Position numbers and translations under genes: made by a program
DNA from: Candidatus Saccharimonadota bacterium
GTDB lineage: Bacteria > Patescibacteriota > Saccharimonadia > Saccharimonadales > UBA10212
DNA length: 64,000 nucleotides
NCBI GenBank assembly: GCA_022841445.1
Contig: JALHRM010000004.1
Coordinates: forward strand, 11,429-75,428
Direction of reading: 5' to 3'
The notes under the pieces: generated by a model
The model's database searches: none
What the model saw: only the letters and a program-made list of their open reading frames with translations
Told to the model about the DNA's origin: nothing
Part shown: positions 1 through 64,000 of the stretch, piece after piece
Numbering within the stretch: position 1 is the first letter of the stretch
Layout: the number at the start of each line of letters is the position of its first letter

Positions 1-129
1 CCGAGATGAGGGGAACAGTTTTGCGGCATCGCCAAATTGCAACAACTGACGTCGAGCTACTCTATCGACTTTTTGATGAGCACCGAGTACTCGACCAGAG
101 TATTTAGTAAGTGTCGTTCCCGAATACAT
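1..129 (-). CDS. partial CDS, N-terminal ~43 codons only (continues past left edge); function unknown
   Basis: The minus-strand frame is open from the ATG at 129-127 to position 1 (MYSGTTLTKYSGRVLGAHQKVDRVARRQLLQFGDAAKLFPSSR...). The same frame stays open back to the recG stop at 184-186. AGGAGG at 160-165 is 30 nt from this ATG, so the start is uncertain (TTG at 138 is possible). No family recognised. Confidence 0.3.
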   Translation of the reverse strand, partial: MYSGTTLTKYSGRVLGAHQKVDRVARRQLLQFGDAAKLFPSSR

Positions 130-183
130 AGCAAACAACGGCGACGTAAGCCCGCTGACCCTCCTCGAATTATCAAATTTTTG

Positions 184-2208
184 TTAGTTCAGATTTGTCA
201 CTGCTCGCAAAGCGCTAACTTTGGCAGCTAACTGCGGATATTGTAGCAGATTTTCACCTTGGTCAATAAATGCTTGTGCACTTGCCCGCGCAGCGGCAAT
301 AAGCTTAGTGTCGCTTAGTTTTGCAACCCGAAGGTCTAGTGCACCATGCTGATTAGTGCCATATATCGCCCCTGGCCCACGTAAGCGAAGATCCAGTTCC
401 GCCAACTTAAAACCATCGTGTGTTGTTTCAAGGGCTGAAAGACGTGTAGTAGCTACCTGACTACTGCTTGGCACCAGGAAACAGTGACTCTGATGCAATC
501 CTCGCCCGACTCTTCCCCGCAGCTGGTGAAGCTGTGCCAGTCCAAAACGCTCGGCAGCTTCAATGATCATGCAGGTGGCATTTGGCACATCGATGCCGAC
601 TTCGATAACAGTTGTGCACACCAACACATCGATCTTTCCCTGCTTAAAGTCCTTCATGACTGCTTCTTTTTGGTCGGATTTCATTTTTCCATGCACTAGC
701 CCTACCCGGCGCGATTTAAAGTGCCCGGACTTAAGCTTTTCGTACATTACCTCTGCCGACAATAATGAGCTGTCATCACCCTCGACAATCTGAGGGCAAA
801 CTACGTATACCTGACGACCAGCGTCAAGTTCGACTTCAGCTTGGCGGTATAGTGATTCCCTGGAATTCGGAGAATGTAATTTAGTGTTAATAGGCAACCG
901 GCCTTTAGGTAATTCATCAATGAGACTAATGTCGAGCTCACCGTACAGTGTCAACGCCAAACTACGCGGGATCGGTGTCGCCGAAAGGTGTAGAACGTGT
1001 GGCATATGACCGGCTTTGGCCTGCAGTTTTTTACGCTGCTCAACACCAAAACGGTGCTGCTCGTCGACAATAATGAAGCCCAGTTTTTTCATGACAACTT
1101 TTGTCTGAAACAACGCCTGTGTACCAACAATGAGACGCAAATCTCCGCTCGCTAAATTAGCGTAAATGTTTTGTCTTTGCTGACCTTTAACACTCCCCAC
1201 AAGCAGTTCTATTTCAGTATGCATGTCAACTGACTCAAAAATTTTTGTGAGCGATTCATAATGTTGCCTGGCCAGAATTTCGGTCGGTGCCATGAGTGCT
1301 ACTTGGAACCCTTTGCTCATCGCCATTAACGCTACTAGAGCAGCAACAACTGTCTTGCCGGAGCCGACATCACCCTCGACAAGTCGGTTCATCGGCTGCG
1401 TTTTCCCAATATCTGTCAATGCATCCCAAGCCACACGCCGCTGAGCATTAGTTAAGGCAAATGGTAGCTTTGCGACAAATTTCTGGGCAACTTTTTTATC
1501 AAATGGTATTGCTAGAGATTTTTCCGAGAGTAGTTCATGCTTATTTAATAGCGCTGCTAGACTAAGTCGAAATACTTCTTCAAAACCAAGACGTTTTTTG
1601 GCCTTTTCTAATGAAGCAGGCGAATCCGGAAAATGCATCTGAACAATGGCACTGCGATAATCTACTAGTTTATTGCTAGCCACAACCCACGCCGGCAAAT
1701 GCTCGTTAATCACTGGTAATTGGCCTAACGCCTGGTGCACTAATTTACGCAGTCCAGCAGAAGTAAGACCTTTTGTCTCACGGTATTTTGGCACAATCCG
1801 ATGGGCGTTGAGCGGAAAATCGGACACACGTTCAATTTGCGGATTCGTCATACTGAATCTTCCGCGGTTCAGCGCATATTCACCGACAACGTAATATGGC
1901 TGCTCATTTTGGATTGACGAAGCACGGTACGGTTGGTTAAACCATGTCACCCGAATGCTGCCGGTGTCATCGCTCGCTAGCGCTTCGGTTATATGCAATC
2001 CTCGTCGGACACGACGAGTAGCGATTGAAGAGAAGGTTACCCTCAAACAGGCTGCACCAGGTTTTAACTTCGAAATCTCAGTTACATTAGAGTAATCGTC
2101 ATAGCGACGAGGAAAATGTGTGATTAAATCCTCCACCGAATTAATGCCGAGCCGCTCAAGGCGAGCGGCCACAGATTCACCGACACCACTAAGTTCTCTA
2201 ATATTCAT
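184..2208 (-). CDS. recG: ATP-dependent DNA helicase RecG
   Basis: 674-aa ORF. SF2 helicase motifs GDVGSGKT (Walker A), IIVDEQHRFG (DEQH box) and QLHQLRGRVGRG (motif VI) follow an N-terminal wedge/OB region, which is the RecG architecture. Confidence 0.95.
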   Translation of the reverse strand: MNIRELSGVGESVAARLERLGINSVEDLITHFPRRYDDYSNVTEISKLKPGAACLRVTFSSIATRRVRRGLHITEALASDDTGSIRVTWFNQPYRASSIQNEQPYYVVGEYALNRGRFSMTNPQIERVSDFPLNAHRIVPKYRETKGLTSAGLRKLVHQALGQLPVINEHLPAWVVASNKLVDYRSAIVQMHFPDSPASLEKAKKRLGFEEVFRLSLAALLNKHELLSEKSLAIPFDKKVAQKFVAKLPFALTNAQRRVAWDALTDIGKTQPMNRLVEGDVGSGKTVVAALVALMAMSKGFQVALMAPTEILARQHYESLTKIFESVDMHTEIELLVGSVKGQQRQNIYANLASGDLRLIVGTQALFQTKVVMKKLGFIIVDEQHRFGVEQRKKLQAKAGHMPHVLHLSATPIPRSLALTLYGELDISLIDELPKGRLPINTKLHSPNSRESLYRQAEVELDAGRQVYVVCPQIVEGDDSSLLSAEVMYEKLKSGHFKSRRVGLVHGKMKSDQKEAVMKDFKQGKIDVLVCTTVIEVGIDVPNATCMIIEAAERFGLAQLHQLRGRVGRGLHQSHCFLVPSSSQVATTRLSALETTHDGFKLAELDLRLRGPGAIYGTNQHGALDLRVAKLSDTKLIAAARASAQAFIDQGENLLQYPQLAAKVSALRAVTNLN

Positions 2209-2214
2209 AGACTC

Positions 2215-2223
2215 AGTGTAGCA
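2215..2223 (-). promoter_or_regulatory. extended -10 (TGCTACACT) 6 nt upstream of recG ATG; leaderless-type promoter
   Basis: The minus strand reads TGCTACACT-gagtct-ATG(2208) with no SD in the spacer. Confidence 0.45.
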
Positions 2224-2232
2224 AGATGATAT

Positions 2233-3006
2233 CTAACGTTTTTTTAGACGCAACCAGATACTAGGCCCAAAATAGAGGGGCGCAAGTAGTGGCTGAAATA
2301 GCTTTTCAAGACTAAGCATAGTTGTTGGACTGAGCAGCCTCTTTAAACGAGTCGAACGTAGATTAGAGCCTGAAAGCACTGCCTCAAGCTCAAAACCGGC
2401 GTCATATATTTGCCGCAGTACCATTTTGGGATGATGATTAACAAATGGGATTTCGTTATCTGCCTTATTGGCATCGCTTCGAATGTCAACCGGTGTTTTC
2501 GGTACTACCTTGCCTTTCAATCCATACCTGATACGGTTGAGGCCATGGGCATTATTGGCAAATTCGAGCAGAAACGTACCGCCTGGTTTTAGCACACGGG
2601 CAATTTCGCTAAATTCCTGTCCTGGGTCTGGCAAGTGATGCAAAACCCGAACCATCAATACTAAGTCCACACTACCCGATTTCATCTTTAAGTCAGCTGC
2701 CTGTAGCTGACGCGCTTCGACGCGAGGTGCATCTTTTAGATAATCAGCGGCGATGTCTAGTTGCTGTTTGCTTGGTTCCGCCAAGATGACTTTTTCACTG
2801 AACGCGGTAATAAATTTACTGAGCCGCCCATACCCACCACCCACGTCAACAGCCATGTTGAATTGTCGGCCTTTTAAAAGTCGCATTATAGCTAGCTCTT
2901 CTGCGGCATGTTCGTATTCTCTCCCCACCCAGTACTGTTTGTAGTTGTGGGTTGGGTCATCATATTGATCTGCTTTACGGACGTGTTTTGCTGCTTGCTT
3001 TGACAT
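2233..3006 (-). CDS. class I SAM-dependent methyltransferase (substrate unknown)
   Basis: 257-aa ORF with Rossmann SAM motif I VDVGGGYGRL, followed by ILAEPS, DLVLMVRVLHH and LKPGGTFLLEF blocks. Confidence 0.8.
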   Translation of the reverse strand: MSKQAAKHVRKADQYDDPTHNYKQYWVGREYEHAAEELAIMRLLKGRQFNMAVDVGGGYGRLSKFITAFSEKVILAEPSKQQLDIAADYLKDAPRVEARQLQAADLKMKSGSVDLVLMVRVLHHLPDPGQEFSEIARVLKPGGTFLLEFANNAHGLNRIRYGLKGKVVPKTPVDIRSDANKADNEIPFVNHHPKMVLRQIYDAGFELEAVLSGSNLRSTRLKRLLSPTTMLSLEKLFQPLLAPLYFGPSIWLRLKKR

Positions 3007-3024
3007 AAAATTAAACCGATCTAT

Positions 3025-4272
3025 TTAGTTTACATGCACAATAATTTGAGCGTTCTTGCCTCTGCGGATAAGCACATATGAGCCAATAAGGTCGGCTTGC
3101 TCAAGAACTGTTTTTTCGCTGCTGAACTGTATGCCGTTGATATATACTGCCGAGCCTTCTAAAAAGCGTCGGGCTTCGCTTTTACTGCTAGCAAGCTTAC
3201 CTTTAACTAGAATATCAATAATGGGCGTTTCGCCCAGTTGAGCTTCAACTACCGGTAATTCTCCTTGTAGTACTGCAAAATCCTGTTCTTTCAAATCGCG
3301 ATAGTCGGCGCCACCAAATAGAGCATTGGTTACGTTGCTCACAGCATCAGCTACGGGTATTCCGTGAACGATGGCGGTTACCTCATAGGCCAGCTTTTTT
3401 TGTGCAATTCGAGAAGAACGTTGCTCATTAAATTCAGAACCTACTGTCTCGATTTCTTCCTTTGTAAGGAGCGTATATATCTTTAAGAAATCAATTACTG
3501 CGTCGTCATCGACATTTAACCAAAACTGATAGAACTGGTAGGGTGAGGTGCGATTAGGATCTAGCCAAATGGCACCGGCCTCGCTTTTACCGAACTTGCG
3601 CCCAGTCGTGTTATCAATTACTAATGGCATCGACATGGCATGTACTTCGGCATTTTCTTTTTTACGTATCAGCGGCACCCCAGAAAGCATGTTGCCCCAT
3701 TGGTCGGATCCGCCGATTTGTAGCTCCACCTGGTGATTCTTGTTTAGATACCAGTAGTCATACCCCTGCATCAGCGTGTAGCTGAATTCCGCAAAACTCA
3801 TGCCGCTGCCACCTTCGCCAGTCCGCTCTACTACAAAGTCACGCTGCATAAGTTCTGTCATACTGAAATGTTTGCCAACTTCTCTTAAAAATTCGATAAA
3901 GCCAAGCGGCTCCAGCCAGTCTATGTTATTAACGGTTTGAAATGGCTTTCCATCGAACAGTTGTTCCACTTGTCGTTTTATGGCTACTGCATTGTTATCT
4001 ATTTCGCTGCGCGACTTTAATTCACGCTCTTCCGTTTTGCCACCTGGGTCTCCAACCAAACTAGTAGCACCTCCGATGAGCAGTACGCCGCTCCAGCCTG
4101 CTTCAACCATGCGCCGTGCCAGTAACATTGCAGCCAAATTACCGATGGTAAGACTATCGGCCGAGCAATCTACACCGTGATAAAACCATCTCGGTGTATC
4201 TAGCCAAGTGGCATCTTGAAACGTTGTGTCTTTTATCAATCCTCGCCAGGCGAGATCTTCTGAAAGCATCAT
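3025..4272 (-). CDS. tyrS: tyrosine--tRNA ligase
   Basis: Class Ic aaRS features: KFGKSE (KMSKS loop), GGSDQWGN block and a C-terminal S4-like RNA-binding domain. The ORF track starts at GTG 4278. ATG 4272 lies 8 nt downstream of a TATACT box and gives the typical N-terminus MMLSEDLAWRGLI, so I prefer 4272. Confidence 0.92.
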   Translation of the reverse strand: MMLSEDLAWRGLIKDTTFQDATWLDTPRWFYHGVDCSADSLTIGNLAAMLLARRMVEAGWSGVLLIGGATSLVGDPGGKTEERELKSRSEIDNNAVAIKRQVEQLFDGKPFQTVNNIDWLEPLGFIEFLREVGKHFSMTELMQRDFVVERTGEGGSGMSFAEFSYTLMQGYDYWYLNKNHQVELQIGGSDQWGNMLSGVPLIRKKENAEVHAMSMPLVIDNTTGRKFGKSEAGAIWLDPNRTSPYQFYQFWLNVDDDAVIDFLKIYTLLTKEEIETVGSEFNEQRSSRIAQKKLAYEVTAIVHGIPVADAVSNVTNALFGGADYRDLKEQDFAVLQGELPVVEAQLGETPIIDILVKGKLASSKSEARRFLEGSAVYINGIQFSSEKTVLEQADLIGSYVLIRRGKNAQIIVHVN

Positions 4273-4280
4273 TACCACTC

Positions 4281-4286
4281 AGTATA
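4281..4286 (-). promoter_or_regulatory. -10 box TATACT 8 nt upstream of tyrS ATG 4272
   Basis: The minus strand reads TATACT-gagtggta-ATGATG with no SD. Confidence 0.4.
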
Positions 4287-4371
4287 TCTGAAGCCAGTGT
4301 TGGCTTCCAAGCTTTGACTCAGCTTTGCGCTTATATAATTAATGATTATGGTCTTTACTGCCCAACAAATT

Positions 4372-4380
4372 TGCTATAAT
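4372..4380 (+). promoter_or_regulatory. extended -10 (TGCTATAAT) for the PBP gene, followed by a conventional SD leader
   Basis: TGCTATAAT at 4372-4380, AAGGAG at 4393-4398 and ATG at 4413. Confidence 0.45.
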
Positions 4381-4412
4381 GATGCCTGAACAAAGGAGTA
4401 CGACGTAACCCC

Positions 4413-7400
4413 ATGAACCCGAAAAAAAGCGGTACCAACCGACCACGCCGCTCAACCAGTAAATTTATCACTACCAAAAGCGGTAAAGAGATAAAAATTC
4501 GTCGATCGATAAGCGAAAAATTTCGTGAGCGATCTGACGAAAAGGCCCGACGAAAGGCAGAACGACTGCGAGGACTACCTAAGTCCCGGTTCAAGCGGAT
4601 ACTGTGGCGACTACACCCTAAGCGTCAATTTGCTTACTGGTTCAGTAAGGACGGCGGCATCATGGCGCTTAAACTTACCGGTCTGGGCATCGTCACCATA
4701 TTCGTCGTATTAATAGCCGTGTTTGCGTACTTCCGTAAAGACTTGCCTAATCTTAAAGACATTTCTGGCAGTAATATAGGCGGCAGTATCCGGTATTTTG
4801 ATAAAACCGGACAAGTGCTTTTGTGGGAAGATTACGGTGCTGTAAAGCGTATTCCGATAGAATCCAAAGACATTCCGCAGAATATTAAGGATGCCACCGT
4901 TGCAATTGAAGACCGAGACTTTTACAGTCACCGGGGTTTTGATACACGTGGTATTGTGCGTGCTGGATTCAACAACGTCTTTGGCACAACGGGCACCACT
5001 CAAGGCGGCTCCACAATTACTCAGCAATTAGTGCGCTTAACTCAAGAAGGTGTCGGCTACGAACAAACATACAAGCGAAAAATAAAGGAACTGGTTTTAG
5101 CGGTCGAGCTAGAGCGTACGTACAACAAAGATGTTATCCTGACCGGCTATCTCAATGTGGCGCCGTACGGGGGTATTGAGTATGGCGTAGAGGCTGCGGC
5201 ACAAAACTACTTCAACAAGTCCGCTAAGGACTTGACGCTTGACGAGGCTGCCATGCTTGCCACTATTCCAAAATCACCAACCATATATTCGCCATATAGT
5301 GAATCTGATTTTGACCGTGAGGCTTTTATTTCTAGGCAACATTACATTATCGATGTAATGGCAGAAACGGGCAAAATTACTAAAGCCCAGGCCGAAGAAG
5401 CCAAAAAGGTCGACACTGTTGCCAAAGTTAAGCCACGAACAGCAAAATACACCAACATTAAAGCTCCGTACTTCGTTCTAGCCGCCAAAGACCAATTGCT
5501 TAAAAAATATGTGCCTACCGGCGAACGCGGCTCTGCCAAAATCGGTGGATGGAAAGTCACTACGTCGCTAGACCTAACCCTGCAAGGCTACGCTGAAGAA
5601 TCAGTATCAAAAGGTATAGCGCAAGTAAAGCGCCAGCGCGGCGATACAGCAGCTTTCGTTGCCTCGGATGTCCGCACCGGTCATATTGTTGCTCTGGTTG
5701 GCGGACCGGACTTTAACGATAAGGCGCGCGCTGGCGAGGTGAATTTTGCCACACGACCACTGCCACCCGGTTCGAGCGTAAAGCCGTATGATTACGCTGC
5801 TCTTATCGAGAATACTACGACATTTGGCGCCGGGTCGGTACTTTATGACACGCAGGGGCCTTTGGAGGGCTACCCTTGTACCAATAAAGCACGACCTAAG
5901 CAGGGTGGTAATTGTCTGCATGATTATGACTTTCGGTATCCCGGCCCCGTGACGCTACGCTATGCACTTGGTGGTTCTCGAAACGTCCCAGCCGTAAAAG
6001 CGATGTTGATTGCCGGCATTGATAAAACTATCAATACTGCTGAAAAGTTAGGTCTTGCCAGTGGGTATAAATGTTATGAACCTGGCAAACCGGTCGGTGT
6101 TAAGGAGAATGAGACGCAGTGTTACTCAAGCTCAGCAATCGGTGATGGTGCCTACTTGCGCCTTGATGAGCATGTCAACGCTTTTGCCAGTTTTAGCCGC
6201 AACGGTGTTAAGCTTCCACAGACATATATACTAAAAATTGAAAACGCTAGCGGTAAAACCATAGATGAGTGGAAGCAACCACAAGGCGAGCAAGCTGTTC
6301 GACCGGAAACTGGCTACATAATTTCGGACATGATGTCCGACCCCAATGCTAGCTACTTTAGCGTCAAGCCACATCGCTATAAAAACCATAAATTCAGCTT
6401 AAAAACTGGTACCACTAATGACGCTAAGGACGGATTATTGATGGGTTATTCGACCTATTACTCCGCAGGAGTCTGGGTTGGCCATCATACTGGCAATGTA
6501 GAAATGACCGGCTTCATGGAAACAATGACTGAGCCGATTTGGAATGGTTGGATGAAAAAGGCGCACGACAGCTTACCGCCGCTCGAACGCCAAAAACCTA
6601 CAGGTGTGCAGACCTTGCCAGCATATGTTATACGCACTCATGTCGGTGTTGGATCCAGAGAACCTAGCCCAGCCACAGACCTGTACCCATCCTGGTATAA
6701 ACCAAAAACTGCTAGCAACAAAAAGCGCACCATAGACCGAGTGAGTAACAAACTTGCCACCAACTGTACACCTCCAAAAGCTAAGCAAGAGATTAATGAT
6801 GCTGCTGCAGATGCGTTCAGCGGAGATACATTTGTCGGTGCCGGTCGGAATGCTAACACCAATGAAAATGACGATGTTCATAAATGTGAAGACGCTAAAC
6901 CGAGCGTAAATCTAACTGTTCTTAACATCGGCGGCGGACAGTACCGCATTCAAGCAGTTGCCTCAGCAGGGACTCATCCGCTCAGTAGCGCCCAGTTCCC
7001 AGGCACGATAACCTTTACTATTGATGGACAAGCTATACCTAATTGTGCGAATGGCTGTTCGGCGCAAGTAGGCGGAGATGGATCAGTCTCGCTTGACTTT
7101 ACCTCTACCTTTAGCGGCAACAAAGATGTTACCGCCATTGTGTCCGACAGCGTACTTTACGAAGCAAGCAATAGTATTACTGTGAATCTTTCCACACCAG
7201 ACGATTCATCACTACAGCTTGACGTTTCTAATGCTCCAGGGCCAAACAACTACCGTTTTACGTGGTCATCATTTGCTGGTGCGTCGTCCTATGAGCTTTG
7301 TATATCGGCAAATGGCGGTGGGTTTAGCTGTACGGCGGCCGTGTCAGGTACCGACAGAACCGTACTAGGCGCAAATCGTAAGGCCTATGTAAAATCAAAT

Positions 7401-7433
7401 AACGGCGGCCAATCCAGCACCGAAGACTTTTAG
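4413..7433 (+). CDS. class A penicillin-binding protein (bifunctional glycosyltransferase/transpeptidase, PBP1A-type) with long terminal extensions
   Basis: 1006-aa ORF. GT51 motifs EDRDFYSHRGFD and GGSTITQQL; transpeptidase SxxK (GSSVKP), SRN (GGSRNVP) and KTGT (LKTGTTND). The N-terminus is an arginine/lysine-rich ~85-aa tail followed by a TM helix. The C-terminal ~250 aa look like beta-rich Ig/Fn3-type modules. AAGGAG SD at 4393-4398. Confidence 0.9.
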   Translation: MNPKKSGTNRPRRSTSKFITTKSGKEIKIRRSISEKFRERSDEKARRKAERLRGLPKSRFKRILWRLHPKRQFAYWFSKDGGIMALKLTGLGIVTIFVVLIAVFAYFRKDLPNLKDISGSNIGGSIRYFDKTGQVLLWEDYGAVKRIPIESKDIPQNIKDATVAIEDRDFYSHRGFDTRGIVRAGFNNVFGTTGTTQGGSTITQQLVRLTQEGVGYEQTYKRKIKELVLAVELERTYNKDVILTGYLNVAPYGGIEYGVEAAAQNYFNKSAKDLTLDEAAMLATIPKSPTIYSPYSESDFDREAFISRQHYIIDVMAETGKITKAQAEEAKKVDTVAKVKPRTAKYTNIKAPYFVLAAKDQLLKKYVPTGERGSAKIGGWKVTTSLDLTLQGYAEESVSKGIAQVKRQRGDTAAFVASDVRTGHIVALVGGPDFNDKARAGEVNFATRPLPPGSSVKPYDYAALIENTTTFGAGSVLYDTQGPLEGYPCTNKARPKQGGNCLHDYDFRYPGPVTLRYALGGSRNVPAVKAMLIAGIDKTINTAEKLGLASGYKCYEPGKPVGVKENETQCYSSSAIGDGAYLRLDEHVNAFASFSRNGVKLPQTYILKIENASGKTIDEWKQPQGEQAVRPETGYIISDMMSDPNASYFSVKPHRYKNHKFSLKTGTTNDAKDGLLMGYSTYYSAGVWVGHHTGNVEMTGFMETMTEPIWNGWMKKAHDSLPPLERQKPTGVQTLPAYVIRTHVGVGSREPSPATDLYPSWYKPKTASNKKRTIDRVSNKLATNCTPPKAKQEINDAAADAFSGDTFVGAGRNANTNENDDVHKCEDAKPSVNLTVLNIGGGQYRIQAVASAGTHPLSSAQFPGTITFTIDGQAIPNCANGCSAQVGGDGSVSLDFTSTFSGNKDVTAIVSDSVLYEASNSITVNLSTPDDSSLQLDVSNAPGPNNYRFTWSSFAGASSYELCISANGGGFSCTAAVSGTDRTVLGANRKAYVKSNNGGQSSTEDF

Positions 7434-7461
7434 TAATTCAGTTTTGACTACACACAAGCGA

Positions 7462-8802
7462 CTACTTCTTTTGTAGGTAGGTATTCAATGCGTCTTTAAC
7501 TGTCTTGATCGGCATTAGTCCAGTAAGCTGCTTGCGCTGGTACGGCGGCCCAATTGCCCCATCCAGTCCGAGTTTCTTTGCTTCAGCAAGGCGCTTTTCA
7601 ATATGAACCACGTGTCGAACTTCGCCGGAGAGTCCAATCTCGCCAAACACAGCAGCATTTGTATTCAGTTGCATGCCTTTTGCCGCACTGCCAATTGCCA
7701 AACATACGGCCAGGTCAGCAGCAGGATCCGAAAGTCGCATACCACCCACAATATTGAGGTACACATCGTAGTCGGATAGTGCTAGTTTAGTTCGTCGCTC
7801 AAGCACCGCAATAAGCAAATTCATTCGATTAACATCAAATCCGCTTGATGCACGTTTCGGGTATCCATAACTCGTCTTATTAACTAGGGCCTGGATCTCG
7901 ACGAGTAGCGCTCTGCTGCCTTCGACAGTGGCAAGTACTACCGATCCATCTGTAACCTGCCGCTCTGCCAAAAGTGCTTCTGACGGATTTTCAATCGGTT
8001 TCAACCCGCTACTATCCATTTCCAGAATTACTGCTTCGTCAGTAGGTCCATAGCGATTTTTAACCGCCCGAAGTACCTTGAAGCCGCCGTAACGGTCACC
8101 ATCAAGCTGCATCACTACGTCTACGAGATGTTCAAGCAGTTTTGGACCGGCTATCGTACCCTCTTTTGTGACATGCCCGACGATAATTAGCGTTGTGTTG
8201 CTGCGCTTGGCTGCCGCGCTTAATAGACGGGTGCTGTTGGTCACCTGAGCGGTACTGCCACTGGCCGAGAGCACACTATCCACCGAAACTGTCTGTATCG
8301 AATCGACGATAACAACGCCATACTCACCGGAGACGATACTGGCTGCAATATCATCACTGCTTGTTGAGGAAGCTAGTTTTAGCTTTGGCTGCATCGTACC
8401 AAGACGAGTACCTCGCAGTCCGACTTGACGGGCTGATTCTTCAGCGCTTACGTACAGCACGCTGTGCTGTTTTGCCGCGCCGCTTGCGATTTGTAGCAGT
8501 AGTGTACTTTTACCTATTCCAGGCTCACCAGCCAGTAGCACAACACTTCCAGCTACCAGCCCTCCACCAAGCAGCGTATCGATATTTGTGCTGTCTGTAG
8601 TAAGACGTGCCTCGTCCTTAGCTGTAGCGTCACGAAAATCTGTGACTACTAGCTTCTTGCCGTTGCCTCCTGGCTGGTCATTGAGCTGGATTTGCTCCTG
8701 CAGACTATTCCATGCGCCACAAACACTGCACTTCCCCGACCATTTAATGTGTGCCGATCCACACTCGGAACATACGAAACTAGTACTGGTCTTTTTTCCC
8801 AT
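7462..8802 (-). CDS. radA: DNA repair protein RadA (Sms)
   Basis: N-terminal C4 zinc finger (CSECG...CSVCG), Walker A GEPGIGKST, RadA-specific KNRYG motif and a Lon-protease-like C-terminal domain. Confidence 0.95.
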   Translation of the reverse strand: MGKKTSTSFVCSECGSAHIKWSGKCSVCGAWNSLQEQIQLNDQPGGNGKKLVVTDFRDATAKDEARLTTDSTNIDTLLGGGLVAGSVVLLAGEPGIGKSTLLLQIASGAAKQHSVLYVSAEESARQVGLRGTRLGTMQPKLKLASSTSSDDIAASIVSGEYGVVIVDSIQTVSVDSVLSASGSTAQVTNSTRLLSAAAKRSNTTLIIVGHVTKEGTIAGPKLLEHLVDVVMQLDGDRYGGFKVLRAVKNRYGPTDEAVILEMDSSGLKPIENPSEALLAERQVTDGSVVLATVEGSRALLVEIQALVNKTSYGYPKRASSGFDVNRMNLLIAVLERRTKLALSDYDVYLNIVGGMRLSDPAADLAVCLAIGSAAKGMQLNTNAAVFGEIGLSGEVRHVVHIEKRLAEAKKLGLDGAIGPPYQRKQLTGLMPIKTVKDALNTYLQKK

Positions 8803-8810
8803 AGACTTTT

Positions 8811-8816
8811 ATAGTA
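8811..8816 (-). promoter_or_regulatory. -10-like TACTAT 8 nt upstream of radA ATG
   Basis: The minus strand reads TACTAT-aaaagtct-ATG(8802). Confidence 0.35.
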
Positions 8817-8845
8817 CCGCAGCCTGGCTGTTTTTGAGAGGTGAA

Positions 8846-9817
8846 TTACCGAATTTCTTGCGGCTCAGCCCTGGTATCAATCGCATCAGTTAAGTCTCGT
8901 ATTTCCTTGGCAAGTTCATTACGCTCTATTACAAGCTGATTATACTGTGTAATTTGAGCTTGAACGCCCCGTACCAGCTGATTGTAACTGCTTACATTCG
9001 CGTTAAACCCAGGTACGGATGCATTATATTGATCGCGCTGACCGCTTGATAATAAATTTTCGAGTTCAGTTCGTGATGCTTTTAAGTCTTTAAGTTGTTC
9101 GTTGAGTAGTTTTTCTGATGACTCAATACTTGCTTTCAATGTTGCCAACTGTGTGTCATAGGCATCAACGCGGTTCTTTCGCTTCGTAAATTCAGCTTCA
9201 TATTGTTTCGACAATGCAACCACACGCGCGCGATCGGTAAAGTATTTCTGATAGTATGTTTCAAGTTCTGCCGGAAGATCCTTCACCTCAGTTGCCAGGA
9301 TAGAATGAAGTTCGTTAGGAACGATAGTTGGGTCTTTGCGACGATATTGCTCAATGGTGCTTTTGATACGTTCATCATCCAGAGCAGCAAACGCTTGTGC
9401 CGTTAGTGTGTTTACTCGTTGCCGCTCAGAGCCACTAAGCCGATCATAGCCGGCATGAAGCATTTCATGTGCGGCAGTCACTTCTTGAATTCCATCCAAA
9501 CGCACATCATTTACATCATAAATGAATATTCCGGTGTTGGTGCGATAGCAGCCAAGAACAATCGAAGCTTCACTGTCGGTGCAATGTACTCGAAAAGCCG
9601 CTAGATTGTCAACCTTTGGATGATTGACATAAAATAGCTTACGACCAAATGCATTCATTGATGTATTGGTGGCGAGATTTGCAACTTCCTGTGTGGGAAC
9701 ATACCCCCGAAGACGCCACCAGTCAAAAATGTCTTGTCGCTTGATGAGCGCAATCAGCGGTAGCGACAAAATTGCTACGACAACAAGTATCCCGACCAGT
9801 TTACGGGTGCGATGCAT
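8846..9817 (-). CDS. membrane-anchored HExxH protein with C-terminal coiled coil (putative zinc-metallopeptidase-like); function unknown
   Basis: 323-aa ORF with an N-terminal TM helix (LVGILVVVAILSLPLIALI), a globular region containing AAHEMLHAGY, and ~130 aa of heptad-like Q/E/L/K-rich sequence. The family is not recognised. Confidence 0.55.
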   Translation of the reverse strand: MHRTRKLVGILVVVAILSLPLIALIKRQDIFDWWRLRGYVPTQEVANLATNTSMNAFGRKLFYVNHPKVDNLAAFRVHCTDSEASIVLGCYRTNTGIFIYDVNDVRLDGIQEVTAAHEMLHAGYDRLSGSERQRVNTLTAQAFAALDDERIKSTIEQYRRKDPTIVPNELHSILATEVKDLPAELETYYQKYFTDRARVVALSKQYEAEFTKRKNRVDAYDTQLATLKASIESSEKLLNEQLKDLKASRTELENLLSSGQRDQYNASVPGFNANVSSYNQLVRGVQAQITQYNQLVIERNELAKEIRDLTDAIDTRAEPQEIR

Positions 9818-9824
9818 AAGGACA

Positions 9825-9833
9825 ATTATATCA
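9825..9833 (-). promoter_or_regulatory. extended -10 (TGATATAAT) 7 nt upstream of the HExxH-protein ATG
   Basis: The minus strand reads TGATATAAT-tgtcctt-ATG(9817). The hexamer is a perfect consensus. Confidence 0.5.
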
Positions 9834-9834
9834 T

Positions 9835-12306
9835 TTACTCTATTGCTTTTTGGTAGGTCAAAGCGCCTTTTTTGACGTCAACAAGAACGACATCGCCTGT
9901 TTGATAATCGTCATTAATCATCCTACCGGCTATAGTGTCCTCGATTGTGTCTTGCAGCAGTCTCCTCATTGGTCTGGCACCGTTCTTAACATCATAGCCA
10001 TGTTCTACAAAGTGCTTTTTTGCAGCCTTGGTAACACTTAGTCCTAGACCTATTTTATGTATTCGAGATCGAATATCCTCAAGCTGCAACTCAAGAATTT
10101 TGGCAATATCTTTACGGGTCAGCGACCGAAACACAATAATCTTATCAATTCGATTCAGAAGCTCTGGGCGCATCAGTTTTTTAAGCTCATCATGTACTTT
10201 ACTTTTGTTTTGCTCATGCAGTTGAGCCAAATCGTTTAAATCCGCCTCGCTCGTCGCACTAAACCCAAAACTAGCTTCTTTCTGTAATCGGTCTGCACCA
10301 ACATTACTCGTCATAATGACGATAGTGTTACTAAAGTCTACTCGACGACCCTTTGCGTCACTTAAGTACCCGTCTTCCAGCATTTGTAGCAGCATATTAA
10401 AGACATCCGGGTGAGCCTTTTCGATTTCGTCGAATAGCACAACGCTATAAGGCTGGCGACGTATTTTTTCGGTAAGTTGCCCGCCGTCGTCATAGCCAAC
10501 ATATCCAGCTGGTGCACCAACCAATCGGGCGGCAGTGTGTCGTTCTCCAAACTCACTCATATCTATTTTGACCAGGTTATTAACGCTGCCGAAGAATTCT
10601 TTAGCTAACACCCGTGCCAGTTCAGTTTTACCTACACCTGTTGGTCCTAGAAATATGAATGATCCAATGGGTCGGTTTTCGGCCGAGATACCGGATCGGG
10701 AACGTCGCACGGCGCGAGCGACTGTTTCAACTGCTTCGTGCTGTCCGATTACAGATAAGCCAAGGTTTTTTTCTAAATCTCGCAAATATTTAGCTTCGCT
10801 CTTAATGACCTTATTAACAGGAACACCTGTCATGCGAGACACCGTGTCTGCCACATCATCACTCCCAAGTACAAAGGGTTTTCCTACTGCACCAGCTTGT
10901 AGTTTCTTGAGTTCTTCATTAATTTGACTGGCTCGCTGTTTTTCTCGAGCGGCACGCTCGTAATCCTCGGTATCTACCGCCTCCTCGATTCGAGTACTAA
11001 CTAGCCGTAATTCTTTTTGGAGTTGTCGTACCTTTGGCGGCGTTTTAGCCTTGTCAACTCTAAGGTGGGCGGCAGTTTCATCCATAAGGTCAATAGCCTT
11101 GTCGGGCATATATCGGTCATTTATGTACCGCGCAGCAAACTGTACCGTGTCTTCAATGACTTCGTCACTGATAGTGGCGCCATGAAAATCTTCATAGTGC
11201 CGACGAAGGCCTTTTAGTATTGCGACCGTCTCACCACGATTGGTTTCAGGCACTTGGATGGGTTGGAAACGACGCTCCAAAGCAGCATCTTTTTCAATGT
11301 ATCGAGTGTATTCATCAGTTGTCGTAGCCCCAATGAGTTGAATTTTCCCGCGTGCCAGGGCCGGTTTTAAGATGTTTCCGGCATCCATACTACCTTCAGC
11401 CGCACCTGCTCCAACGATTAGATGCAGTTCATCGATAAATAAAATAGTACGACTATCATTCTCTAGTTCAGTCATAACTTTTTTAAGGCGATCTTCAAAT
11501 TCACCTCGATACTTTGTGCCGGCAATCATCCCAGCTAAATCAAGCATAATTATGCGCTTATCAAGCAAACTATCTGGCACCTCTTCGTTGACAATACGCT
11601 GAGCAAGACCTTCAACGATAGCAGTTTTACCCACCCCCGGTTCACCGATCAGCACAGGGTTGTTCTTTGTGCGCCGATTCAAAATTGTGATAACCCGACG
11701 AATTTGAATTTCCCGCCCTACAACCGGGTCAAGCTTGCCACTTTTCGCCTGATCGGTAAGGTTTGTACCAAAAAACTCTACGGCAGATTTCTTGCCAGAT
11801 TTGGTTTTTTTGTGCTGTGAGCTTGTACTATTTTCGTCAAACTGCTGCTTATTAAGAAATCGTTCTAGCTCACTCGTAACATTATCAACATTAATGTTCA
11901 TGTCGCGAAGAAGCACCGTTGCTCGAGCGTTTTTCTGACTCAGTATGCTGTAAAGGATATGTTCCGTGCCGCAAAAATCTTGATTAAAGTCCTGAGCAAT
12001 TTCCCATGCCATTTTTAGCGTCAGCTTGGCAGTTTCAGACAAGCCCTTCGCTCCAATATTTATAACAAGTGTTTTGGGGGTCAGGTTAAGTGCCAGTCGA
12101 GCACGTTCAAGCGTAATCCCCGAATCTGTGAGAATTTTTGCCCCCATTGAACCCTCTTGGGCAAGGACACCAAGAAGAAGGTGTTCAGTACCGATGTAGG
12201 CACTGCCACTCGCTCGCGCTATCTGGTCAGCCTGTTTAAGACTGTGCAGCGCGTTGTCCGTTAAGTGATGTAGAAAGTCCTGGAAATCAGGGCCTTGTGG
12301 CATCAT
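9835..12306 (-). CDS. clpC: ATP-dependent Clp protease ATP-binding subunit ClpC
   Basis: 823 aa. Two Clp_N repeats and two AAA+ modules ([16 protein letters not shown]). The linker is a short UVR-like segment ([20 protein letters not shown]), not the long ClpB M-domain. SD-like AAGGGTG sits ~10 nt upstream. Confidence 0.9.
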
Positions 12307-12371
12307 AGTTCTTCACACCCTTTCTGAGCTTCAAATATTTTAGAAGTTCTACTGCCATGATACACAAACTA

Positions 12372-12392
12372 GCACTCTAACGTCAAGAGTGC
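12372..12392 (-). terminator. stem-loop just downstream of the nusA stop (weak intrinsic terminator candidate)
   Basis: Perfect 7-bp inverted repeat GCACTCT/AGAGTGC with a 7-nt loop, extendable by a G-U pair. The trailing sequence on the minus strand (TAGTTTGTGT) is only moderately U-rich. Confidence 0.35.
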
Positions 12393-12402
12393 CAAACACG
12401 AT

Positions 12403-13593
12403 CTATTTTTGTTCTTCGCCGTGCTGTTCGATAGCGTCAAGCAAGCTGTTTTCAAGATCGGTTTTCTTCTTAAGCTTTGGTGCGGCTGGCTTCGGCGCAG
12501 GTGCTTCTTGTACTTTTGGCTGTTCGGCGGTTTTGGGTTCTGGTTTTGGCGCAGAATCGGCAGATTCAACATCTAGTTCATATCCGGTAAGTTTACTAGC
12601 AAGACGGACATTCTGACCACCTTTGCCTATGGCTATACTCAGTTGGTCATCGGCAACAATTACTTGTGCTTTTTGTGCTGCTTGATCGATTACTACTCGC
12701 GTAACATTGGCTGGTTTCATGGCGCTAGAAATAAAGGTACTTACATCTGCATCCCATACAATGATGTCGATCATTTCCTGGCTGCCAATTTCATCTCGGA
12801 CAGCATTGATGCGCGTCCCATGACCACCAACGAATGTTCCGACAGGATCAACTCCTTGTACATTGCTGGCCACAGCGATTTTTGAACGGATACCAGCTTC
12901 ACGGGCAATCAGTTTTATTTCTACTGCGCCGTTTTCCATTTCAGGCACTTCGTTGCGAAATAAATGTTCTACAAATTCCTTTGTACCACGACTAACGATA
13001 AGCTGTGGGCCACGAAAACCTTTTTCGACTTCCTTGAGGTAAAACTTCAAACGTTGACCAGTATAATATCGCTCACCCTGAATTTGCTCACTGGCAGGCA
13101 TTATCCCTTGTGCACGACCAAGCTCGACCCGCACCATCCGGCCCTCTACTCGATTAACGACACCGTTGACTATACTACCGATTTTATCTTCGTATTCATT
13201 GAGTACGATTTCTCGCTCTGCTTCGCGTAGACGCTGCAAAATTACCTGCTTGGCAGTTTGGGCTGCAACACGTCCAAAGTCTTCGACAGGACTCTGAATT
13301 TCTACCATATCGCCGACGGCCGCGTTTTTTTGGATCACCTGCGCGGCAGCTAGATTCATCTGATACTTATCATCTTCTACTTCGTCAACAACTTCCTTCG
13401 AAACATAGGCAATCACCTCGCCGTTGTTGAGATTCATTGTGACACGTACTTCTTGTTCCCTTTCACCATAGTCACGACGATAAGCGGCAGCAAGCGCCTG
13501 CTCGACAATTTCTTGGACTTGGTCTTCTGGTAAATTTTTTTCTTCGGCTATTGTCTTTATAGCTGTGGCAAGTTGTTTAAAGTCTAGGTTCAT
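12403..13593 (-). CDS. nusA: transcription termination/antitermination factor NusA
   Basis: N-terminal RNAP-binding domain, S1 domain and two KH domains (IAIGKGGQNVRLASKLTG), followed by a Pro/Ala/Lys-rich C-terminal tail. GGAGA SD at 13601-13605. Confidence 0.95.
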   Translation of the reverse strand: MNLDFKQLATAIKTIAEEKNLPEDQVQEIVEQALAAAYRRDYGEREQEVRVTMNLNNGEVIAYVSKEVVDEVEDDKYQMNLAAAQVIQKNAAVGDMVEIQSPVEDFGRVAAQTAKQVILQRLREAEREIVLNEYEDKIGSIVNGVVNRVEGRMVRVELGRAQGIMPASEQIQGERYYTGQRLKFYLKEVEKGFRGPQLIVSRGTKEFVEHLFRNEVPEMENGAVEIKLIAREAGIRSKIAVASNVQGVDPVGTFVGGHGTRINAVRDEIGSQEMIDIIVWDADVSTFISSAMKPANVTRVVIDQAAQKAQVIVADDQLSIAIGKGGQNVRLASKLTGYELDVESADSAPKPEPKTAEQPKVQEAPAPKPAAPKLKKKTDLENSLLDAIEQHGEEQK

Positions 13594-13630
13594 TTATTTA
13601 TCTCCAAAATGTATGAATAGTTATGATATG

Positions 13631-13655
13631 AAAAAATCCGACCAATCGGGCCGGA
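13631..13655 (-). terminator. intrinsic terminator hairpin inside the nusA 5' leader (candidate attenuator)
   Basis: Minus-strand RNA UCCGGCC-CGAUU-GGUCGGA-UUUUUU has 7 bp (5 GC, 1 AU, 1 GU) plus a U6 tract. The tract ends 37 nt upstream of the nusA ATG and upstream of its GGAGA SD. Confidence 0.5.
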
Positions 13656-13701
13656 CTCGTACACTCATTATTTTAACAGAACACCCTTTGCAAAGGAAAC
13701 T

Positions 13702-13710
13702 AATATACCA
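13702..13710 (-). promoter_or_regulatory. extended -10 (TGGTATATT) candidate promoter for the nusA leader
   Basis: The minus strand reads TGGTATATT. This would place the TSS near 13695, at the palindrome CCTTTGCAAAGG (13685-13696). Confidence 0.35.
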
Positions 13711-13728
13711 GCAACTATGGATTAATTA

Positions 13729-13737
13729 TGTCATAAT
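13729..13737 (+). promoter_or_regulatory. extended -10 (TGTCATAAT) 7 nt upstream of plsC ATG
   Basis: TGTCATAAT-agccgcc-ATG(13745) with no SD. Confidence 0.5.
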
Positions 13738-13744
13738 AGCCGCC

Positions 13745-14443
13745 ATGCATGTACGTGAAGCTGAATTTTCAGAGGTTCCGAATCCAAGACTGTATGCTCA
13801 AGTATTTGATTTGAGTCTTCGAGCAACAAGATGTTTACTTGCCTATCAAGTGGAAGGAAGTGAACATATACCGCAACATGGTGGTGCGCTTGTAGTCTCT
13901 AACCACTTGAAGCTGCGTGATCCTATTTTTACAGGGCTTGCGACCGGATTAACGAGCCGGCGAGCAGCTTACATAATGGCGAAGAAAGAACTATTCGTGC
14001 CGTTACTAGGCATTGATAAGCATTTGCGGGGCGTTGGCGCGTTTCCCGTCGATCGCAACGATCCGGGTACGGAGTCGATACGAGAAGCGTGTGCTTATAT
14101 TGAAGATGGCGCGCTGGTTTTTATGTACCCCCAGGGCACGCGCTCTTCTAAAAATGATGTAGTTAGTATACATGAAGGAGCAGCCAGCATACTTACGAGA
14201 ACGGAAGCGCCCTTATCAGTAATGGGCATCGCATACGGCGGCTTACTTCGAGCAGCGACATCTGTAGCGCCAACTGCCAGCTACGGCGAACTACGCGACC
14301 AAGCAACACAAGGATTACACCGTCCAAGCAAAAAAGATGTGCGACAGGCGCTTACTGCACTCATCGCTTCAAAAATACAGCAGCAGCAACTTAGGGCGCA
14401 CTTGAGGCTAGCTGGTAATCGTAATCCTGTGCCAGTCTGTTAG
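13745..14443 (+). CDS. plsC: 1-acyl-sn-glycerol-3-phosphate acyltransferase family protein
   Basis: Acyltransferase HxxxxD motif (SNHLKLRD), FPVDR and YPQGTRS blocks. The ORF-track start (GTG 13565) overlaps nusA and adds 60 implausible residues. ATG 13745 sits 7 nt after TGTCATAAT. Confidence 0.8.
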   Translation: MHVREAEFSEVPNPRLYAQVFDLSLRATRCLLAYQVEGSEHIPQHGGALVVSNHLKLRDPIFTGLATGLTSRRAAYIMAKKELFVPLLGIDKHLRGVGAFPVDRNDPGTESIREACAYIEDGALVFMYPQGTRSSKNDVVSIHEGAASILTRTEAPLSVMGIAYGGLLRAATSVAPTASYGELRDQATQGLHRPSKKDVRQALTALIASKIQQQQLRAHLRLAGNRNPVPVC

Positions 14444-14446
14444 AAT
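14438..14446 (+). promoter_or_regulatory. extended -10-like TGTTAGAAT 7 nt upstream of pepN ATG (overlaps the plsC stop)
   Basis: TGTTAGAAT-caaggct-ATG(14454). Alternatively, pepN is simply co-transcribed with plsC. Confidence 0.3.
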
Positions 14447-14453
14447 CAAGGCT

Positions 14454-17036
14454 ATGGCAAAAACAGTTACTCGACTATACAAAGGCTTTCAACCAGAAAC
14501 ATACCAACTAGAGTTAGATATTGATCCACTTACGATGAAGTTCACCGGGTCAGTTATCATCGAAGGAAAGAAATCCGGACAGCCCAGCAACCGGCTGACA
14601 TTTCATCAAAACGCGCTAAAAATTATTTCTGCCGATATTGTTTACCTCAGTAAAAAAGGTCAGCAGATAAAGTTAGTTGATCGAATCAATCACCACCAGA
14701 AATTCCACGAAGTTAGGCTACACAGCAGTGAAAAATTGTTTGCTGGAACGTACCGAATATCCCTTCAGTTTGAAGGCAAAATTACAGAATCAATGACCGG
14801 ACTTTACCCTGGATACTACAAACAGGGGGTCGAAAAGCAGATGGTACTATCAACACAGTTCGAAAGCCACCATGCCCGAGAGGTATTCCCTTGTATTGAT
14901 GAACCAGAAGCCAAAGCAACCTTTAGCCTAACACTCCGATCTCCAGAAAATGTCACTGCACTCAGCAACACCCGGCCAAAATCTTCCAAAATTTCTGGTT
15001 CACATAGAGTAACTACGTTTGAAACTACTCCAAAAATGAGTACGTACTTATTGGCGTTTGTTGTTGGCGACTTGGTAAAATACGAATCAAAAACTAAAAC
15101 TGGTGTTGATGTAACGTTGTATGCATGCTCTGGTCAAAATCCTGATCACTTAGCTTTTGCTGCAGACATAACAGTCAAAGCTCTTGAATTTTTTGAAGAC
15201 TATTTTGGTGTTGCGTATCCCATGACCAAGTCAGATCAAGTGGCCTTACCTGAGTTTGAGTCAGCTGCCATGGAAAATTGGGGATTGATTACATACCGGG
15301 AATCATGTCTGCTGGTCGACCCGAAAAGCAGCAGTATAGAAACAAAGCAAACAGTAGCTGAAGTAATTTGCCATGAACTCAGCCACCAGTGGTTCGGAAA
15401 TCTCGTCACCATGAAGTGGTGGGACGATCTATGGCTTAACGAAAGTTTTGCCAATATGATGGCTTTTATTGCTGTTGATGAACTGTTCTCGGAATGGAAC
15501 ATATGGGAACAGTACGTTGCAACCGACACTAATGCGGCGATGCGGCGCGATGCGTTAGCCAATGTGCAGTCCGTACGAGTAAACGTTAACCATCCTGACG
15601 AAATCGGCACTTTGTTTGACCCGTCTATCGTTTACGCCAAAGGCGGCTCACTGCTTCGTATGCTATGGTCGCTACTTGATAAATCTGAATTTAGAGCCGG
15701 CTTAAAAAATTATTTTGAAAAGCATGCTTTCGCCAACACAACTGCAAGCGACCTCTGGAAAGAATTTGATGCAGCATCAGGGAGTGATATCGGATTGATG
15801 ATGAAGCACTGGATTAGCGATCCAGGTTATCCGATCATCAGCATAGAGCATCAACCAGGCGCAGACCACGCTATTGTTGCTCAGGAAAGATTTGTTATCG
15901 GCCCAAATAATGACAAAACCTCGCCTACTTGGCATGTGCCACTGGCGACTACATTACCGGTAACTCCAAATATACTGACTTCAAAACATGCACGAATTAG
16001 CATAGATACTAACGGTAGCGATCCATTATTGTTCAACCATCAATCAGTTAGCTATTTTCTTCCGCACTACACAAACAAAGACCATTTTGCGCATATAACA
16101 AAGGCTGTACAAACAGGTCAGCTCAGCACTATTGACCGTTTGCAGCTACTAACTAACTACACACTTTTACAACGAGCAGGAGTCGTTAAGACGACTACCG
16201 TTTTACAACTGCTGGAATCATATTCAGTCGAAACCGAAGAGCCGGTATGGAGCAATATTGCTGCGGTATTGGCTGAGGCGAGACGGCTAGTTGCCGGCGA
16301 CGTAGCCTCAGAACAAAAACTTAATGCCCACATAAGGAACATTACAAAAAATGCTGTCCAAAGCATTGATTGGGATGGAAAATCAAGCGATACGCCAAAA
16401 ACGCAAAGACTACGCAATTTACTACTACATATGGCTGCAGCTGCTGAGATGCCGGAAGTTATTGCCGAAGGCAAAAAGCGGTTCAAACTATTTAAGCGAC
16501 CAGCGGATCTGTCATCTGAAGTACGTGACGTAGTTTATTTTGTCGGCGCAAGGTACGGCAATGATGCAGACTTTAAAAAATTACTCGACTTATATCGAGC
16601 TACCGAGAACGCTGAAGACAAAGATGATCTTGCAGCATCACTACTTACTACCCGCAACCCAAAACACATAGCAACGCTGCTCGCGATGATAAAAACAGAG
16701 GTTCGACTTCAAGACATAATTCGTTGGTATGCTCGATTGATGGGAAACTATGATGCCCGAGCAGCGACATGGCAATGGTTAAAAGATGAATGGAGTTGGG
16801 TGCATAAAACGCTTGATGCCAACAAAACATTTGACTATGTACCACGTTATGCTGCTCAAGTATTTTCACATCAATACGAGCTAGATGATTATCGAAAGTT
16901 TTTCGAACCGAAAAAAAGTCTCGTAATACTTTCCCGGGCTATCACCATCGGAGATGAAGATATTGCCGGCAAAGTTGCTTGGCGAAAAGCCAATGAGTCG
17001 TCTATCAAAAAGTGGCTGAGCGCACTACCTGACTAG
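14454..17036 (+). CDS. pepN: M1-family aminopeptidase N
   Basis: 860 aa. Exopeptidase motif AAMENWG (GAMEN type), zinc motif HELSHQWFGN with the downstream WLNESFA glutamate, and an ERAP1-like helical C-terminal domain. Confidence 0.9.
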   Translation: MAKTVTRLYKGFQPETYQLELDIDPLTMKFTGSVIIEGKKSGQPSNRLTFHQNALKIISADIVYLSKKGQQIKLVDRINHHQKFHEVRLHSSEKLFAGTYRISLQFEGKITESMTGLYPGYYKQGVEKQMVLSTQFESHHAREVFPCIDEPEAKATFSLTLRSPENVTALSNTRPKSSKISGSHRVTTFETTPKMSTYLLAFVVGDLVKYESKTKTGVDVTLYACSGQNPDHLAFAADITVKALEFFEDYFGVAYPMTKSDQVALPEFESAAMENWGLITYRESCLLVDPKSSSIETKQTVAEVICHELSHQWFGNLVTMKWWDDLWLNESFANMMAFIAVDELFSEWNIWEQYVATDTNAAMRRDALANVQSVRVNVNHPDEIGTLFDPSIVYAKGGSLLRMLWSLLDKSEFRAGLKNYFEKHAFANTTASDLWKEFDAASGSDIGLMMKHWISDPGYPIISIEHQPGADHAIVAQERFVIGPNNDKTSPTWHVPLATTLPVTPNILTSKHARISIDTNGSDPLLFNHQSVSYFLPHYTNKDHFAHITKAVQTGQLSTIDRLQLLTNYTLLQRAGVVKTTTVLQLLESYSVETEEPVWSNIAAVLAEARRLVAGDVASEQKLNAHIRNITKNAVQSIDWDGKSSDTPKTQRLRNLLLHMAAAAEMPEVIAEGKKRFKLFKRPADLSSEVRDVVYFVGARYGNDADFKKLLDLYRATENAEDKDDLAASLLTTRNPKHIATLLAMIKTEVRLQDIIRWYARLMGNYDARAATWQWLKDEWSWVHKTLDANKTFDYVPRYAAQVFSHQYELDDYRKFFEPKKSLVILSRAITIGDEDIAGKVAWRKANESSIKKWLSALPD

Positions 17037-17368
17037 ATTTCAACGAAAGATATCTGCTGGAAGACATCTCCGGAAACTTCAGCAGCAGCAAGCTGCATTT
17101 GTCCCTGCCAATTATTATAGCTAGCCCATATTTGTGCCGCGTACTGCATCCGTGACAACTTAGTACTCGTTATGTAGGAAAAGCCAGTGCCCTGCTTAGT
17201 GTTGCGTCGATATTTAACTTCGACGAAATACATCGTGCCGTTTTTATTGGCTACAATATCTATTTCGCAGCGTGATGTTTTCCAGTTCTTGGCAATAATT
17301 TTATACTGTTTATTGGCTAGATAACTGACTACAGCCTGTTCAGCCTGCTGCCCTATGAGTAATGTCAT
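17033..17368 (-). CDS. YraN-family (UPF0102) putative endonuclease
   Basis: 111 aa. Restriction-endonuclease-like core CEIDIVA...MYFVEVKYR. It sits directly downstream of rnhB, a pairing I recall as common. Confidence 0.8.
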   Translation of the reverse strand: MTLLIGQQAEQAVVSYLANKQYKIIAKNWKTSRCEIDIVANKNGTMYFVEVKYRRNTKQGTGFSYITSTKLSRMQYAAQIWASYNNWQGQMQLAAAEVSGDVFQQISFVEI

Positions 17369-17372
17369 ACAA

Positions 17373-17930
17373 CTAGACTAATTCACGTATCGGCTTAAAA
17401 CAAAAGCGGTGTACTGCCGCCAATGGGCCGTGCTTTCGCAGTGCGTTACTATGTAGTCTAGTACCGTATCCGACGTGGCGCTCAAAGCCATATTCCGGAT
17501 ACGTTGTAGATAACTGTTCCATGTAGGCATCACGCGCTACCTTTGCCCAAATACTAGCAGCCGAAACAATTGGCACTGAACTATCGGCTTTAACACGAGT
17601 TTCCACAAATTCATACTCGATAGGAATATAGTTAAACTTACCATCGAGTATGATATGTTCGCTGCGAGAGACGCTGATAGACGCAAGTGCACGCGAAGCA
17701 CCTATCGTTAAGCTGGTCGATAAACCAAATTGATCAATTTCAGCGGGCTCCACCCAACCCTCACCAAACTCACAAGTACCTAAAAGCTCCCTACTAAAAT
17801 GTTGTCTCTGTAGATTGCTGAGTGCTTTGGAGTCTGTAATTCCTGCCGGCAGATTATGAACCGATCGTGCCGCAACGACGAGCAAAGGACCTGCCCATGC
17901 TCCACGGCCAACTTCATCAATGCCAATCAT
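17373..17930 (-). CDS. rnhB: ribonuclease HII
   Basis: 185 aa. N-terminal IGIDEVGRGAWAGPL catalytic block plus DSK and downstream acidic residues typical of RNase HII. Confidence 0.93.
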   Translation of the reverse strand: MIGIDEVGRGAWAGPLLVVAARSVHNLPAGITDSKALSNLQRQHFSRELLGTCEFGEGWVEPAEIDQFGLSTSLTIGASRALASISVSRSEHIILDGKFNYIPIEYEFVETRVKADSSVPIVSAASIWAKVARDAYMEQLSTTYPEYGFERHVGYGTRLHSNALRKHGPLAAVHRFCFKPIRELV

Positions 17931-17936
17931 GTCACA

Positions 17937-17942
17937 ATAATA
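17937..17942 (-). promoter_or_regulatory. -10-like TATTAT 6 nt upstream of rnhB ATG
   Basis: The minus strand reads TATTAT-tgtgac-ATG(17930). Confidence 0.35.
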
Positions 17943-17972
17943 AATTCACACCCTGAAAAAAATCAAAAGTAC

Positions 17973-18482
17973 TTAGGACTGTTTGGTTTCGTCTTTTGTC
18001 GACTGAGTTTTTTCCACTTTATCGACGACTGGATCTGGGGCGTTCTGGACAGCCTGAACTTCTGAATCCTGAACGGAGTCGGTCGTTTCATCAACAGGAG
18101 TATCTTCTGGAATATCATTGACAGCCTGCTTATCAAAGTCGACACCAAGTAATCGAGCTCGCTTACCAGTACGCTCGCGCATGTAGGTCAGGTAATTCCG
18201 ACGTACTTTACTGCGCTTTGTTACTTCAATCTTAACTACGTTTGGAGAGTGTAATAAATACGATTTTTCAACACCAATGCCACTTGCAATTCGACGCACT
18301 GTGATGCTACTGGTGATACTGCTCTTTCGGTCAACACGAATGACTAGGCCTTCAAATATCTGGATACGCTCTTTGCCACCTTCGACGATTTTCTGGTGGA
18401 CACGAACAGTGTCTCCTGAACGGACATCAACAACAGCAGATTTCTTGTAGCTGTTTTCTAATTTTTTGAGAATACTTTGCAT
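17973..18482 (-). CDS. rplS: 50S ribosomal protein L19 with acidic C-terminal extension
   Basis: The L19 core (VRSGDTVRVHQKIVEGGKERIQIFEGLVI...RRNYLTYMRERTGK) is followed by a ~50-aa D/E/T/Q-rich tail. Confidence 0.95.
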   Translation of the reverse strand: MQSILKKLENSYKKSAVVDVRSGDTVRVHQKIVEGGKERIQIFEGLVIRVDRKSSITSSITVRRIASGIGVEKSYLLHSPNVVKIEVTKRSKVRRNYLTYMRERTGKRARLLGVDFDKQAVNDIPEDTPVDETTDSVQDSEVQAVQNAPDPVVDKVEKTQSTKDETKQS

Positions 18483-18493
18483 AAGACCAAGTT

Positions 18494-18499
18494 ATTATA
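18494..18499 (-). promoter_or_regulatory. consensus -10 TATAAT 11 nt upstream of rplS ATG
   Basis: The minus strand reads TATAAT-aacttggtctt-ATG(18482) with no SD. Confidence 0.45.
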
Positions 18500-18545
18500 A
18501 CGGAGAGGGGTCAGATTAGCAACACCTGTCATTAAGGTAGTCACA

Positions 18546-20147
18546 CTAGCCTACGACACGGTAAACTTCTTCAATAGTTGTTTCGCCGGCAATTGCTTTC
18601 AAAATACCGTCATGCAACATGGTGCGCATACCCTCTTCTACGGCTTTGTCTTGCAGCGCCGATGTAGTGACTTGAGCTGGTGGGAGTCGCAGCAATTGTT
18701 GAACGCCAGGCGTCATGCGCAACTGTTCACGGAGTGCAATTTGCCCACTGTAGCCAAAAGGCACTGCAGGGGAAGACCCAGGATTATACAGAGTAACTTC
18801 ATTAATGTTCGGTCTTTCAATTCCGGGCGGAAAAGTATCAATAATGGCCTGAAGTTGTGCTTTTAACCCGTCATCAGGCTGATAAGACTGCTTGGTACTA
18901 TCATCCAAACGACGCACCAGGCGCTGCGCCATCACCAAGTGAATTGCATTTGCGAACAACGGGTTGATACCGATTGCATCTAGCATACGAGTTAAGGCTG
19001 CTGCTGCAGAACTTGCATGAAAGGTACTTAATACTAGGTGGCCAGTTAGAGCAGCCTGCAATGACGTTTTGGCAGTATCGGCATCTCGAATCTCGCCGAC
19101 CATCACGACATCAGGGTCAAGTCGCAACACAGCCCGCAGCTTTTCTGCAAACCCCTGGTCACCAAGTTCACCGTGAACCGGTATTTGAACAACACCTGGC
19201 ATGAAATATTCCACCGGATCTTCTAATGTGATGATTTTGTTTTCGGGCGTATTTAAAGTGTTGATAAGCGAGTAAAGCGTGGTTGTCTTACCAGAACCGG
19301 TCGGCCCGACGATTAACACTAATCCGGTAGGATGCTTGATAACATCTTGAACGACTTCCATCTCATCGGGAGCAAGCCCGAGATTTTCTAATTTAAAGTA
19401 CTCCAATTTCATGTTAAACAAGCGCATCACTGCGTCCATGCCATATACCGTAGGAACTGTTTCTACACGAAGGTTAATTGTTACTTCCTCGCCAGTCGCA
19501 AGTCGATATTGAGAATGTATGTGTCCTGTTTGGGCTTCTTCAGAACCTGTTGATACATTGGCAGCGACCGCCAGGCTAGAGCTTAATTGCCGGTATTTTT
19601 CATAACTGACATGAGCTACCGGATGCAAAATACCGTCGACCCGAAAGCGTATACGAACATTGTCCTGCTGGCACTCTAGATGAATATCGCTGGCTTTGAG
19701 CTGATAGGCTTGCTGAACAAGATAAGCGAGTGTGTCATCGGATCTTACCTGGTTAAGTGTCTCCGAAACGCGGCTAATCATATCCTCGGCGCCCTCTTGG
19801 CCAGCTACTGATATATCTTCGTATTCGATCTTGGCCGGCGGATCGTACAGCCGCATATAATCATTAAACCCCGTTTCAGAAATAATCGAATAGGCGACAC
19901 GATAGTCGGAAAAGCGACCGCGAAGTGTATTAAGCACTTGCTGCGATGTGGTTGTCGTTATACCAAAATGGATATTGTGCTGATCAGCAGTTAGCGGAAT
20001 AACTCTGAATTTGTACAGTTCGTCATTCGTTAATATATCTTTATGTAGCTGCTTATCAAAAGCAGTCGTATCGACATAGTTAAGCCCCAGCACACCAGCG
20101 CGGCGTTTGGTTGCAAATTCTTCGTCTTTACGGGCATCTTGCGACAT
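18546..20147 (-). CDS. pilB: type IV pilus assembly / GspE-family secretion ATPase (PilB-like)
   Basis: 533 aa. N-terminal T2SS-E N domain, Walker A GPTGSGKTTT, Asp box, Walker B LRLDPDVVMVGEIRD and His box (LTGHLVLSTFH). Confidence 0.85.
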   Translation of the reverse strand: MSQDARKDEEFATKRRAGVLGLNYVDTTAFDKQLHKDILTNDELYKFRVIPLTADQHNIHFGITTTTSQQVLNTLRGRFSDYRVAYSIISETGFNDYMRLYDPPAKIEYEDISVAGQEGAEDMISRVSETLNQVRSDDTLAYLVQQAYQLKASDIHLECQQDNVRIRFRVDGILHPVAHVSYEKYRQLSSSLAVAANVSTGSEEAQTGHIHSQYRLATGEEVTINLRVETVPTVYGMDAVMRLFNMKLEYFKLENLGLAPDEMEVVQDVIKHPTGLVLIVGPTGSGKTTTLYSLINTLNTPENKIITLEDPVEYFMPGVVQIPVHGELGDQGFAEKLRAVLRLDPDVVMVGEIRDADTAKTSLQAALTGHLVLSTFHASSAAAALTRMLDAIGINPLFANAIHLVMAQRLVRRLDDSTKQSYQPDDGLKAQLQAIIDTFPPGIERPNINEVTLYNPGSSPAVPFGYSGQIALREQLRMTPGVQQLLRLPPAQVTTSALQDKAVEEGMRTMLHDGILKAIAGETTIEEVYRVVG

Positions 20148-20157
20148 TACAGAGCCT

Positions 20158-20163
20158 AGTATA
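20158..20163 (-). promoter_or_regulatory. -10 TATACT 10 nt upstream of pilB ATG
   Basis: The minus strand reads TATACT-aggctctgta-ATG(20147). Confidence 0.35.
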
Positions 20164-20216
20164 AACCACTAGCGTTTCGATTGCGACGCCACACGCGCTA
20201 TAGTATTCACTACTCA

Positions 20217-20717
20217 ATGCGCACAACAAAAATCCTACTTATAGTTGACAACATACGATCGGCACATAATGTTGGTGCGCTGCTACGAACAGCAGATGGG
20301 ATTGGTGTAAATGACGTCGTACTCTGCGGCATAACCCCATATCCTGCTATGGAAGACGATACTCGTCTGCCTCATATAGCAAAGAAAGTGCATCACCGCA
20401 TTCAGAAAACATCACTTGGTGCTGAGCAGTCCCAGCCATGGAAGTACTCCCCGCAAACCACTCAGGCTATTCATGAAGCAAGTACAGAGGGTTACGCTGT
20501 TGTCGCACTCGAACAAAACCAAAACAGTATCCCGCTCACGAAGTATGCGTGTAACGAAAAAATAGCAATTGTTATCGGTAACGAGGTTGATGGGGTGTCG
20601 CCGGAGGTGCTTGAAGCATGTGATAGCATCATCGAAATACCGATGCTAGGTAAAAAAGAGTCTTTTAACGTGGTCGAAGCTGCGACAATGGCGTTATTTT
20701 ATTTTCGACACTTCTGA
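20217..20717 (+). CDS. TrmH/SpoU-family RNA 2'-O-methyltransferase
   Basis: SpoU methylase blocks NVGALLRTADG, IVIGNEVDGVS and IPMLGKKESFNVVEAATMALF. The ORF-track start is TTG 20181. The first ATG (20217) follows TATAGT by 12 nt. Confidence 0.8.
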   Translation: MRTTKILLIVDNIRSAHNVGALLRTADGIGVNDVVLCGITPYPAMEDDTRLPHIAKKVHHRIQKTSLGAEQSQPWKYSPQTTQAIHEASTEGYAVVALEQNQNSIPLTKYACNEKIAIVIGNEVDGVSPEVLEACDSIIEIPMLGKKESFNVVEAATMALFYFRHF

Positions 20718-20760
20718 TAGGATTTGCCAAATATAGCATCAATAGCTTTAATTAGTATGT

Positions 20761-21855
20761 ATGCCTCAAAAACATAAACACAATTTGCAGCACCATCGCA
20801 GACATCACAAGCCAAAGGGTGTCACAAAAAAAGCATATGACAATACCTACTGGCCATTTTTGCCTGTTGCGCTTATTGTCGCTCTCCTACTTGCTATAAG
20901 TCCAATGGGTCAACGGCACACCGCCGCTCGAACTAGCCTACCAAGAATACCCGGCAAAGTACTTGCCTATGCATCATCAATGAGCATTTCTGGCTTGGTG
21001 TCACAAACCAATACACAGCGAAGCGCAAACGGTGCAGCAGCACTTACTAATAATGGCCAGTTAAACGCAGCTGCCCAAAGTAAGGCCAATGATATGGCGA
21101 CGCGCAACTACTGGAGTCACAATACCCCTGAAGGCAGCCCTCCGTGGATATTCGTGAGTGCGCAAGGATACTCCTACCAAAAAATTGGTGAAAATCTGGC
21201 AGCTGGATTCTCAGATGAGGCCGCAACCATCAACGGCTGGATGAACAGTGCTGGTCACCGAGCCAACATGCTGGATACGAACTTTACAGAAGTAGGCTTT
21301 GGATTTGCCAACAACGCAAACTACACAAGCGCCGGAGGCGGACCTATGACGATTGTCGTTGCCTTCTATGGCAAGCCTGCCGGTGCCCCTCAACCCGCGA
21401 GCCCGCCCCCTGCCCCTGCACCGGCTCCACCCCCTGCGCCAACTGCCGCACCCGCAGAAGCACTAAGCACCACACCTGCAGAGACTACCCCAACCCCAGC
21501 TACACCTCCTATACCAGAACCAGCGCCCACGCAGCCTGAAGCAAGCGATGAAAGCACGGAGAACTCCGCAGTGACAACTTCCAGTCCCCCTGGAGCAGAA
21601 CCGCCAACCCAGGAAACTTCTCAGCTACAGACCATTATTGCAGACCCCACCTTAGCCTCATTTGGTGTCAGTGCCCTATCTATCGGGATGGTGCTCGCTG
21701 CTGGAATATGGGTCAGTCGACATGCCCTAAGATTTCGCCGTCTAGTACGGAAAGGTGAAAAATTCGTTGTACATCATCCGATACTTGATATTGCGGTACT
21801 TGCGCTTATCGCACTGGCTTTTGCTATGACCCAAACCGCCGGACTCATTAAATAG
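20761..21855 (+). CDS. membrane-anchored CAP/SCP (PR-1-like) domain protein with Pro/Ala-rich linker
   Basis: 364 aa. His/Lys-rich N-terminus, then a TM helix. CAP-domain blocks NYWSHNTPEGSPPW, GENLAAGF, GWMNSAGHRANML and FTEVGFG. A ~90-aa P/A/T-rich linker follows, then two predicted C-terminal TM helices. Confidence 0.7.
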   Translation: MPQKHKHNLQHHRRHHKPKGVTKKAYDNTYWPFLPVALIVALLLAISPMGQRHTAARTSLPRIPGKVLAYASSMSISGLVSQTNTQRSANGAAALTNNGQLNAAAQSKANDMATRNYWSHNTPEGSPPWIFVSAQGYSYQKIGENLAAGFSDEAATINGWMNSAGHRANMLDTNFTEVGFGFANNANYTSAGGGPMTIVVAFYGKPAGAPQPASPPPAPAPAPPPAPTAAPAEALSTTPAETTPTPATPPIPEPAPTQPEASDESTENSAVTTSSPPGAEPPTQETSQLQTIIADPTLASFGVSALSIGMVLAAGIWVSRHALRFRRLVRKGEKFVVHHPILDIAVLALIALAFAMTQTAGLIK

Positions 21856-21868
21856 AGACTCCGTTTTA

Positions 21869-24800
21869 CTATCTAACAGCTACGTTTTCCTTGCCGAACG
21901 TAGCTTCTAATTTTGAACGGCTTTCATCATTCAAGTTAATTTTCTGGGGAAGCTTAATCGCTTGACGTTGGTCACTTAGCCCGGATACAAGCACAACTTC
22001 AGTATTGCCGCTGTGTAAATCCAGTATTGATTTTAATGTCACAAGCACGGTTTGATTACTATTATCCATATAGCGTATGTACAGTTTAGGCCGAGAGTTC
22101 AGTGGTGCAGCCTGACCTTTCAAACCAGGCGCAGAAGGTCCAGCGCCGGTAGGCTGATACGATTCTGCATAGTCGACGTTTATTAGAGATGCGCTGTCGG
22201 CCAGTATTTTAACGCTATTCTCTCGATTACCATCACGGTCTTCGCTGGTTATTGTTCCTCGAACAGTGACGAGCTGGTCACGCTGCCATATATCAGGTGT
22301 TTCTTTGTATAAATTAGGAAACACCGTGACTTCTACCTCACCACTTAGATCAGACAACATTATAAAGGCCATTTTCTGACCTCTTTTCGTCGTGAGTTCT
22401 CGTACACTACTAATCGACCCGCCGATACTAACTGATTTACCGTGCATATCAACACCGATATCACGCAGCGGCCAAGTATGTTCACGCAAATAATCAGCAA
22501 AGTCCTCTAAGGGGTGACGGCTAACATACAGTCCGAGCAATTCTCTCTCCCAATTTAAGTAATGTCGATTGCTACCTGTAGGTTTTTCGTCTGATACGAC
22601 AACATGAAATGAGCTTTGTATCTCGCTGCCGCCGAACATACCAAGCTGCCCACTAGCCTTTTCTTTTTGAGCCCTTGAAGCTTGCAGCAAAATACTATCA
22701 ACCGCCCGTAGCAGGGAATCACGATTGGAGAAGCGATCAAAGGCACCCGTCTTTATTAGACTTTCTAGTGATTTACGGTTGAGCGCATTGAATGGTACCG
22801 AGCTACAAAAATCTTCTATACTGCCAAATTCTCCATGCGCTTCTCGTGCTTGGATGATTTCTTCAACAGCAGAGCGGCCAACATTTTTTATGGCATCGAG
22901 TCCAAAACGGATGTCGGAGCGCACATTTTTTTTGTTTGGCACTACCCCAAATTCATGAAATGATTCATTTATGTCCGGGGGTAGCACGTTTATGCCCATG
23001 TTCTTGCATTCGGAGATTTCTACTGCCAATCGATCAATATCATCATAGTCACTAGTCATTAGAGCTGCCATAAATGCACTTGGGTAATGTGCTTTTAGAT
23101 ACGCTGTTTGGTAGGCTATCAGTGCATAGCAAGCAGCGTGGCTTTTATTAAAAGAATAGTCAGCAAATGGTTGAATAAGTGCCCAAAGCTCATTAGCCTG
23201 ATCTTTATTAAGTCCCTGCTTGAGGCATCCTTCGATAAATTTTGGCTCTTCGGCTTTCATGATTTCACGTTTTTTCTTACCAATCGCTTTTCTAACCAGA
23301 TCAGCCTGACCTGGTGTGTAACCGGCAATAAGCTGCAGCATAGCGATAATTTGTTCCTGATAAACCAGGACACCGAAGGTATTTTTTAATATTGGCTTGA
23401 GGCTGGGATGTAAGAACTCAACGCCACTTGGATTATTTTTGCCTTTGATGAACCTGGGTATTTCTGCCATTGGGCCTGGTCGATATAGCGATACCATTGC
23501 AATGATGTCATCAAATACTGTTGGCTTAAGCTCCTTGAGGTAGCGTTTCATGCCTGCCGACTCCAGCTGGAATACTCCTGTAGTAAGCCCCTTCTGCAAC
23601 AGCTCAAATGTCACCTTGTCATCCAGTGGAATAGTTGCTACATTGATATCTTTTCCATATACACGTTCAATAATTCGTAAGCAATTTTTAATAATTGTAA
23701 GGTTGGAAAGACCTAGAAAATCCATTTTTAGCAAACCGAGGTCTTCCACTGGTCCCATGGAATACTGCGTTGAAACAACACCTTTTTGAGCCATTTCCAG
23801 CGGTGTGAATCCTACAATATCATCAGGAGCGATAACCACACCTGCAGCGTGCACACCGTGACTGCGAATTGTACCTTCAAGCTTTTGAGCAAGATCAAAG
23901 ACGCGTTTGTTTTGGTCACTGTCGCTGTACGCTTGTTTCAGATCTTGATTCTTTTTAAGTGATTCTTTGAGTGGAATATGTCGACCTTGCACAGGAGGAG
24001 GAATCATTTTAGCCAGACGATCGGCATCAATGTAGGGGACTTCTAGTACACGCGCGACATCACGTACCGCATTCCGAGCCGCCATACGCCCAAACGTGAC
24101 AATGTTTGCAACTCTTTCTCGGCCATATTTTTCCACACAGTATTCTATTACTTCATCCCTGCGGGTATCTTGTATATCAATATCAATGTCCGGCATAGCG
24201 ATACGATCAGGATTTAAAAACCGCTCAAATAGGAGGTCATAGGTCATAGGATCTAGCTCAGTTATGCGAATGGCGTAGCATATGATCGATCCAGCCGCAC
24301 TGCCTCGCCCGGGCCCGAAAACAATGCCACGGTTTTTACCCCATATAATAAAATCAGATACGATCAGAAGATAACCGTTGAATCCCATCGAATCTATAAC
24401 GCTCAGTTCATACTCGGCTCGCTCGATAATTTTTTGCTGAAGCTTTTTCTTGCAATCAGCAATTGACAATTTTTCAGCAATATCTTGGCTAACGCTGCTG
24501 TAGCGCCAGACAAGTCCCTGCCATACTTTCTTATGAAGAAAGCTTTTCTCGGATTCTCCTTTCGGTACCGGAAACTTAGGTATCAGTATGTTTCCGATGT
24601 CAAGCGTTACGTTGCAACGGTCCGCGATAGCTTTAGTATTGGTAATTGCATCCGGATAGTCCGCTCCCCAGCGCTTGATCACATCTTTCGGATCCGCGAC
24701 ATGGAGTTCAAGATGTTTGAGGCTAAAGCGATCGGCATCATTCAAAAAAGATCCTGTTTGGACACACAATAGTATTTCGTGAGCTTCTTGATCTTCATGC

Positions 24801-25474
24801 CTCAGATAGTGCGCATCACTAGCAACAACCTTGGGAATCGACAACTCCTCGGCAATTTTAAGCAAGTCCTTATTAACTCGTTGCTGGAGTGCCCATGTTG
24901 TAGGATGGTCCGGATGCCCATGATCGGCTAATTCTATGTAGTACCGATCAGCGAATGTTTCTTTGTACCAGGCAGCTGTCTGCAGTGCTTGGTCGTACTG
25001 CTCCTGCTGCAAGGCTTCACCAAGCTCACTTCCCAAACAGCCGCTCAAAACGATCAATCCTTCATTATATTTTTTAAGCAGTTGCCGATCAATGCGTGGT
25101 CGATAATAAAATCCGTCCAGGTGTGCCATAGTAGAAAGACGCATTAAATTCTGGTAGCCGGTGTTATTCATGGCTAAAAGTGTGAGGTGGAAATACTGTC
25201 GATCTTTACTTGAGTCTTTATCCATATAGCCGCGAGGTGCGACATAAGCTTCCATGCCGATAATCGGCTTTATACCTGAACTTGTGGCCGCTTTATAAAA
25301 CTCGATTGCCCCGCTCATCGTGCCGTGATCAGTGATAGCCACTGCTTCCATGCCCTTGGACGCTACATACTCCATTAACTCAGGTACTTTAGTGAGGCCA
25401 TCAAGTAGGCTGTACTGAGTGTGGTTGTGCAGGTGCACAAAATCCACCGGTTTCGGTTTTTTTGTCGTCTTCAC
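21869..25474 (-). CDS. dnaE: DNA polymerase III subunit alpha
   Basis: 1201 aa. N-terminal PHP domain (FVHLHNHTQYSLLDG), Pol IIIalpha palm/fingers (FNKSHAACYALIAYQTAYLK), HhH and OB-fold regions. GTG start. Confidence 0.95.
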   Translation of the reverse strand: MKTTKKPKPVDFVHLHNHTQYSLLDGLTKVPELMEYVASKGMEAVAITDHGTMSGAIEFYKAATSSGIKPIIGMEAYVAPRGYMDKDSSKDRQYFHLTLLAMNNTGYQNLMRLSTMAHLDGFYYRPRIDRQLLKKYNEGLIVLSGCLGSELGEALQQEQYDQALQTAAWYKETFADRYYIELADHGHPDHPTTWALQQRVNKDLLKIAEELSIPKVVASDAHYLRHEDQEAHEILLCVQTGSFLNDADRFSLKHLELHVADPKDVIKRWGADYPDAITNTKAIADRCNVTLDIGNILIPKFPVPKGESEKSFLHKKVWQGLVWRYSSVSQDIAEKLSIADCKKKLQQKIIERAEYELSVIDSMGFNGYLLIVSDFIIWGKNRGIVFGPGRGSAAGSIICYAIRITELDPMTYDLLFERFLNPDRIAMPDIDIDIQDTRRDEVIEYCVEKYGRERVANIVTFGRMAARNAVRDVARVLEVPYIDADRLAKMIPPPVQGRHIPLKESLKKNQDLKQAYSDSDQNKRVFDLAQKLEGTIRSHGVHAAGVVIAPDDIVGFTPLEMAQKGVVSTQYSMGPVEDLGLLKMDFLGLSNLTIIKNCLRIIERVYGKDINVATIPLDDKVTFELLQKGLTTGVFQLESAGMKRYLKELKPTVFDDIIAMVSLYRPGPMAEIPRFIKGKNNPSGVEFLHPSLKPILKNTFGVLVYQEQIIAMLQLIAGYTPGQADLVRKAIGKKKREIMKAEEPKFIEGCLKQGLNKDQANELWALIQPFADYSFNKSHAACYALIAYQTAYLKAHYPSAFMAALMTSDYDDIDRLAVEISECKNMGINVLPPDINESFHEFGVVPNKKNVRSDIRFGLDAIKNVGRSAVEEIIQAREAHGEFGSIEDFCSSVPFNALNRKSLESLIKTGAFDRFSNRDSLLRAVDSILLQASRAQKEKASGQLGMFGGSEIQSSFHVVVSDEKPTGSNRHYLNWERELLGLYVSRHPLEDFADYLREHTWPLRDIGVDMHGKSVSIGGSISSVRELTTKRGQKMAFIMLSDLSGEVEVTVFPNLYKETPDIWQRDQLVTVRGTITSEDRDGNRENSVKILADSASLINVDYAESYQPTGAGPSAPGLKGQAAPLNSRPKLYIRYMDNSNQTVLVTLKSILDLHSGNTEVVLVSGLSDQRQAIKLPQKINLNDESRSKLEATFGKENVAVR

Positions 25475-25484
25475 TTCTTAAAGT

Positions 25485-25490
25485 ATTATA
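25485..25490 (-). promoter_or_regulatory. consensus -10 TATAAT 10 nt upstream of dnaE GTG
   Basis: The minus strand reads TATAAT-actttaagaa-GTG(25474). Confidence 0.4.
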
Positions 25491-25528
25491 TAGCAAACCC
25501 AACCGTGCTACACTGCTAGCAATTAGTT

Positions 25529-25984
25529 ATGTCTAAACCAGTAGACCAGCGATATTACGCAACGCTCGCTATAGTCTGTCATGCGGCAGTTATTGCTCCT
25601 GATAATTCAATACTGCTTCTCAGGCGCAGTCAAAGCGTTGTACGGCCAGGTGTCTGGGATTTACCTGGTGGTATGTGGGAAGGTCCATTAGAGTCCTTGC
25701 AAGAGGGTTTACTGCGTGAAGTAAAGGAAGAGGTCGGTCTCACCATTTTTGATTGCCAGTTAACGCAGGCGGTGCCTGATTTAGAAAATACAATTGAAAA
25801 TAGATTATGGCTTTCTTATACCGCACGATGCCGCTCAAAGCAGGTAACCTTGAGTGAAGAACATGACGATTACATTTGGGTGACTCGCGAAACGTTAGCC
25901 AACTATTCTCTGCCACATGTATGGCAAATTACGCTACGTATAGCCCTTGATTTGATGAAATATCAAACCATGTCGGTCAAATAG
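25529..25984 (+). CDS. NUDIX hydrolase
   Basis: 151 aa containing the Nudix box GGMWEGPLESLQEGLLREVKEEVGL. Confidence 0.8.
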   Translation: MSKPVDQRYYATLAIVCHAAVIAPDNSILLLRRSQSVVRPGVWDLPGGMWEGPLESLQEGLLREVKEEVGLTIFDCQLTQAVPDLENTIENRLWLSYTARCRSKQVTLSEEHDDYIWVTRETLANYSLPHVWQITLRIALDLMKYQTMSVK

Positions 25985-26005
25985 TAAACCTACCTGGTTC
26001 GGGGA

Positions 26006-26416
26006 CTACTTTTTTAAAAATGAACTGAGGTGTTGCAAGGCTGATTTTGCTTCATTGATGGCAACTTGCAGATCATCATCCTTCGGATCACTCTTTAGGG
26101 CTTTGACCTTCTCACCAGCTTTTGTTTGTGCTTTTTTAGCAGTTTCAAGAGCATCATTCAATTCTTTTTTTGCTATGTCGCTGAGTTCGGCAGCTTTGTC
26201 TTTTGCACGCTTAGATAGCTGATCGAATTCTTTACGCAATGCCTCAGCTTGCTTCTCGGCTTCTTTTTTGGTTTTTATGGCCTTGTCCTTGATGTCCTTG
26301 CGTGTTTCCTTGCCGGATTTAGGAGCAGTCAACACTCCAGCAACATACCCAGCAGCGGCAGCTAGTGTGGCACCAATTAAAACTTTCCTACCTGTATGAT
26401 TACTGTTGTCTGCCAT
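26006..26416 (-). CDS. YtxH-like membrane-anchored Lys/Glu-rich helical protein
   Basis: TM helix (VLIGATLAAAAGYVAGVL), the APKSGKETRKDIKDK motif and a long charged helix, which as I recall is the YtxH pattern. ATG 26416 is coupled to the upstream stop (TAG at 26418-26420) and preceded by GAAGGGAAA. The ORF-track start at 26461 is probably too long. Confidence 0.6.
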   Translation of the reverse strand: MADNSNHTGRKVLIGATLAAAAGYVAGVLTAPKSGKETRKDIKDKAIKTKKEAEKQAEALRKEFDQLSKRAKDKAAELSDIAKKELNDALETAKKAQTKAGEKVKALKSDPKDDDLQVAINEAKSALQHLSSFLKK

Positions 26417-26417
26417 A

Positions 26418-26672
26418 CTATTTTCCCTTCTTATTGGTGACTGTTTCGACAATTTTAGCAAATGATTTGAACAGCGCTACAGCAGGCGTAGTTCGCTCAA
26501 AAAACGAGGCGGCCGATTCGACTGAATCAATAACATGTTCAGCCTTGCTCGTAAGCCGCTTGATGTCACGCAACACCTTCATTATGAGAATCAGTACCAT
26601 AATAAGTACGATGAGAAATACACTCAGTACGGCAGAGACTATAATTAGCAGCAGATCTGCGGCGTTTTCCAT
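26418..26672 (-). CDS. small membrane protein (DUF948-like), partner of the YtxH-like gene
   Basis: N-terminal TM helix (LLLIIVSAVLSVFLIVLIMVLIL) followed by a short helical region. Small membrane protein + YtxH pairs are, as I recall, common in Gram-positives. ATG 26672 is preferred over TTG 26681. Confidence 0.5.
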   Translation of the reverse strand: MENAADLLLIIVSAVLSVFLIVLIMVLILIMKVLRDIKRLTSKAEHVIDSVESAASFFERTTPAVALFKSFAKIVETVTNKKGK

Positions 26673-26683
26673 ATATATCAATT

Positions 26684-26689
26684 ATTATA
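26684..26689 (-). promoter_or_regulatory. consensus -10 TATAAT 11 nt upstream of the DUF948-like/YtxH-like pair
   Basis: The minus strand reads TATAAT-aattgatatat-ATG(26672). Confidence 0.35.
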
Positions 26690-26692
26690 CGC

Positions 26693-27589
26693 CTACAGAT
26701 CAAGGGTGCGCAAATAGGCGGCAAAGTCGTCTTTTATATCATCTCGCATTAATGCAAAATCTACCACAGTTTTAAGATACTCCAACTTGTTACCGGCATC
26801 ATAGTAATGTCCGTCCTTAACTTCATAGGCTAGAATACGCTGGCCATCGTCTATCATCTTCCGTAACGCGTCGTTATACCATAGCTCATTACCTTCAATT
26901 AATTCTGCCTGGGCTTGATGCAAATAACCAAATATATCGGGGGTAAAAACAAACCCACTCACATTCGCCAGATTACTCGGAGCACTCTCTTTTCCGGGTT
27001 TTTCTATGATTCGATCAACATCTATTAGGCCGTCCCTTAACGTTTCTCCGCCAGCGAATCCATACCTATCGTAATCCATATCACTGTTGGCGCGAATACT
27101 TGCCAATACCGAGCAACCAAATTCATCATAAACGCTAATAAGCTGCTGGAACCTGCTTGGTGACGCCTTAATAAAATCATCGCTCCATGTATAGATAAAA
27201 GGCTCGTCTCCAATTAGATGTTCAGCATTAAGTAGTGGAGTTCCGTTACCATAAGGCCCTTTTTGGCGCACATACACAAAGTTTGCTAAATTTCCGACTT
27301 TTTTGGTCTCCTCTAATAATGATGCTTTACTTTCTCCGCCCTGTTTTAAGTTAGCTATAAGATCTTGGCTAGGCGCATCAAAGTGATCTTCAATGCTTCG
27401 TTTACTGTAGCCACTAACAATAATAATATCTTCAATGCCGGCCTCTACTAGCTCTTCAACTACATATTGAATAATAGGCTTGTCGACGATCGGCAGCATT
27501 TCTTTTGGCATGGCTTTTGTTTGCGGTAAAAAGCGTGTACCAAATCCAGCTGCCGCTATGACCGCTTTGCGAATTTTTCTATCTGCCAC
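26693..27589 (-). CDS. galU: UTP--glucose-1-phosphate uridylyltransferase (paralog 1)
   Basis: 298 aa. KAVIAAAGFGTRFLPQTKAMPKEMLPIVDKPIIQYVVEE nucleotidyltransferase signature and C-terminal YDAGNKLEYLK. Confidence 0.85.
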   Translation of the reverse strand: MADRKIRKAVIAAAGFGTRFLPQTKAMPKEMLPIVDKPIIQYVVEELVEAGIEDIIIVSGYSKRSIEDHFDAPSQDLIANLKQGGESKASLLEETKKVGNLANFVYVRQKGPYGNGTPLLNAEHLIGDEPFIYTWSDDFIKASPSRFQQLISVYDEFGCSVLASIRANSDMDYDRYGFAGGETLRDGLIDVDRIIEKPGKESAPSNLANVSGFVFTPDIFGYLHQAQAELIEGNELWYNDALRKMIDDGQRILAYEVKDGHYYDAGNKLEYLKTVVDFALMRDDIKDDFAAYLRTLDL

Positions 27590-28475
27590 TCACAAACTCC
27601 TTTAGGTATTGATTAAATTCATCACCAATATCTGGGTGACGTGATGCCATAGCAACAACTGTTTTTAAGTACTCCAGCTTATTGCCCGTATCAAAATACT
27701 GGCCGTTAGTAATCTCTTTGGCGATCACTTGTTTGCCATCGCCAACCATCAGACTGAGTGCGGTGTGGAAGAATAATTCTTGTCCTACAGGGAGAATATC
27801 TTTGGCCTTGTGCAAGTAATCCAGTACATCGTTAGTAACAATAAAACCTCCTAGGCTGGCATAAGGACTCGGCGCGTTCGCTTTTCCGGGATGTTCCACC
27901 ATAGGGCTGTCCATACGAAGCACACCTGGTTCGATTTCTGTCCCAGCCACATACCCGTACCGATCATAGTCCGCATCCGCATCTCGGCGTTGGCAGCCAA
28001 CTATGGGGCATCCGTGCGTTTCATAGGCAGCGATCATTTGCGAAAAACTGTTTGGTTCGGCAATAAAAAAATCGTCGGCAAACGTATATATAAACGGTTC
28101 ACCACCTAGGTATGGTTCAGCATTGAGCACTGGTGTTCCGGTGCCATACACGCCCTGTTGTTCGATGAATGCAAAATTAGCAAGGTGTTTAACGGCTTCG
28201 AGTTCTTCTAGTATTTCGGCCTTCTTAGGGCCTGCAGTCCAGAGATTTGATACCAGACCGGGATTTGTATCTCCAAAGTAATCTGCCATGGCAGCTTTTT
28301 TGGCCGAAGTAACTACGACGATATATTCAATACCAGCTCCGACTAATTCTTCTACGACAAGTTGGATGATCGGCTTATCGACAATCGGCAACATTTCTTT
28401 CGGTATCGATTTGGTGATTGGCAACATACGCGTGCCATACCCCGCAGCCGGGATTACTGCTTTTCGGACTTTCAT
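27579..28475 (-). CDS. UTP--glucose-1-phosphate uridylyltransferase-family protein (paralog 2)
   Basis: KAVIPAAGYGTRMLPITKSIPKEMLPIVDKPIIQLVVEE and FDTGNKLEYLK. By eye it is about half identical to the downstream paralog. ATG 28475 avoids overlap with gatB and follows TGGTATCAT by 7 nt; the ORF track starts at 28535. Confidence 0.82.
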   Translation of the reverse strand: MKVRKAVIPAAGYGTRMLPITKSIPKEMLPIVDKPIIQLVVEELVGAGIEYIVVVTSAKKAAMADYFGDTNPGLVSNLWTAGPKKAEILEELEAVKHLANFAFIEQQGVYGTGTPVLNAEPYLGGEPFIYTFADDFFIAEPNSFSQMIAAYETHGCPIVGCQRRDADADYDRYGYVAGTEIEPGVLRMDSPMVEHPGKANAPSPYASLGGFIVTNDVLDYLHKAKDILPVGQELFFHTALSLMVGDGKQVIAKEITNGQYFDTGNKLEYLKTVVAMASRHPDIGDEFNQYLKEFVSGR

Positions 28476-28482
28476 ATTTTCA

Positions 28483-28491
28483 ATGATACCA
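28483..28491 (-). promoter_or_regulatory. extended -10 (TGGTATCAT) 7 nt upstream of galU paralog 2 ATG
   Basis: The minus strand reads TGGTATCAT-tgaaaat-ATG(28475). Confidence 0.4.
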
Positions 28492-28524
28492 CTTACTCTT
28501 TTCTTTTGTAGTGCTTGACCTGGC

Positions 28525-29997
28525 TTAGATGCCAATCTGCTTTTTGATAATCTCTTGGGCTATTGCCGGATTTGCCTTGCCAAGTGACTGTTTCATAACT
28601 TGCCCCACCAAAAAGCCAATCACTTTTTCTTGCCCGGAACGTACATCTTCAACGGCCTTAGGATTATTAGCTAAAACATCTTTGACGATCGCGCTCAGTG
28701 CGCCCTCGTCAGATTCTTGGATAAGGCCTTGTTGCTCAGCGTATTTGGCAACATCTGGCGGCAAGTGGTCATTTGCGAGCATTAAAATCAACAAAGCTTT
28801 TACGGAATTAGAGCTCAGACGGCCGTCTTTTACTAGTTCATAAACACTTGCCAATATTCCACTACGCTGCTGCGAAGCCGCCAGCTTTCCGTCGCGCTCT
28901 GCCGGGACAATATAATTAACGATCCAAAGGGCGTATACCTTTGCCTGTTCTGGGTTTGATATAACCTTTTCGATTTCACTTAGGTAAGTAACGCTTTCAT
29001 CCTCAACTTCGACGTCGAGCAGTGTTTCGACTAAGTTATGGTCGAGCCCTACATCGCGGAGCTGGGTACGCCAGTCGTATGGTAATTTTGATACACTGTT
29101 TTCTATTGAAGCAATATATGCATTATCAAGTTCTACGGGCGGGATATCAGGATCAGGAAAGTAGCGATAATCGTGCGCTTCTTCCTTACCTCGCTGAGCA
29201 AGGGTTTTTTGCTTTGCATCATCCCAACCGCGTGTTTCCTGAACTATAGGCGTTCCTTTTTCTAACAATTCTATCTGCCTGGTAATTTCGTATTCGATGG
29301 ATGCTTCTACAGACTTAAAACTATTAAGGTTTTTTACTTCAGCACGTGTACCAAGTTCTGTCGGGTTGGTACTGACGCTAACATTCACATCAAAACGCAT
29401 GTTGCCGTGGTACAAATCGCAGTCGCTCACGCCAGAATATTTCATGAGCAGAAACAGCTCCCGCACGTATGCTCGAGCCTCAACGGCTGAATGAATATCG
29501 GGCTTACTAACTATTTCAAGCAGTGGCGTGCCCGCTCGGTTAAGATCAACAAGGCTGTAGTCGGCACCTTCCGGGTGCGTATTCTTACCCGCATCTGCTT
29601 CCAGTTGAGCCCGCTCAATACCAATATCTTTTTGTTCGCCATCTACTTCAATAGTCACATGGCCCCCAACGATAATTGGGTCGTTGAGCTGTGAAATTTG
29701 ATATCCCATTGGAAGGTCAGGATAGAAATAATGTTTTCGTTCAAACACCGAATGAGGTTGTGGTCTGGTTTTTAGCGCAAATGCAGCCTTGGCGGCCAAA
29801 TCGACCGCTGCTTGGTTTAGCACCGGCAAAGCGCCGGGCATGCCGACACAAATATGACTAATCAGCGTGTTTGGTAGGGCATCGCGTGCATCATTACCGA
29901 CTGCAGCGAACAACTTGGTTTTAGTTTTAAGCTGAACATGACATTCAATACCGATAGTCGGTAGGTACTTGTCGATAGTTTCCTTGGGCAGTGCCAT
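28525..29997 (-). CDS. gatB: Asp/Glu-tRNA(Asn/Gln) amidotransferase subunit B
   Basis: 490 aa. GatB N-terminal cradle (IGIECHVQL, YFYPDLP) and a C-terminal YqeY-like tail domain. Confidence 0.95.
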   Translation of the reverse strand: MALPKETIDKYLPTIGIECHVQLKTKTKLFAAVGNDARDALPNTLISHICVGMPGALPVLNQAAVDLAAKAAFALKTRPQPHSVFERKHYFYPDLPMGYQISQLNDPIIVGGHVTIEVDGEQKDIGIERAQLEADAGKNTHPEGADYSLVDLNRAGTPLLEIVSKPDIHSAVEARAYVRELFLLMKYSGVSDCDLYHGNMRFDVNVSVSTNPTELGTRAEVKNLNSFKSVEASIEYEITRQIELLEKGTPIVQETRGWDDAKQKTLAQRGKEEAHDYRYFPDPDIPPVELDNAYIASIENSVSKLPYDWRTQLRDVGLDHNLVETLLDVEVEDESVTYLSEIEKVISNPEQAKVYALWIVNYIVPAERDGKLAASQQRSGILASVYELVKDGRLSSNSVKALLILMLANDHLPPDVAKYAEQQGLIQESDEGALSAIVKDVLANNPKAVEDVRSGQEKVIGFLVGQVMKQSLGKANPAIAQEIIKKQIGI

Positions 29998-29999
29998 AA

Positions 30000-30410
30000 C
30001 TATAGTGCCCCCAGGTCTTTCAGTGCTTGACGAAGTCCAGCTAAAGCCTGCTTGGCGTCCGCCGACTTAACTTTGACGTCTTGTTCGTGCACTAAACGAT
30101 TACGCAGTTTATGAGCATGCCATGTGGCATCATTGTCCGTTAGGCTACGCTGAGCCGATACCAAACGCTCTCCCATCGTTTTACCTTTGAACCGGCGGCG
30201 CTTTAGGGCTTCGTCCAGCAACTTGTCGGCGTCAATAATGGCCAGTATCATCCCTTCCTGTGATTTAACATGACGCAGCAAATCAGTCCATCTTTTTTGA
30301 AAATAGTCCTGATTAAGTCGCTTAGGGATTCGCTTGTAAGCAAACGATGCAACAAGGGCTACTAGTAAGCCAACGAGCACTGCAAGTATAATGGCGGCTT
30401 CGCTGCTCAT
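30000..30410 (-). CDS. small membrane-anchored protein with Rx4H (HEPN-like) motif, embedded in the gat operon
   Basis: 136 aa. N-terminal TM helix (AIILAVLVGLLVALVASFA) and a helical domain containing WHAHKLRNRLVHE. The start overlaps the gatA stop (ATGA) and its stop is 2 nt from the gatB start. Confidence 0.55.
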   Translation of the reverse strand: MSSEAAIILAVLVGLLVALVASFAYKRIPKRLNQDYFQKRWTDLLRHVKSQEGMILAIIDADKLLDEALKRRRFKGKTMGERLVSAQRSLTDNDATWHAHKLRNRLVHEQDVKVKSADAKQALAGLRQALKDLGAL

Positions 30411-31834
30411 GAACTAAGCTCCTCATAGGCGTGCGCGAAGGCCAATAAATCCCGATCATGTGTCTGGGCGGCAATGAACTGTACACCGATTGGCAGTGAA
30501 CTTCTAGCGCCTGAGGGCACACTAATTGCGGGTAGGCCAGCAATGTTAACAGCGACAGTCATTATGTCAGTCAGATACATCTTCAAAGGATCATGACTGT
30601 TTTCACCAATCTTGAATGCGGGTGTGGCCGATGTCGGACCTACTAGGATGTCGTAATCGGCAAAGGCTGCTAAAAACTCGTTAATAATTTTAGTTCGGAC
30701 TGTCTGGGCTTTGCGATAGTAGGCGTCGTAATACCCGGAACTAAGCACATATGTACCAAGCATGATGCGTCGCTTGGCCTCTGCTCCAAATCCTTGCTCA
30801 CGAGTAAATTCATAACTTTCATCGACTGTTGCTGCATCTGTCGAACTAAAGCCGTAACGTTGACCGTCATAGCGACTTAAGTTGCTACTGACTTCAGCGG
30901 GACAGATAATGTAATACACTGCTAGAGCCAGCGGCAGGCTTGGGAGACTTATTTCGCTTACTTCTGCGCCTGCAGTCTTCAGCCTCGTGACCGTTTGCTC
31001 TACGGCAGCACGCACATCGTCGTCCAGCCCCTCACCAACATATTCCTTTATAACAGCGACTTTTTTGCCTTGCAGTGAACTACTAGAAAAACTAGAGTAG
31101 TCCAGCTCGTCCCGGTCGATAGTCGTGGCATCCAGCTCGTCTTTGGCAGCCATGACATCAAACACGATAGCTGCATCCTCCACTGTTCGTGTTAGTGGGC
31201 CAATAACATCAAGGCTGCTACCCATGGCTACGACGCCGCTTCGACTCACCAAACCATAGGTGGGTTTATACCCTACTACGCCACAGAAACTGGCTGGTAA
31301 TCGTATCGAGCCGCCCGTGTCAGTACCCAGTGCAAATGGAGCCATTCCAAGCGCTACCGATGCCGCACTGCCGCCAGAACTACCACCTGGTACGCGGTCT
31401 TTGTCATGCGGATTCAGCGTGGTAAAAAAATCGCTGTTTTCGGTTGAACTGCCGTGAGCAAAAGCATCAAGATTAGCTTTAGCGACACAAATCGCTCCTT
31501 CTGCTTCAAGTCGCTCAATTGCGCTCGCTTGATATGGGGCATGAAACCCGCGTAATATGTTGCTGGCTGCCGTCGTCTCGCTGCCGAATGTCAAAAAATT
31601 ATCCTTGGCGATAAACGGCACTCCAGCTAGTCGGCCAGCAGACTCCCCGGCAGAAACCTGCTTATCAATTGCCTCCGCTCGTTCTCGAGCCCGGTCTTCG
31701 ATAGCTACGATGATTGCCTTATAATCAGCGTGTTTGTTTAGCAGTGAGAGTGATTTTTCGACTAAACTCATCGCTGTAATCTTGCCAGTATTCACCTGTT
31801 CTGCAATCTGTTTAATCGGCAGCCAATCGGTCAT
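30407..31834 (-). CDS. gatA: Asp/Glu-tRNA(Asn/Gln) amidotransferase subunit A
   Basis: 475 aa with the amidase signature GGSSGGSAASVA and the surrounding Ser-cisSer-Lys family blocks. Confidence 0.95.
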   Translation of the reverse strand: MTDWLPIKQIAEQVNTGKITAMSLVEKSLSLLNKHADYKAIIVAIEDRARERAEAIDKQVSAGESAGRLAGVPFIAKDNFLTFGSETTAASNILRGFHAPYQASAIERLEAEGAICVAKANLDAFAHGSSTENSDFFTTLNPHDKDRVPGGSSGGSAASVALGMAPFALGTDTGGSIRLPASFCGVVGYKPTYGLVSRSGVVAMGSSLDVIGPLTRTVEDAAIVFDVMAAKDELDATTIDRDELDYSSFSSSSLQGKKVAVIKEYVGEGLDDDVRAAVEQTVTRLKTAGAEVSEISLPSLPLALAVYYIICPAEVSSNLSRYDGQRYGFSSTDAATVDESYEFTREQGFGAEAKRRIMLGTYVLSSGYYDAYYRKAQTVRTKIINEFLAAFADYDILVGPTSATPAFKIGENSHDPLKMYLTDIMTVAVNIAGLPAISVPSGARSSLPIGVQFIAAQTHDRDLLAFAHAYEELSS

Positions 31835-31836
31835 AG

Positions 31837-32127
31837 CTAAAGTACTCGCTTTACTTTGAACATGCCATCCTGTGTTGCTGGAGCGTTAGCAAGGAGCGCA
31901 CTCGGCTGAGCTTGATACTCACGCTCTACATCTGGACGCGTCACATTTTTAAGGCCTGTTACCTGCGAAGTAGGCATAAGCCCGTCCGTGTTCACTTGAT
32001 CAAGTTGTTCAATGTAACCGAGAATGTCATTAAACTCCTCAGTGAACTGAACAACTTCTTCGTCAGTTAAACGTAGCCGGCTTAAACGAGCCAATTTTAA
32101 GACATCATCGCGGGTTAGTTTACTCAT
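31837..32127 (-). CDS. gatC: Asp/Glu-tRNA(Asn/Gln) amidotransferase subunit C
   Basis: 96 aa. GatC-like LARLSRLRLTDEEV...FNDILGYIEQL. Its stop is 2 nt upstream of the gatA start codon. Confidence 0.9.
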   Translation of the reverse strand: MSKLTRDDVLKLARLSRLRLTDEEVVQFTEEFNDILGYIEQLDQVNTDGLMPTSQVTGLKNVTRPDVEREYQAQPSALLANAPATQDGMFKVKRVL

Positions 32128-32138
32128 TCTTGTAACTC

Positions 32139-32147
32139 ATTATAGCA
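32139..32147 (-). promoter_or_regulatory. extended -10 (TGCTATAAT) 11 nt upstream of gatC ATG
   Basis: The minus strand reads TGCTATAAT-gagttacaaga-ATG(32127) with no SD. Confidence 0.5.
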
Positions 32148-32188
32148 GTCATTTAAGAAGATAATAAAGTGCTCTTGTTTACTCGAGT

Positions 32189-34147
32189 TTAGAGTTTCGT
32201 CTTAACCTCGGCAATCAGATCACGCAGCTCAGCTGCCTTTTCAAATTCCAAGTTGGCGGCTGCTAAATCCATCTGGGCGTTCAAGTCACGCAGCAGATGC
32301 TTGTACTCGTCTTTTGGCACCTTTCGCAAATCAAGTTTCGGCTTTTCCACTTTAGGTTCTCGCTTTATGATATCCCCGACAGCCTTACTGATTGAAGTTG
32401 GCGTGATGCCGTGTTTTTTGTTGTAGGCTTCTTGTATCGCGCGCCGGCGGTTCGTTTCTTCAATAGTACGCTGCATACTGCCAGTAACATTATTGGCATA
32501 CATAATGACATGGCCTTCCTGGTGGCGAGCTGCACGACCGACTGTTTGAATTAAGGCTTGCTCGGAACGCAAAAAACCTTCTTTGTCGGCATCAAGTATA
32601 GCCACTAAACTTACTTCTGGCAGATCAAGTCCCTCGCGAAGCAAGTTGATGCCAACTAATACATCGTAGATACCGAGCCGTAAATCACGCAAAATGTCAG
32701 TCCGATCGAGTGTATCAACATCACTATGCAAATACGCGACCTTCATGCCCAGTTCTTCCAGATATTCGCTCAAATCTTCTGACATTCGCTTTGTAAGCGT
32801 GGTGACTAATACGCGCTGCTTTTTGGACACGGTCAGGCGAATTTCAGCAATCAAATCATCAACCTGACCATCAACCGGCCGCACTTCGATAGGCGGGTCG
32901 AGTAGCCCCGTCGGACGAATTACCTGCTGGACTGGTTGTACGCTACGGCTTAATTCGTACTGGGCTGGTGTAGCACTAACATAAACAACTTTGTTAACAT
33001 GACGTTCGTATTCCGTAAAGGTTAGCGGTCGATTATCAAGTGCGCTCGGCAAACGAAATCCATGTTCTACTAAAACTTCTTTACGAGCACGGTCACCATG
33101 ATACATCCCGCGAATTTGCGGGATAGTCATGTGACTCTCATCTACAAACAATAGATAGTCATCTGGAAAATAATCCATTAATGTTGCTGGCTGTTCACCG
33201 GGCTCGCGATTTGTGAGATACCGACTGTAGTTTTCAATACCTTTCACGAAACCGGTTTGCTCCATCATTTCTAAATCAAACTTGGTGCGTTGTTCTATTC
33301 GCTGCGCTTCTATTAGTAGATTATTTGCCTTGAAATATGCCACTCGTTCATTCAATTCATTTTGTATTTTACCGAGAGCTACCTGCAGTTTCTGGTTTGG
33401 AGTAACGTAGTGGCTACCCGGGAAAATACGAACTCCCTCAAGTGTTTTTTCAATTTCTCCCGTCAGCGGATTGATTTGAGTAATGCGTTCGATTTCGTCA
33501 CCAAAGAACTCCGCCCGGTATGCAACCTCCTCACCTGCTGGAAAAATATCAACCACATCACCGCGCACCCGAAAGGTGCTTCGATGAAAATCAATATCAT
33601 TGCGTTTGTACTGAATATCAGTTAATTGCCGCAGCAGCTTATCGCGTACCCGTCGTTCGCCAGTTTTTAAATGAACAGACAGGTCATCGTAATCTTCAAC
33701 TGAACCTATGCCATAGATACAAGACACACTTGCCACAATAATGGCATCACGTCGTGACAGTAACGCGGCTGTTGCAGCGTGACGCAATCGGTCGATTTCT
33801 TCGTTAATATCACTGTCTTTTTCGATGTAGGTGTCTGATCTGGCAATGTATGCTTCGGGCTGATAATAATCAAAATAGCTAACAAAATAATGTACCGCAT
33901 TATCCGGAAAGAATAATTTGAACTCGTTATACAGTTGCGCAGCTAGCGTTTTGTTATGACTCAGCACCAACGTTGGTTTGTCTTGCTCAGCAATGATATT
34001 AGCCATCGTGAATGTCTTTCCGCTACCAGTAACACCAAGAAGTGTTTGCTCCTTAGTCCCGGCGTTCAGGCCACTATTAAGAGCCGCAATAGCTGCTGGC
34101 TGGTCTCCCATCGGTACATAATCAGCCGAAAGTCGGAATGATGTCAT
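32189..34147 (-). CDS. uvrB: excinuclease ABC subunit B
   Basis: 652 aa. Walker [13 protein letters not shown] box (VDESHMT), helicase motif VI (TVGRAARH) and a C-terminal UVR domain ([12 protein letters not shown]). Confidence 0.95.
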
Positions 34148-34153
34148 CTAATC

Positions 34154-34162
34154 ATTGTACCA
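34154..34162 (-). promoter_or_regulatory. extended -10 (TGGTACAAT) 6 nt upstream of uvrB ATG
   Basis: The minus strand reads TGGTACAAT-gattag-ATG(34147). Confidence 0.5.
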
Positions 34163-34174
34163 AGATTGAAACAC

Positions 34175-34762
34175 CTACGTGAGCGGTTGGTTCTTACTCG
34201 GATAGTAAATACTGCGATATCGCAGGTGTTCTTTATCAAGCATGGTATTGAGTCTTTTTACTAGTTTGTCAGCATCCGAATCAAATAGCACCAGTTCGTT
34301 CTTAGTTTCTCCGGCTGCTTTTAATATGTCTCTAATTTCGTCGCCTATACCGCCAGCGCCCTCTAAGAAACCTATCGGAGTCTCTGTTTCCATGGCAATG
34401 GTAAATTCGTGAAGCGTTCCAAGCCGACCGCCAATACTGACGACAGCGTCACTGGATTGGATTAGCAACGCATCTCTCCCAACATAATGAAGGCCGCTGT
34501 AAAGTATGGCGTCATAGTCTTCGGTCGGCAATCGGTATTTCATGACATGTTCTACTTTGCTGGCAGCAGGACTGATGCCAAAACTCATTTTTCCACCAGC
34601 AGCTTTATAGCCCATTGCAGCATAGTTCGGCAGTCCTATGGTGGCGCCGGTGAGCAGACTATTGCCGGCTTTGGCGATCGCCTCTCCCGCCGCAATAGCA
34701 AGATGCTTACCCTCCTGCACACTTCGACCTTTGGCTGCACCGGAAACACATATTTGATACAT
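34175..34762 (-). CDS. LOG/TIGR00725-like Rossmann-fold protein (possible nucleotide phosphoribohydrolase)
   Basis: 195 aa. N-terminal ICVSGAAKG glycine-rich start, TGATIGLP, and IGGRLGTLHEF, which resembles the LOG-family GGxGT..E motif. From memory it resembles TIGR00725. Confidence 0.6.
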   Translation of the reverse strand: MYQICVSGAAKGRSVQEGKHLAIAAGEAIAKAGNSLLTGATIGLPNYAAMGYKAAGGKMSFGISPAASKVEHVMKYRLPTEDYDAILYSGLHYVGRDALLIQSSDAVVSIGGRLGTLHEFTIAMETETPIGFLEGAGGIGDEIRDILKAAGETKNELVLFDSDADKLVKRLNTMLDKEHLRYRSIYYPSKNQPLT

Positions 34763-34766
34763 AACT

Positions 34767-36020
34767 CTACGCCTTTTTCTTTCTATTCTCAGGACGGATT
34801 TTCTTGGTGCGTGTTTCGCTTATGGCTTTAGTCTGAGGCCGCGACTCTATCTTGTCAAGCTGCTTAAAAACATGTCGCTGCAGAATTGGTCGAGCAGCAT
34901 AGAGCGACATAATTTCCCGATTGACATAGGCCCTGAGCACCACCATACTACGCGTTTCATAATGCCGGTTTTGTAGCATATCAATACCTATGTCACCGAT
35001 ATGCAGTGATACTCCATCGTCATCATGCACCGATCCTATTCCTAATTTTTCTGCCCAAAAACCAAGACCAGGTGCCAGCGCGTGGAGTATTCGCTGCGGC
35101 GATAGAAGATCCATGTCACCATGATCTAGCACCACGTCAAATAGACGCCTCGCATCATCACCATAGTTATGACGTAGACTTTGCGATATTGCACTCCAGT
35201 CAATCGGCACACCAGCAATGATAATCTGATGATGCTTAGGTGCCACGAATTCTTGAACCATCCAACCCGGATACTGTCGAACATGATGCGCCTTGAAAAG
35301 CAGGCTGGCATCCTTTATGTGACGATATGCACCCAAAGTTTGCGATAATAACGTAAAGGCATATCCTTCTTTCAAAGTTTCTTCACTGGACAATACTATG
35401 ATTGCCCCGGCCTCTGGTACCGCTACAATGGGCAGAACGATTTCTTTTGGAAAATGTGACATATAAAATACTACCTTTATCGGACGAGCTTCAAAATCAC
35501 CCGCCTGAAGGTGATGATAATACTGACGAAGTTTTGTGTTCCATTGATCGCTTTCCAGTTTGTGGGCTAAAGCAAGCACCACGTCAACCTGTTCATTTTT
35601 TAGCAGCGAAGCAACTGATCGATAGCGAAGAAATTTCATTGTTTCGAATGGTGACTGTTCGGCAAGTACCTTTTTTAAAACACTCCGCTTTACGCTCCAA
35701 ATTATTTCGCTAGCCACGGCTTTTTGAAAATTACTGGCTACAGCTTTAAGTAACTGGTCAGCATCACCCTTGTAAGCAGACAACAGAACCTTTTCGTCGG
35801 CGGCAGCGCGTACTCGTAGTGCTTGATATAACTCTTTGGCGGTTGTATCGAGCGGGTCAAGTCCGAGCTCTTTTGATGCCTGAGCCGCGACTTGCTTTAA
35901 TTGACTGATATATCCAACATCAATGCTCAGCTCGCCAGTAGCTTGTTCTAGACGCTTAAAACGGAGTGCTGTCTTGGATTCGGCCTCGTTCAGTATGGTC
36001 GATAAAAAACTCATCAACAT
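34767..36020 (-). CDS. hypothetical protein (417 aa), family not recognised
   Basis: Long uninterrupted ORF packed 3-4 nt from both neighbours. It has no motif I recognise and a basic C-terminal tail (RPQTKAISETRTKKIRPENRKKKA). Confidence 0.6.
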   Translation of the reverse strand: MLMSFLSTILNEAESKTALRFKRLEQATGELSIDVGYISQLKQVAAQASKELGLDPLDTTAKELYQALRVRAAADEKVLLSAYKGDADQLLKAVASNFQKAVASEIIWSVKRSVLKKVLAEQSPFETMKFLRYRSVASLLKNEQVDVVLALAHKLESDQWNTKLRQYYHHLQAGDFEARPIKVVFYMSHFPKEIVLPIVAVPEAGAIIVLSSEETLKEGYAFTLLSQTLGAYRHIKDASLLFKAHHVRQYPGWMVQEFVAPKHHQIIIAGVPIDWSAISQSLRHNYGDDARRLFDVVLDHGDMDLLSPQRILHALAPGLGFWAEKLGIGSVHDDDGVSLHIGDIGIDMLQNRHYETRSMVVLRAYVNREIMSLYAARPILQRHVFKQLDKIESRPQTKAISETRTKKIRPENRKKKA

Positions 36021-36023
36021 GTC

Positions 36024-37040
36024 TTAGTTAAGTCGGGTCGGGTGATACCATTCCGGAGCTGATTGCAAAAGTCGTTCTATATCGGTGCTACTCAATAGTC
36101 CGCCTTGCGCACCGACATGTTGCACTACATTCATTGAATTTATTGGCGCCCAAAGCAGTGCCGCTTCGAGCGTAGCACCTTTAATGAGAGCCGCAACTAA
36201 GGTTGATGCGAAACTGTCGCCAGCACCAGTTCGTTCCACGGGTGGACCAGGATCTGGATAGTTTGGCATTTTGAACCGATTGTCACCATCACTGGCGTAA
36301 GCTCCGTCAGGTCCGTCGGTGATGATAACAATTCGTGGTCCATGCGAGTGAATCCTATTGAACAAATCATGTAGATCATCATAGTTTCCACCAGTAATCT
36401 GTACCGCTTCTTCGCGGTTGACGATGAATACTTCAGTCCGCTTGTAGAGCCGCTGCAGGCGCTCAATACCTGCCTCCAGTTGATATGTGCCAGGTTGCAG
36501 CGCGAGCTTAACGCTTGGGTTCTCATCCAACCAATCGGCCACAAAATCGTGGTAATGATCCAGGGCGTTTTTGCTGATAGAGCTAAAATATACCCATTTT
36601 GGAATATCGTTATCTCGGAAGCGCGGCCAATGGTAGTCGTACTCTTCGTGTTTTATAAGGATAGTTCGCTCATCCTTATACCACAATACATAGTGATAAT
36701 TGCTTACTTTGCCGCGGTTGACGTGTACGAACCTGGTGTCAACACCTTTGTCCTTTAAAGACTTAATAATATCCAGCCCCCAGTTGTCTTCGCCGACATT
36801 GCTGACCAATCCGGACTGTAGGCCTAATTTTTCAAATGCTACGGCCGCGTTTGCCGCGTTGCCAACACCTTCCAACACAATCGAATCAGCAAATGGCAAT
36901 TTTGTTCCAAAAGGGATAGCCAGCCATTTCCCATGTTCATTTTCATAGGTATGCTCACGCTCTTCAAAAAGCTTAATAAATGCGTCTGTGACTACATCGC
37001 CGATAGCCAACACATCAAGATGACCGCTGAATTGTGCCAT
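36024..37040 (-). CDS. PfkB-family carbohydrate/nucleoside kinase
   Basis: 338 aa. Ribokinase-fold signatures include the C-terminal TGAGDSFASTLVAAL anion-hole/catalytic Asp motif. AAGGTGGG SD upstream. Substrate cannot be inferred. Confidence 0.8.
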   Translation of the reverse strand: MAQFSGHLDVLAIGDVVTDAFIKLFEEREHTYENEHGKWLAIPFGTKLPFADSIVLEGVGNAANAAVAFEKLGLQSGLVSNVGEDNWGLDIIKSLKDKGVDTRFVHVNRGKVSNYHYVLWYKDERTILIKHEEYDYHWPRFRDNDIPKWVYFSSISKNALDHYHDFVADWLDENPSVKLALQPGTYQLEAGIERLQRLYKRTEVFIVNREEAVQITGGNYDDLHDLFNRIHSHGPRIVIITDGPDGAYASDGDNRFKMPNYPDPGPPVERTGAGDSFASTLVAALIKGATLEAALLWAPINSMNVVQHVGAQGGLLSSTDIERLLQSAPEWYHPTRLN

Positions 37041-37083
37041 GTCCCACCTTTTTTATTTGATTATGCTTATTGTAGCAGTTTGA

Positions 37084-38001
37084 CTACAAGCCCACAACGG
37101 CTTTGCCGGAACTGTTAAATGTATCGAGTTTTGCCTCTACGACAGCCTGCACGGAATCAATGACATCATCCATAAGTTTTACGACGGCATACTCAGTTTT
37201 ATTTTCAGCCAGCACCTTCTCAAGCGTATCCCTATACGCACGGCGCATATCACTGTTAATATTTATCTTCGTCACGCCAATCTTAACAGCCTCGACAAAG
37301 TAGTGTCCGGGCGTACCGCTCCCACCGTGTAAGCTGATGTTGCAGCCGATAGATTCTCTTATTCGGGCGAGCAGCTCAAGGTCTAGTACTTTCGGCACAG
37401 GGTAACTGCCATGCAGATTACCAACTGCAGCTGCAAATGTATCTATCCCGGTGGCCTCGACAAAAGCCTTCGCGCCCTCTGGTGTGCTAAAGGTTTTCTT
37501 TATCTCATCATAGTCAATGGCTTCGGTGTGCACATTACTACTACCGCCAAAATAATGCGGCTCGCTTTCAACCAACGCGCCAGTTAGCTTGGCATACTCA
37601 ACAATTTCCTTGGTATGAGCGATGATGTCTTCTTCCGTGGCTTTATGATCAGCCTGGGAAATATCAATATGTATAAATTCATACCCAGCCTCGATTCCAG
37701 CTTTGGCGGCCTCAACCGAAGGACTATGGTCAAGATTAATGTACATTTCGATACCATATTCTTGCTTGTAGTTTTCGACCATATCGCGCACATTATCGAG
37801 CCCCATAGCTTCGACTTCACCCTGGCTTACCTCAACCATAAGCGGTGCGTTTTTGGCTTTAGCGGCGCGTGCGACCGCAATCAACGTTTCCTGGTTATCT
37901 AGGTTAAAAGCACCGAGGGCGTAATGGCCAGTCCGCGCCCGTTCAATAGACTCTCTAGCTTTTTTACAATTTGTGCGTATTTGTTCTAGTGTTAATGGCA
38001 T
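37084..38001 (-). CDS. fba: class II fructose-bisphosphate aldolase
   Basis: 305 aa. Class II aldolase blocks YALGAFN, NLDHS, LHGGSGT and KININSD. Confidence 0.9.
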   Translation of the reverse strand: MPLTLEQIRTNCKKARESIERARTGHYALGAFNLDNQETLIAVARAAKAKNAPLMVEVSQGEVEAMGLDNVRDMVENYKQEYGIEMYINLDHSPSVEAAKAGIEAGYEFIHIDISQADHKATEEDIIAHTKEIVEYAKLTGALVESEPHYFGGSSNVHTEAIDYDEIKKTFSTPEGAKAFVEATGIDTFAAAVGNLHGSYPVPKVLDLELLARIRESIGCNISLHGGSGTPGHYFVEAVKIGVTKININSDMRRAYRDTLEKVLAENKTEYAVVKLMDDVIDSVQAVVEAKLDTFNSSGKAVVGL

Positions 38002-38009
38002 CTTTCCAC

Positions 38010-38996
38010 CTATTTATGATTTGTTTCTAGCATATGTACAGCTGCAAGGCGTATGTTCTTGGCGGTGAGACCAAAATGTTCTAGTAGTTCGGCTGGCTGG
38101 CCCGATTCTCCAAAACGATCTTTTATACCCATCCTGAGTAACGGAGTTGGCGCATGTTCACCGAGCAGTTCAGCGACGGCACTTCCCAATCCACCATTAA
38201 TTTGTGCTTCTTCAATAGTGATAACATGTTTCGTCTTACGCACACTATGTAGCAACGTTACACCGTCAAGTGGCTTAATTGTGGGAACATGGACGACTTC
38301 GGCATCAATGCCGTCCTTGAACAGCATTTCAGCAGCCATGAGGGCCTGGTAGGTCATCGTTCCAGTAGCAACAAGTGTTATGTCATCGCCTTTCGCGAAT
38401 ACGTAGGCTTTGCCTATTTCAAACGGCGTGTGCGTTGTCGTTACAATCGGTGAGCTGTCACGGGCAACCCGTAGATAATTCGCCTGGGGGTGGTTGGCCA
38501 TAGCAAGCGTCGCTTTTTCGGCCTCGACGCTATCGCACGGCACGATTACAGCCATGTTCGGCAGTGCTCGCATAAGTGCTATGTCTTCCAGCATCTGATG
38601 TGTTGCGCCGTCTGGCCCGGTATATAGCCCGGCATGACTGCCAATAACTTTTACAGGCCGCTGGTTAATACAGGCTGTGGTCTTGATCTGTTCCCAGTTA
38701 CGCCCAGGACTAAACGCCGCGTAGCTACTAATGAATGGAATCTTTCCCATAGCAGCCAGCCCGGCACCAACTGTCGCTAGGTTCTGCTCGGCAATGCCGA
38801 CTTCGATGAATCGTTCCGGAAATTCCTTGGCAAATAAATGGATCTGCGTAGACTCGGTCAGGTCGGCGCATAGTGCTACGACATTTGAATTACGCTTTCC
38901 TGCTTCGAGCAACCCTCGCCCAAAGCCTTTACGGATCGGCTCTGAAGTAACATCTTTTTTATATAAATCTTCAGCTAAATGCATACTAGAACTCAT
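38010..38996 (-). CDS. transketolase, C-terminal (pyrimidine-binding) subunit
   Basis: 328 aa. FIEVGIAEQN and HAGLYTGPDGATHQ blocks plus the transketolase C-terminal domain. 4-nt overlap with the N-terminal subunit gene. Confidence 0.9.
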   Translation of the reverse strand: MSSSMHLAEDLYKKDVTSEPIRKGFGRGLLEAGKRNSNVVALCADLTESTQIHLFAKEFPERFIEVGIAEQNLATVGAGLAAMGKIPFISSYAAFSPGRNWEQIKTTACINQRPVKVIGSHAGLYTGPDGATHQMLEDIALMRALPNMAVIVPCDSVEAEKATLAMANHPQANYLRVARDSSPIVTTTHTPFEIGKAYVFAKGDDITLVATGTMTYQALMAAEMLFKDGIDAEVVHVPTIKPLDGVTLLHSVRKTKHVITIEEAQINGGLGSAVAELLGEHAPTPLLRMGIKDRFGESGQPAELLEHFGLTAKNIRLAAVHMLETNHK

Positions 38997-39880
38997 TCGT
39001 GATCTCCAGTAATTTTGCCCTTGAGACTTCGTAGTTCACGCAGTGCTACCGCTGCCTGGTCATGCTTAGGTGGCGCGCCAGCGACATCGGCAATCCCGAC
39101 AGCAATACCATGCCAATGATAGTCATATTCCATGTAATCAACGCCCTTGCCAGGTATTGTGTGGGCAATAATAACAACTGGTTTTTCGACAATCGCCCGC
39201 GCCATAGCACAAGCATCAATGAACGCCTCAATGTTATGTCCATCAATCTCGATGACGTGCCATCCAAATGATTCCCATTTGCCCTTCAAGTCTTCTAACG
39301 GCATAACGTACTCGGTCGTACCGTCTATTTGAATGTTGTTACGATCAACAATACCGATGACATTGCTAAGCTTGTACTTGGCCACCAGCATGGCTGATTC
39401 CCAAATATTGCCTTCGTTCAGCTCGCCATCGCCCATCATGCAGTATATCCAGCGGTGAGACTGCTGATCCATCTTCATGGCCAGCGCCATACCGGCAGCT
39501 TGACCAAGCCCCTCACCGAGCGGCCCGCTGGTAGTTTCTAGACCAGGAAGGCTCGTTCGTTCAGGGTGCCCTTGTAAACGGCTACCAAAACGGCGAAGCG
39601 TCATCAGTTCTTTTTTATCAAAATAACCGGCATGCGCCATAACCGCATAAAGCACCGGCGCACAGTGACCGTTGCTCATAATAAACAAATCACGCTCATC
39701 CCAATCCGGTTTTTTGGGATCATGCTTTAAGACATCGAAGTAAAGCGCCGTCATCATGTCGGCCAGATCAAGTGGCCCAGCACTATGCCCGTTACCGGCG
39801 TGTTCCAGCATCTTTATGATGTCAATACGAACATCGTAGGCTTTTTTCTCTAGCTCTTTTATGCTCATTTTTTTCACCAT
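38993..39880 (-). CDS. transketolase, N-terminal (thiamine-diphosphate-binding) subunit
   Basis: 295 aa. GHSAGPL, SNGHCAPVLYAV and the TPP motif GDGELNEGNIWE. Confidence 0.9.
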   Translation of the reverse strand: MVKKMSIKELEKKAYDVRIDIIKMLEHAGNGHSAGPLDLADMMTALYFDVLKHDPKKPDWDERDLFIMSNGHCAPVLYAVMAHAGYFDKKELMTLRRFGSRLQGHPERTSLPGLETTSGPLGEGLGQAAGMALAMKMDQQSHRWIYCMMGDGELNEGNIWESAMLVAKYKLSNVIGIVDRNNIQIDGTTEYVMPLEDLKGKWESFGWHVIEIDGHNIEAFIDACAMARAIVEKPVVIIAHTIPGKGVDYMEYDYHWHGIAVGIADVAGAPPKHDQAAVALRELRSLKGKITGDHE

Positions 39881-39890
39881 TACGCTAATG

Positions 39891-39896
39891 ATTATA
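39891..39896 (-). promoter_or_regulatory. consensus -10 TATAAT 10 nt upstream of the transketolase N-subunit ATG (internal promoter of the sugar-phosphate cluster)
   Basis: The minus strand reads TATAAT-cattagcgta-ATG(39880). Confidence 0.4.
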
Positions 39897-39924
39897 CCTG
39901 TTTGTTATCGTTTTCACAGCAACT

Positions 39925-40560
39925 TCAAGAAAGCGCCAAAAGTTGATGGAGGGTCTCATAAGCAGTCGATGGACTCTCGGCGTTATGAATATATCCACCA
40001 ACATTCACGACATCAACACCACCGTCAACAAGTTTTTTTATGTTTTTATCATTTACGCCACCATCCCACCCTATTTCTATTGATGGTTTTTTTTCTTTAA
40101 GGACGGCCGCTTTTTTTATAAGTTTCATGTCGGCTTTACTGCCACCCTGATACCCCAAATTGCCGCTAAAAACGAGGACGTGGTCTATGAATCCGAGTGC
40201 TCCAAAAATGGCGTCGGCGGGTGTTGCGGGTAGAAGCGCTACACCGACTTTCACTCCCTGTTGTTTGCAGGAGGTGACTATTGAGCGAAAGTCACCATCC
40301 GATTCAGCATGGATGATGATCATGTGCGGCAGGTGAGCAAGAACATCATTTAAGATTGTTTCTGGGACCTGATACATGATGTGGATGTCGGCTTTTACGC
40401 CAGCTGGCCACCACATACTTTCAGGAGAATTCGACGTAGTGGGCGCAAACCGACCGTCCATTAGGTCGATATGCACCCGATGCCCAAAATGCCCAACCAA
40501 CTCCATTTGTTGATCAAAATTGTTGTCGATTGCAGTAACGGTTGGGCAAATATCAGCCAT
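39925..40560 (-). CDS. rpe: ribulose-phosphate 3-epimerase
   Basis: 211 aa TIM-barrel with the HIDLMDGRFAP block and IIHAES and GWDGGVN segments typical of Rpe. Confidence 0.85.
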   Translation of the reverse strand: MADICPTVTAIDNNFDQQMELVGHFGHRVHIDLMDGRFAPTTSNSPESMWWPAGVKADIHIMYQVPETILNDVLAHLPHMIIIHAESDGDFRSIVTSCKQQGVKVGVALLPATPADAIFGALGFIDHVLVFSGNLGYQGGSKADMKLIKKAAVLKEKKPSIEIGWDGGVNDKNIKKLVDGGVDVVNVGGYIHNAESPSTAYETLHQLLALS

Positions 40561-41053
40561 TGTTACCAGTATCTATTTTTTGTATTCGCCGAACGTGACG
40601 CTCTTCACCACTGAACGGTGTTTTGAGCCAGAGCAGCACGGCCTGCTCTAATGATTCCTGATTAACAAAACGAGCGCCGAAACTTATCATATTAGCGTCA
40701 TTATGCTGCCGGCTCAGTCGAAGAATTTCAAAAAAATCAGTCGCTTGAGTGCCACCTGTATCCAGTGGAGCGACAGCATGAGCCGGCCCGTAGTATACCG
40801 CGCAGCGCACCCCGCGCACTCGGTTCGCCACCATTGCTTCGCCCTGACCACTCCCGCCCATAATAATCCCTCGCTCGCATTCACCACTCGCGACGGCTTC
40901 AGCAGCCGGTCGTATGAAATCCGGGTAGTCATCATCACTGTTCATTTCAGTAGGCGCAAATGACTTGCATCGATAGCCATTTAATTCTAAAAACTCAGCT
41001 AGCTTTCTTACTGCATCAAAGCCGGCATGATCGGTACTAAGTGCTACGGTCAT
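40553..41053 (-). CDS. rpiB: ribose-5-phosphate isomerase B
   Basis: 166 aa in the RpiB/LacA family: STDHAGF, GIIMGGSGQGEAMVANR, RLSRQHNDANM. Confidence 0.9.
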   Translation of the reverse strand: MTVALSTDHAGFDAVRKLAEFLELNGYRCKSFAPTEMNSDDDYPDFIRPAAEAVASGECERGIIMGGSGQGEAMVANRVRGVRCAVYYGPAHAVAPLDTGGTQATDFFEILRLSRQHNDANMISFGARFVNQESLEQAVLLWLKTPFSGEERHVRRIQKIDTGNNG

Positions 41054-41060
41054 AGCTATG

Positions 41061-42089
41061 TTACTTTCCTTTTACTGATTTACCGAGCAATGTCCCAGCA
41101 TCAGCCACTACTTCAACCAGTCTATTGCTGTAGCCCCACTCGTTGTCATACCACGCTACCACTTTGAGCATATTGTCACCCACTACATTGGTAAGTTTTA
41201 GATCAACTGTGGCCGAGTGACTGTTGCCGATAAAGTCACTGCTTACTAATTCTTCTTCTGTTACGTCAACTATTCCTTGATAGTAAGCCTCTTTTGCAGC
41301 TTTTTTGAATACCTCATTCACCGCTTCAACGGTTACCGGTTTTTTGGTGATGATAACGAAATCGCTAAGACTTACCACTGGGGTTGGTACGCGGATACTC
41401 AGACCACCGAAAATACCCTTTAAGGCAGGCAGCGCTTCTCCGGCGGCAATACTGGCGCCGGTAGTAGTCGGCACAATATTGGTGGCAGCATTTCTCGCTT
41501 CACGCAAGTCCTTAGCCGGTGCATCTTGTAGGCGCTGACTGGCAGTATAGCTATGGATGGTTGTCATCATAGCTTTCTCAATGCCAAAATGCTGCTCAAT
41601 GATGGCGGCTACTGGCGTAATACAGTTGGTTGTGCAGCTCGCGTTACTGATAACATCACTACCACCATCAAGCGCGTCTTCGTTGACGCCCAGCACGATT
41701 GTGGTTGCCCCTTCGCCCTTCGCTGGCGCCGAGATAACAACCCGCTTCGCACCCGCATCTATATGTGCTCGGGCTTTTGCTGGGTCCACAAAAAAGCCAG
41801 TTGATTCAATAACAACATCAATATCATGCTGCTTCCAGGGAAGAGCTGCCGGATCTTTCTCCGCAAATATTCGTATCTTATGCCCATCAACAATGACATG
41901 TTGGTCGTCATAATTTACTTCGTGCCCGTATGTTCCGTAACTGCTGTCATGCTTCAGTAAATGCGCCAGTGTACGAGTGTCGGTCAAGTCATTTACCGCT
42001 ACAATTTCCATATCACTCCGCTCAAACGCAACTTTAAAAGCATTGCGCCCAATTCTGCCAAATCCATTGATAGCTACCCTGGTCTTCAC
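41061..42089 (-). CDS. gap: type I glyceraldehyde-3-phosphate dehydrogenase
   Basis: INGFGRIGR NAD-binding motif and catalytic SNASCTTNC. GTG 42089 gives the canonical N-terminus (M)KTRVAINGFGRIGR and follows AAGGGGGA. The ORF track starts 7 codons earlier at GTG 42110. Confidence 0.93.
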   Translation of the reverse strand: MKTRVAINGFGRIGRNAFKVAFERSDMEIVAVNDLTDTRTLAHLLKHDSSYGTYGHEVNYDDQHVIVDGHKIRIFAEKDPAALPWKQHDIDVVIESTGFFVDPAKARAHIDAGAKRVVISAPAKGEGATTIVLGVNEDALDGGSDVISNASCTTNCITPVAAIIEQHFGIEKAMMTTIHSYTASQRLQDAPAKDLREARNAATNIVPTTTGASIAAGEALPALKGIFGGLSIRVPTPVVSLSDFVIITKKPVTVEAVNEVFKKAAKEAYYQGIVDVTEEELVSSDFIGNSHSATVDLKLTNVVGDNMLKVVAWYDNEWGYSNRLVEVVADAGTLLGKSVKGK

Positions 42090-42189
42090 ATTTCCCCCTT
42101 GTTTTGTCACATCAAAAGCACTTGTGGTTAATTCATATTGTACGAAGAGCTGGGGCTATCCGCAACTCCCATTTTTGCCCGGAGCTAGC

Positions 42190-42195
42190 TATACT
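42190..42195 (+). promoter_or_regulatory. -10 TATACT abutting rel ATG 42196 and 6 nt upstream of ATG 42202
   Basis: TATACT-ATGTTC-ATG. If this box is used, the leaderless start would be 42202. Confidence 0.35.
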
Positions 42196-43671
42196 ATGTT
42201 CATGAAAGCTCGACAACTTATTGATCTTGCAGCCGAGCACTATGCTGAGCGCGATGTGGAGCGCATTAAACAAGCCGTGCAGTTCAGTACAAAAGCCCAC
42301 GAAGGTCAGATGCGTGCCAGTGGTGATCCCTACATACAACACTGCTTCAAAGTCGCCGAAACGCTTATTGATTGGCGTTTGGACAGCAACTCAGTGATTG
42401 CCGGACTTCTTCATGATAGTGTCGAAGATAGTGGCGTAAGCTTACTGAGCTTAGAGGAGCTGTTTGGCAAAGACGTTGCCTTTTTAGTCGACGGGGTTAC
42501 AAAGGTCGGTGTAGCACGAGCAGGCATGGCCGACATCAGTACATACTTGCCGCAAACACGCGACAACTTAAGCAAATTACTGGTGGCTGTTAGCCATGAT
42601 TTGCGCGTTCTGCTTATTAAACTAGCTGACCGTTTGCATAATCTACAAACCTTGCAGTACTTGTCACCCGCTAAACAACGTAAGATTGCCCGCGAATCGC
42701 TTGAAGTTTTTGCTCCGCTCGCTGACCGCCTGGGTATCGGTCGCCTGCGTCTTCAGATAGAAGAACTTGCTTATGCTTACGTTGACCCAGCAGAGTATTC
42801 TAGGTTAAAAAAACTGATCAAAAAACGGCTCGGCAAGTCACACCGCAAGCTGGCCAAGACCCGTCAAGAAGTCGAGAAAACCCTCACCGACACCGGCATT
42901 CCCCATACTATGGACGGCCGTATCAAAAGTGTTTACAGCCTTCACAAAAAACTACGTAAGGTAAACGGCGACATCGAACGTGTTTATGATCTTATTGCTC
43001 TTCGCATTATCGTAGAAAACAAAAATCAATGTTACCAGGTGCTTGGCATCCTTCATGGTCTGTATCAGCCGATGCTCACCAAGATCAAAGATTACATCGC
43101 TGCACCAAAACCAAATGGCTACCAGAGCCTGCATACGACCGTACTCACCCCAGAAGAACAGATTGTCGAATTTCAAATCCGTACTCAAACTATGCACGAA
43201 CGAGCTGAGCGTGGTTTAGCAGCCAGCTTTTATTACAATGAACAAAAAGTAACCAACAATTACGTTGACCGGAGTGCTTCGGAATTACCTCGCAATTTAC
43301 AGTGGATCACCAAGTTGCAGATGCTGACCGACCGACTGCAGAGCGGGGAGCGCTTAAAAGGTGGTGAACTCGCTGTTGATCTGTTTGCGGACCGTATTTT
43401 CGTCTATAGCCCAAAGGGCGATATTTTCGACCTGCCAGAAGGCAGCTACCCGCTCGATTTTGCCTTTGCTGTTCATTCCGACATCGCCGTACATGCGTTC
43501 GCAGTTCGCATCAACGGAAAAATTGCACCATTCAATCGAAAATTACAGAACGGCGACATCATTCAAGTGGAAACAAAACGGACTTCCAACCCTAAATCTG
43601 ACTGGCTCAACTGGGCAAAAACAGCACGGGCGCGTCAAAAAATCCGTCAATTCCTGGCTAAACAGCCCTAA
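42196..43671 (+). CDS. rel: bifunctional (p)ppGpp synthetase/hydrolase Rel, short form (HD + synthetase + TGS only)
   Basis: HD hydrolase motif (LLHDSVEDSG). RelA/SpoT synthetase blocks (YDLIALRIIV, GYQSLHTTV, EFQIRTQTMHERAE). The TGS domain (GDIFDLPEGSYPLDFAFAVHSDI...GDIIQVET) ends the protein. The ORF-track N-terminus (41977) is antisense read-through of gap. The start is ATG 42196 or 42202. Confidence 0.88.
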   Translation: MFMKARQLIDLAAEHYAERDVERIKQAVQFSTKAHEGQMRASGDPYIQHCFKVAETLIDWRLDSNSVIAGLLHDSVEDSGVSLLSLEELFGKDVAFLVDGVTKVGVARAGMADISTYLPQTRDNLSKLLVAVSHDLRVLLIKLADRLHNLQTLQYLSPAKQRKIARESLEVFAPLADRLGIGRLRLQIEELAYAYVDPAEYSRLKKLIKKRLGKSHRKLAKTRQEVEKTLTDTGIPHTMDGRIKSVYSLHKKLRKVNGDIERVYDLIALRIIVENKNQCYQVLGILHGLYQPMLTKIKDYIAAPKPNGYQSLHTTVLTPEEQIVEFQIRTQTMHERAERGLAASFYYNEQKVTNNYVDRSASELPRNLQWITKLQMLTDRLQSGERLKGGELAVDLFADRIFVYSPKGDIFDLPEGSYPLDFAFAVHSDIAVHAFAVRINGKIAPFNRKLQNGDIIQVETKRTSNPKSDWLNWAKTARARQKIRQFLAKQP

Positions 43672-43673
43672 GT

Positions 43674-44201
43674 CTACTTAGATTTATATCTATCAATACA
43701 TTCTTCAATGACACTCAGGGCATTCTGCTTATCGCCAAAACCGAGCACTTTGGTGCTACCTGGTTTTTTGAGGTCTTTGTAGTGAGTAAAGTGATGTTCG
43801 ATTTGTTTTTGCCACTGCGTTCCAAGATCATCCAAAGTCTGGATTCTTTCGCCATTGTCTCGGTCGTCGGCTGGCACACAGATTACTTTGTGATCCATCT
43901 CACCGTCATCTTCAAAATTAAGGACACCGATAATTCTTGCTTTCACCAGCAGTCCTGTTGGCAACGGCTCACTAGCCACAATAAGGGTATCGAGTTCGTC
44001 GCCATCATCGTCAAGCGTCCCTGGGATGAAACCGTAATTGCAGGGTTTTGCAAAAATTTGCGGCTCAAAACGATCCAGCTCAAATATTGCCAAATCACGT
44101 CGGTATTCGATTTTTAGACGCGACCCCTGGCTTATCTCAACAACAGTATTAATGTAGTCTGGCAACTCTCCGGGCGTCAAAAGCTTGTTGTAGTCAGTCA
44201 T
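43674..44201 (-). CDS. ppa: family I inorganic pyrophosphatase
   Basis: 175 aa. IEISQGSRLKIEY, DDDGDELDTLIV and the downstream acidic cluster are typical of soluble PPase. GGAGA SD. Confidence 0.93.
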   Translation of the reverse strand: MTDYNKLLTPGELPDYINTVVEISQGSRLKIEYRRDLAIFELDRFEPQIFAKPCNYGFIPGTLDDDGDELDTLIVASEPLPTGLLVKARIIGVLNFEDDGEMDHKVICVPADDRDNGERIQTLDDLGTQWQKQIEHHFTHYKDLKKPGSTKVLGFGDKQNALSVIEECIDRYKSK

Positions 44202-44280
44202 TTTTTCTCCTTATTCAGAGCATATTGTACACTAGGGCGTAGTCTTACGTCAGCAGTCTTACACGTTAACGAAAAGAAGT

Positions 44281-44877
44281 ATGAAATCATTTGTATCTTT
44301 GTTTAAACCGACGGCAGTGGTTGCCGACGTTACTGGCATATCAGTTGAATGGCTCCGAGATTGTGGCGTTACATCAGTCGGCTTTGATCTCGACCGCACC
44401 ATAATTGGTCACTCTGAGGAAAAAATCCCAACTCAGTTTCTGGATCATCTACGTACTCTGCAACAGGCGTCGTTTACAATCATTATCATAAGTAATGTAC
44501 ATACCAAGCAGCGCCGAGCAAGGTTTGATAAGATAATTCGCGAAGTACTCGCTCGCGGTATTTCGGGGGTAATCGCTGTAACACCTGAAGATGTTGGCGG
44601 CAAAGCAAAACCATCAAGTGCACCATTTGAACTAGCTGCTGAGCGAAGTAATACCAGCCCGTCGGCCATGGCATATGTGGGGGACCAGCTCCTAAAAGAC
44701 GTATACGGCGCTGCAAAGGCAGGTTACACAACAACAGTACTGGTGCGACCATATGGCAAGAATGATAATTTGGCCGTGCGTTACTTGCAACGTCCCACGA
44801 TAGATTTATTTTTCAGACTCTATCACCGCCTGCCAATCCGAAAAAATGCCTACCCCAGACGGATCAAGACGTTATGA
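44281..44877 (+). CDS. HAD-superfamily phosphatase (YqeG-like, subfamily IIIA)
   Basis: 198 aa. Motif I FDLDRTI, motif II IISN, and motif III/IV K...GDQLLKDV. Confidence 0.75.
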   Translation: MKSFVSLFKPTAVVADVTGISVEWLRDCGVTSVGFDLDRTIIGHSEEKIPTQFLDHLRTLQQASFTIIIISNVHTKQRRARFDKIIREVLARGISGVIAVTPEDVGGKAKPSSAPFELAAERSNTSPSAMAYVGDQLLKDVYGAAKAGYTTTVLVRPYGKNDNLAVRYLQRPTIDLFFRLYHRLPIRKNAYPRRIKTL

Positions 44878-45560
44878 AAATTGTACTTTGGAATGTACTG
44901 CGTGATGCTTCGGTGAATGATATTTTTACAGGCATTGAGCGTATCGAAAGGGAGCATAATGGCATAGATCTACTATGCCTATGCGAAGTAACTGATGAAC
45001 TATTAGAACTCCTAAAGACGAATGGCTTTAAAACTTTTTTTCAACCCCGAGGTGACACTAGCGGTGGACTACTTGTAGCTGCTCGAGCAAGCTTACCTAC
45101 CATCAAAGCCATCCAGCTCTCTAAAAAGCGTTACCGTTACGGGCTTCACACTTCCGAGGTACTGCTTGCAAATATCAGTGCTGCCGAACCTTTTACACTG
45201 GCATTTACGCATCTAACATACAATCGCCCGAGTCGTTGGATTCAGCGCGCGCGCGAGCAGAAAATGTTACTCTCAGCACTGCCGCGCACAAATTGCGTGC
45301 TTATTGGTGATTTGAATACTTACCCGATTGAATTGCCCATTCCGTCTATTATTTCAAAACTGAAGCGAATTGGCTTTATGCCTTTGGTAAAGGGGCCTAC
45401 GTGGCACAGTCTTGCTAAACGACCGATTGGTTTTGCCCATATGCAGCTTGATCATGTCCTAGGAACTAAAGACGTGCAGCGCAAAATGAACGCTCAGATT
45501 TTGGATTTTCACTTGCCTTCAGATCATAGTCCAATTGTAGTTACCGTAGTTGCTTCATAG
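44874..45560 (+). CDS. endonuclease/exonuclease/phosphatase (EEP) family protein
   Basis: 228 aa. N-terminal LWNV, CLCEV, GDLN and C-terminal SDHSPIVV catalytic blocks. ATGA overlap with the HAD gene. Confidence 0.75.
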   Translation: MKIVLWNVLRDASVNDIFTGIERIEREHNGIDLLCLCEVTDELLELLKTNGFKTFFQPRGDTSGGLLVAARASLPTIKAIQLSKKRYRYGLHTSEVLLANISAAEPFTLAFTHLTYNRPSRWIQRAREQKMLLSALPRTNCVLIGDLNTYPIELPIPSIISKLKRIGFMPLVKGPTWHSLAKRPIGFAHMQLDHVLGTKDVQRKMNAQILDFHLPSDHSPIVVTVVAS

Positions 45561-45578
45561 TAAAAACGATCGACATGT

Positions 45579-46025
45579 TCATTTTTCAATGGTTTGATTA
45601 GATAAATATGCCACTGTATCTAAGTAGTCATTACGCTTTTTTAACGGTATGGCGCTCAACCATTTACTAAGGCCTCGACGTATTTCGGCCTCAACAAGCG
45701 CGAGCGCATCTGATCCTTTGTTGGTTATCACAGTTGTATTTGCCCGCCTGTCTTCGCGACTATGGCGTTGATCGACCATTTCTAGTCGGAGAAGTGTCTT
45801 AAGCAGTGCGGTGATATGCGGTAATCCCACCCCCAACTCCTCAGATAATTGGCTATTGCTACACCCCGCAACTCCACTTTCTTGAATCAGTGACAAGGCC
45901 AACCATTCACTTTTGGTGAGTTCCTGCTTATCCAGAACTTTTTGTACAACTGTCGTCAGATTGCGCTCTGCGCGCATGTGCGTCAAACAAGCCCGAAATG
46001 CATGTAGCTGCGACTTCCCACCCAT
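45579..46025 (-). CDS. MarR-family transcriptional regulator
   Basis: 148 aa. Winged-HTH region (LTKSEWLALSLIQESG...NSQLSEELGVGLPHITALLKTLLRLEMVDQRHSREDRR). Cysteines at ACLTH and AGCSN. Last gene of the trxB unit. Confidence 0.8.
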   Translation of the reverse strand: MGGKSQLHAFRACLTHMRAERNLTTVVQKVLDKQELTKSEWLALSLIQESGVAGCSNSQLSEELGVGLPHITALLKTLLRLEMVDQRHSREDRRANTTVITNKGSDALALVEAEIRRGLSKWLSAIPLKKRNDYLDTVAYLSNQTIEK

Positions 46026-46032
46026 ACTAGTA

Positions 46033-46041
46033 ATGGTAGCA
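46033..46041 (-). promoter_or_regulatory. extended -10-like TGCTACCAT 7 nt upstream of marR ATG
   Basis: The minus strand reads TGCTACCAT-tactagt-ATG(46025). Confidence 0.3.
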
Positions 46042-46073
46042 AACTTGCGCCATTACTGCTTATTAAGCTATGT

Positions 46074-47018
46074 TTATTTGTCGAAGTGCTTTAGATATTC
46101 ACGTATGTAAAGTGCGGCCGTCGCACCTTCACCAGTCGCACTGGCAATTTGCATTGTAGCTCCAGCTCTGACGTCTCCGGCCGCATAAATGCCGCTAATG
46201 CCAGTTTCTAGTAGATGGTTTGTTACGACAAACCCTACTTCATCAGTTTTGACACCGCTTCCTTCCAAGAATTTAGTAGTAGGAAGTAATCCTATAAACA
46301 CGAACACACCGTCCGTAGGGAACGATATATCTTCATTATCCTTAGTGTTGCGCGCTTCAACTGAAGTGACTTTGTTATCTTCTCCAACAATTGCTAGCGG
46401 CGAGGTATTGAAATGAACCGTTACTTTGTCGGCATGTTCTTTAAGTTCTTGTTGCAAAACATCGCTCGCCCGAAAACTTTCTCCTCGCACTAGTAGATCA
46501 ATATGGCTGGCGAATTTTGTTAAGAACATCGTTTCCTGCACTGCCGAGTTACCCCCTCCAACAACCACGAGCCGCTTATCGCGATAAAATGCACCATCAC
46601 AGGTTGCACAGGAATGCACACCTCGCCCATAAAACTCCTCTTCACCAGGAATACCTAATTTTTTATAAGAGGTACCGGTTGCAATTAAAACTGCTTTTGC
46701 TTTGAACTCACCACTTGTTGTGGCGAGTACTTTTATGTTCCCGTCTGTAGTAACTGACTGGACTTCACCGAGTTCGATTTGCGCCCCAAAGCGCTCAGCC
46801 TGGGCGCGCATTTGATCCGATAATTCCATTCCTGTTACGCCATCGGAAAATCCGGGGTAATTATCAACTTTGTCAGTGATTGCCGCTAAACCGCCGATAA
46901 CGCCTTTTTCGAACAACAGTGTCGATATATCTTCCCGGGTAGTGTAAATGGCTGCAGCTAACGCTGTCGGGCCTGCACCTATAATTATCACGTCCCAAAT
47001 TTTATCTTTATGTTCCAT
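46074..47018 (-). CDS. trxB: thioredoxin-disulfide reductase
   Basis: 314 aa. FAD GxGxxA (IIGAGPTALAAA), redox-active CATCDG and the NADPH motif VVGGGNSAVQE. Confidence 0.93.
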   Translation of the reverse strand: MEHKDKIWDVIIIGAGPTALAAAIYTTREDISTLLFEKGVIGGLAAITDKVDNYPGFSDGVTGMELSDQMRAQAERFGAQIELGEVQSVTTDGNIKVLATTSGEFKAKAVLIATGTSYKKLGIPGEEEFYGRGVHSCATCDGAFYRDKRLVVVGGGNSAVQETMFLTKFASHIDLLVRGESFRASDVLQQELKEHADKVTVHFNTSPLAIVGEDNKVTSVEARNTKDNEDISFPTDGVFVFIGLLPTTKFLEGSGVKTDEVGFVVTNHLLETGISGIYAAGDVRAGATMQIASATGEGATAALYIREYLKHFDK

Positions 47019-47090
47019 TAGGTACTTTCTAGCGTAATGTATTCACTGTTTAATGTAAAGTTGATTTTACTTTCAGTAGTACTGCCTGCA

Positions 47091-47339
47091 TTAAGCCACT
47101 GCCGGGGCGAGACGAGCAAGATTATAGCCAACTATTACTTCGGTCGTATCGTCCTGACGCGTCACAACGGTTACCGGTACAGTCAATGCGCCACTCATAC
47201 TTAATACTTCCTGGCTGCGCTCTGGGTTTTTTTCAATATTCACCTCTTGATAGGTAAGTCCTTTGCTCGTAAGCCAACGCTTGACCATTACACAGTAGCT
47301 GCAGGTATTGGTTGTAAATATTGTGATGTCTTTTGCCAT
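47091..47339 (-). CDS. glutaredoxin-like protein (NrdH/YruB type)
   Basis: 82 aa thioredoxin fold with CSYC in ITIFTTNTCSYCVMVKRWL and TVPVTVV. AAGGTGG SD. Confidence 0.8.
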   Translation of the reverse strand: MAKDITIFTTNTCSYCVMVKRWLTSKGLTYQEVNIEKNPERSQEVLSMSGALTVPVTVVTRQDDTTEVIVGYNLARLAPAVA

Positions 47340-47394
47340 TTTTTCTAAACCACCTTTTTTGTCGTTGTTACTATTATTTTCTACTTTGTTTTTT

Positions 47395-47413
47395 ATGTAT
47401 AGATAGTATACAT
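47395..47413. promoter_or_regulatory. inverted repeat ATGTATA-N5-TATACAT in the grx-like/trxB/marR upstream region (candidate operator)
   Basis: Perfect 7-bp arms, or 8 bp if the flanking T/A pair is included. On the minus strand the distal arm TATACA lies 17 nt upstream of AATAAT, a possible -35/-10 pair. The AAGGTGG SD and ATG 47339 follow. Confidence 0.4.
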
Positions 47414-47451
47414 AGCGGTTATTTTTTGTGCAAGTACTCTATATATAGCGT

Positions 47452-48009
47452 TTATTCTCCGATTTTGATCAATTTTACGACGAAAACAAGATCAGAGTCA
47501 GCCGGGATACTGCCAGATCCACTACTCCCATAAGCTAGATCAGCCGGGATGACAAGTCGGCGCGTACCACCCTCTTTCATGCCAATCAGACCTTGGTCCC
47601 AACCCGGAATTACCTGCCCCTGCCCGACAGCAAATTTCAGAGCATTGACACTGTTAAAGTTACCATCGAATTTTTCGCCGCTGACGGCCAATGTACCGTG
47701 GTATTTAACCTGCAGGCAATCTCCTGCCGCCACAGCCGCCCCACTACCAGGAACTAAGTCAGTTGTTTTTAATTCAGTTACATCCCCGTCCGGCTTAAAT
47801 GCCTCTGGCTCGGCTTCCGAACTTGCTCCACTCACCGAACCAATTGCGCAGTTGTTGTTATTCGCTAGACCATCCTTTATGTCTTGCAGTGATTGTTGTT
47901 GTTTATTCTGGCGGTTAATGTCCCACACCACGATGGCACTGAAACCAATTGAAGTAATCAAGAATATGAATGCCATCGAAAGCCAAAAGACACGCTGAAC
48001 TTTTGTCAT
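47452..48009 (-). CDS. membrane-anchored FKBP-type peptidyl-prolyl cis-trans isomerase
   Basis: 185 aa. N-terminal TM helix and a C-terminal FKBP domain (VKYHGTL..GEKFD, VIPGWDQGLIGMKEGGTRRLVIPADLAYG). GAGGG SD. Confidence 0.88.
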   Translation of the reverse strand: MTKVQRVFWLSMAFIFLITSIGFSAIVVWDINRQNKQQQSLQDIKDGLANNNNCAIGSVSGASSEAEPEAFKPDGDVTELKTTDLVPGSGAAVAAGDCLQVKYHGTLAVSGEKFDGNFNSVNALKFAVGQGQVIPGWDQGLIGMKEGGTRRLVIPADLAYGSSGSGSIPADSDLVFVVKLIKIGE

Positions 48010-48094
48010 AAGTCGTTACCCTCACTTAAACCTTATGTTGAAATTATTATAGCTTAACTGCTGTGAATTAATTGTAGTGATTTTCGCTTCAATA

Positions 48095-50968
48095 CTACCG
48101 CAACGAGCGGTGACGATGCAGAATTTTTCGAGCAAAAGGAACAATTATGATAGTGAGCGGTATTGCTAGCATCGCGGCAGGCCCCACCTTTAAGTACAGC
48201 AACAAGCCTAGCACAATAGCCGCAAGGATAAGCCATTGAAGGAATGCTCCTCGGCTAATTTTTAGGCGTAAGTACTCTGCTCCCAGATAGTAGTACGGAA
48301 ATACCGTTATAACCAAGAACGTGCTGCTTAATAGGCCAAATATCAGAGTTATACCCAGCCCTTCCCAGAACGGATTACTGAGCACCAGCGGGATGAGCGA
48401 CACAATCGCCGTCAGACTGGTAGCAATAAGTGGCCGGAACCGCTCCTGCAGGGCAAGTGCAATTGATTCTGTTGCACTTTTGCCCTCCCTGCGAGCCTGA
48501 TTTGCATAGTCAGTAAGCAAAATGGTGTTCTTTATACTGAGCCCTATAAGCGCAAAGAAACCAAGCATCGTAAAGAAGCTAAAGGCATTATCAGTTGCCA
48601 ACAGGCTGGTCGTGATACCAAATATACTAAACGGAATTGCCAAAAATATAAGCGCCGGCTGCAGCAGAGAACGGAATTGCCAGACTAAGAAGAAGTATAT
48701 TGCAAGAAGCAGCAGTGGGAATGCGATGATGAGTGCTTTAAACGCGTTTTGATTGTCACCCTCTTGGCCTATATCGAACGATATGTCGTCTGGGCTGAGA
48801 CCATATACTGCCGTACGTTCTTCGGTGAATTCCTTTTCGACAGCGGCCTGAGCAAGTAACACGAGTGTACTTATGTCGGCTCCATCAAACTCTCCGTTGA
48901 CTGATAGAAATTTTTCAGCGTTTAATCTGGAGATTGTGTCAGGATTAGCAGCAGACACTGTTTTAAATACCGCCGTAGTACCATCAGGGCGTTTTAATTC
49001 GACAGAACGCATAAACTCTTCTACTTCGCCAGCCAGACCGAGTGCAGAAGCACTATTTTCGCTCGCTATACGCACACCAAAGTTAGCCGTCGGCGGCCCA
49101 GCGTCAATTTGTGCAGTTTTAATAATAGCGCCGTCAAAATCTTTGAACGTTGCATTAAGCTTTGTTATGAGTTCTGGCGATTTTGGTTCACGCTTTTTGA
49201 ATGACTGTAAATCTATATATAACGTGGCACCTTGATTTGCGCCCTGTCCAATGCTGCCTTGCCCATAAAACGATGCTTGCTTGAAACTATCACCAAGCGT
49301 GACATCAACGATATCAATTACACGGTCAGCAATTTGACCGGCTTCGATGATATTTGTACCTTGAGGATACGCAATCGTAAGCGCAATTTGATCACTGTCT
49401 TTGGTTGGCGCAAATATATTGAAGGTAACCTTTTGGAATAATGCCCCTCCCACTCCTATGAAGCTGAATCCTACCACTAACGCAATAATGCCCAGCGACC
49501 ATTGACGTGGCCGATGATGCCTACTCCACAAAATCGGTCTTGCCAACAATGAAGCAACACGAGATTCCGACTTATGTGCTGGCGATTCTTCATCACCATC
49601 TTTACCAAGATGTTTGGGGCGAAGCAATACATACTTTGATACAAAAGGTATGAATGCTAAAGCCACGATAAGACTAATAAACAGACTTGCTATAACAGTT
49701 ATCGGGATTGCCCGAATAAATGAACCAAGGATTCCACCGGTAAATAATAATGGCGCAAAGCCGATTGTAGCCGTGACAGTAGCCGCCACCATCGCCCGAC
49801 TGATTTTTTTAGATGCCCGGCGTATCACTTCACGTGCATTCTTTAATTTGCGGCGTTGGGCATCGATTGCTTCGACCATGATAATCGTGTCATCGACGAT
49901 GAGGCTCAGGCACAAGACGAGCGAAAATAATGTTATTACGTTTAATGAATAGCCAATTACATACAACAGGGCAAGCGTAGCGGTAATTACCAATACCATT
50001 GACATAACGGTGATGATTGAAGCCCGGATTGCTATTAGAAGTGCACACACAACCAGCACGGCAACCAGCCCTTCAAGCAGTGCGGTTTGAAGATTGTTAA
50101 TTTGGTCGGTTATTTGAGGCGCAATACTGTAACTACGCTTCACGTTAACACCAAGCGTGTCGGATTTAGCAGCATTTAGGCTGTTCGTGGCTTCGGTAGC
50201 TTGCTTATCAAGTTTCAGAATATCTGCGCCGTCTGCACCTTTAATACCAATCGTAACGGAGTTATAGAAGTTATTCTGATCTGTTCTTAAGCCGTATCTA
50301 TCAAATGTCGTCTGGCGCACCGCTGGCTTACCCGTTACAGGATCAACACCTCGGACATACGGGTCAATAACAGCAATATCTGCCGAAAGTGGTATCAGAT
50401 TATCTCGTTTAATAGTAGTGACGAGTTCCCTCGCCGCCTCAACTAACTCGGAGGTTGTCTTGTCACCTTTTGGTGCGTACACCGAAAGCAATACATCATC
50501 ACCGCGTTCATTGATATCGTTACCCAGCGGCTGGAAGTTCGCTCTCGCTTGTTCGGGCAAAATTGACGATGATTTTACCGCCTCTGCAATCGAATTGCTG
50601 GCAGTTTCAGAATTCGTCCCCTCTTGATACTCAATGACAATACTAAAGAAATTGCCACCGGCACTCGAGGTAACGTTCTTTACATCAGCCTGATCGACAA
50701 TGAACTGGCTGAGTGGTTTGGCGACCTCGCTATCAACTTTAGCGGCATCGTTAACAAGGTACGGACCGTTGATCAAACTATACGGAACAGAAACATCCGG
50801 AAAGCCCTCTCGTTTTAATAGTGTCGTGTAGCTGGCGATACCAAACGCCAGAATAGTTAGCCAAATGACGAGTGAAAAAAGCGGCCTGTCAAAGGCCAGT
50901 AAGCTAATCCGCTGGAATAAAGTGAGGCGTTTCGGTTTTGCTGGTATGTCAGACACGTGTTGCTCCAA
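48095..50968 (-). CDS. RND-superfamily efflux transporter permease (AcrB/HAE-like)
   Basis: 957 aa. AcrB-type N-terminus (FDRPLFSLVIWLTILAFGIASYTTLLKREGFPDVSVP), two large extracytoplasmic loops and two 6-TM bundles. No adjacent membrane-fusion or outer-membrane partner. Confidence 0.85.
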   Translation of the reverse strand: MEQHVSDIPAKPKRLTLFQRISLLAFDRPLFSLVIWLTILAFGIASYTTLLKREGFPDVSVPYSLINGPYLVNDAAKVDSEVAKPLSQFIVDQADVKNVTSSAGGNFFSIVIEYQEGTNSETASNSIAEAVKSSSILPEQARANFQPLGNDINERGDDVLLSVYAPKGDKTTSELVEAARELVTTIKRDNLIPLSADIAVIDPYVRGVDPVTGKPAVRQTTFDRYGLRTDQNNFYNSVTIGIKGADGADILKLDKQATEATNSLNAAKSDTLGVNVKRSYSIAPQITDQINNLQTALLEGLVAVLVVCALLIAIRASIITVMSMVLVITATLALLYVIGYSLNVITLFSLVLCLSLIVDDTIIMVEAIDAQRRKLKNAREVIRRASKKISRAMVAATVTATIGFAPLLFTGGILGSFIRAIPITVIASLFISLIVALAFIPFVSKYVLLRPKHLGKDGDEESPAHKSESRVASLLARPILWSRHHRPRQWSLGIIALVVGFSFIGVGGALFQKVTFNIFAPTKDSDQIALTIAYPQGTNIIEAGQIADRVIDIVDVTLGDSFKQASFYGQGSIGQGANQGATLYIDLQSFKKREPKSPELITKLNATFKDFDGAIIKTAQIDAGPPTANFGVRIASENSASALGLAGEVEEFMRSVELKRPDGTTAVFKTVSAANPDTISRLNAEKFLSVNGEFDGADISTLVLLAQAAVEKEFTEERTAVYGLSPDDISFDIGQEGDNQNAFKALIIAFPLLLLAIYFFLVWQFRSLLQPALIFLAIPFSIFGITTSLLATDNAFSFFTMLGFFALIGLSIKNTILLTDYANQARREGKSATESIALALQERFRPLIATSLTAIVSLIPLVLSNPFWEGLGITLIFGLLSSTFLVITVFPYYYLGAEYLRLKISRGAFLQWLILAAIVLGLLLYLKVGPAAMLAIPLTIIIVPFARKILHRHRSLR

Positions 50969-53492
50969 TCGAAGTTAGTAAATTCTTTTCAATTACTGCA
51001 AGTATAGCTTGAACTTCTTTATCAGTCATCGTTCTACTCTGACTTGTCAGCGTAACGCGAAATGTAGTCTGCTTATTGGCACTAGCTTCGGTTTGATAAA
51101 TATCAATTGGCGCAAGTGTTACAGAGCAGTCGTCCGGCACATTCTCAACCAGTTCCTTATTTAGATTTTTATAAAGCTCTGAATATGTCAGCCCGGCATC
51201 AGTTTTTATGCAAATATCCTGCTCAATACTGGGAAATCTTGAAAGCCGCGCGTAAGTCGAATTTCCGGAAATTTTCATCAGAGACGCCAGACTCAACTCA
51301 AAACCACTACAAAAATCTGGCAACTTTAAATTTCTCTTTACGCTTGGTGCGTATTCGCCAACTCGTCCAATTATGGTGTCTTTGTAAGACACAACAGCAA
51401 CTCGTCCTGGTTGATAGTATTGAGCTGCACTATCGGAATCATTGTCATCTTGGTGTTTAAACATAATAAAGTCATCGGAAATACCGATACTTTGCAGGAC
51501 AAAATTCAAGTACTGCCTGGCGTAAAAAAACGGCGCCCCAGATAAAGCAGAGGCTGCTTTTTTGTCAGCCGCGTAGGCAAAAGCGAGCCGATCAAATGAC
51601 TGTGGAACATCGCCGTCCATCTTGCCTTTGATATGGCATTTGCCAAGTTCAAATAGGGCGAATTTATCAAACCCGGACTTAATATTAGCGTGCACCTGTG
51701 ACAGTAGACTCGGGGTCAAACTCTGACGGTAATACTGCAGGCTTGGGCTCAATGCGTTTCTGATGTGATAAGAATCTGCCGGATCCTGGCCAACTTTTTT
51801 AAGTAGATCTCCGTGCACAAAGCTATAGGTCAGTACTTCGTTCGCACCGCCACCTTTGAATATTCTACGCAGGAGTTGCTTCAGAACAATTATGTCCTGC
51901 ATGTTAGACGGATGCACCGGACGACTAGGCAGAGCCAGTGGAAGCGCGCCGTACCCGTAAAGTCGGCCCACTTCTTCGACAACATCTTCGGCAATTTGTA
52001 TATCAGTGCGCCAAAACGGCGCTGTAAGTTCCAAAGATGCCTGCGGAGCATCATCCATAATTGTCGGGGGCTCGAATTCGACGTTCTTAAGTAGTTGGCG
52101 TATGTCAGAAGTCGGAATATCAGCGCCTAGTCTACTGTTTATAAACTCACTTGTTACAGCTATTTTTTTATTGTCTTCAACTGTTCCCTGTATGTCATAG
52201 GCTTCGGAAGCAACAGTGCCACCAGCGTATGTTTTAATTTCGTCAACTATTTTGGCAAGTACGCGGTCGTTCTGATGAGGACTCTGTCCCTTGCTAAAAC
52301 GAGTTACTGCATCTGTGAATAACCCATGGCGCATTGATGTGCGCCGAATGGCATACATATCAAACGTGGCACATTCGATGACGATATTTGTGGTGGTTTC
52401 ATCTACTTCGGTATCCTGCCCGCCCATCACTCCAGCGAGCGCAATAGCTTCTTTATCTGTAGCGATGACAATGTCATCTTTATTCAGTTTTATTTTTTTC
52501 CCGCCGAGCAAAGTCAGTTCTTCGCCCTCATGTGCCAACCTTGGGCCAATCGTGGCGACATCACCGCTACGGGCTTTGAGCTTATCGTAATCAAAGGCGT
52601 GCAGCGGCTGAGCTGTTTCTAGCATGAAGAAATTAGTGTAATCAACGATGTTATTGATTGGCTTACTACCGACACGGCTCAAAAAAGTTTGCAGCCACAG
52701 CGGGCTCGACGCAACCCTAACATTGCTCATAGCTTGTGCCATAAACCGGGGCACCAAAGTGCTTATCTCATTACTGACACGAAGTTCGAGTTTTTGCTCC
52801 ACGGAATGCGTAATTGGTTGCCGATACCAATCTGGAGAAGTATATGATTGGCCAAGTATACCGGCTAGTTCGCGGGCTACCCCTAGATGACCAAAACAAT
52901 CCGGGCGATGGGTAAACATTTTGTTTTCAAGCTCAATCACTACATCGTCGATACCGTAAAGCGCTTTAAATAAAGTCCCGGGCTTGGCTAGATCTTCTCC
53001 CACGTCCTGGGCAGTTATTTCCAACAACCCTTCATGGCTTGTGCCTATGCCAAGTTCGGATGGGCTGGCGAGCATACCATTACTCATTTCGCCTCTAATT
53101 TCACGAGCTTCTAGCGTAAAGGGATCTTTTTCGAGCGTGCTTGGCACGATAGTACCCGGTGGTAACCAAGCAACTAGCATGCCAGTTCGTACATTCGGTG
53201 CGCCGCAAACAACCTGGACTAAACCATTTTTGTTGCGGGCAACATCCTTCACTACTCCACTGTCGTCTATAAGACAAATGTGCAATGTATCGGCATTAGG
53301 GTGTTTTTCACAACTCACCACCTTGGCAACAACAATACCCTCGTAGCGATTTCCAAAATATTCTACACCCTCGACAGCACCAAGCTGTACGCCAATCCGC
53401 TGCACAAGTTCATCAACCCCGCCGCTTGATGGGTCTACACCACATCCGTAGTGTTGATTTATGTGCCGAATGAGATTCAGGCTTATTTTCAC
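50949..53492 (-). CDS. pheT: phenylalanine--tRNA ligase beta subunit
   Basis: 847 aa. N-terminal tRNA-binding (OB) domain (VVSCEKHPNADTLHIC), B3/4, B5 and C-terminal FDX-ACB domains. Confidence 0.93.
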   Translation of the reverse strand: MKISLNLIRHINQHYGCGVDPSSGGVDELVQRIGVQLGAVEGVEYFGNRYEGIVVAKVVSCEKHPNADTLHICLIDDSGVVKDVARNKNGLVQVVCGAPNVRTGMLVAWLPPGTIVPSTLEKDPFTLEAREIRGEMSNGMLASPSELGIGTSHEGLLEITAQDVGEDLAKPGTLFKALYGIDDVVIELENKMFTHRPDCFGHLGVARELAGILGQSYTSPDWYRQPITHSVEQKLELRVSNEISTLVPRFMAQAMSNVRVASSPLWLQTFLSRVGSKPINNIVDYTNFFMLETAQPLHAFDYDKLKARSGDVATIGPRLAHEGEELTLLGGKKIKLNKDDIVIATDKEAIALAGVMGGQDTEVDETTTNIVIECATFDMYAIRRTSMRHGLFTDAVTRFSKGQSPHQNDRVLAKIVDEIKTYAGGTVASEAYDIQGTVEDNKKIAVTSEFINSRLGADIPTSDIRQLLKNVEFEPPTIMDDAPQASLELTAPFWRTDIQIAEDVVEEVGRLYGYGALPLALPSRPVHPSNMQDIIVLKQLLRRIFKGGGANEVLTYSFVHGDLLKKVGQDPADSYHIRNALSPSLQYYRQSLTPSLLSQVHANIKSGFDKFALFELGKCHIKGKMDGDVPQSFDRLAFAYAADKKAASALSGAPFFYARQYLNFVLQSIGISDDFIMFKHQDDNDSDSAAQYYQPGRVAVVSYKDTIIGRVGEYAPSVKRNLKLPDFCSGFELSLASLMKISGNSTYARLSRFPSIEQDICIKTDAGLTYSELYKNLNKELVENVPDDCSVTLAPIDIYQTEASANKQTTFRVTLTSQSRTMTDKEVQAILAVIEKNLLTSIGATRV

Positions 53493-54061
53493 TTTAGTAA
53501 CTCCTCAAGTAGTTCAGGAAAAATTTCGCCGCCTAAATCCTCATAGCAAAAATGCTTCTTACCGCTGATTTCTCTGTAGTCTATGCCGGTTATCTTGTCG
53601 CGAAGTATATCAACAGATTTGGTGATTGATGCAAAGTCATTGTCAGACGCGATAATCAGTAATCGCTCTGTTTGTTTCACAATATCGCTCTGTAGAGAAA
53701 AATCAAAAAAATCTACAGCATCGAGTTGATTTTCGGGGTTAATCCAAGGCGCAACCAGGACAACAGTGCCTGCTTTTACATGGGGGTTTTCAGACAGATA
53801 ACGAACTAGGAATCCGCCGCCACAGCTATGCCCAATTAGAGCAGTGCTTGAATCGACAGCAAATTGTTCAAAAGTTTCCTTCCAATCTTCATAGATTGGC
53901 CGGTACGGCTTTGGCATCTCTGGAGTTTGAGCAAGGACGTTATTAATCGTCAACTGTTTCTGGAGCCAAGCAAGCCAATTGGCGTTCGATTGACTCGGCA
54001 TTGCAGGATCATAGTACTCATCTCTGCTGGGTTTTCCGTGTAGTATGATGGCTTTTTTCAC
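53489..54061 (-). CDS. alpha/beta serine hydrolase (YdeN/RBBP9-like) embedded between pheS and pheT
   Basis: 190 aa. ILHGKP start, NWLAWLQKQL and the nucleophile elbow GHSCGG, then LVAPW and a C-terminal Asp/His region. 4-nt overlaps with both pheS and pheT. Confidence 0.7.
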   Translation of the reverse strand: MKKAIILHGKPSRDEYYDPAMPSQSNANWLAWLQKQLTINNVLAQTPEMPKPYRPIYEDWKETFEQFAVDSSTALIGHSCGGGFLVRYLSENPHVKAGTVVLVAPWINPENQLDAVDFFDFSLQSDIVKQTERLLIIASDNDFASITKSVDILRDKITGIDYREISGKKHFCYEDLGGEIFPELLEELLK

Positions 54062-55098
54062 TTGAACTGCCTTAGGAACTTTAAATTGGCACTATGAAAA
54101 TAACGGACGTCTTCGATATCATGCTTCAACATCACGAGGCGCTCGATACCAAACCCCCAGGCAAAACCAGAATAAGCGGCCGGATCAATATCGGCTTCTT
54201 TTAAAACGTTGGGGTGAATCATTCCGCAGCCGCCTAGCTCGATCCACCCTGATTGCGAGCAGATATTGCAGCCCTTTTGGTTACAAAAAACACAACTGGC
54301 CACAAATTCAAAACTGGGCTCCGTAAACGGGAAATAGAATGGCTGTAGTTTCACTTTTATATCTTTTTCAAAGTACGCACCGAGCCAGGATTTTAGCACC
54401 GCAATCAAGTGAGCGGTTGAAACACCGTGGTCTACATATATGCCCTCCAACTGATAAAAGGTGTGTTCATGGCGAGCATCAAGGTCTTCGTTGCGGAATA
54501 CGCGATCTGGTATCACCGCTGCAATTGGCAGGTCGTTTTTTACTAAATCGTTCTTCCCGGCACGCAGTATGCGGTTCTGCATGGTACTGGTATGAGCCGG
54601 CGCAATTAAGCCTTCGTCGGTCACGAATGTATCATAGTCATCCCGTGCCGGATGATCAGCCGGAAAATTAAGACTTGTAAACATATGGTAATCGTCGTCA
54701 ATCTCGCGTGATTCGTAAACGCTAAAACCCATCCGGCTCAAGATTCCTATGATGTGTTCCACTTCGCTCATCAGAGGGTGAATCGTACCCTGTGAAGCAG
54801 GAAGCAGCACTGGCTGATCTTTCACCGCCACATTGATGTCAAACGGCGCAGTGATATCAATCGATGGGTGTTCATCGGCTGTTTCAACAACTGAGTCTAC
54901 CCAAGATTGCAATTCGTTCTTAAGTTCGTTTACTTCTTTACCAAATCCGGCTTTTTGGTCTGGTGGTAGTGTTTTAAGCTGATCATATAATGAGCCGAGT
55001 TCGAGCGATCGCATGATAGCCCGCTTGTCGTCTAGTGATTCAAAGACAGATTTTAGCGTATCAGCCACACGAGCAATATCAGGATTTTGATAGGCCAT
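54058..55098 (-). CDS. pheS: phenylalanine--tRNA ligase alpha subunit
   Basis: 346 aa. Class II motifs (HPARDDYDTF, FRNEDLDARHEHTFYQLEG, GFAWGFGIERL). Confidence 0.95.
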   Translation of the reverse strand: MAYQNPDIARVADTLKSVFESLDDKRAIMRSLELGSLYDQLKTLPPDQKAGFGKEVNELKNELQSWVDSVVETADEHPSIDITAPFDINVAVKDQPVLLPASQGTIHPLMSEVEHIIGILSRMGFSVYESREIDDDYHMFTSLNFPADHPARDDYDTFVTDEGLIAPAHTSTMQNRILRAGKNDLVKNDLPIAAVIPDRVFRNEDLDARHEHTFYQLEGIYVDHGVSTAHLIAVLKSWLGAYFEKDIKVKLQPFYFPFTEPSFEFVASCVFCNQKGCNICSQSGWIELGGCGMIHPNVLKEADIDPAAYSGFAWGFGIERLVMLKHDIEDVRYFHSANLKFLRQFK

Positions 55099-55108
55099 AA
55101 TTGCTGTA

Positions 55109-55117
55109 ATTATATCA
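55109..55117 (-). promoter_or_regulatory. extended -10 (TGATATAAT) 10 nt upstream of pheS ATG
   Basis: The minus strand reads TGATATAAT-tacagcaatt-ATG(55098). The whole pheS/yajQ gap is 47 nt, which leaves no room for a T-box leader. Confidence 0.5.
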
Positions 55118-55133
55118 GAGAGGCAGAAGCGGT

Positions 55134-55139
55134 TATACT
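55134..55139 (+). promoter_or_regulatory. -10 TATACT 6 nt upstream of yajQ ATG
   Basis: TATACT-atttat-ATG(55146) with no SD. Confidence 0.45.
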
Positions 55140-55145
55140 ATTTAT

Positions 55146-55643
55146 ATGGCAGATTATAGTTTCGATATTGTTAGTGAGTACGACAAAGCCGAGATGAACA
55201 ACGTTTTCGACCAGACGCGGCGCGAGATGGCCAACCGCTATGACTTTAAAAATACTTCGGCAGCCATTGAGTGGCTTGACGGCGACAAGACTGGTTTGAA
55301 AATTACTGGCGACGGACAATACCAGCTTGATGCCATTATTGATATTGTCCGTAAAAAACTAGCAACTCGCGGGCAAAACCAGAAAGTACTCGACCTCAGC
55401 AAAGAGCCACTAACCGCCAATATGAAAACGACATGGCACGTTTCTTTCGTAAGCGGGCTCGATAGTGTCAAGGCGAAAAAAATCACCACTATCATCCGTG
55501 ATAGTCACCCCAAGCTCAAAACCCAAATACAGGGCGATGCGGTAAGAGTCGTCAGTCAAAAAAAGGATGAACTTCAGGCGGTGATGCAACTCCTACAGTC
55601 TCAAGAATTAGACTTTCCCATACATTTTACAAATTACCGATAA
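55146..55643 (+). CDS. yajQ: YajQ-family nucleotide-binding protein
   Basis: 165 aa. SFDIVSEYDKAEMNNVFDQTRREMANRYDFK matches the YajQ N-terminal signature. Confidence 0.9.
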   Translation: MADYSFDIVSEYDKAEMNNVFDQTRREMANRYDFKNTSAAIEWLDGDKTGLKITGDGQYQLDAIIDIVRKKLATRGQNQKVLDLSKEPLTANMKTTWHVSFVSGLDSVKAKKITTIIRDSHPKLKTQIQGDAVRVVSQKKDELQAVMQLLQSQELDFPIHFTNYR

Positions 55644-55648
55644 AGTAA

Positions 55649-55654
55649 TATAAT
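55649..55654 (+). promoter_or_regulatory. consensus -10 TATAAT 10 nt upstream of the divergent GH63-like gene
   Basis: TATAAT-tagcataatt-ATG(55665). Confidence 0.4.
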
Positions 55655-55664
55655 TAGCATAATT

Positions 55665-57146
55665 ATGGCTACAGTCGAACAGGCCTGCGTGTTACTTGAT
55701 GACCGATGGCGACCTATAGGTGTTGCAAACAGTCCTGCTCACCCTGACAGCTGGGGTAGTGAACGCACCTTGTATATTGGAGCACAACTAGCCATCGCCA
55801 GTAGCTTTAGGGAAGGTCTAGGGACTGAAGTAAGCCCAGCACACCCAGATGGTTTTGGGCATGAGACCGCTGGCTTAGTACATGCTCATTTGGCTACTGG
55901 CAACCCAGACCGGGCAATGGTGGAATTTGACCGCTACATAGCCAGTGTTTATCCAAGCGGGTTTTCTGGCCACTATGTGCTTGGTCCGCATAAGCGACTC
56001 GGCATGGAGACAAACTTTATAGACGCGTTTGTGCAGCGAGCGATCAAACTACCAAACGGCGAACGAGTATCGCCACTCGCCGCTCCACCGAACTGGGCGA
56101 TAGCCGCCGAGGCTATCGCTGGTCACCTCGAAGAAACAGGTGTAAACGCAAAAGATTGGGTAGCTGAACACTTTGATCTGTTATGCCGTAGTACGTTAGC
56201 ACTATATCGAGAACGTGGGCAGAGCGACGGAATGCTGGTTCAGTTACACCAAGATGAACTAACCCTCAGGGATGGCCGGCTGAGAGATTTGTCGGTAGCT
56301 ACTGCCAAGCAAGCAGGAGGAAAGCAAGGACCAGTTGGCCAGAATCTCGGCAGCATACGACAAGTCTTGTATGCTGACTCGGAAAACGCTGCCGACAAAG
56401 AGCGGTTATCTAAAGATCCCCGCCAAGGACGTCTTGGACGCAACATGAAGTATGCTCCAATGATAGATGTTGGCATAAATGCGCTTAATGTCGCTAATAA
56501 TCGAGCCTTACAAAGGCTTGCTGAGCGATATAAATTGGTTATCCCCGAATCACTTGCTGATCTAGCTACACGAAGCGAACTATCATGGGCAAAGATTTGC
56601 GAACACGATGTACGATATTATCGTTTGCCAAGTTCCCGAATTTTGGACTCTGACATATTGCCGGGATCCAGCGAGGACGGTACCGGTCGCCCGGTGCCAA
56701 TGGAGGGGTTACTGGCTATTGCCCGTGCTCGGCCATACCTTCAAAGTGCCCCAGCCCAAAGAAGGGTATATGAAACTTTGACTGCAGTTACTGAAGCATT
56801 TCCATTTGGTATACCAACTCACGCATATATTTCAAAAGCCGGTAGGTTGACTGCTCAAAATCAACACGACCAAGGCACTATTTCACCATCGCTCACACTA
56901 GAACTCGCTGCGTTATTAGCCCAATCAGAGCAAGCACGATTTCGCGAATTAGGTCACGAAATAGGCCGCAATACACTACGCTCGTTACAAAATGCCCCAG
57001 AAAATCATTTTCCCCGAACGCTTGATCCTAACAGCGGCGAATCAAATCAAGCCGGTCCTGTTACGAGACGAGTAAAAAGCCGCCGGCCAGACTGGATGCC
57101 AACCGCCGCAGCCATGGTAGCTACCGCTCGCGTGTTTGAGACATAA
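55665..57146 (+). CDS. divergent (alpha/alpha)6-barrel GH63-like protein, paralog of the downstream gene; activity uncertain
   Basis: 493 aa. Three weak collinear echoes of the downstream GH63-like protein: AHPDSWGSERTLYIGAQLAIA vs HQWLWDSCFVAIGL, SPLAAPPNWAIAAEAI vs GITQPPMLAEAIV, and the C-terminal DWMPTAAAMVATARVF vs FSWTAALILDWL. Similarity was judged by eye only. Confidence 0.4.
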   Translation: MATVEQACVLLDDRWRPIGVANSPAHPDSWGSERTLYIGAQLAIASSFREGLGTEVSPAHPDGFGHETAGLVHAHLATGNPDRAMVEFDRYIASVYPSGFSGHYVLGPHKRLGMETNFIDAFVQRAIKLPNGERVSPLAAPPNWAIAAEAIAGHLEETGVNAKDWVAEHFDLLCRSTLALYRERGQSDGMLVQLHQDELTLRDGRLRDLSVATAKQAGGKQGPVGQNLGSIRQVLYADSENAADKERLSKDPRQGRLGRNMKYAPMIDVGINALNVANNRALQRLAERYKLVIPESLADLATRSELSWAKICEHDVRYYRLPSSRILDSDILPGSSEDGTGRPVPMEGLLAIARARPYLQSAPAQRRVYETLTAVTEAFPFGIPTHAYISKAGRLTAQNQHDQGTISPSLTLELAALLAQSEQARFRELGHEIGRNTLRSLQNAPENHFPRTLDPNSGESNQAGPVTRRVKSRRPDWMPTAAAMVATARVFET

Positions 57147-57171
57147 TTTGCATCACGATAATAAGCGTAAC

Positions 57172-57180
57172 TGCTATACT
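57172..57180 (+). promoter_or_regulatory. extended -10 (TGCTATACT) 11 nt upstream of the GH63 gene
   Basis: TGCTATACT-ttttagcagtc-ATG(57192). Confidence 0.45.
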
Positions 57181-57191
57181 TTTTAGCAGTC

Positions 57192-58505
57192 ATGGATGAG
57201 ACTCTGCTAAAAAAATCTGTTATTGATGTTATAAATGCCAACGACCGCGGAACGCACACCGTACCGGCCGAAAAGCTCTATTCGCACCAGTGGCTATGGG
57301 ATAGCTGTTTCGTCGCTATCGGCCTGCGACACATGAACATTAAGCGCGCACAGCACGAGGTGCTACGCCTGCTTCATGGTCAGTGGGCTAACGGTATGGT
57401 GCCACACATGATATTCGCCAAGGGCGACCAGCACCGTCGTGACCGCGAACTATGGCGTAGTTACGTTAGCCCGTTCGCTCCTGATCACCTCTATACCTCA
57501 GGCATTACCCAGCCGCCAATGCTGGCCGAAGCCATTGTAAGAATTGGTGAAAAAATGAATCTCGCCGATCGTCGCAACTGGTATCAGACCGTGTACCCTG
57601 GACTGCTTCACTATCATCAATGGATGTACAGTGACCGTGACCCGCACAATGAAAGTCTGGTTTTGTCACTACACCCTTACGAAACCGGCTTTGACAATAC
57701 ACCACCGTGGATTGTTAGCATGCGTGAACACAGTATGCCGTTTTGGATCACCGCTCTTGAAAAACTTAAATTAGAATCAGTCGTGACGTTGCTGCGCCGT
57801 GACACACGCTATATTCCGCCAGGCCAGCGTATCAGCACCATTGAAGCCCTCGCCTTTTTTTCGGCGCTGCGCCGTCTTAGACGTAAAGCTTATAATACTG
57901 AAAGAATCCTGTCTCGGTCGTTATTTGCTATAGAAGATCTGGCTGTTAATTGTATAGCCATACGCGCTAACCAGCATTTGCAAGATATCGCCAAAACTAT
58001 TCGGCGAAAATTGCCGGATGAGCTGACACAAGACATTGCCCGAAGTCATGATGCGCTGGATGAGCTCTGGGACGCCAGTAGCGGGCAGTATTACTCACGC
58101 AATTTTGTGACGCATAAACTGATTTTAGAACCAACAGTTGCCACGCTTTTGCCGCTCTACAGCGGAGCCATTACGAAAGAACGAGCCAAACAACTGGTCG
58201 ATTTATTGCACAGCAAACAACATTTCGCCGCCAAATACCCAGCACCAAGCGTCCCGCTTAATTCGACTTATTTTGATCCGCTGCGTTACTGGCAAGGGCC
58301 ATCCTGGATCAATATCAACTGGTTAGTTGCAGACGGACTAACCCGCTATGGGTATAGCAAAGAAGCATTAATGCTTCGGCAAAAGTCGCTTGAACTAGTC
58401 GCTGCACACGGACCGTACGAGTATTTTAGTCCGCTCGATGGAACACCTGCCGGAGCCCGCGGCTTTAGCTGGACGGCGGCTCTCATACTTGACTGGCTGA
58501 GCTAA
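57192..58505 (+). CDS. GH63-family glucosylglycerate/mannosylglycerate hydrolase-like glycosidase
   Basis: 437 aa. The blocks LYSHQWLWDSCFVAIGL, QWANGMVPHMIF, SGITQPPMLA, HPYETGFDNTPPW, YWQGPSWININWL, YEYFSPLDGTPAG and FSWTAALILDWL match my recollection of bacterial GH63 MGH/GgH enzymes. Confidence 0.7.
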   Translation: MDETLLKKSVIDVINANDRGTHTVPAEKLYSHQWLWDSCFVAIGLRHMNIKRAQHEVLRLLHGQWANGMVPHMIFAKGDQHRRDRELWRSYVSPFAPDHLYTSGITQPPMLAEAIVRIGEKMNLADRRNWYQTVYPGLLHYHQWMYSDRDPHNESLVLSLHPYETGFDNTPPWIVSMREHSMPFWITALEKLKLESVVTLLRRDTRYIPPGQRISTIEALAFFSALRRLRRKAYNTERILSRSLFAIEDLAVNCIAIRANQHLQDIAKTIRRKLPDELTQDIARSHDALDELWDASSGQYYSRNFVTHKLILEPTVATLLPLYSGAITKERAKQLVDLLHSKQHFAAKYPAPSVPLNSTYFDPLRYWQGPSWININWLVADGLTRYGYSKEALMLRQKSLELVAAHGPYEYFSPLDGTPAGARGFSWTAALILDWLS

Positions 58506-59116
58506 GAGTTTTTTCGCATACTGGTTAACTTAGCAACCACGGCTGAGACAATGTCGCTCAGTTTGGTTTCGGAGCTTACCGTCATATCAAAATTACGGTC
58601 TTGGCCAAATTCTTTCCAATCATTCCACCATGAATCAAGATTTTCCAGGTAGTTGTCTTTTGCGCGTTGATCTTTGTCTGGATTATCGCGAATTCGTCGA
58701 CGCAGCATATCGAATGGAATATCAAAGCGTATGAGCATGATCTCGTAGCCATATTTTATTGCAAGATCTTCATAAAAGGCATACTGCCTGTCTACCGAGG
58801 CATCGACGATTACCAAGCCGTTGCTAGCAGTCTGCAGTCTCTCAAAAATACGCCTGACAACTTCTTTAACGACAGCTTCTCTTTCTTCTGATTCTAGGTT
58901 CGGCCAGCGATTCTGCAGTAGTTCACGCTGATCGTCGCTAGAAATTCGAACACCCAATAGCGATTTTTCAATTTTTTCCGAAGTTAGGGTTTTGCCACTG
59001 CCCGGTACACCACTCATCAGCACCAGACATTTGCGATGTGGCTCAGTAATAAATCGCAGCTGGGGCATGTATTCCTGTAACAACCATTGAATTTTCTCTT
59101 CTGATCCTTCCAGCAT
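58502..59116 (-). CDS. P-loop NTPase/kinase (AAA_33 / zeta-toxin-like fold), function unknown
   Basis: 204 aa. Walker A MSGVPGSGKT and Walker B-like LVIVDAS. Small kinase-size protein located 2 nt downstream of rmuC. Confidence 0.6.
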   Translation of the reverse strand: MLEGSEEKIQWLLQEYMPQLRFITEPHRKCLVLMSGVPGSGKTLTSEKIEKSLLGVRISSDDQRELLQNRWPNLESEEREAVVKEVVRRIFERLQTASNGLVIVDASVDRQYAFYEDLAIKYGYEIMLIRFDIPFDMLRRRIRDNPDKDQRAKDNYLENLDSWWNDWKEFGQDRNFDMTVSSETKLSDIVSAVVAKLTSMRKNS

Positions 59117-59118
59117 AC

Positions 59119-60321
59119 TTACTCCAGCAAGGCTGCCTGTTCAGCTCGCTCAACGGTTTTGTCGGCCAGATTTTGCACTTTGCCAAGTTTACGCTCTATT
59201 GTGCGCGACTTGGTCGAAGCTCTATCAAGCTCATTCGTAACACCGATAAGTTTGTCACGCGTTTTTTCCAGCAGGCCACCGAAAGTACCAAATTCTTTTT
59301 TAACGTCGGTCAGTAGCTCCCAAACCGCTCCTGTTTGCTTGGCAATCGCCAGACTACGAAAGCCCATTTGAAGCGCATTGAGCATGGCTGTAACCGTACT
59401 AGGGCCTACAATTGCTACTCGGTAATCCCTTTGGATTTGCTGCATCAGTTCGGCTTTTTGCATGACTTCGGCATATATCCCTTCGGTTGGTAAGTATAGG
59501 TAAGCAAATTCAAGCGTCTTGGGCGGATCAATATATTTTTCGCGAATTTTTTTCGCCTCACGCTTAATGGTTGATTCTAAGTCCTTATGTGCAACTGCAA
59601 GCAACTGGAGGTCGGCCTTTTCCTGGGCGGTGACCAGACGTTGGTAATCCTCAATGGGGAACTTAGCATCAATCGGCAGCAGCACAAATTGATCATCACT
59701 TTCTTTGCTGGGAATTTTTATTGCAAACTCAACCCTTTCCGAACTGCCGGTTTTTATGGCAACGTTTGTAGTGTACTGTTCGGGTGATAACACTTGTTCC
59801 AAAATGGCTCCAAGCTGCACTTCGCCCCAAGTACCACGAGTTTTAACGTTGGTTAATACGCGCTTAAAATCACTAACGTTACTGGCCAGTTCTTGCATTT
59901 CGCCCAATCCTTTATGAACCTGCTCAAGCCGCTCATCTACACGCTTAAAACTCTCGCCGAGACGCTTTTCCAGCGTAGCCTGTAATTTTTCATCAACAGT
60001 CGCCCGCATGCGTTCTAGTTTTTCGGCATTATCTTTTTGCAGCAACTCAAGTTTCGTTTCGACAGTTTTTCTGATCTGTTCTAGCTTTTGGTCATTCTTG
60101 TCACGCAAATCTTCAAGTCGCTTTTCTAGGCTGTCGCGCGACTGAGTGATGCCGCTGTTTAGTTCTTGACGCAGATCTTTTTGGGCCTGCGCGTTTTCCT
60201 GGCGGCTTTTGCCGAATTCGTCGCGAACTGTTTTGTCGCTATCACTAGAAGTTTTTCTGGCCACTAAAAATACCAGCATGAGTGCGTTCAATGCGCCCAA
60301 AATAACCAATAGCGTTGCCAT
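59119..60321 (-). CDS. rmuC: DNA recombination protein RmuC
   Basis: 400 aa. N-terminal TM helix, a long coiled coil, and the C-terminal RmuC nuclease-like domain (VEFAIKIP, LPIDAKFP, YLYLPTEGIYAE, VAIVGPST). Confidence 0.88.
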   Translation of the reverse strand: MATLLVILGALNALMLVFLVARKTSSDSDKTVRDEFGKSRQENAQAQKDLRQELNSGITQSRDSLEKRLEDLRDKNDQKLEQIRKTVETKLELLQKDNAEKLERMRATVDEKLQATLEKRLGESFKRVDERLEQVHKGLGEMQELASNVSDFKRVLTNVKTRGTWGEVQLGAILEQVLSPEQYTTNVAIKTGSSERVEFAIKIPSKESDDQFVLLPIDAKFPIEDYQRLVTAQEKADLQLLAVAHKDLESTIKREAKKIREKYIDPPKTLEFAYLYLPTEGIYAEVMQKAELMQQIQRDYRVAIVGPSTVTAMLNALQMGFRSLAIAKQTGAVWELLTDVKKEFGTFGGLLEKTRDKLIGVTNELDRASTKSRTIERKLGKVQNLADKTVERAEQAALLE

Positions 60322-60329
60322 ATGCTCTA

Positions 60330-60335
60330 ATTATA
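60330..60335 (-). promoter_or_regulatory. consensus -10 TATAAT 8 nt upstream of rmuC ATG
   Basis: The minus strand reads TATAAT-tagagcat-ATG(60321). Confidence 0.45.
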
Positions 60336-60366
60336 CGCGAATGAACCAGGAACTCATTTTCAGAAC

Positions 60367-61194
60367 CTACTCGTGGGACTCGCCTTCTGCGGGTTCGTGC
60401 TCGGCCGATTCATTATGAGAATACGATTCAGGAAGATAGTTGTGTGACAACTGTACGGCGAAGGCCACGACGCCAACCCCGAGTATGAGCAATAGCGCTG
60501 ATCCGTCGACAAGCCGGCGTTTCATATCTAGATGTTCATGGATAGTCGGGATGACATCACTAAGTGCAATGTACAGTAAAAACCCAGCGCTAATTCCAAG
60601 CAGCGCACCAATCGGTAGACGCTCATCGGAACCTATAGCAAATGTGATAAGCGCGGCAACTGTTGTTGCTAACGCACTGCCGATGTTAACCAGCAAAACG
60701 TGGAGGCGACGCATACCCCTACTCAGCAGTAATCCGAAATCACCTATTTCCTGGGGGATTTCGTGAGCTGCGATAGCGATTGTCGTAACGATACCGGTGG
60801 GAACATTGATTAAGAACGCCGTTGCTATCGCTACTCCATCAAGCGCATTGTGCAGTGTATCACCAACAATAATTAAGCCATTCTGGCGACCACTTACTAT
60901 TTTTTTGTCATGCTCATGATGGTGATGAAACCAGCTCAAAAAACGCTCCATGAAAAAAAAGCCGATAATGCCGATGAGGGCAAACGTAAGAACGGTCTGC
61001 GGACTACTCGCTTCTATGCCTTCTGGTAACAAGTCAAGGAACACTGCAGCGAGCAAAGCTCCAGCTGCAAATGGTGTGGCGATCTTAAGCAGCACCGCCG
61101 CCAATGGTTTGCGGCTAATAAGCAATATGCCACCGATAAGTGAAATTACACCGCCGATAAGGGAAAATATCAGTACATCAAAATAGGTTGCCAT
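60367..61194 (-). CDS. ZIP-family divalent metal transporter (ZupT-like)
   Basis: 275 aa polytopic protein. His-rich loop (WFHHHHEHD) and the ZIP signature AIAAHEIPQEIGDFGLL. Confidence 0.9.
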   Translation of the reverse strand: MATYFDVLIFSLIGGVISLIGGILLISRKPLAAVLLKIATPFAAGALLAAVFLDLLPEGIEASSPQTVLTFALIGIIGFFFMERFLSWFHHHHEHDKKIVSGRQNGLIIVGDTLHNALDGVAIATAFLINVPTGIVTTIAIAAHEIPQEIGDFGLLLSRGMRRLHVLLVNIGSALATTVAALITFAIGSDERLPIGALLGISAGFLLYIALSDVIPTIHEHLDMKRRLVDGSALLLILGVGVVAFAVQLSHNYLPESYSHNESAEHEPAEGESHE

Positions 61195-61226
61195 AATGCA
61201 ACAAGCTTAGTGTTTCATGAACAATC

Positions 61227-61243
61227 TTGCAAATTAGTTGCAA
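61227..61243. promoter_or_regulatory. two palindromic TTGCAA hexamers spaced 5 nt apart, upstream of the ZIP transporter (candidate metalloregulator operator)
   Basis: TTGCAA-attag-TTGCAA lies 33-49 nt upstream of ATG 61194. A further TTGCA lies right before the start codon. Confidence 0.3.
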
Positions 61244-61297
61244 TTAATGCTTCACGTAAAGGGGTGCTGCTCTTTTTCTGCAACTATACCGAAGCGT

Positions 61298-62098
61298 CTA
61301 CTCCGCTATGGGCAGCACCAATTTCAAATCTTCACGGGCGGCAGCCATCATTTCTTTAAATGTAGTTGTTGCTTCTTTGAGTGATGTCTTGCGTACTTCC
61401 TGGGCTGATTGGATAACCCCTTTTAACGTATTTGCCCCTTTGTTGTTTTTATATATTTCACGGGCAGTTTTTATCTCGCTTTTCATGGTTTCGATTGCCT
61501 GCTTCCCCTGAGTCGGACAATTTGCTATAGCTTTTTCAACCGCAGCCTGTATGGCGCTCCTTAAAACCATTGCATCCGCCTGGCGGTTTGCTTTAAATTC
61601 GCTAATCGAGGCGGTAGTTGCATCTTTGAATACTTGGTTGGCGGTATCAATACTGGTTCGGCGAAGTTCGATAGCAGCTGACACAGCCTCAACATACGCT
61701 TCAACGGCGGCCTTTTGCTCGTCAGTACTTGCCTTTTCGCGCAATTTAGCAAAGTTATCTTGACGCTTTTTGTCCCATTCACCCCTTTTGTCGGTGAGTT
61801 TCTGGTTCTGTTGCTCCTGCCTCTCAACACGCTTTTCATTACGGGTCGTAGCGCTTTGATCAATCTTTGTCCGCTTTTCGTCGACTTGACCACTTAGCCT
61901 GGTTGATAAGCCAGTTATATTAGCACAAGCAGCTTGTGAATTTTGAGCAGTCACTTGTTTCGACGATTTGTCAGTAACAGGTTTTTGGGGGTTATTGCGC
62001 AGCTGCTCGCCTTGAGCAAAAGCAGCACTGGGTACTACCAAAGAAACAAACGCTAAACCCATGAATATAAAAACAAATGGTCTATAAATTACTTTCAT
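61298..62098 (-). CDS. secreted all-helical K/E/Q/A-rich protein, function unknown
   Basis: Signal peptide MKVIYRPFVFIFMGLAFVSLVVPSAAFA|QG followed by ~235 aa of helical low-complexity sequence with two Cys. ATG 62098 has GGGGG 9 nt upstream; the ORF track starts at 62107. It overlaps the 3' end of the pilin-like gene. Confidence 0.55.
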   Translation of the reverse strand: MKVIYRPFVFIFMGLAFVSLVVPSAAFAQGEQLRNNPQKPVTDKSSKQVTAQNSQAACANITGLSTRLSGQVDEKRTKIDQSATTRNEKRVERQEQQNQKLTDKRGEWDKKRQDNFAKLREKASTDEQKAAVEAYVEAVSAAIELRRTSIDTANQVFKDATTASISEFKANRQADAMVLRSAIQAAVEKAIANCPTQGKQAIETMKSEIKTAREIYKNNKGANTLKGVIQSAQEVRKTSLKEATTTFKEMMAAAREDLKLVLPIAE

Positions 62099-62411
62099 TG
62101 ACTGCATCCCCCATTGACTCCATAGCTCCTACCTCTGCCAAAGCATCGTTATAACTGTCTTTTTCTAGTTCTGCGGTGATAGATTCATCATCAGCTGCAG
62201 CCGCAGTAGCGACTGCTTCTACACCCTCGATTGTACCGACATCCTGGCTGGATAAGCTTGAATTGCCAGTCGAATTTTGATCGCTCGCAGAGCTACTTCC
62301 GCCACTATTCTGATGCATGACGTAGAACCCAAGTCCAGCCAGTAGGGCGACTATGACAATAATGAGCAGCCCTTCTACGACCGAAAATCCGTTCTGATTC
62401 GTTGTTCTCAT
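62082..62411 (-). CDS. prepilin-type N-terminal cleavage/methylation domain protein (small pilin-like)
   Basis: 109 aa. Class III signal MRTTNQNG|FSVVEGLLIIVIVALLAGL (Gly-1, Phe+1, Glu+5), followed by an S/G/D/E-rich tail without cysteines. GAAGGA SD. Confidence 0.7.
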   Translation of the reverse strand: MRTTNQNGFSVVEGLLIIVIVALLAGLGFYVMHQNSGGSSSASDQNSTGNSSLSSQDVGTIEGVEAVATAAAADDESITAELEKDSYNDALAEVGAMESMGDAVNESNL

Positions 62412-62491
62412 TTTGTTATGTCCTTCATGTTACTTACGCTTTTTATTTTCTTATAATACGATTGATCTTCCCTGTTTTCAACTTGAGCTCG

Positions 62492-62497
62492 TATACT
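62492..62497 (+). promoter_or_regulatory. -10 TATACT 8 nt upstream of rarA ATG
   Basis: TATACT-gaaagaac-ATG(62506). A second TATAAT at 62452-62457 is an alternative promoter with a ~42-nt leader. Confidence 0.4.
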
Positions 62498-62505
62498 GAA
62501 AGAAC

Positions 62506-63687
62506 ATGGAGGCTCCTACTATCCCATTATCGGAACAACTTCGCCCTAAACGTCTGGCCGACGTACTCGGGCAAAAGCATATCCTACAAGATGGACAGTT
62601 ACTGCATCAGCTGGTCGCCAGAAAGCAGCCCGCCAATCTTATATTTTGGGGACCGCCAGGTAGTGGCAAAACGACCCTTGCCAGAATAATTGCTAACGAA
62701 CTAGAGGCTGATTTTATTGAGTTAAGTGCTGTTTCTGCGGGGGTGTCGGATGTTAGAGCCGTCATAAAACAAGCCGAACAAAATCGACGGCTGGCCATAA
62801 AAACCGTGCTTTTCGTTGACGAAATTCACCGCTTTAACAAATCACAACAAGACGCCTTCTTGCCCCACGTAGAAAGCGGGCTAATTACACTAATCGGCGC
62901 CACGACCGAAAATCCTAGTTTTGAAATTATAAGTCCGCTACTGTCTCGGAGCCGTGTCGTTACGCTGCAAGCTATTGAAAAGAAGGACATTATGACGCTG
63001 CTGCGTCGGGCATCGAAGCACCTAAAAATAACTCGCAGAATAAAGAATCCTGTATATCAATTAATCGCCGATCTTAGCGGAGGAGATGGCCGCGCGGCAC
63101 TTAATATTTTGGAGTTGGCGGTGGCGATATCTGATGAGCAAATTACAAAGGAAACTATCCAAAAGGCCGTGCAAAGAAAAACTCCCGCTTTTGATAAAAA
63201 TGGTGAACACCACTACAACGTCATCAGTGCCTTTATCAAATCTATGCGCGGCGGAAACCTACACGCCAGTTGTTATTACTTAGCACGAATGCTTCAAGGC
63301 GGCGAAGATCCCAAATTCATCGCGAGACGGATGATTATATTTGCAAGCGAAGATATAGGTGTCGCAGGCAGCGCGGCACTCAATTTGGCAGTTAGTACTT
63401 TTGCAGCCGTGGAACGGCTTGGTTTGCCGGAGTGCCAATACGCTCTGTACCACTGCGCTATCGTGCTTAGCGGCAGCAAAAAATCACGACTTGTCGCCGA
63501 TGCTTTGGCGGCAAGTAGCCAGGCGGCAGCCGATCACCCCAATGCCGAAGTGCCACTGCATCTTCGTAACGCGCCAACTGATTTAATGAAGAATTTAGGT
63601 TATGGTAAGGGTTACAAAAAGTATGTTAACGATGATGAACTGAGTGGTTTCTTACCTGATGAACTTCAAGATTTCAAAATTTTTTAG
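62506..63687 (+). CDS. rarA: replication-associated recombination protein A (MgsA/RarA AAA+ ATPase)
   Basis: 393 aa. Walker A GPPGSGKTT, Walker B LFVDEIHRFNK, sensor GATTENPSF, and the MgsA C-terminal blocks (HYNVISAFIKSMRG, ARRM..ASEDIG). Confidence 0.92.
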   Translation: MEAPTIPLSEQLRPKRLADVLGQKHILQDGQLLHQLVARKQPANLIFWGPPGSGKTTLARIIANELEADFIELSAVSAGVSDVRAVIKQAEQNRRLAIKTVLFVDEIHRFNKSQQDAFLPHVESGLITLIGATTENPSFEIISPLLSRSRVVTLQAIEKKDIMTLLRRASKHLKITRRIKNPVYQLIADLSGGDGRAALNILELAVAISDEQITKETIQKAVQRKTPAFDKNGEHHYNVISAFIKSMRGGNLHASCYYLARMLQGGEDPKFIARRMIIFASEDIGVAGSAALNLAVSTFAAVERLGLPECQYALYHCAIVLSGSKKSRLVADALAASSQAAADHPNAEVPLHLRNAPTDLMKNLGYGKGYKKYVNDDELSGFLPDELQDFKIF

Positions 63688-63974
63688 ACAGATTGTTCTG
63701 CGCGCAGGTACCTGCTCACAGTTCTCAAAACAGTTGGCAAGGCGTGAAATGGATGTGGTGCCAATAGCCCCACTAGGTTGTCGGTGTGTTCTTCGACGTC
63801 AAATTGCGGAAATTCCTGAGTAAAAGCATATACAGCCTTCGCAACTCTCGCCAGTTCTTGGCGGTACATAGTGGTAACAGCAGCAAGAACACGATACTTG
63901 AACGCAGCGACATTAGGGAAAGCTCCCGAGTAATCATCAATTAAGCTCAATAAATCGTCCTTATGTTTGCTCAC
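63684..63974 (-). CDS. hypothetical protein (at least 96 aa; frame remains open to the right window edge)
   Basis: ORF with GTG at 63974. The same frame has no stop up to position 64000, so the true start may lie outside the window. No motif recognised. Its stop overlaps the rarA stop. Confidence 0.4.
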   Translation of the reverse strand: MSKHKDDLLSLIDDYSGAFPNVAAFKYRVLAAVTTMYRQELARVAKAVYAFTQEFPQFDVEEHTDNLVGLLAPHPFHALPTVLRTVSRYLRAEQSV

Positions 63975-64000
63975 ATAATCGTAATGTAAACCACAAGTTT

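Follow-up and report, generated by a model that had tools for sequence, protein, structure and literature searches.

Candidate -10 boxes directly ahead of start codons point to leaderless or near-leaderless mRNAs in a Saccharibacteria genome

Boxes and start codons in the analyzed window

The window analyzed here is a 64,000-nt stretch of a Candidatus Saccharibacteria/Saccharimonadales genome (TM7, candidate phyla radiation) with a GC content of 46%. An earlier note had listed 23 genes in it, each carrying a -10-like hexamer close to the start codon. As shown in Table 1, all 23 entries match the window sequence exactly in box, spacer length, start codon, and coordinate, and they represent ~40% of the genes (23/58). 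TAnnnT, which had been claimed for every listed start, is present at 22 of them, the exception being plsC, whose hexamer deviates from it though it is TG-extended; this box is the weakest among the 23. The TGn extension, reported for about half of the boxes, was counted on 10 of the 23 (43%), versus an assumed ~7% for a TG arising by chance (p ~1e-6). Spacers fall into two classes, with 14 boxes at 6 to 8 nt and 9 at 10 to 11 nt, and the boxed genes start with ATG in 22 cases and with GTG in one. Eight of these genes are divergent heads, and 15 lie in co-directional gaps of 10 to 63 nt. For the 15, the status of transcription-unit head is a predicted one; read-through transcripts may also carry them, and their boxes could be internal promoters.

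Table 1. Boxed genes of the window and two extra candidates that were absent from the earlier list
Gene	Position	Strand	Box-spacer-start and remarks
recG	2206..2223	-	TGCTACACT-6-ATG, spanning extended -10 to start codon; RecG profile alignment begins at residue 2
tyrS	4270..4286	-	TATACT-8-ATG; divergent from PBP gene
radA	8800..8816	-	TACTAT-8-ATG; RadA profile position 3 = residue 4
323-aa gene (earlier "HExxH")	9815..9833	-	TGATATAAT-7-ATG; box begins 3 nt past clpC stop codon
plsC-like acyltransferase	13729..13747	+	TGTCATAAT-7-ATG; hexamer CATAAT
pepN-family	14438..14456	+	TGTTAGAAT-7-ATG; plsC stop codon TAG inside box
rnhB	17928..17942	-	TATTAT-6-ATG
rplS	18480..18499	-	TATAAT-11-ATG; TTGCTA 17 bp upstream of box
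pilB/gspE-type ATPase	20145..20163	-	TATACT-10-ATG; divergent from spoU-like gene
dnaE	25472..25490	-	TATAAT-10-GTG
84-aa membrane protein (earlier "DUF948-like")	26670..26689	-	TATAAT-11-ATG
galU paralogue 2	28473..28491	-	TGGTATCAT-7-ATG; GalU profile position 1 = residue 3
gatC, head of gatCAB	32125..32147	-	TGCTATAAT-11-ATG
uvrB	34145..34162	-	TGGTACAAT-6-ATG
Transketolase N-terminal subunit	39878..39896	-	TATAAT-10-ATG
rel (RelA/SpoT)	42190..42204	+	TATACT-6-ATG; divergent from gap; profile position 7 = residue 6
MarR-family regulator	46023..46041	-	TGCTACCAT-7-ATG
pheS	55096..55117	-	TGATATAAT-10-ATG; 47-bp gap to yajQ, the two genes back to back
yajQ	55134..55148	+	TATACT-6-ATG; profile position 2 = residue 2
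MGH1-like glycoside hydrolase (earlier "GH63-like")	55649..55667	+	TATAAT-10-ATG
MGH1-like/GH63 hydrolase	57172..57194	+	TGCTATACT-11-ATG
rmuC	60319..60335	-	TATAAT-8-ATG
rarA/mgsA	62492..62508	+	TATACT-8-ATG
SpoU-methylase gene (extra candidate)	20199..20219	+	TATAGT-12-ATG or TAGTAT-10-ATG
NUDIX gene (extra candidate)	25506..25531	+	TGCTACACT-14-ATG; predicted leader ~7 nt; no Shine-Dalgarno (SD) sequence

Enrichment in the window was measured with longest-ORF starts, a choice independent of the boxes. When the suggested comparison with dinucleotide-shuffled sequence was run, -10-like hexamers at spacers of 6 to 11 nt were in clear excess: TANNNT was found at 21 of 56 genes (shuffle mean, 8.1), and hexamers with at least 5/6 matches to TATAAT were found at 15 of 56 versus 1.6 expected, with none of 2,000 shuffles reaching either count. 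Among in-frame internal ATGs used as a control, the corresponding frequencies were 8% and 0.6%, and annotated starts of E. coli K-12 yielded 3/81 and 2/81, respectively.

Family profiles align from residues 2 to 5 of the proposed N termini of the boxed genes. The pattern had also been said to resolve ambiguous start codons, and this stands for galU paralogue 2 and rel, where the N termini of the family profiles agree, but not for tyrS and plsC, where the profiles do not discriminate. An earlier start of dnaE is impossible, since an in-frame TAA lies between its box and the GTG. The start of the SpoU-methylase gene was set at ATG 20217, not at TTG 20181. The product of the 323-aa gene gave no match in Pfam or NCBIfam profile searches.

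Conservation of the boxes in relatives

The comparison set comprised 1.55 Mb from 80 relatives. In an annotation-free scan, ATG was 3- to 5-fold enriched 6 to 9 nt after TATAAT or TATACT, and no such enrichment followed the reverse-complement control. With ORF-based starts, the box distribution has its maximum at a spacer of 6 nt, which is the canonical distance from -10 to +1, and falls off to 9, so that the A of ATG occupies the canonical +1 position. An additional low, broad rise at 20 to 33 nt fits promoters of short SD-bearing leaders, e.g., that of dnaE in relatives. Among divergent genes of the relatives, a strict box occurs at 6 to 11 nt in 31% versus 3% at a control offset, a setting in which an upstream stop codon cannot contribute. 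For co-directional genes, the frequency of a strict box is 46% at gaps of 21 to 60 nt and 3.5% at gaps of 5 nt or less.

Orthologues were then compared in relatives whose DnaE protein identity is ~60%, the starts being assigned from homology and not from the box. The box is present in 44/46 orthologues of uvrB (35 of them at spacer 6), 55/60 of gatC (strict box), 37/41 of the DUF948-like gene (mainly spacer 6), 30/33 of pepN (TANNNT at spacer 6 to 11), 49/59 of rplS, 52/64 of pilB, 41/54 of rnhB, and 44/72 of the SpoU-methylase gene (mainly spacer 6); the rplS orthologues share a conserved TTGa-17-TGTAnnnT-9-ATG arrangement. Operon-internal or SD-led controls are nearly box-free (gatB, 0/64; gatA, 4/59; g24, 3/62; nusA-like, 0/18). 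The box is confined to transcription-unit heads and is missing from operon-internal genes.

The initiation mode switches among orthologues of dnaE and galU1. In the former, a near box was found in 19/80, an SD in 51/80, and both in none; the dnaE box is not kept in most relatives, and the SD-bearing orthologues have TATAAT 20 to 35 nt upstream instead.

Shine-Dalgarno sequences, start-codon usage, and promoter architecture

SD matches were scored as duplex energy with CACCUCCUU. All boxed genes were weaker than -4 kcal/mol, i.e., an SD match occurs in 0/23, in line with the reported absence of SD sequences from the spacers. Energies of -5.9 or lower were obtained for 15/34 other window genes versus 0/23 boxed ones (Fisher p = 1.1e-4), and the SD strings listed for PBP, clpC, nusA, ppa, grx-like, FKBP, pfkB-family, gap, and pilin-like genes are all present. 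In the relatives, SD was found in 12/289 box-positive genes (4%) versus 334/876 box-negative genes (38%). Box and SD are mutually exclusive in the window and in relatives, which upholds the proposal of two initiation modes, box-led heads without SD versus SD-led genes. Start-codon usage is biased as well: near-box orthologues have ATG 307, GTG 10, and TTG 0 times, and SD-led orthologues have them 225, 49, and 23 times, respectively.

TGn and the TTG at 17 bp played no part in box selection. When the relatives' sequences were aligned on the box, T was found at -3 in 49% and G at -2 in 57%, and T/T/G at -23 to -21 in 46/42/36%, which corresponds to a 17-bp spacer to the box and is a weak signal. 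A generic two-hexamer promoter scan showed no enrichment (30 found versus 31.1 expected). The -35 element appears weak; what marks the boxes as putative promoters is the -10, together with the TGn and the TTG signal at 17 bp.

Leaderless expression and its alternatives

These data indicated that the boxes are probably sigma-70-type -10 elements directly ahead of start codons that give leaderless or near-leaderless mRNAs. We regard this interpretation as well supported (probability, roughly 85%), and every testable prediction that it makes at the sequence level holds. The putative -10 elements, often extended (TGnTAtaaT) and with a weak -35 (TTG, 17 bp upstream), would abut the start codon. With a spacer of 6 to 8 nt, RNA polymerase is predicted to begin at the start codon's first base, A (or G), yielding an mRNA with neither a 5' UTR nor an SD sequence, and a ribosome with initiator tRNA would bind the 5'-terminal AUG. 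With a spacer of 10 to 14 nt, the predicted leader of 3 to 8 nt would be too short for an SD sequence. In E. coli, 5'-AUG-dependent initiation is less efficient when such a short leader precedes the AUG; hence, the translation route of the 10- to 11-nt class (9/23, with predicted leaders of 3 to 5 nt) is uncertain. An ordinary SD site would serve genes inside operons and the smaller share of heads whose upstream regions are longer. Transcription start positions and the translation route are predicted here from sequence.

Base composition was considered as a source of the pattern, since AT-rich intergenic DNA, upstream stop codons, and a free choice of start codons could yield TAnnnT near ATG. 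TANNNT is short, such that ~8 to 10% of any ATGs have one at 6 to 11 nt; the plsC stop codon lies within the pepN box, and five starts had been moved in the earlier note. However, the longest-ORF starts were unmoved, and yet 0/2,000 dinucleotide shuffles reached the observed counts; the peak holds in divergent genes and in the independent sequence of the relatives, and the signal is gene specific and conserved among orthologues. The chance reading is thus refuted. It is also very improbable that the TA-rich hexamer is a non-SD translation signal on a leadered mRNA, i.e., an AT-rich enhancer or S1-binding site of the Bacteroidetes type (group B), rather than a promoter. The hexamer-to-start distance does equal that of a ribosome binding site, and AT-rich upstream regions can aid initiation. 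Nevertheless, a ribosome would have no use for a TGn extension or for a TTG placed exactly 17 bp upstream, and SD-bearing dnaE orthologues carry the same TATAAT farther upstream. Moreover, group B motifs precede all genes, operon-internal ones included (PMC6028130), whereas internal genes here are without the motif, and membership in group B was rejected.

Somewhat less improbable, though still unlikely, is that the boxes are real but minor internal promoters, with proteins mainly produced from polycistronic read-through via translational coupling or re-initiation and leaderless mRNAs as a side product. The 15/23 boxes in co-directional gaps would suit such an arrangement, as would the terminator-like hairpins, which are not enriched in positions 1 to 20000 (23 found versus 18.3 expected). 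Against it, 8/23 boxes belong to divergent heads without an upstream co-directional transcript, the same peak appears in the relatives' divergent genes, and boxed genes lack SD; the gaps of 10 to 63 nt also preclude coupling by stop-start codon overlap. Furthermore, only initiation on a start codon at the 5' end, as in the leaderless interpretation, would be expected to give the almost exclusive use of ATG and the absence of TTG.

The leaderless phenomenon is already known in other bacteria. Zheng et al. (2011) assigned genes with TANNNT ~10 bp upstream of the start as leaderless ("TA-led"), validated this by dinucleotide shuffles, observed the TAtaaT pattern also in medium-GC groups (Chloroflexi, Aquificae), and reported orthologues that switch initiation modes (PMC3160421). 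Our inference is identical and includes switching orthologues, but no CPR genomes existed for that survey in 2011. The fraction of boxed genes in the window lies near the top of the published values, which run from ~20% (Actinobacteria) to 46% (Deinococcus radiodurans). In group C of GeneMarkS-2 (Actinobacteria, Deinococcus-Thermus), which has made leaderless inference part of a gene finder since 2018, a Pribnow box lies 6 to 8 nt from the start of operons' first genes, SD is used elsewhere, and 25 to 50% of transcripts are predicted to be leaderless (Lomsadze et al. 2018, PMC6028130). The same box placement at first genes, SD for the rest, and excess over shuffles are found here in Saccharibacteria (CPR), which are unnamed in the main text of that paper. 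Code-11 group C genomes were reported to be almost all high-GC (preprint 10.1101/2022.07.25.500264), in contrast to the 46% GC here; the full TAtaaT with frequent TGn and the many 10- to 11-nt spacers are further differences from group C. In the reduced-genome Mycoplasma group C, 30 to 60% of genes are predicted to be leaderless (MetaGeneMark-2, same preprint); both are small, reduced, and not high-GC genomes, but genetic code 4 and membership in an unrelated phylum set the mycoplasmas apart. Archaeal group D has in common with our case the start codon at the mRNA 5' end (predicted here) and SD inside operons; its promoter box, however, lies 22 to 26 nt upstream of the start, and archaeal-type placement was rejected on the main peak at 6 to 9 nt.

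We found no report of leaderless gene expression for the Saccharibacteria lineage in the literature; the only transcription start site set that we found cited for a Saccharibacterium is that of Nanosynbacter lyticus TM7x (PMID 35975994, cited in PMC12641261). Novelty may lie in the lineage and in the excess of 10- to 11-nt spacers in the studied genome. With a -10 box 6 to 11 bases before the start, ~40% of genes are predicted to give mRNAs whose leader is very short or absent.

Candidate promoters next to start codons in the window

The earlier note had listed 23 strings, running from recG to rarA, each consisting of a −10-like hexamer (TAnnnT or TATAAT type, referred to as the box), a spacer and a start codon, and every one of them was found in the window sequence exactly as written; the DUF948-like gene lies on the minus strand. 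The hexamers conform to TAnnnT except that of plsC, which reads CATAAT, and the TGn extension said to accompany about half of them was counted in 10 of the 23 boxes (p about 1e-6, taking roughly 7% as the chance rate of TG). As had been claimed, the 23 box genes lack a Shine-Dalgarno (SD) match, all being weaker than −4 kcal/mol against CACCUCCUU, and the SD strings quoted for other genes are all present. Searches of NCBIfam and Pfam confirmed the names recG, tyrS, radA, plsC-like, pepN-family, rnhB, rplS, pilB/gspE, dnaE, galU, gatC, uvrB, tkt (N-terminal part), rel, MarR, pheS, yajQ, MGH1/GH63-like, rmuC and rarA; the labels "HExxH" and "DUF948-like" found no support in these databases at the thresholds used.

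The window (46% GC) holds 57 ORF-defined genes and a small glutaredoxin-like gene, separated mostly by gaps of less than 100 nt. Since tRNA and Rfam scans of the 64 kb detected neither tRNA genes nor Rfam families, no RNA gene explains any of these gaps. Either a divergent neighbor or an upstream gap of 10 nt or more is found at about 39 genes, and 23 of them (59%) carry a box 6 to 11 nt before the start codon, in line with the proposal that the leaderless mode dominates at operon heads, i.e., the inferred first genes of transcription units. Nine others are SD-led (PBP, clpC, nusA-like, pfkB-family, gap, ppa, grx-like, FKBP and pilin-like), and two, the SpoU-methylase gene and a NUDIX gene (TGCTACACT-14-ATG), look like further short-leader cases that had been missed, leaving five in none of these classes. 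Spacers in the window look bimodal, with 14 at 6 to 8 nt, none at 9 nt and nine at 10 to 11 nt (n = 23). All nine of the longer ones follow TATAAT or TATACT, and this class implies predicted mini-leaders.

To remove any freedom in the choice of start codons, 56 genes were scored from the most upstream start that their ORF allows. TANNNT was then present at spacer 6 to 11 in 21 genes versus a shuffle mean of 8.1, and a match of at least 5/6 to TATAAT in 15 genes versus 1.6 expected; neither count was attained in any of 2,000 dinucleotide shuffles, the control proposed in the earlier note. In-frame internal ATGs of the window are preceded by a TANNNT box in 8% and by a near-TATAAT box in 0.6% of cases, and the annotated starts of E. 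coli K-12, counted over its first 100 kb, yielded 3/81 and 2/81, respectively, with SD matches at 38/81. A generic promoter scan of window positions 1 to 20000 returned 30 promoter-like sites versus 31.1 expected. Intrinsic-terminator-like hairpins were not enriched in the same interval (23 versus 18.3 expected), an observation that invites the question of how transcription ends at the many closely spaced units.

Alignments to full-length profiles begin within the first few residues (residue to profile position: rnhB 2 to 5, rplS 3 to 2, uvrB 4 to 2, gatC 5 to 2, galU2 3 to 1, yajQ 2 to 2, radA 4 to 3 and rel 6 to 7). Among the four ambiguous starts that the box pattern was held to resolve, those of galU2 and rel are backed by these alignments, and those of tyrS and plsC are not discriminated. 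For dnaE, the in-frame TAA between its box and GTG precludes any earlier start. Features with coordinates are collected in the table. The L19 extension listed there agrees with a published description of enlarged bL19 in CPR bacteria (PMC9297842). In the pheS/yajQ gap, the sharing of DNA means that the two predicted leaderless promoters must compete.

Features of the window, with positions and observations
Feature	Positions	Observation
rplS product L19	17973-18482	169 aa versus a 114-position profile; C-terminal extension of about 55 aa
pilB/spoU gap	20148-20216	Layout similar to that of the pheS/yajQ gap
SpoU-methylase gene	20181-20717	Mechanical ORF start TTG 20181 probably wrong, true start probably ATG 20217, which agrees with the Pfam domain boundary and the relatives; TATAGT-12 or TAGTAT-10 in front
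dnaE start region	25472-25490	Predicted near-leaderless
Tandem galU paralogues	26693-28475	Upstream one with a near-start −10 box; downstream one with SD AAAGGAG and a GTG start
Transketolase genes	38010-39880	Apparently split into two adjacent genes
Transketolase, first part	38993-39880	Profile positions 11-268 of 627
Transketolase, putative C-terminal part	38010-38996	
gap gene, start region	42040-42110	Start most likely in-frame GTG 42089, preceded by AAGGGGGA; TACAAT box about 48 nt upstream of the GTG, then directly a two-codon mini-ORF, ATG AAT TAA
957-aa membrane protein gene	48095-50968	Most upstream start only a TTG, without box or SD, overlapping the upstream 847-aa ORF by 20 nt
847-aa ORF	50949-53492	Probably pheT
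pheS/yajQ divergent gap	55099-55145	47 bp; both −10 boxes, 19 bp apart; −35 position of either promoter coincides with the other's −10

The box signal in related genomes

A DnaE protein search of species-representative genomes yielded 80 dnaE-containing loci (58 to 65% identity; 1.55 Mb in total), referred to as the relatives, which played no role in forming the hypothesis. Most are labeled Candidatus Saccharibacteria, Saccharimonadales or Saccharimonadia, and about a dozen bear other or generic MAG labels. The window is accordingly assigned to a Saccharibacterium (TM7, candidate phyla radiation or CPR). Exact-sequence look-ups of RecG and RarA from the window, intended to reach further sequence of its genome, matched no record, and the relatives served in its place. 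In a test that uses no annotation, ATG was 3- to 5-fold enriched 6 to 9 nt past TATAAT or TATACT (40 to 78 versus about 15 per 1,000), and no ATG enrichment was seen downstream of the reverse-complement control ATTATA. With crude ORF calls (1,256 genes), the spacer distribution of near-consensus boxes has a sharp maximum at 6 (74 to 81 per 1,000 genes), declines over 7, 8 and 9, and is near background at 10 to 11. At a spacer of 6, the first base of ATG falls on the canonical +1 of a sigma-70 promoter. The signal was present in 75 of 79 loci and covered a median of 26% of all genes.

A trivial source of such a signal would be the stop codon of the upstream gene, whose TAA or TAG could supply the "TA" of the hexamer, and the pepN box of the window does contain the plsC stop codon TAG. 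This explanation was rejected, since the peak stays in the 416 divergently transcribed genes of the relatives: a strict box occurs at spacer 6 to 11 in 31% of them, versus 3% at the control offset of 20 to 25, and the spacer histogram of these genes, all of which lack a nearby upstream stop codon, peaks at 6 to 9. The corresponding values for co-directional genes are 46% versus 11% at gaps of 21 to 60 nt and 3.5% versus 2% at gaps of 5 nt or less. Another candidate, that the 10- to 11-nt class of the window conceals in-frame noncanonical starts, was rejected by inspection; ATT stands ahead of the ATG of pheS and of the GH63-like gene, GTA ahead of that of pilB and tkt, with no consistent pattern.

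Orthologue starts were then set by alignment to the N terminus of the window protein, independently of the box. TANNNT at spacer 6 to 11 was found for the heads uvrB (44/46 orthologues, 35 of them at spacer 6), gatC (55/60), DUF948-like (37/41), pepN (30/33), rplS (49/59), pilB (52/64) and rnhB (41/54), and among controls for the operon-internal genes gatB (0/64), gatA (4/59), g24 (3/62) and g19 (2/73) and the SD-led nusA-like gene (0/18). The rplS orthologues kept the arrangement TTGa-17-TGTAnnnT-9-ATG. At about 60% DnaE protein identity, intergenic sequence free of constraint would presumably have diverged, and the gene-specific retention of the boxes among orthologues at that distance argues for a function.

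Spacer lengths in the relatives are unimodal at 6 to 9, with 28/290 (about 10%) at 10 to 11, versus 9/23 in the window (p = 1.7e-4). For the same gene, the window has longer spacers than most relatives (DUF948-like, 11 versus 6; pilB, 10 versus 7 to 8; rplS, 11 versus 9).

Promoter-like geometry and predicted initiation modes

When 289 boxes of the relatives were aligned on the hexamer, features that lay outside the selection criteria emerged in the flanks. T at −3 (49%) and G at −2 (57%) form an extended −10, and T/T/G at −23 to −21 (46/42/36%) corresponds to a −35 TTG at exactly 17 bp spacing. The window boxes have G at −2 in 16/23 and T at −23 in 13/23, and the −35 upstream of boxes is weak. 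Judged by its motifs, this combination of TGn and TTG spacing is sigma-70 geometry, which would be meaningless to a ribosome.

SD signals are distributed in the opposite manner. An SD score of −5.9 or lower was reached by 15/34 non-box genes of the window versus 0/23 box genes (Fisher p = 1.1e-4), and in the relatives SD was found in 12/289 box genes versus 334/876 others. By these signals, dnaE and galU1 are predicted to switch between initiation modes in this class of bacteria: of 80 dnaE orthologues, 51 are SD-led, 19 are near-leaderless and none has both signals, and galU1 orthologues divide 21 versus 24 between the two modes, with one carrying both. The SD-led dnaE orthologues have GAGGG, TATAAT 20 to 35 nt upstream and often a TTG or GTG start. 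Start codons differ as well, being ATG 307, GTG 10 and TTG 0 in near-box orthologues versus ATG 225, GTG 49 and TTG 23 in SD-led ones (p = 3.5e-8 for TTG), a bias expected if the codon has to be read at a 5′ terminus whose first base is a purine.

Taken together, we reasoned, with a probability of about 85%, that the boxes represent sigma-70-type promoters abutting start codons, giving leaderless or near-leaderless mRNAs translated without SD. The promoter, often with an extended −10, would place the transcript start on the start codon itself at spacers of 6 to 8 and 3 to 8 nt before it at spacers of 10 to 14, and these mRNAs would be translated by 5′-end-dependent initiation, with SD sites serving internal and leadered genes. 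Read-through transcripts may coexist, because fifteen boxes lie in short co-directional gaps.

Relation to known leaderless systems and implications

The mechanism itself is well known, and any novelty would lie in the lineage, at mid-GC. In the work of Zheng et al. 2011 (PMC3160421), TANNNT located about 10 bp ahead of a start codon was taken to mark a leaderless gene, and a shuffle test as in the present analysis was applied. That study also described a TAtaaT pattern for the medium-GC groups Chloroflexi and Aquificae, and put the leaderless fraction at about 20% for Actinobacteria and as high as 46% for Deinococcus. In the window the predicted share amounts to about 40% of genes (about 59% of heads), a level that rivals Deinococcus. 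"Group C" of GeneMarkS-2 (PMC6028130) has a Pribnow box 6 to 8 nt from the start of operon first genes and SD elsewhere; according to the MetaGeneMark-2 preprint (10.1101/2022.07.25.500264), nearly all code-11 group C genomes are high-GC, and reduced Mycoplasma genomes are 30 to 60% leaderless. Leaderless use in Saccharibacteria may already be implicit in GeneMarkS-2-based annotation. Among the papers that we searched, none was found to discuss leaderless expression in Saccharibacteria, CPR or Patescibacteria; a TM7x start-site set is cited in PMC12641261. A study of CPR ribosomes (PMC9297842) described a short bS1, a missing bL9 and an anti-SD retained outside some Parcubacteria, with no mention of leaderless mRNAs. 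Only tentatively, and at rather unfavorable odds, do we suggest that Saccharimonadia, possibly CPR more widely, are an unrecognized mid-GC leaderless-dominant lineage in which the window genome favors 3- to 5-nt mini-leaders before consensus promoters.

The finding is of use for start-codon annotation and for the design of expression cassettes in CPR bacteria. SD-favoring gene callers may misplace starts in CPR metagenome-assembled genomes, for which the −10 rule is a cheap correction, as exemplified by the shift of the SpoU-methylase start from TTG 20181 to ATG 20217. Saccharibacteria are now transformable (PMC10633639), and cassettes for them could carry a 15- to 20-bp extended −10 placed 6 nt before ATG, without a ribosome binding site.

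If the reading is true, the reduced CPR ribosome, with its short bS1 and missing bL9, may be adapted to 5′-end-dependent initiation, and high leaderless usage would be a shared Terrabacteria-side trait of Actinobacteria, Deinococcus-Thermus, Chloroflexi and CPR. Under the main interpretation, a deep-branching lineage with a reduced ribosome would join the bacteria relying heavily on leaderless initiation, a point relevant to the debate about an ancestral origin of leaderless translation and of modest value for understanding how translation initiation evolved.

Follow-up and report, generated by a model that had tools for sequence, protein, structure and literature searches.

The minus strand of this contig carries a compact array of sugar-phosphate genes that runs on into genes for a PfkB-family kinase, a 415-aa protein and an SLOG-fold protein. 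The array is real and lineage-wide in Saccharibacteria, and its arrangement is far beyond chance. A reading in two parts is quite possible, and we put it forward tentatively: a transaldolase-free sugar-phosphate set, and next to it a separate nucleotide-handling module formed by the 415-aa and SLOG proteins. The kinase probably stands in for the "missing" phosphofructokinase and transaldolase of Saccharibacteria, while the 415-aa/SLOG pair may feed nucleotide-derived ribose phosphate into the pentose/triose pathway. A first-pass annotation of the same DNA had interpreted the cluster as a route for nucleotide-ribose salvage; its interpretation is partly supported, and its observation of gene order is confirmed except for the gene count.

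Gene content and conserved order

The window (the whole stretch analysed, 64 kb) holds nine co-directional minus-strand ORFs in the order gap, rpiB, rpe, tktN, tktC, fba, PfkB kinase gene, 417-aa gene and 195-aa SLOG gene, with intergenic distances of 7, -8, 44, -4, 8, 43, 3 and 4 nt. The packed run had been described as ten genes with gaps of -8 to +44 nt, the last three only 3-4 nt apart; the spacing agrees with our measurements, but the genes named and counted are nine. Pfam and NCBIfam profile searches upheld the identities given to them. The GAPDH gene gap (41061..42110, minus strand) scores 416.6 bits with TIGR01534 (cutoff 367.2) and matches PF00044 and PF02800. On the same strand, rpiB (40553..41053) encodes a ribose-5-phosphate isomerase B of 166 aa (PF02502, 130.9 bits; TIGR00689, 115.8 bits, cutoff 88.3) and overlaps by 8 nt with rpe (39925..40560), which encodes a divergent ribulose-phosphate 3-epimerase of 211 aa (PF00834, 94 bits; TIGR01163, 99.5 bits, under the equivalog cutoff). 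Transketolase is split into an N-terminal, ThDP-binding half of 295 aa (tktN, 38993..39880, minus; PF00456, 199 bits; positions 11-268 of NF004559) and a C-terminal half of 328 aa (tktC, 38010..38996, minus; PF02779 and PF02780; positions 317-625 of NF004559), whose genes overlap by 4 nt. The fba gene (37084..38001, minus) encodes a class II ketose-bisphosphate (fructose-1,6-bisphosphate) aldolase of 305 aa (PF01116, 215 bits; TIGR01859, 207 bits, under the equivalog cutoff). Beyond the SLOG gene, the minus strand continues 27 nt on with uvrB (32189..34147), recognized from its translation and from positional homologues in L001-L004 with UvrB Pfam domains, and then with gatC.

The profile scan of the nine cluster genes bears out the earlier remark that the cluster holds no transaldolase, pgi, tpi or pgk. 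None of these genes, nor pfkA, was found in a scan of 36 of the 50 ORFs of ≥150 aa in the window (the nine of the cluster and 27 others). Phosphofructokinase and transaldolase have both been reported absent from Saccharibacteria and other Patescibacteria (PMC6031116, PMC7304191, PMC12361377). Divergent from gap lies a RelA/SpoT-family gene (42196..43671, plus strand; PF13328, PF04607 and PF02824), which occupies the same divergent position in L007, L085 and Southlakia (SEML1_0554); with the listed GTG at 41977 as its start it would overlap gap, and the ATG at 42196 or 42202 is the likelier start.

The order ppa-gap-rpiB-rpe-tktN-tktC-fba-pfkB-415-aa gene-SLOG-uvrB-gatC recurs in each of the 84 related loci of Saccharimonadales that we examined; the array is found in 80 species-representative genomes and in further metagenome contigs. 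The conserved order reaches ppa, uvrB and gatC, so much of the adjacency is inherited collinearity, and uvrB and gatC, kept in the same order, weaken the argument from synteny to functional linkage. With uvrB, syntenic and functionally unrelated, as a control for inherited collinearity, we scored a junction as interrupted when insertions in it exceeded 150 nt. The genes carried by these insertions are unrelated cargo. Within the cluster there are 8-26 interruptions per junction, apart from the 415-aa gene/SLOG junction, the sole one that is never interrupted (0/73); there, stop and start codons abut or lie a few nt apart across loci. By comparison, fba/pfkB is interrupted in 21 of 75 loci, pfkB/415-aa gene in 9/76, SLOG/uvrB in 42/77 and uvrB/gatC in 55 of 67. 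The last genes of the cluster are thus conserved together as far as the 415-aa/SLOG pair is concerned, but they do not make a universal three-gene unit with the kinase gene, given its nine interrupted junctions and a Southlakia locus that lacks the 415-aa gene and has the SLOG gene directly after the kinase gene.

The PfkB-family kinase

The kinase of the window, a 338-aa PfkB/ribokinase-superfamily protein of what we call type A (36024..37040, minus strand; PF00294, 124.6 bits), reaches no equivalog cutoff in NCBIfam and fits no curated subfamily. Its scores are 87 bits with ribokinase models (cutoff 300), 44 bits with Pfk-2/1-PFK models (1-PFK cutoff 216) and 42.6 bits with the nucleoside kinase model NF041164 (cutoff 450). 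A second type, B, alternates with type A in the kinase slot across loci, and the two stand in tandem in L037 and L052. By profile, the nearest solved relative of both types is E. coli YdjH, with modest similarity (74 bits for type A, 128 bits for type B). Homologues number about 7,900, with 70-97% identity among the 120 matches listed, and many sources name them "ribokinase".

The position of the kinase tracks with the aldolase and not with the SLOG gene. In L085 the order is tktC-pfkB-fba, with the kinase gene between tktC and fba, and the fba slot of L037 is filled by a class I FBP aldolase (NF033379, 414 bits) instead of a class II one. Transposon sequencing (Tn-seq) in Southlakia separates the genes along the same line. 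A growth defect is common to mutants in the kinase gene (normalised reads 815, 344 and 46), fba (782, 124 and 19), rpe (295, 75 and 10) and rpiB (118, 31 and 3.7); it is absent in mutants of the SLOG gene, which is dispensable (2084, 3498 and 3748). Judged by insertions, the transketolase and GAPDH genes of Southlakia count as non-essential, a result at odds with a purely glycolytic role and equally with a purely pentose-to-hexose one. For TM7x_02415, next to fba in Nanosynbacter lyticus, published work predicts a PfkB-type phosphofructokinase and reports induction by glucose (PMC12815258).

The best reading of the kinase is a putative ketose-phosphate 1-kinase acting on fructose-6-P and sedoheptulose-7-P, rather than a nucleoside kinase. 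On the substrates and direction of flux that we infer, the seven genes for GAPDH, RpiB, Rpe, the split transketolase, the FBP-type aldolase and the PfkB-family kinase would work together in the absence of transaldolase: the kinase would transfer phosphate to the hydroxyl at C1 of ketose phosphates, making FBP from fructose-6-P and probably SBP from sedoheptulose-7-P, and the neighbouring aldolase would cleave both bisphosphates. Kinase and aldolase would in this way supply the phosphofructokinase said to be missing in these bacteria, and would bypass the missing transaldolase, joining pentose phosphates to trioses and hexoses.

Two other roles for the kinase have to be weighed against this one. 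The salvage route of the first-pass annotation had the kinase make nucleoside monophosphates (NMP), which the LOG-like protein would cleave to base and ribose 5-P for the pentose-phosphate genes. The 3-4-nt spacing of the kinase, 415-aa and SLOG genes speaks for it, as do a pfkB/415-aa gene junction broken less often than fba/pfkB, the Southlakia SLOG gene directly behind the kinase gene, LOG catalytic residues that align in the SLOG protein (see below) and the existence of PfkB-fold nucleoside kinases, of which MJ0406 is among the PDB matches. Yet adenosine kinases are among the weakest of these matches, the NF041164 score is far under its cutoff, the L085 kinase gene sits beside fba and away from the 415-aa/LOG fusion of that locus, and Tn-seq parts the kinase gene from the SLOG gene. 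Spending ATP on an NMP that is then hydrolysed would also be wasteful next to nucleoside hydrolases or phosphorylases, and sedoheptulose-7-P would still want an outlet, so that fba would be left without a role. We consequently set aside the nucleoside kinase identity, and hold the route as a whole to be very unlikely. It is also improbable, if less so, that the kinase brings free ribose from scavenged nucleosides into the cluster, as a ribokinase or ribose-1-phosphate kinase, with the aldolase serving only gluconeogenesis or external FBP. The widespread protein name and the neighbouring rpiB, rpe and tkt genes fit such a role, and the top partial matches in NCBIfam are to ribokinase (115 bits for type B) and ribose-1-phosphate kinase (62 bits for type A, 98 bits for type B), although all of them fall far under equivalog cutoffs of about 300 bits. 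Moreover, in a HMMER alignment with Vibrio cholerae ribokinase (4x8f), N61 stands in place of the Lys of the GGKGAN stretch, a residue that in the structure of E. coli RbsK contacts ribose. Among solved structures a ketose kinase, YdjH, and not RbsK is the closest relative; kinase and aldolase vary together in position, and a pathway without transaldolase would still stall at sedoheptulose-7-P. One of the two alternating PfkB types could nonetheless be a ribokinase.

The 415-aa/SLOG pair

The last gene of the cluster (34175..34762, minus strand) starts 4 nt past the stop of the 417-aa gene and encodes a highly conserved 195-aa protein, not a canonical LOG but a member of Pfam SLOG cluster 4 (PF18306, 92.1 bits), in the TM1055/Moco-carrier branch. 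We rejected membership of the LOG family, which the first-pass annotation had leaned towards, on sub-threshold scores with PF03641 (17.7 bits, gathering score 27) and TIGR00730 (28.9 bits, cutoff 96), and on its grouping with TM1055 and Moco carrier proteins, which have no known hydrolase activity; the first-pass annotation had itself named a grouping of this kind as evidence against its route. Foldseek ranks 6y01, 1rcu and 2iz5 at the top, and TM-scores normalised by target are 0.80-0.85 against TM1055 (1rcu) and the Moco carriers (2iz5, 6y01). On the other hand, the motif IGGRLGTLHEF is present as reported, at residues 110-120, and hhalign places R96 and E119, without indels, on the catalytic Arg and Glu of type-II LOGs (HYVGRD against HFFxRK; GGRLGTLHE against GGxGTLDE), a pair known in LOG as Arg155 and Glu178 (PMC5379747). 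Arg113 replaces the latter Gly of PGG, and Asp97 and His118 stand where LOGs have the Lys and Asp that contact adenine. Release of ribose 5-phosphate by this gene product, as first proposed, is thus plausible from the aligned residues and from the LOGs found in its slot.

The upstream ORF (34767..36020, minus strand) encodes 417 aa, or 415 aa in the NCBI gene call, which starts at M3. By sequence, profile or fold, this protein has no relatives in Pfam, NCBIfam, PADLOC or the PDB; an exhaustive search yields 910 representative clusters, and the AF2 model has a pLDDT of 80.6. Its median identity across loci is 27%, against 62-78% for most neighbours (31% for rpiB, 45% for rpe), a fast evolution that is unusual for a core metabolic enzyme. 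It is an obligate neighbour of the SLOG or LOG gene: the pair has one fixed place in every environmental Saccharimonadales locus examined, with no second copy within the ≤10 kb flank on each side of the locus. On at least two occasions a bona fide type-II LOG has taken the place of the SLOG protein in situ, in one case fused to the 415-aa protein. The fusion, P0275 (L085:10001-11977), is known from a single MAG contig and carries FFGRK and PGGFGTLDE in its LOG part (PF03641, 113 bits); separate type-II LOGs follow the 415-aa gene in L002-4 (co-directional) and L088/89 (convergent). On a simple NJ tree of UvrB, TktC and FBA, drawn without support values, the lineages with a LOG occupy two separate positions.

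From the in-situ LOG replacements, the fusion and the aligned catalytic Arg and Glu, we infer that the pair acts on a nucleoside-5'-phosphate-type substrate. As a separate, translationally coupled module it would bind and probably hydrolyse such a substrate to base and ribose 5-P, which would enter the sugar-phosphate set; the 415-aa protein may be a partner subunit, regulatory or conferring specificity. Since the Southlakia SLOG gene is dispensable and its locus lacks the 415-aa gene, the sugar-phosphate genes matter even without the module, although loss of SLOG there might be made good by a second SLOG4 paralogue, SEML1_0423. That same dispensability, when the sugar genes are not dispensable, suits a different view in which the pair is unrelated to sugar metabolism and held in place by frozen gene order, like uvrB and gatCAB, with the SLOG protein a ligand carrier or sensor (on the model of Moco carrier proteins and of SLOG sensor domains in signalling systems) and the 415-aa protein its effector or client. 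We consider this rather unlikely, though it draws on the unrelated genes within the conserved synteny, on nearest folds that are Moco-binding proteins and TM1055 instead of LOG enzymes, and on the rapid divergence of the 415-aa protein. The placement of the pair, fixed and universal in the environmental loci examined, sets it apart from defence or signalling cassettes, which are patchy, and PADLOC gives no match; no Moco-related gene occurs among the 36 window ORFs scanned, and the type-II LOGs that took over the slot, one of them as a fusion, are catalytically complete, which points to enzyme-like nucleotide chemistry.

Comparison with known systems

By sequence, profile and fold, the best matches of the 195-aa protein are TM1055 (1rcu)/TIGR00725 and the Moco carriers (2iz5, 6y01), yet it stays under the TIGR00725 cutoff (60.9 against 106.9 bits) and has an Arg aligned with the LOG catalytic Arg, which Moco carrier proteins lack (PMC5379747). 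With the cytokinin riboside/nucleoside 5'-monophosphate phosphoribohydrolases of the LOG family (PF03641/TIGR00730; CgLOGII, PpnN/YgdH) it shares the SLOG Rossmann-like fold, the aligned Arg and Glu and the GTxxE motif, and true type-II LOGs sit in its slot in some relatives. It differs in its sub-threshold scores, in the change of PGG to GGR and of the base-contacting Lys/Asp to Asp/His, and in nearest structures that are not LOGs. PpnN likewise joins a LOG core to extra domains, but the 415-aa protein does not match the flanking domains of PpnN (no Pfam match).

For the kinase, the "ribokinase" TM7x_02415 of N. lyticus is comparable: it too is a saccharibacterial PfkB kinase encoded in an fba operon, and glucose raises its expression; the assignment published for it is a prediction that did not consider sedoheptulose-7-P or the missing transaldolase (PMC12815258). 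We liken the type A kinase to it by genomic position and reasoning. E. coli YdjH/YdjI also pairs a PfkB kinase with a class II aldolase, of the PF01116 family. YdjH reportedly acts on long 2-ketoses, and the substrates on record for the YdjH/YdjI pair are long-chain ketoses that end in a carboxylate (PMC9602453), not sugar phosphates. The proposed sugar-phosphate set most resembles the sedoheptulose-1,7-bisphosphate bypass in its combination of Rpi, Rpe, Tkt, FBP-type aldolase and sugar-phosphate kinase without transaldolase, here with kinase and aldolase adjacent. In that bypass, phosphofructokinase phosphorylates sedoheptulose-7-P and FBP aldolase cleaves the resulting SBP, replacing transaldolase; accounts of it come from E. 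coli tal mutants, Entamoeba and cellulolytic clostridia. In the known cases the kinase belongs to the PfkA family and uses PPi or ATP, whereas the candidate for this step in Saccharibacteria would be an unclassified member of the PfkB family.

Gene order and junctions of the cluster

The sugar-phosphate cluster consists of nine ORFs on the minus strand (34175-42110): gap, rpiB, rpe, tktN, tktC, a class II aldolase gene (fba, 37084-38001), a PfkB-family kinase gene (36024-37040), the gene for a 417-aa protein (henceforth the orphan, 34767-36020) and that for a 195-aa protein (34175-34762), spaced by 7, -8, 44, -4, 8, 43, 3 and 4 nt. The first-pass annotation had counted ten genes, but its own list names nine, which is correct, and the named gene identities were borne out gene by gene by Pfam and NCBIfam; the orphan has no match in either. 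Beyond the array, the same strand carries uvrB (27 nt off), gatC, gatA and gatB. Our scan of window ORFs of at least 150 aa covered 36 (the nine of the cluster and 27 others, with 14 more of that size outside the scan), and those outside the cluster are housekeeping genes, including recG, tyrS, a PBP gene, a clpB-like gene, nusA, dnaE and pheST. None of the 36 scanned ORFs encodes transaldolase, Pgi, Tpi, Pgk or PfkA; the first four had already been noted as missing from the cluster. Promoter and terminator scans performed no better than on shuffled sequence, and Rfam returned zero matches. Elsewhere, a 323-aa ORF (8846-9817, minus strand), with a KaiC/RadA-like ATPase gene on one side and a ClpB-like gene on the other, had no Pfam match at E<=1e-5.

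Divergent from gap lies a RelA/SpoT-family gene (41977-43671, plus strand; HD_4, RelA_SpoT and TGS domains) whose true start is likely 42196 or 42202; its longest ORF overlaps gap by 134 nt, probably through over-extension. The same divergent position recurs in two related loci (L007 and L085) and in Southlakia epibionticum (SEML1_0554). As E. coli PpnN is a LOG-type nucleotidase activated by (p)ppGpp, a regulatory link between the RelA/SpoT protein and the module containing the 195-aa protein is conceivable. Just past the pyrophosphatase gene, the plus strand encodes a HAD-superfamily phosphatase (PGP_phosphatase/HAD_2, 44281-44877) and an endonuclease/exonuclease/phosphatase-family protein (44874-45560), either of which could be a candidate sugar-bisphosphate phosphatase for a pentose-to-hexose route. 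An IMPase/FBPase-like gene, of which the window has none, is found near the cluster in five related loci, inside it solely in L001 (5321-6124, in the tktN/tktC interval) and just upstream of gap in L003 (514-1095), L012, L013 and L058.

Homology searches gave 3,427 matches for the 195-aa protein and 7,911 for the kinase; among the best 120 listed for each, identities are 69-100% and 70-97%, respectively, and the named entries are Saccharimonadales or Saccharibacteria. We scanned species-representative genomes with the 195-aa protein, chosen as probe because the orphan family has no stretch conserved enough. Relatives were found in 186 stretches, and the best 80 loci, a set biased by this probe to genomes that bear the SLOG cluster 4 (SLOG4) gene, were kept; all are from Saccharibacteria, barring a few evidently mis-binned MAGs. 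By tblastn of the window proteins against these 80 loci and four metagenome loci, the order ppa-gap-rpiB-rpe-tktN-tktC-fba-pfkB-orphan-SLOG-uvrB-gatC was kept in every locus, so that the neighbourhood on which the first-pass annotation had built is indeed conserved in Saccharibacteria. Since uvrB and gatC belong to the same conserved order, adjacency alone reflects lineage-wide collinearity and is no proof of functional coupling.

We therefore compared the junctions for their tolerance of inserted DNA, scoring as interrupted those with more than 150 nt of it. The two junctions beyond the SLOG gene were the most permissive (uvrB/gatC interrupted in 55 of 67 loci, SLOG/uvrB in 42 of 77), and insertions also occurred at tktN/tktC (26/67), fba/pfkB (21/75), tktC/fba (19/68), rpe/tktN (13/60), gap/rpiB (11/58), rpiB/rpe (8/60) and pfkB/orphan (9/76). 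Among the junctions counted, the orphan and SLOG genes are the sole pair never separated (0 of 73, largest gap 124 nt), and in the window as in distant relatives the stop codon of the one and the start codon of the other abut or lie a few nt apart. The cargo at interrupted junctions, which we searched for functional hints, comprises unrelated accessory genes, for example for secreted, membrane and pilin-like proteins. Related loci, such as L008 (between 10561 and 12404), carry at the SLOG/uvrB junction a small protein whose N-terminus resembles a type IV pilin and which is not present in the window; it accounts for 44 of the ORFs collected from that junction, within one family of 46 related ORFs.

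The orphan protein and its SLOG or LOG partner

A word-indexed search with the orphan recovered nine relatives only; an exhaustive profile search recovered 910 representative clusters, 489 of them at E<=1e-30, with members nearly all 400-420 aa long. The family is fast-evolving: median identity to the window protein is 27%, compared with 70% for the SLOG protein and 62-78% for most of the neighbouring genes, the exceptions being rpiB (31%) and rpe (45%). Acidic residues are frequent among its conserved positions, and W275, W322, D343 and Y374 are invariant. RpiB, for its part (40553-41053 in the window), falls into two classes of identity to the window protein across loci L005-L084, about 25-34% and about 51-63%, which suggests that two RpiB types have been exchanged in one position.

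The structure model of the orphan is confident (pLDDT 80.6, pTM 0.81), and a fold search with it found no neighbour, the lowest E-values being 0.95 in the PDB and 0.27 in BFVD. A zincin-like identity, raised by weak, scattered matches to lethal factor, SprT and IrrE, was dropped, as the family lacks a conserved HExxH and the matches have E-values close to 1; the sole PDB profile match is a de novo protein and was judged spurious. When 90 family members were compared with Pfam at E<=1, nothing beyond scattered noise came up, and a PADLOC search with the orphan gave zero matches. One 582-aa family member, P0258 (L090:2378-4126), carries a partial copy of its own N-terminal region ahead of the full-length protein, residues 1-145 being 32% identical to residues 1-138 of another member, P0275; this duplication suggests that the helical N-terminal part of the orphan is an independent domain.

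The 195-aa protein, which the first-pass annotation had called LOG/TIGR00725-like, is not a member of the LOG family. It scores 92.1 bits against PF18306 (SLOG cluster 4; gathering threshold 26.3) and falls below TIGR00725 (60.9 bits, cutoff 106.9) and three LOG-family models: PF03641 (17.7, gathering threshold 27), TIGR00730 (28.9 against 96.35) and NF058542 (22.4 against 300). Single-sequence and profile searches of the PDB placed TM1055 (1rcu) and Moco carrier or binding proteins (6y01, 2iz5) on top, with LOG enzymes marginal, and Foldseek with its AlphaFold model (pLDDT 86.5) agreed: normalised by target, the TM-scores of 6y01, 1rcu and 2iz5 are 0.80-0.85, those of LOGs about 0.7 and that of DprA about 0.56. 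Its sub-threshold scores and nearest folds thus place the protein outside the LOG family, with the TM1055/Moco-carrier branch, where no hydrolase activity is known. In G111-G-R-L-G-T-L-H-E119, moreover, the PGGxGTxxE motif is incomplete: Gly stands in place of Pro, the invariant Arg113 in place of the second Gly, and GTxxE is kept. The LOG family has been defined by this motif together with the catalytic pair Arg155/Glu178, with Moco carriers excluded because the Arg is absent (Seo & Kim, PMC5379747).

The catalytic pair itself, whose conservation the first-pass annotation had named as a check, does appear to be retained. In an hhalign comparison of the SLOG4 profile with the type-II LOGs that occupy the same slot in other loci, HYVGRD falls on HFFxRK and GGRLGTLHE on GGxGTLDE with zero indels (probability 88%), and at this alignment level R96 and E119 of the SLOG protein, both invariant in 41 homologues, lie opposite Arg155 and Glu178 of CgLOGII. 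The adenine-contacting Lys156 and Asp177 of LOG are replaced by Asp97 and His118. Judged from these alignments, catalysis by the SLOG protein is possible, on a ligand other than adenine-type NMPs. A DprA-like link to uvrB was discarded, DprA being the weaker fold match (about 0.56) and the SLOG/uvrB junction often interrupted, as was a role in anti-phage defence: PADLOC matched none of the three proteins (orphan, SLOG and kinase), and the pair occupies a fixed core position in all 80 species-representative loci.

Several loci pair the orphan with a canonical LOG. P0275 (658 aa) is an orphan domain fused to a type-II LOG (PF03641, 113 bits) that carries FFGRK and PGGFGTLDE, the exact active-site strings of CgLOGII; an 808-kb MAG contig (locus L085) encodes it as a single unbroken gene, in the usual place before uvrB, and a fusion of this kind was seen once. 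Neither the non-LOG part of P0275 nor the 417-aa protein has any Pfam match, the families of the N- and C-terminal domains flanking LOG in PpnN/YgdH included. A separate type-II LOG gene follows the orphan gene on the same strand in L002-L004; in L088 and L089 such a gene is on the opposite strand, 4 nt downstream of the orphan gene. None of these loci has a SLOG4 gene, and neither the window nor any remaining locus has a type-II LOG. On a neighbour-joining tree of UvrB, TktC and FBA, built without support values, L085 and L088 are sisters next to the SLOG4-bearing L086, and L002-L004 lie far away among SLOG4-bearing lineages. From these two separate places we infer that SLOG4 was replaced by a canonical LOG beside the orphan at least twice. 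The replacements, although the fusion is single and the tree lacks support values, are the strongest evidence that SLOG4 may do a LOG-like job together with the orphan.

The kinase and its slot

The kinase belongs to the PfkB/ribokinase superfamily (PF00294, 124.6 bits) and reaches no curated subfamily threshold in NCBIfam. Two kinase types, A (the window; EGVGNAAN) and B (loci L086, L088, at 5030-5998, and L090, and SEML1_0547 of Southlakia; TGGGATN), are 28-29% identical and share the slot before the orphan; in L037 (6625-8591) and L052 (6763-8714) both stand in tandem. N208-R-E-E211 (NxxE) and R270-T-G-A-G-D275 (TGAGD) are invariant or nearly so in both.

The scores of the window kinase fall well short of the ribokinase models (TIGR02152, 87.4 bits against 299.65; PRK11142, 60 against 341), with 80 bits for iolC and 62 bits for ribose-1-P kinase. 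In a HMMER alignment to Vibrio cholerae ribokinase (4x8f), N61 lies opposite the Lys of GGKGAN, which we take to contact ribose. We consider a ribokinase unlikely. Scores for PfkB-type phosphofructokinases (PFKs) are also below threshold (TIGR03168 and TIGR03828, 44.2 bits against 216.4 and 42.1 against 292), and Pfk-2 (3cqd) is absent from the PDB matches of type A at E<=1e-5 and reaches 47.5 bits for type B, so that our proposal is of an enzyme that works like a PFK, not of a Pfk-2 orthologue.

The best solved relative by profile search is E. coli YdjH (74 bits for type A, 128 bits for type B); the chemistry of YdjH and YdjI was reportedly described by Huddleston and Raushel in 2019. According to a secondary source, YdjH is a PfkB kinase that is paired with a class II aldolase, YdjI, and acts on long 2-ketoses (PMC9602453). 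In Nanosynbacter lyticus TM7x, a 'ribokinase' adjoining fba (TM7x_02415) has been assigned, by prediction, to the PfkB-type phosphofructokinases, and glucose raises its transcript level (PMC12815258). By gene order in our loci, the kinase keeps to the aldolase: L085 reads tktC-pfkB-fba-orphan::LOG, and in L037 a class I FBP aldolase (5588-6625; NF033379, 414 bits) occupies the class II slot between tktC and the kinases.

Published Tn-seq data for Southlakia, where the array (SEML1_0546-0556) has the kinase, 9 nt and then a PF18306 protein, with no 415-aa-family (orphan) gene at the locus, separate the kinase from the SLOG gene (PMC10633639). Scored as non-essential (NE) or growth defect (GD), the kinase is NE/NE/GD (normalised reads 815, 344, 46), fba NE/GD/GD (782, 124, 19), rpe GD/GD/GD (295, 75, 10) and rpiB NE/GD/GD (118, 31, 3.7); tktN and tktC are NE with a 3-5-fold drop, gap is NE, and the SLOG gene is NE with reads rising from 2084 to 3498 and 3748 (PMC10633639, Tables S1 and S2). 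In this respect the kinase sides with the sugar-phosphate genes, unlike the SLOG gene. A second SLOG cluster 4/TIGR00725 protein adjoins a phosphoribosyltransferase-domain protein in Southlakia (SEML1_0423/0424; PMC10633639, Table S2), a further association of the SLOG4 family with phosphoribosyl chemistry; the SEML1_0423 paralogue might mask a Tn-seq phenotype.

A proposed route and its alternatives

PFK and transaldolase are both reported missing from Saccharibacteria and most Patescibacteria (PMC6031116, PMC7304191, PMC12361377), and genome surveys find transaldolase absent from nearly all Saccharibacteria. Lacking both, transketolase-derived sedoheptulose-7-P (S7P) would have no outlet and the aldolase no source of substrate. 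Of the enzymes of an SBP-type, transaldolase-independent non-oxidative pentose phosphate pathway, the window holds Rpi, Rpe, Tkt, an FBP-type aldolase and the kinase, all clustered, and no transaldolase is among its 36 scanned ORFs. We propose that the kinase phosphorylates C1 of fructose-6-P (F6P) and S7P and that the aldolase cleaves the resulting bisphosphates FBP and SBP, which would close both gaps and leave none of the genes between gap and pfkB, these two included, idle. The orphan and the SLOG protein would form a distinct module, plausibly an entry point releasing ribose 5-P from a nucleotide-type substrate, with the kinase outside that step. We hold this combination of an F6P/S7P kinase-aldolase bypass and a separate ribose 5-P-releasing module as a tentative reading.

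The first-pass annotation had instead placed a nucleoside kinase ahead of a LOG step. Its ribose 5-P release by a LOG-like gene remains plausible, given the aligned Arg/Glu pair and the LOG replacements, but the kinase would not be part of that step: it reaches 42.6 bits with the nucleoside kinase model NF041164, whose cutoff is 450, and about 28-34 bits against adenosine kinases in the PDB profile search, it tracks the aldolase, and Tn-seq sets it apart from the SLOG gene. A nucleoside-kinase route is therefore improbable. The orphan and SLOG proteins could also be a carrier or sensor unrelated to sugars, a reading with which the TM1055/Moco-carrier folds agree; the conserved Arg/Glu pair and the canonical LOGs in the same slot speak for catalysis, and no Moco-related gene is among the 36 scanned window ORFs. 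We regard this as possible, if rather doubtful. Because the readings address different components, the likelihoods that we attach to them need not sum to one. The boldest version of our proposal, in which the orphan and SLOG4 (or a type-II LOG) would be a two-component nucleotide phosphoribohydrolase and, with an F6P/S7P kinase and an FBP/SBP aldolase, make a complete route from scavenged nucleotides to triose and hexose phosphates, is unlikely to hold in full. If neither the kinase-aldolase bypass nor a nucleotide-handling role of the pair holds, what remains is a central-metabolism cluster of the ordinary kind with strong synteny.

Earlier papers already describe the sugar-phosphate cluster and suggest a PfkB-type PFK, and the SLOG cluster 4 family is catalogued and uncharacterised; we found no description there of the orphan family and its unbroken SLOG4 pairing, of type-II LOGs repeatedly taking the place of SLOG4, once as a fusion, or of an S7P/SBP bypass in Saccharibacteria. 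Saccharibacteria must live on scavenged nucleotides, and an orphan family without detectable relatives, some 900 representative clusters in size, inseparable from its SLOG or LOG partner and once naturally fused to it, points to a function in nucleotide handling that has yet to be studied. The 'pentose phosphate shunt' that papers still invoke is unable to run without PFK or transaldolase; if our proposal is true, F6P and S7P would be handled by a PfkB kinase and an aldolase, and genes already in the cluster would fill both gaps. In other organisms, PfkA-type enzymes are known to run the S7P/SBP route.
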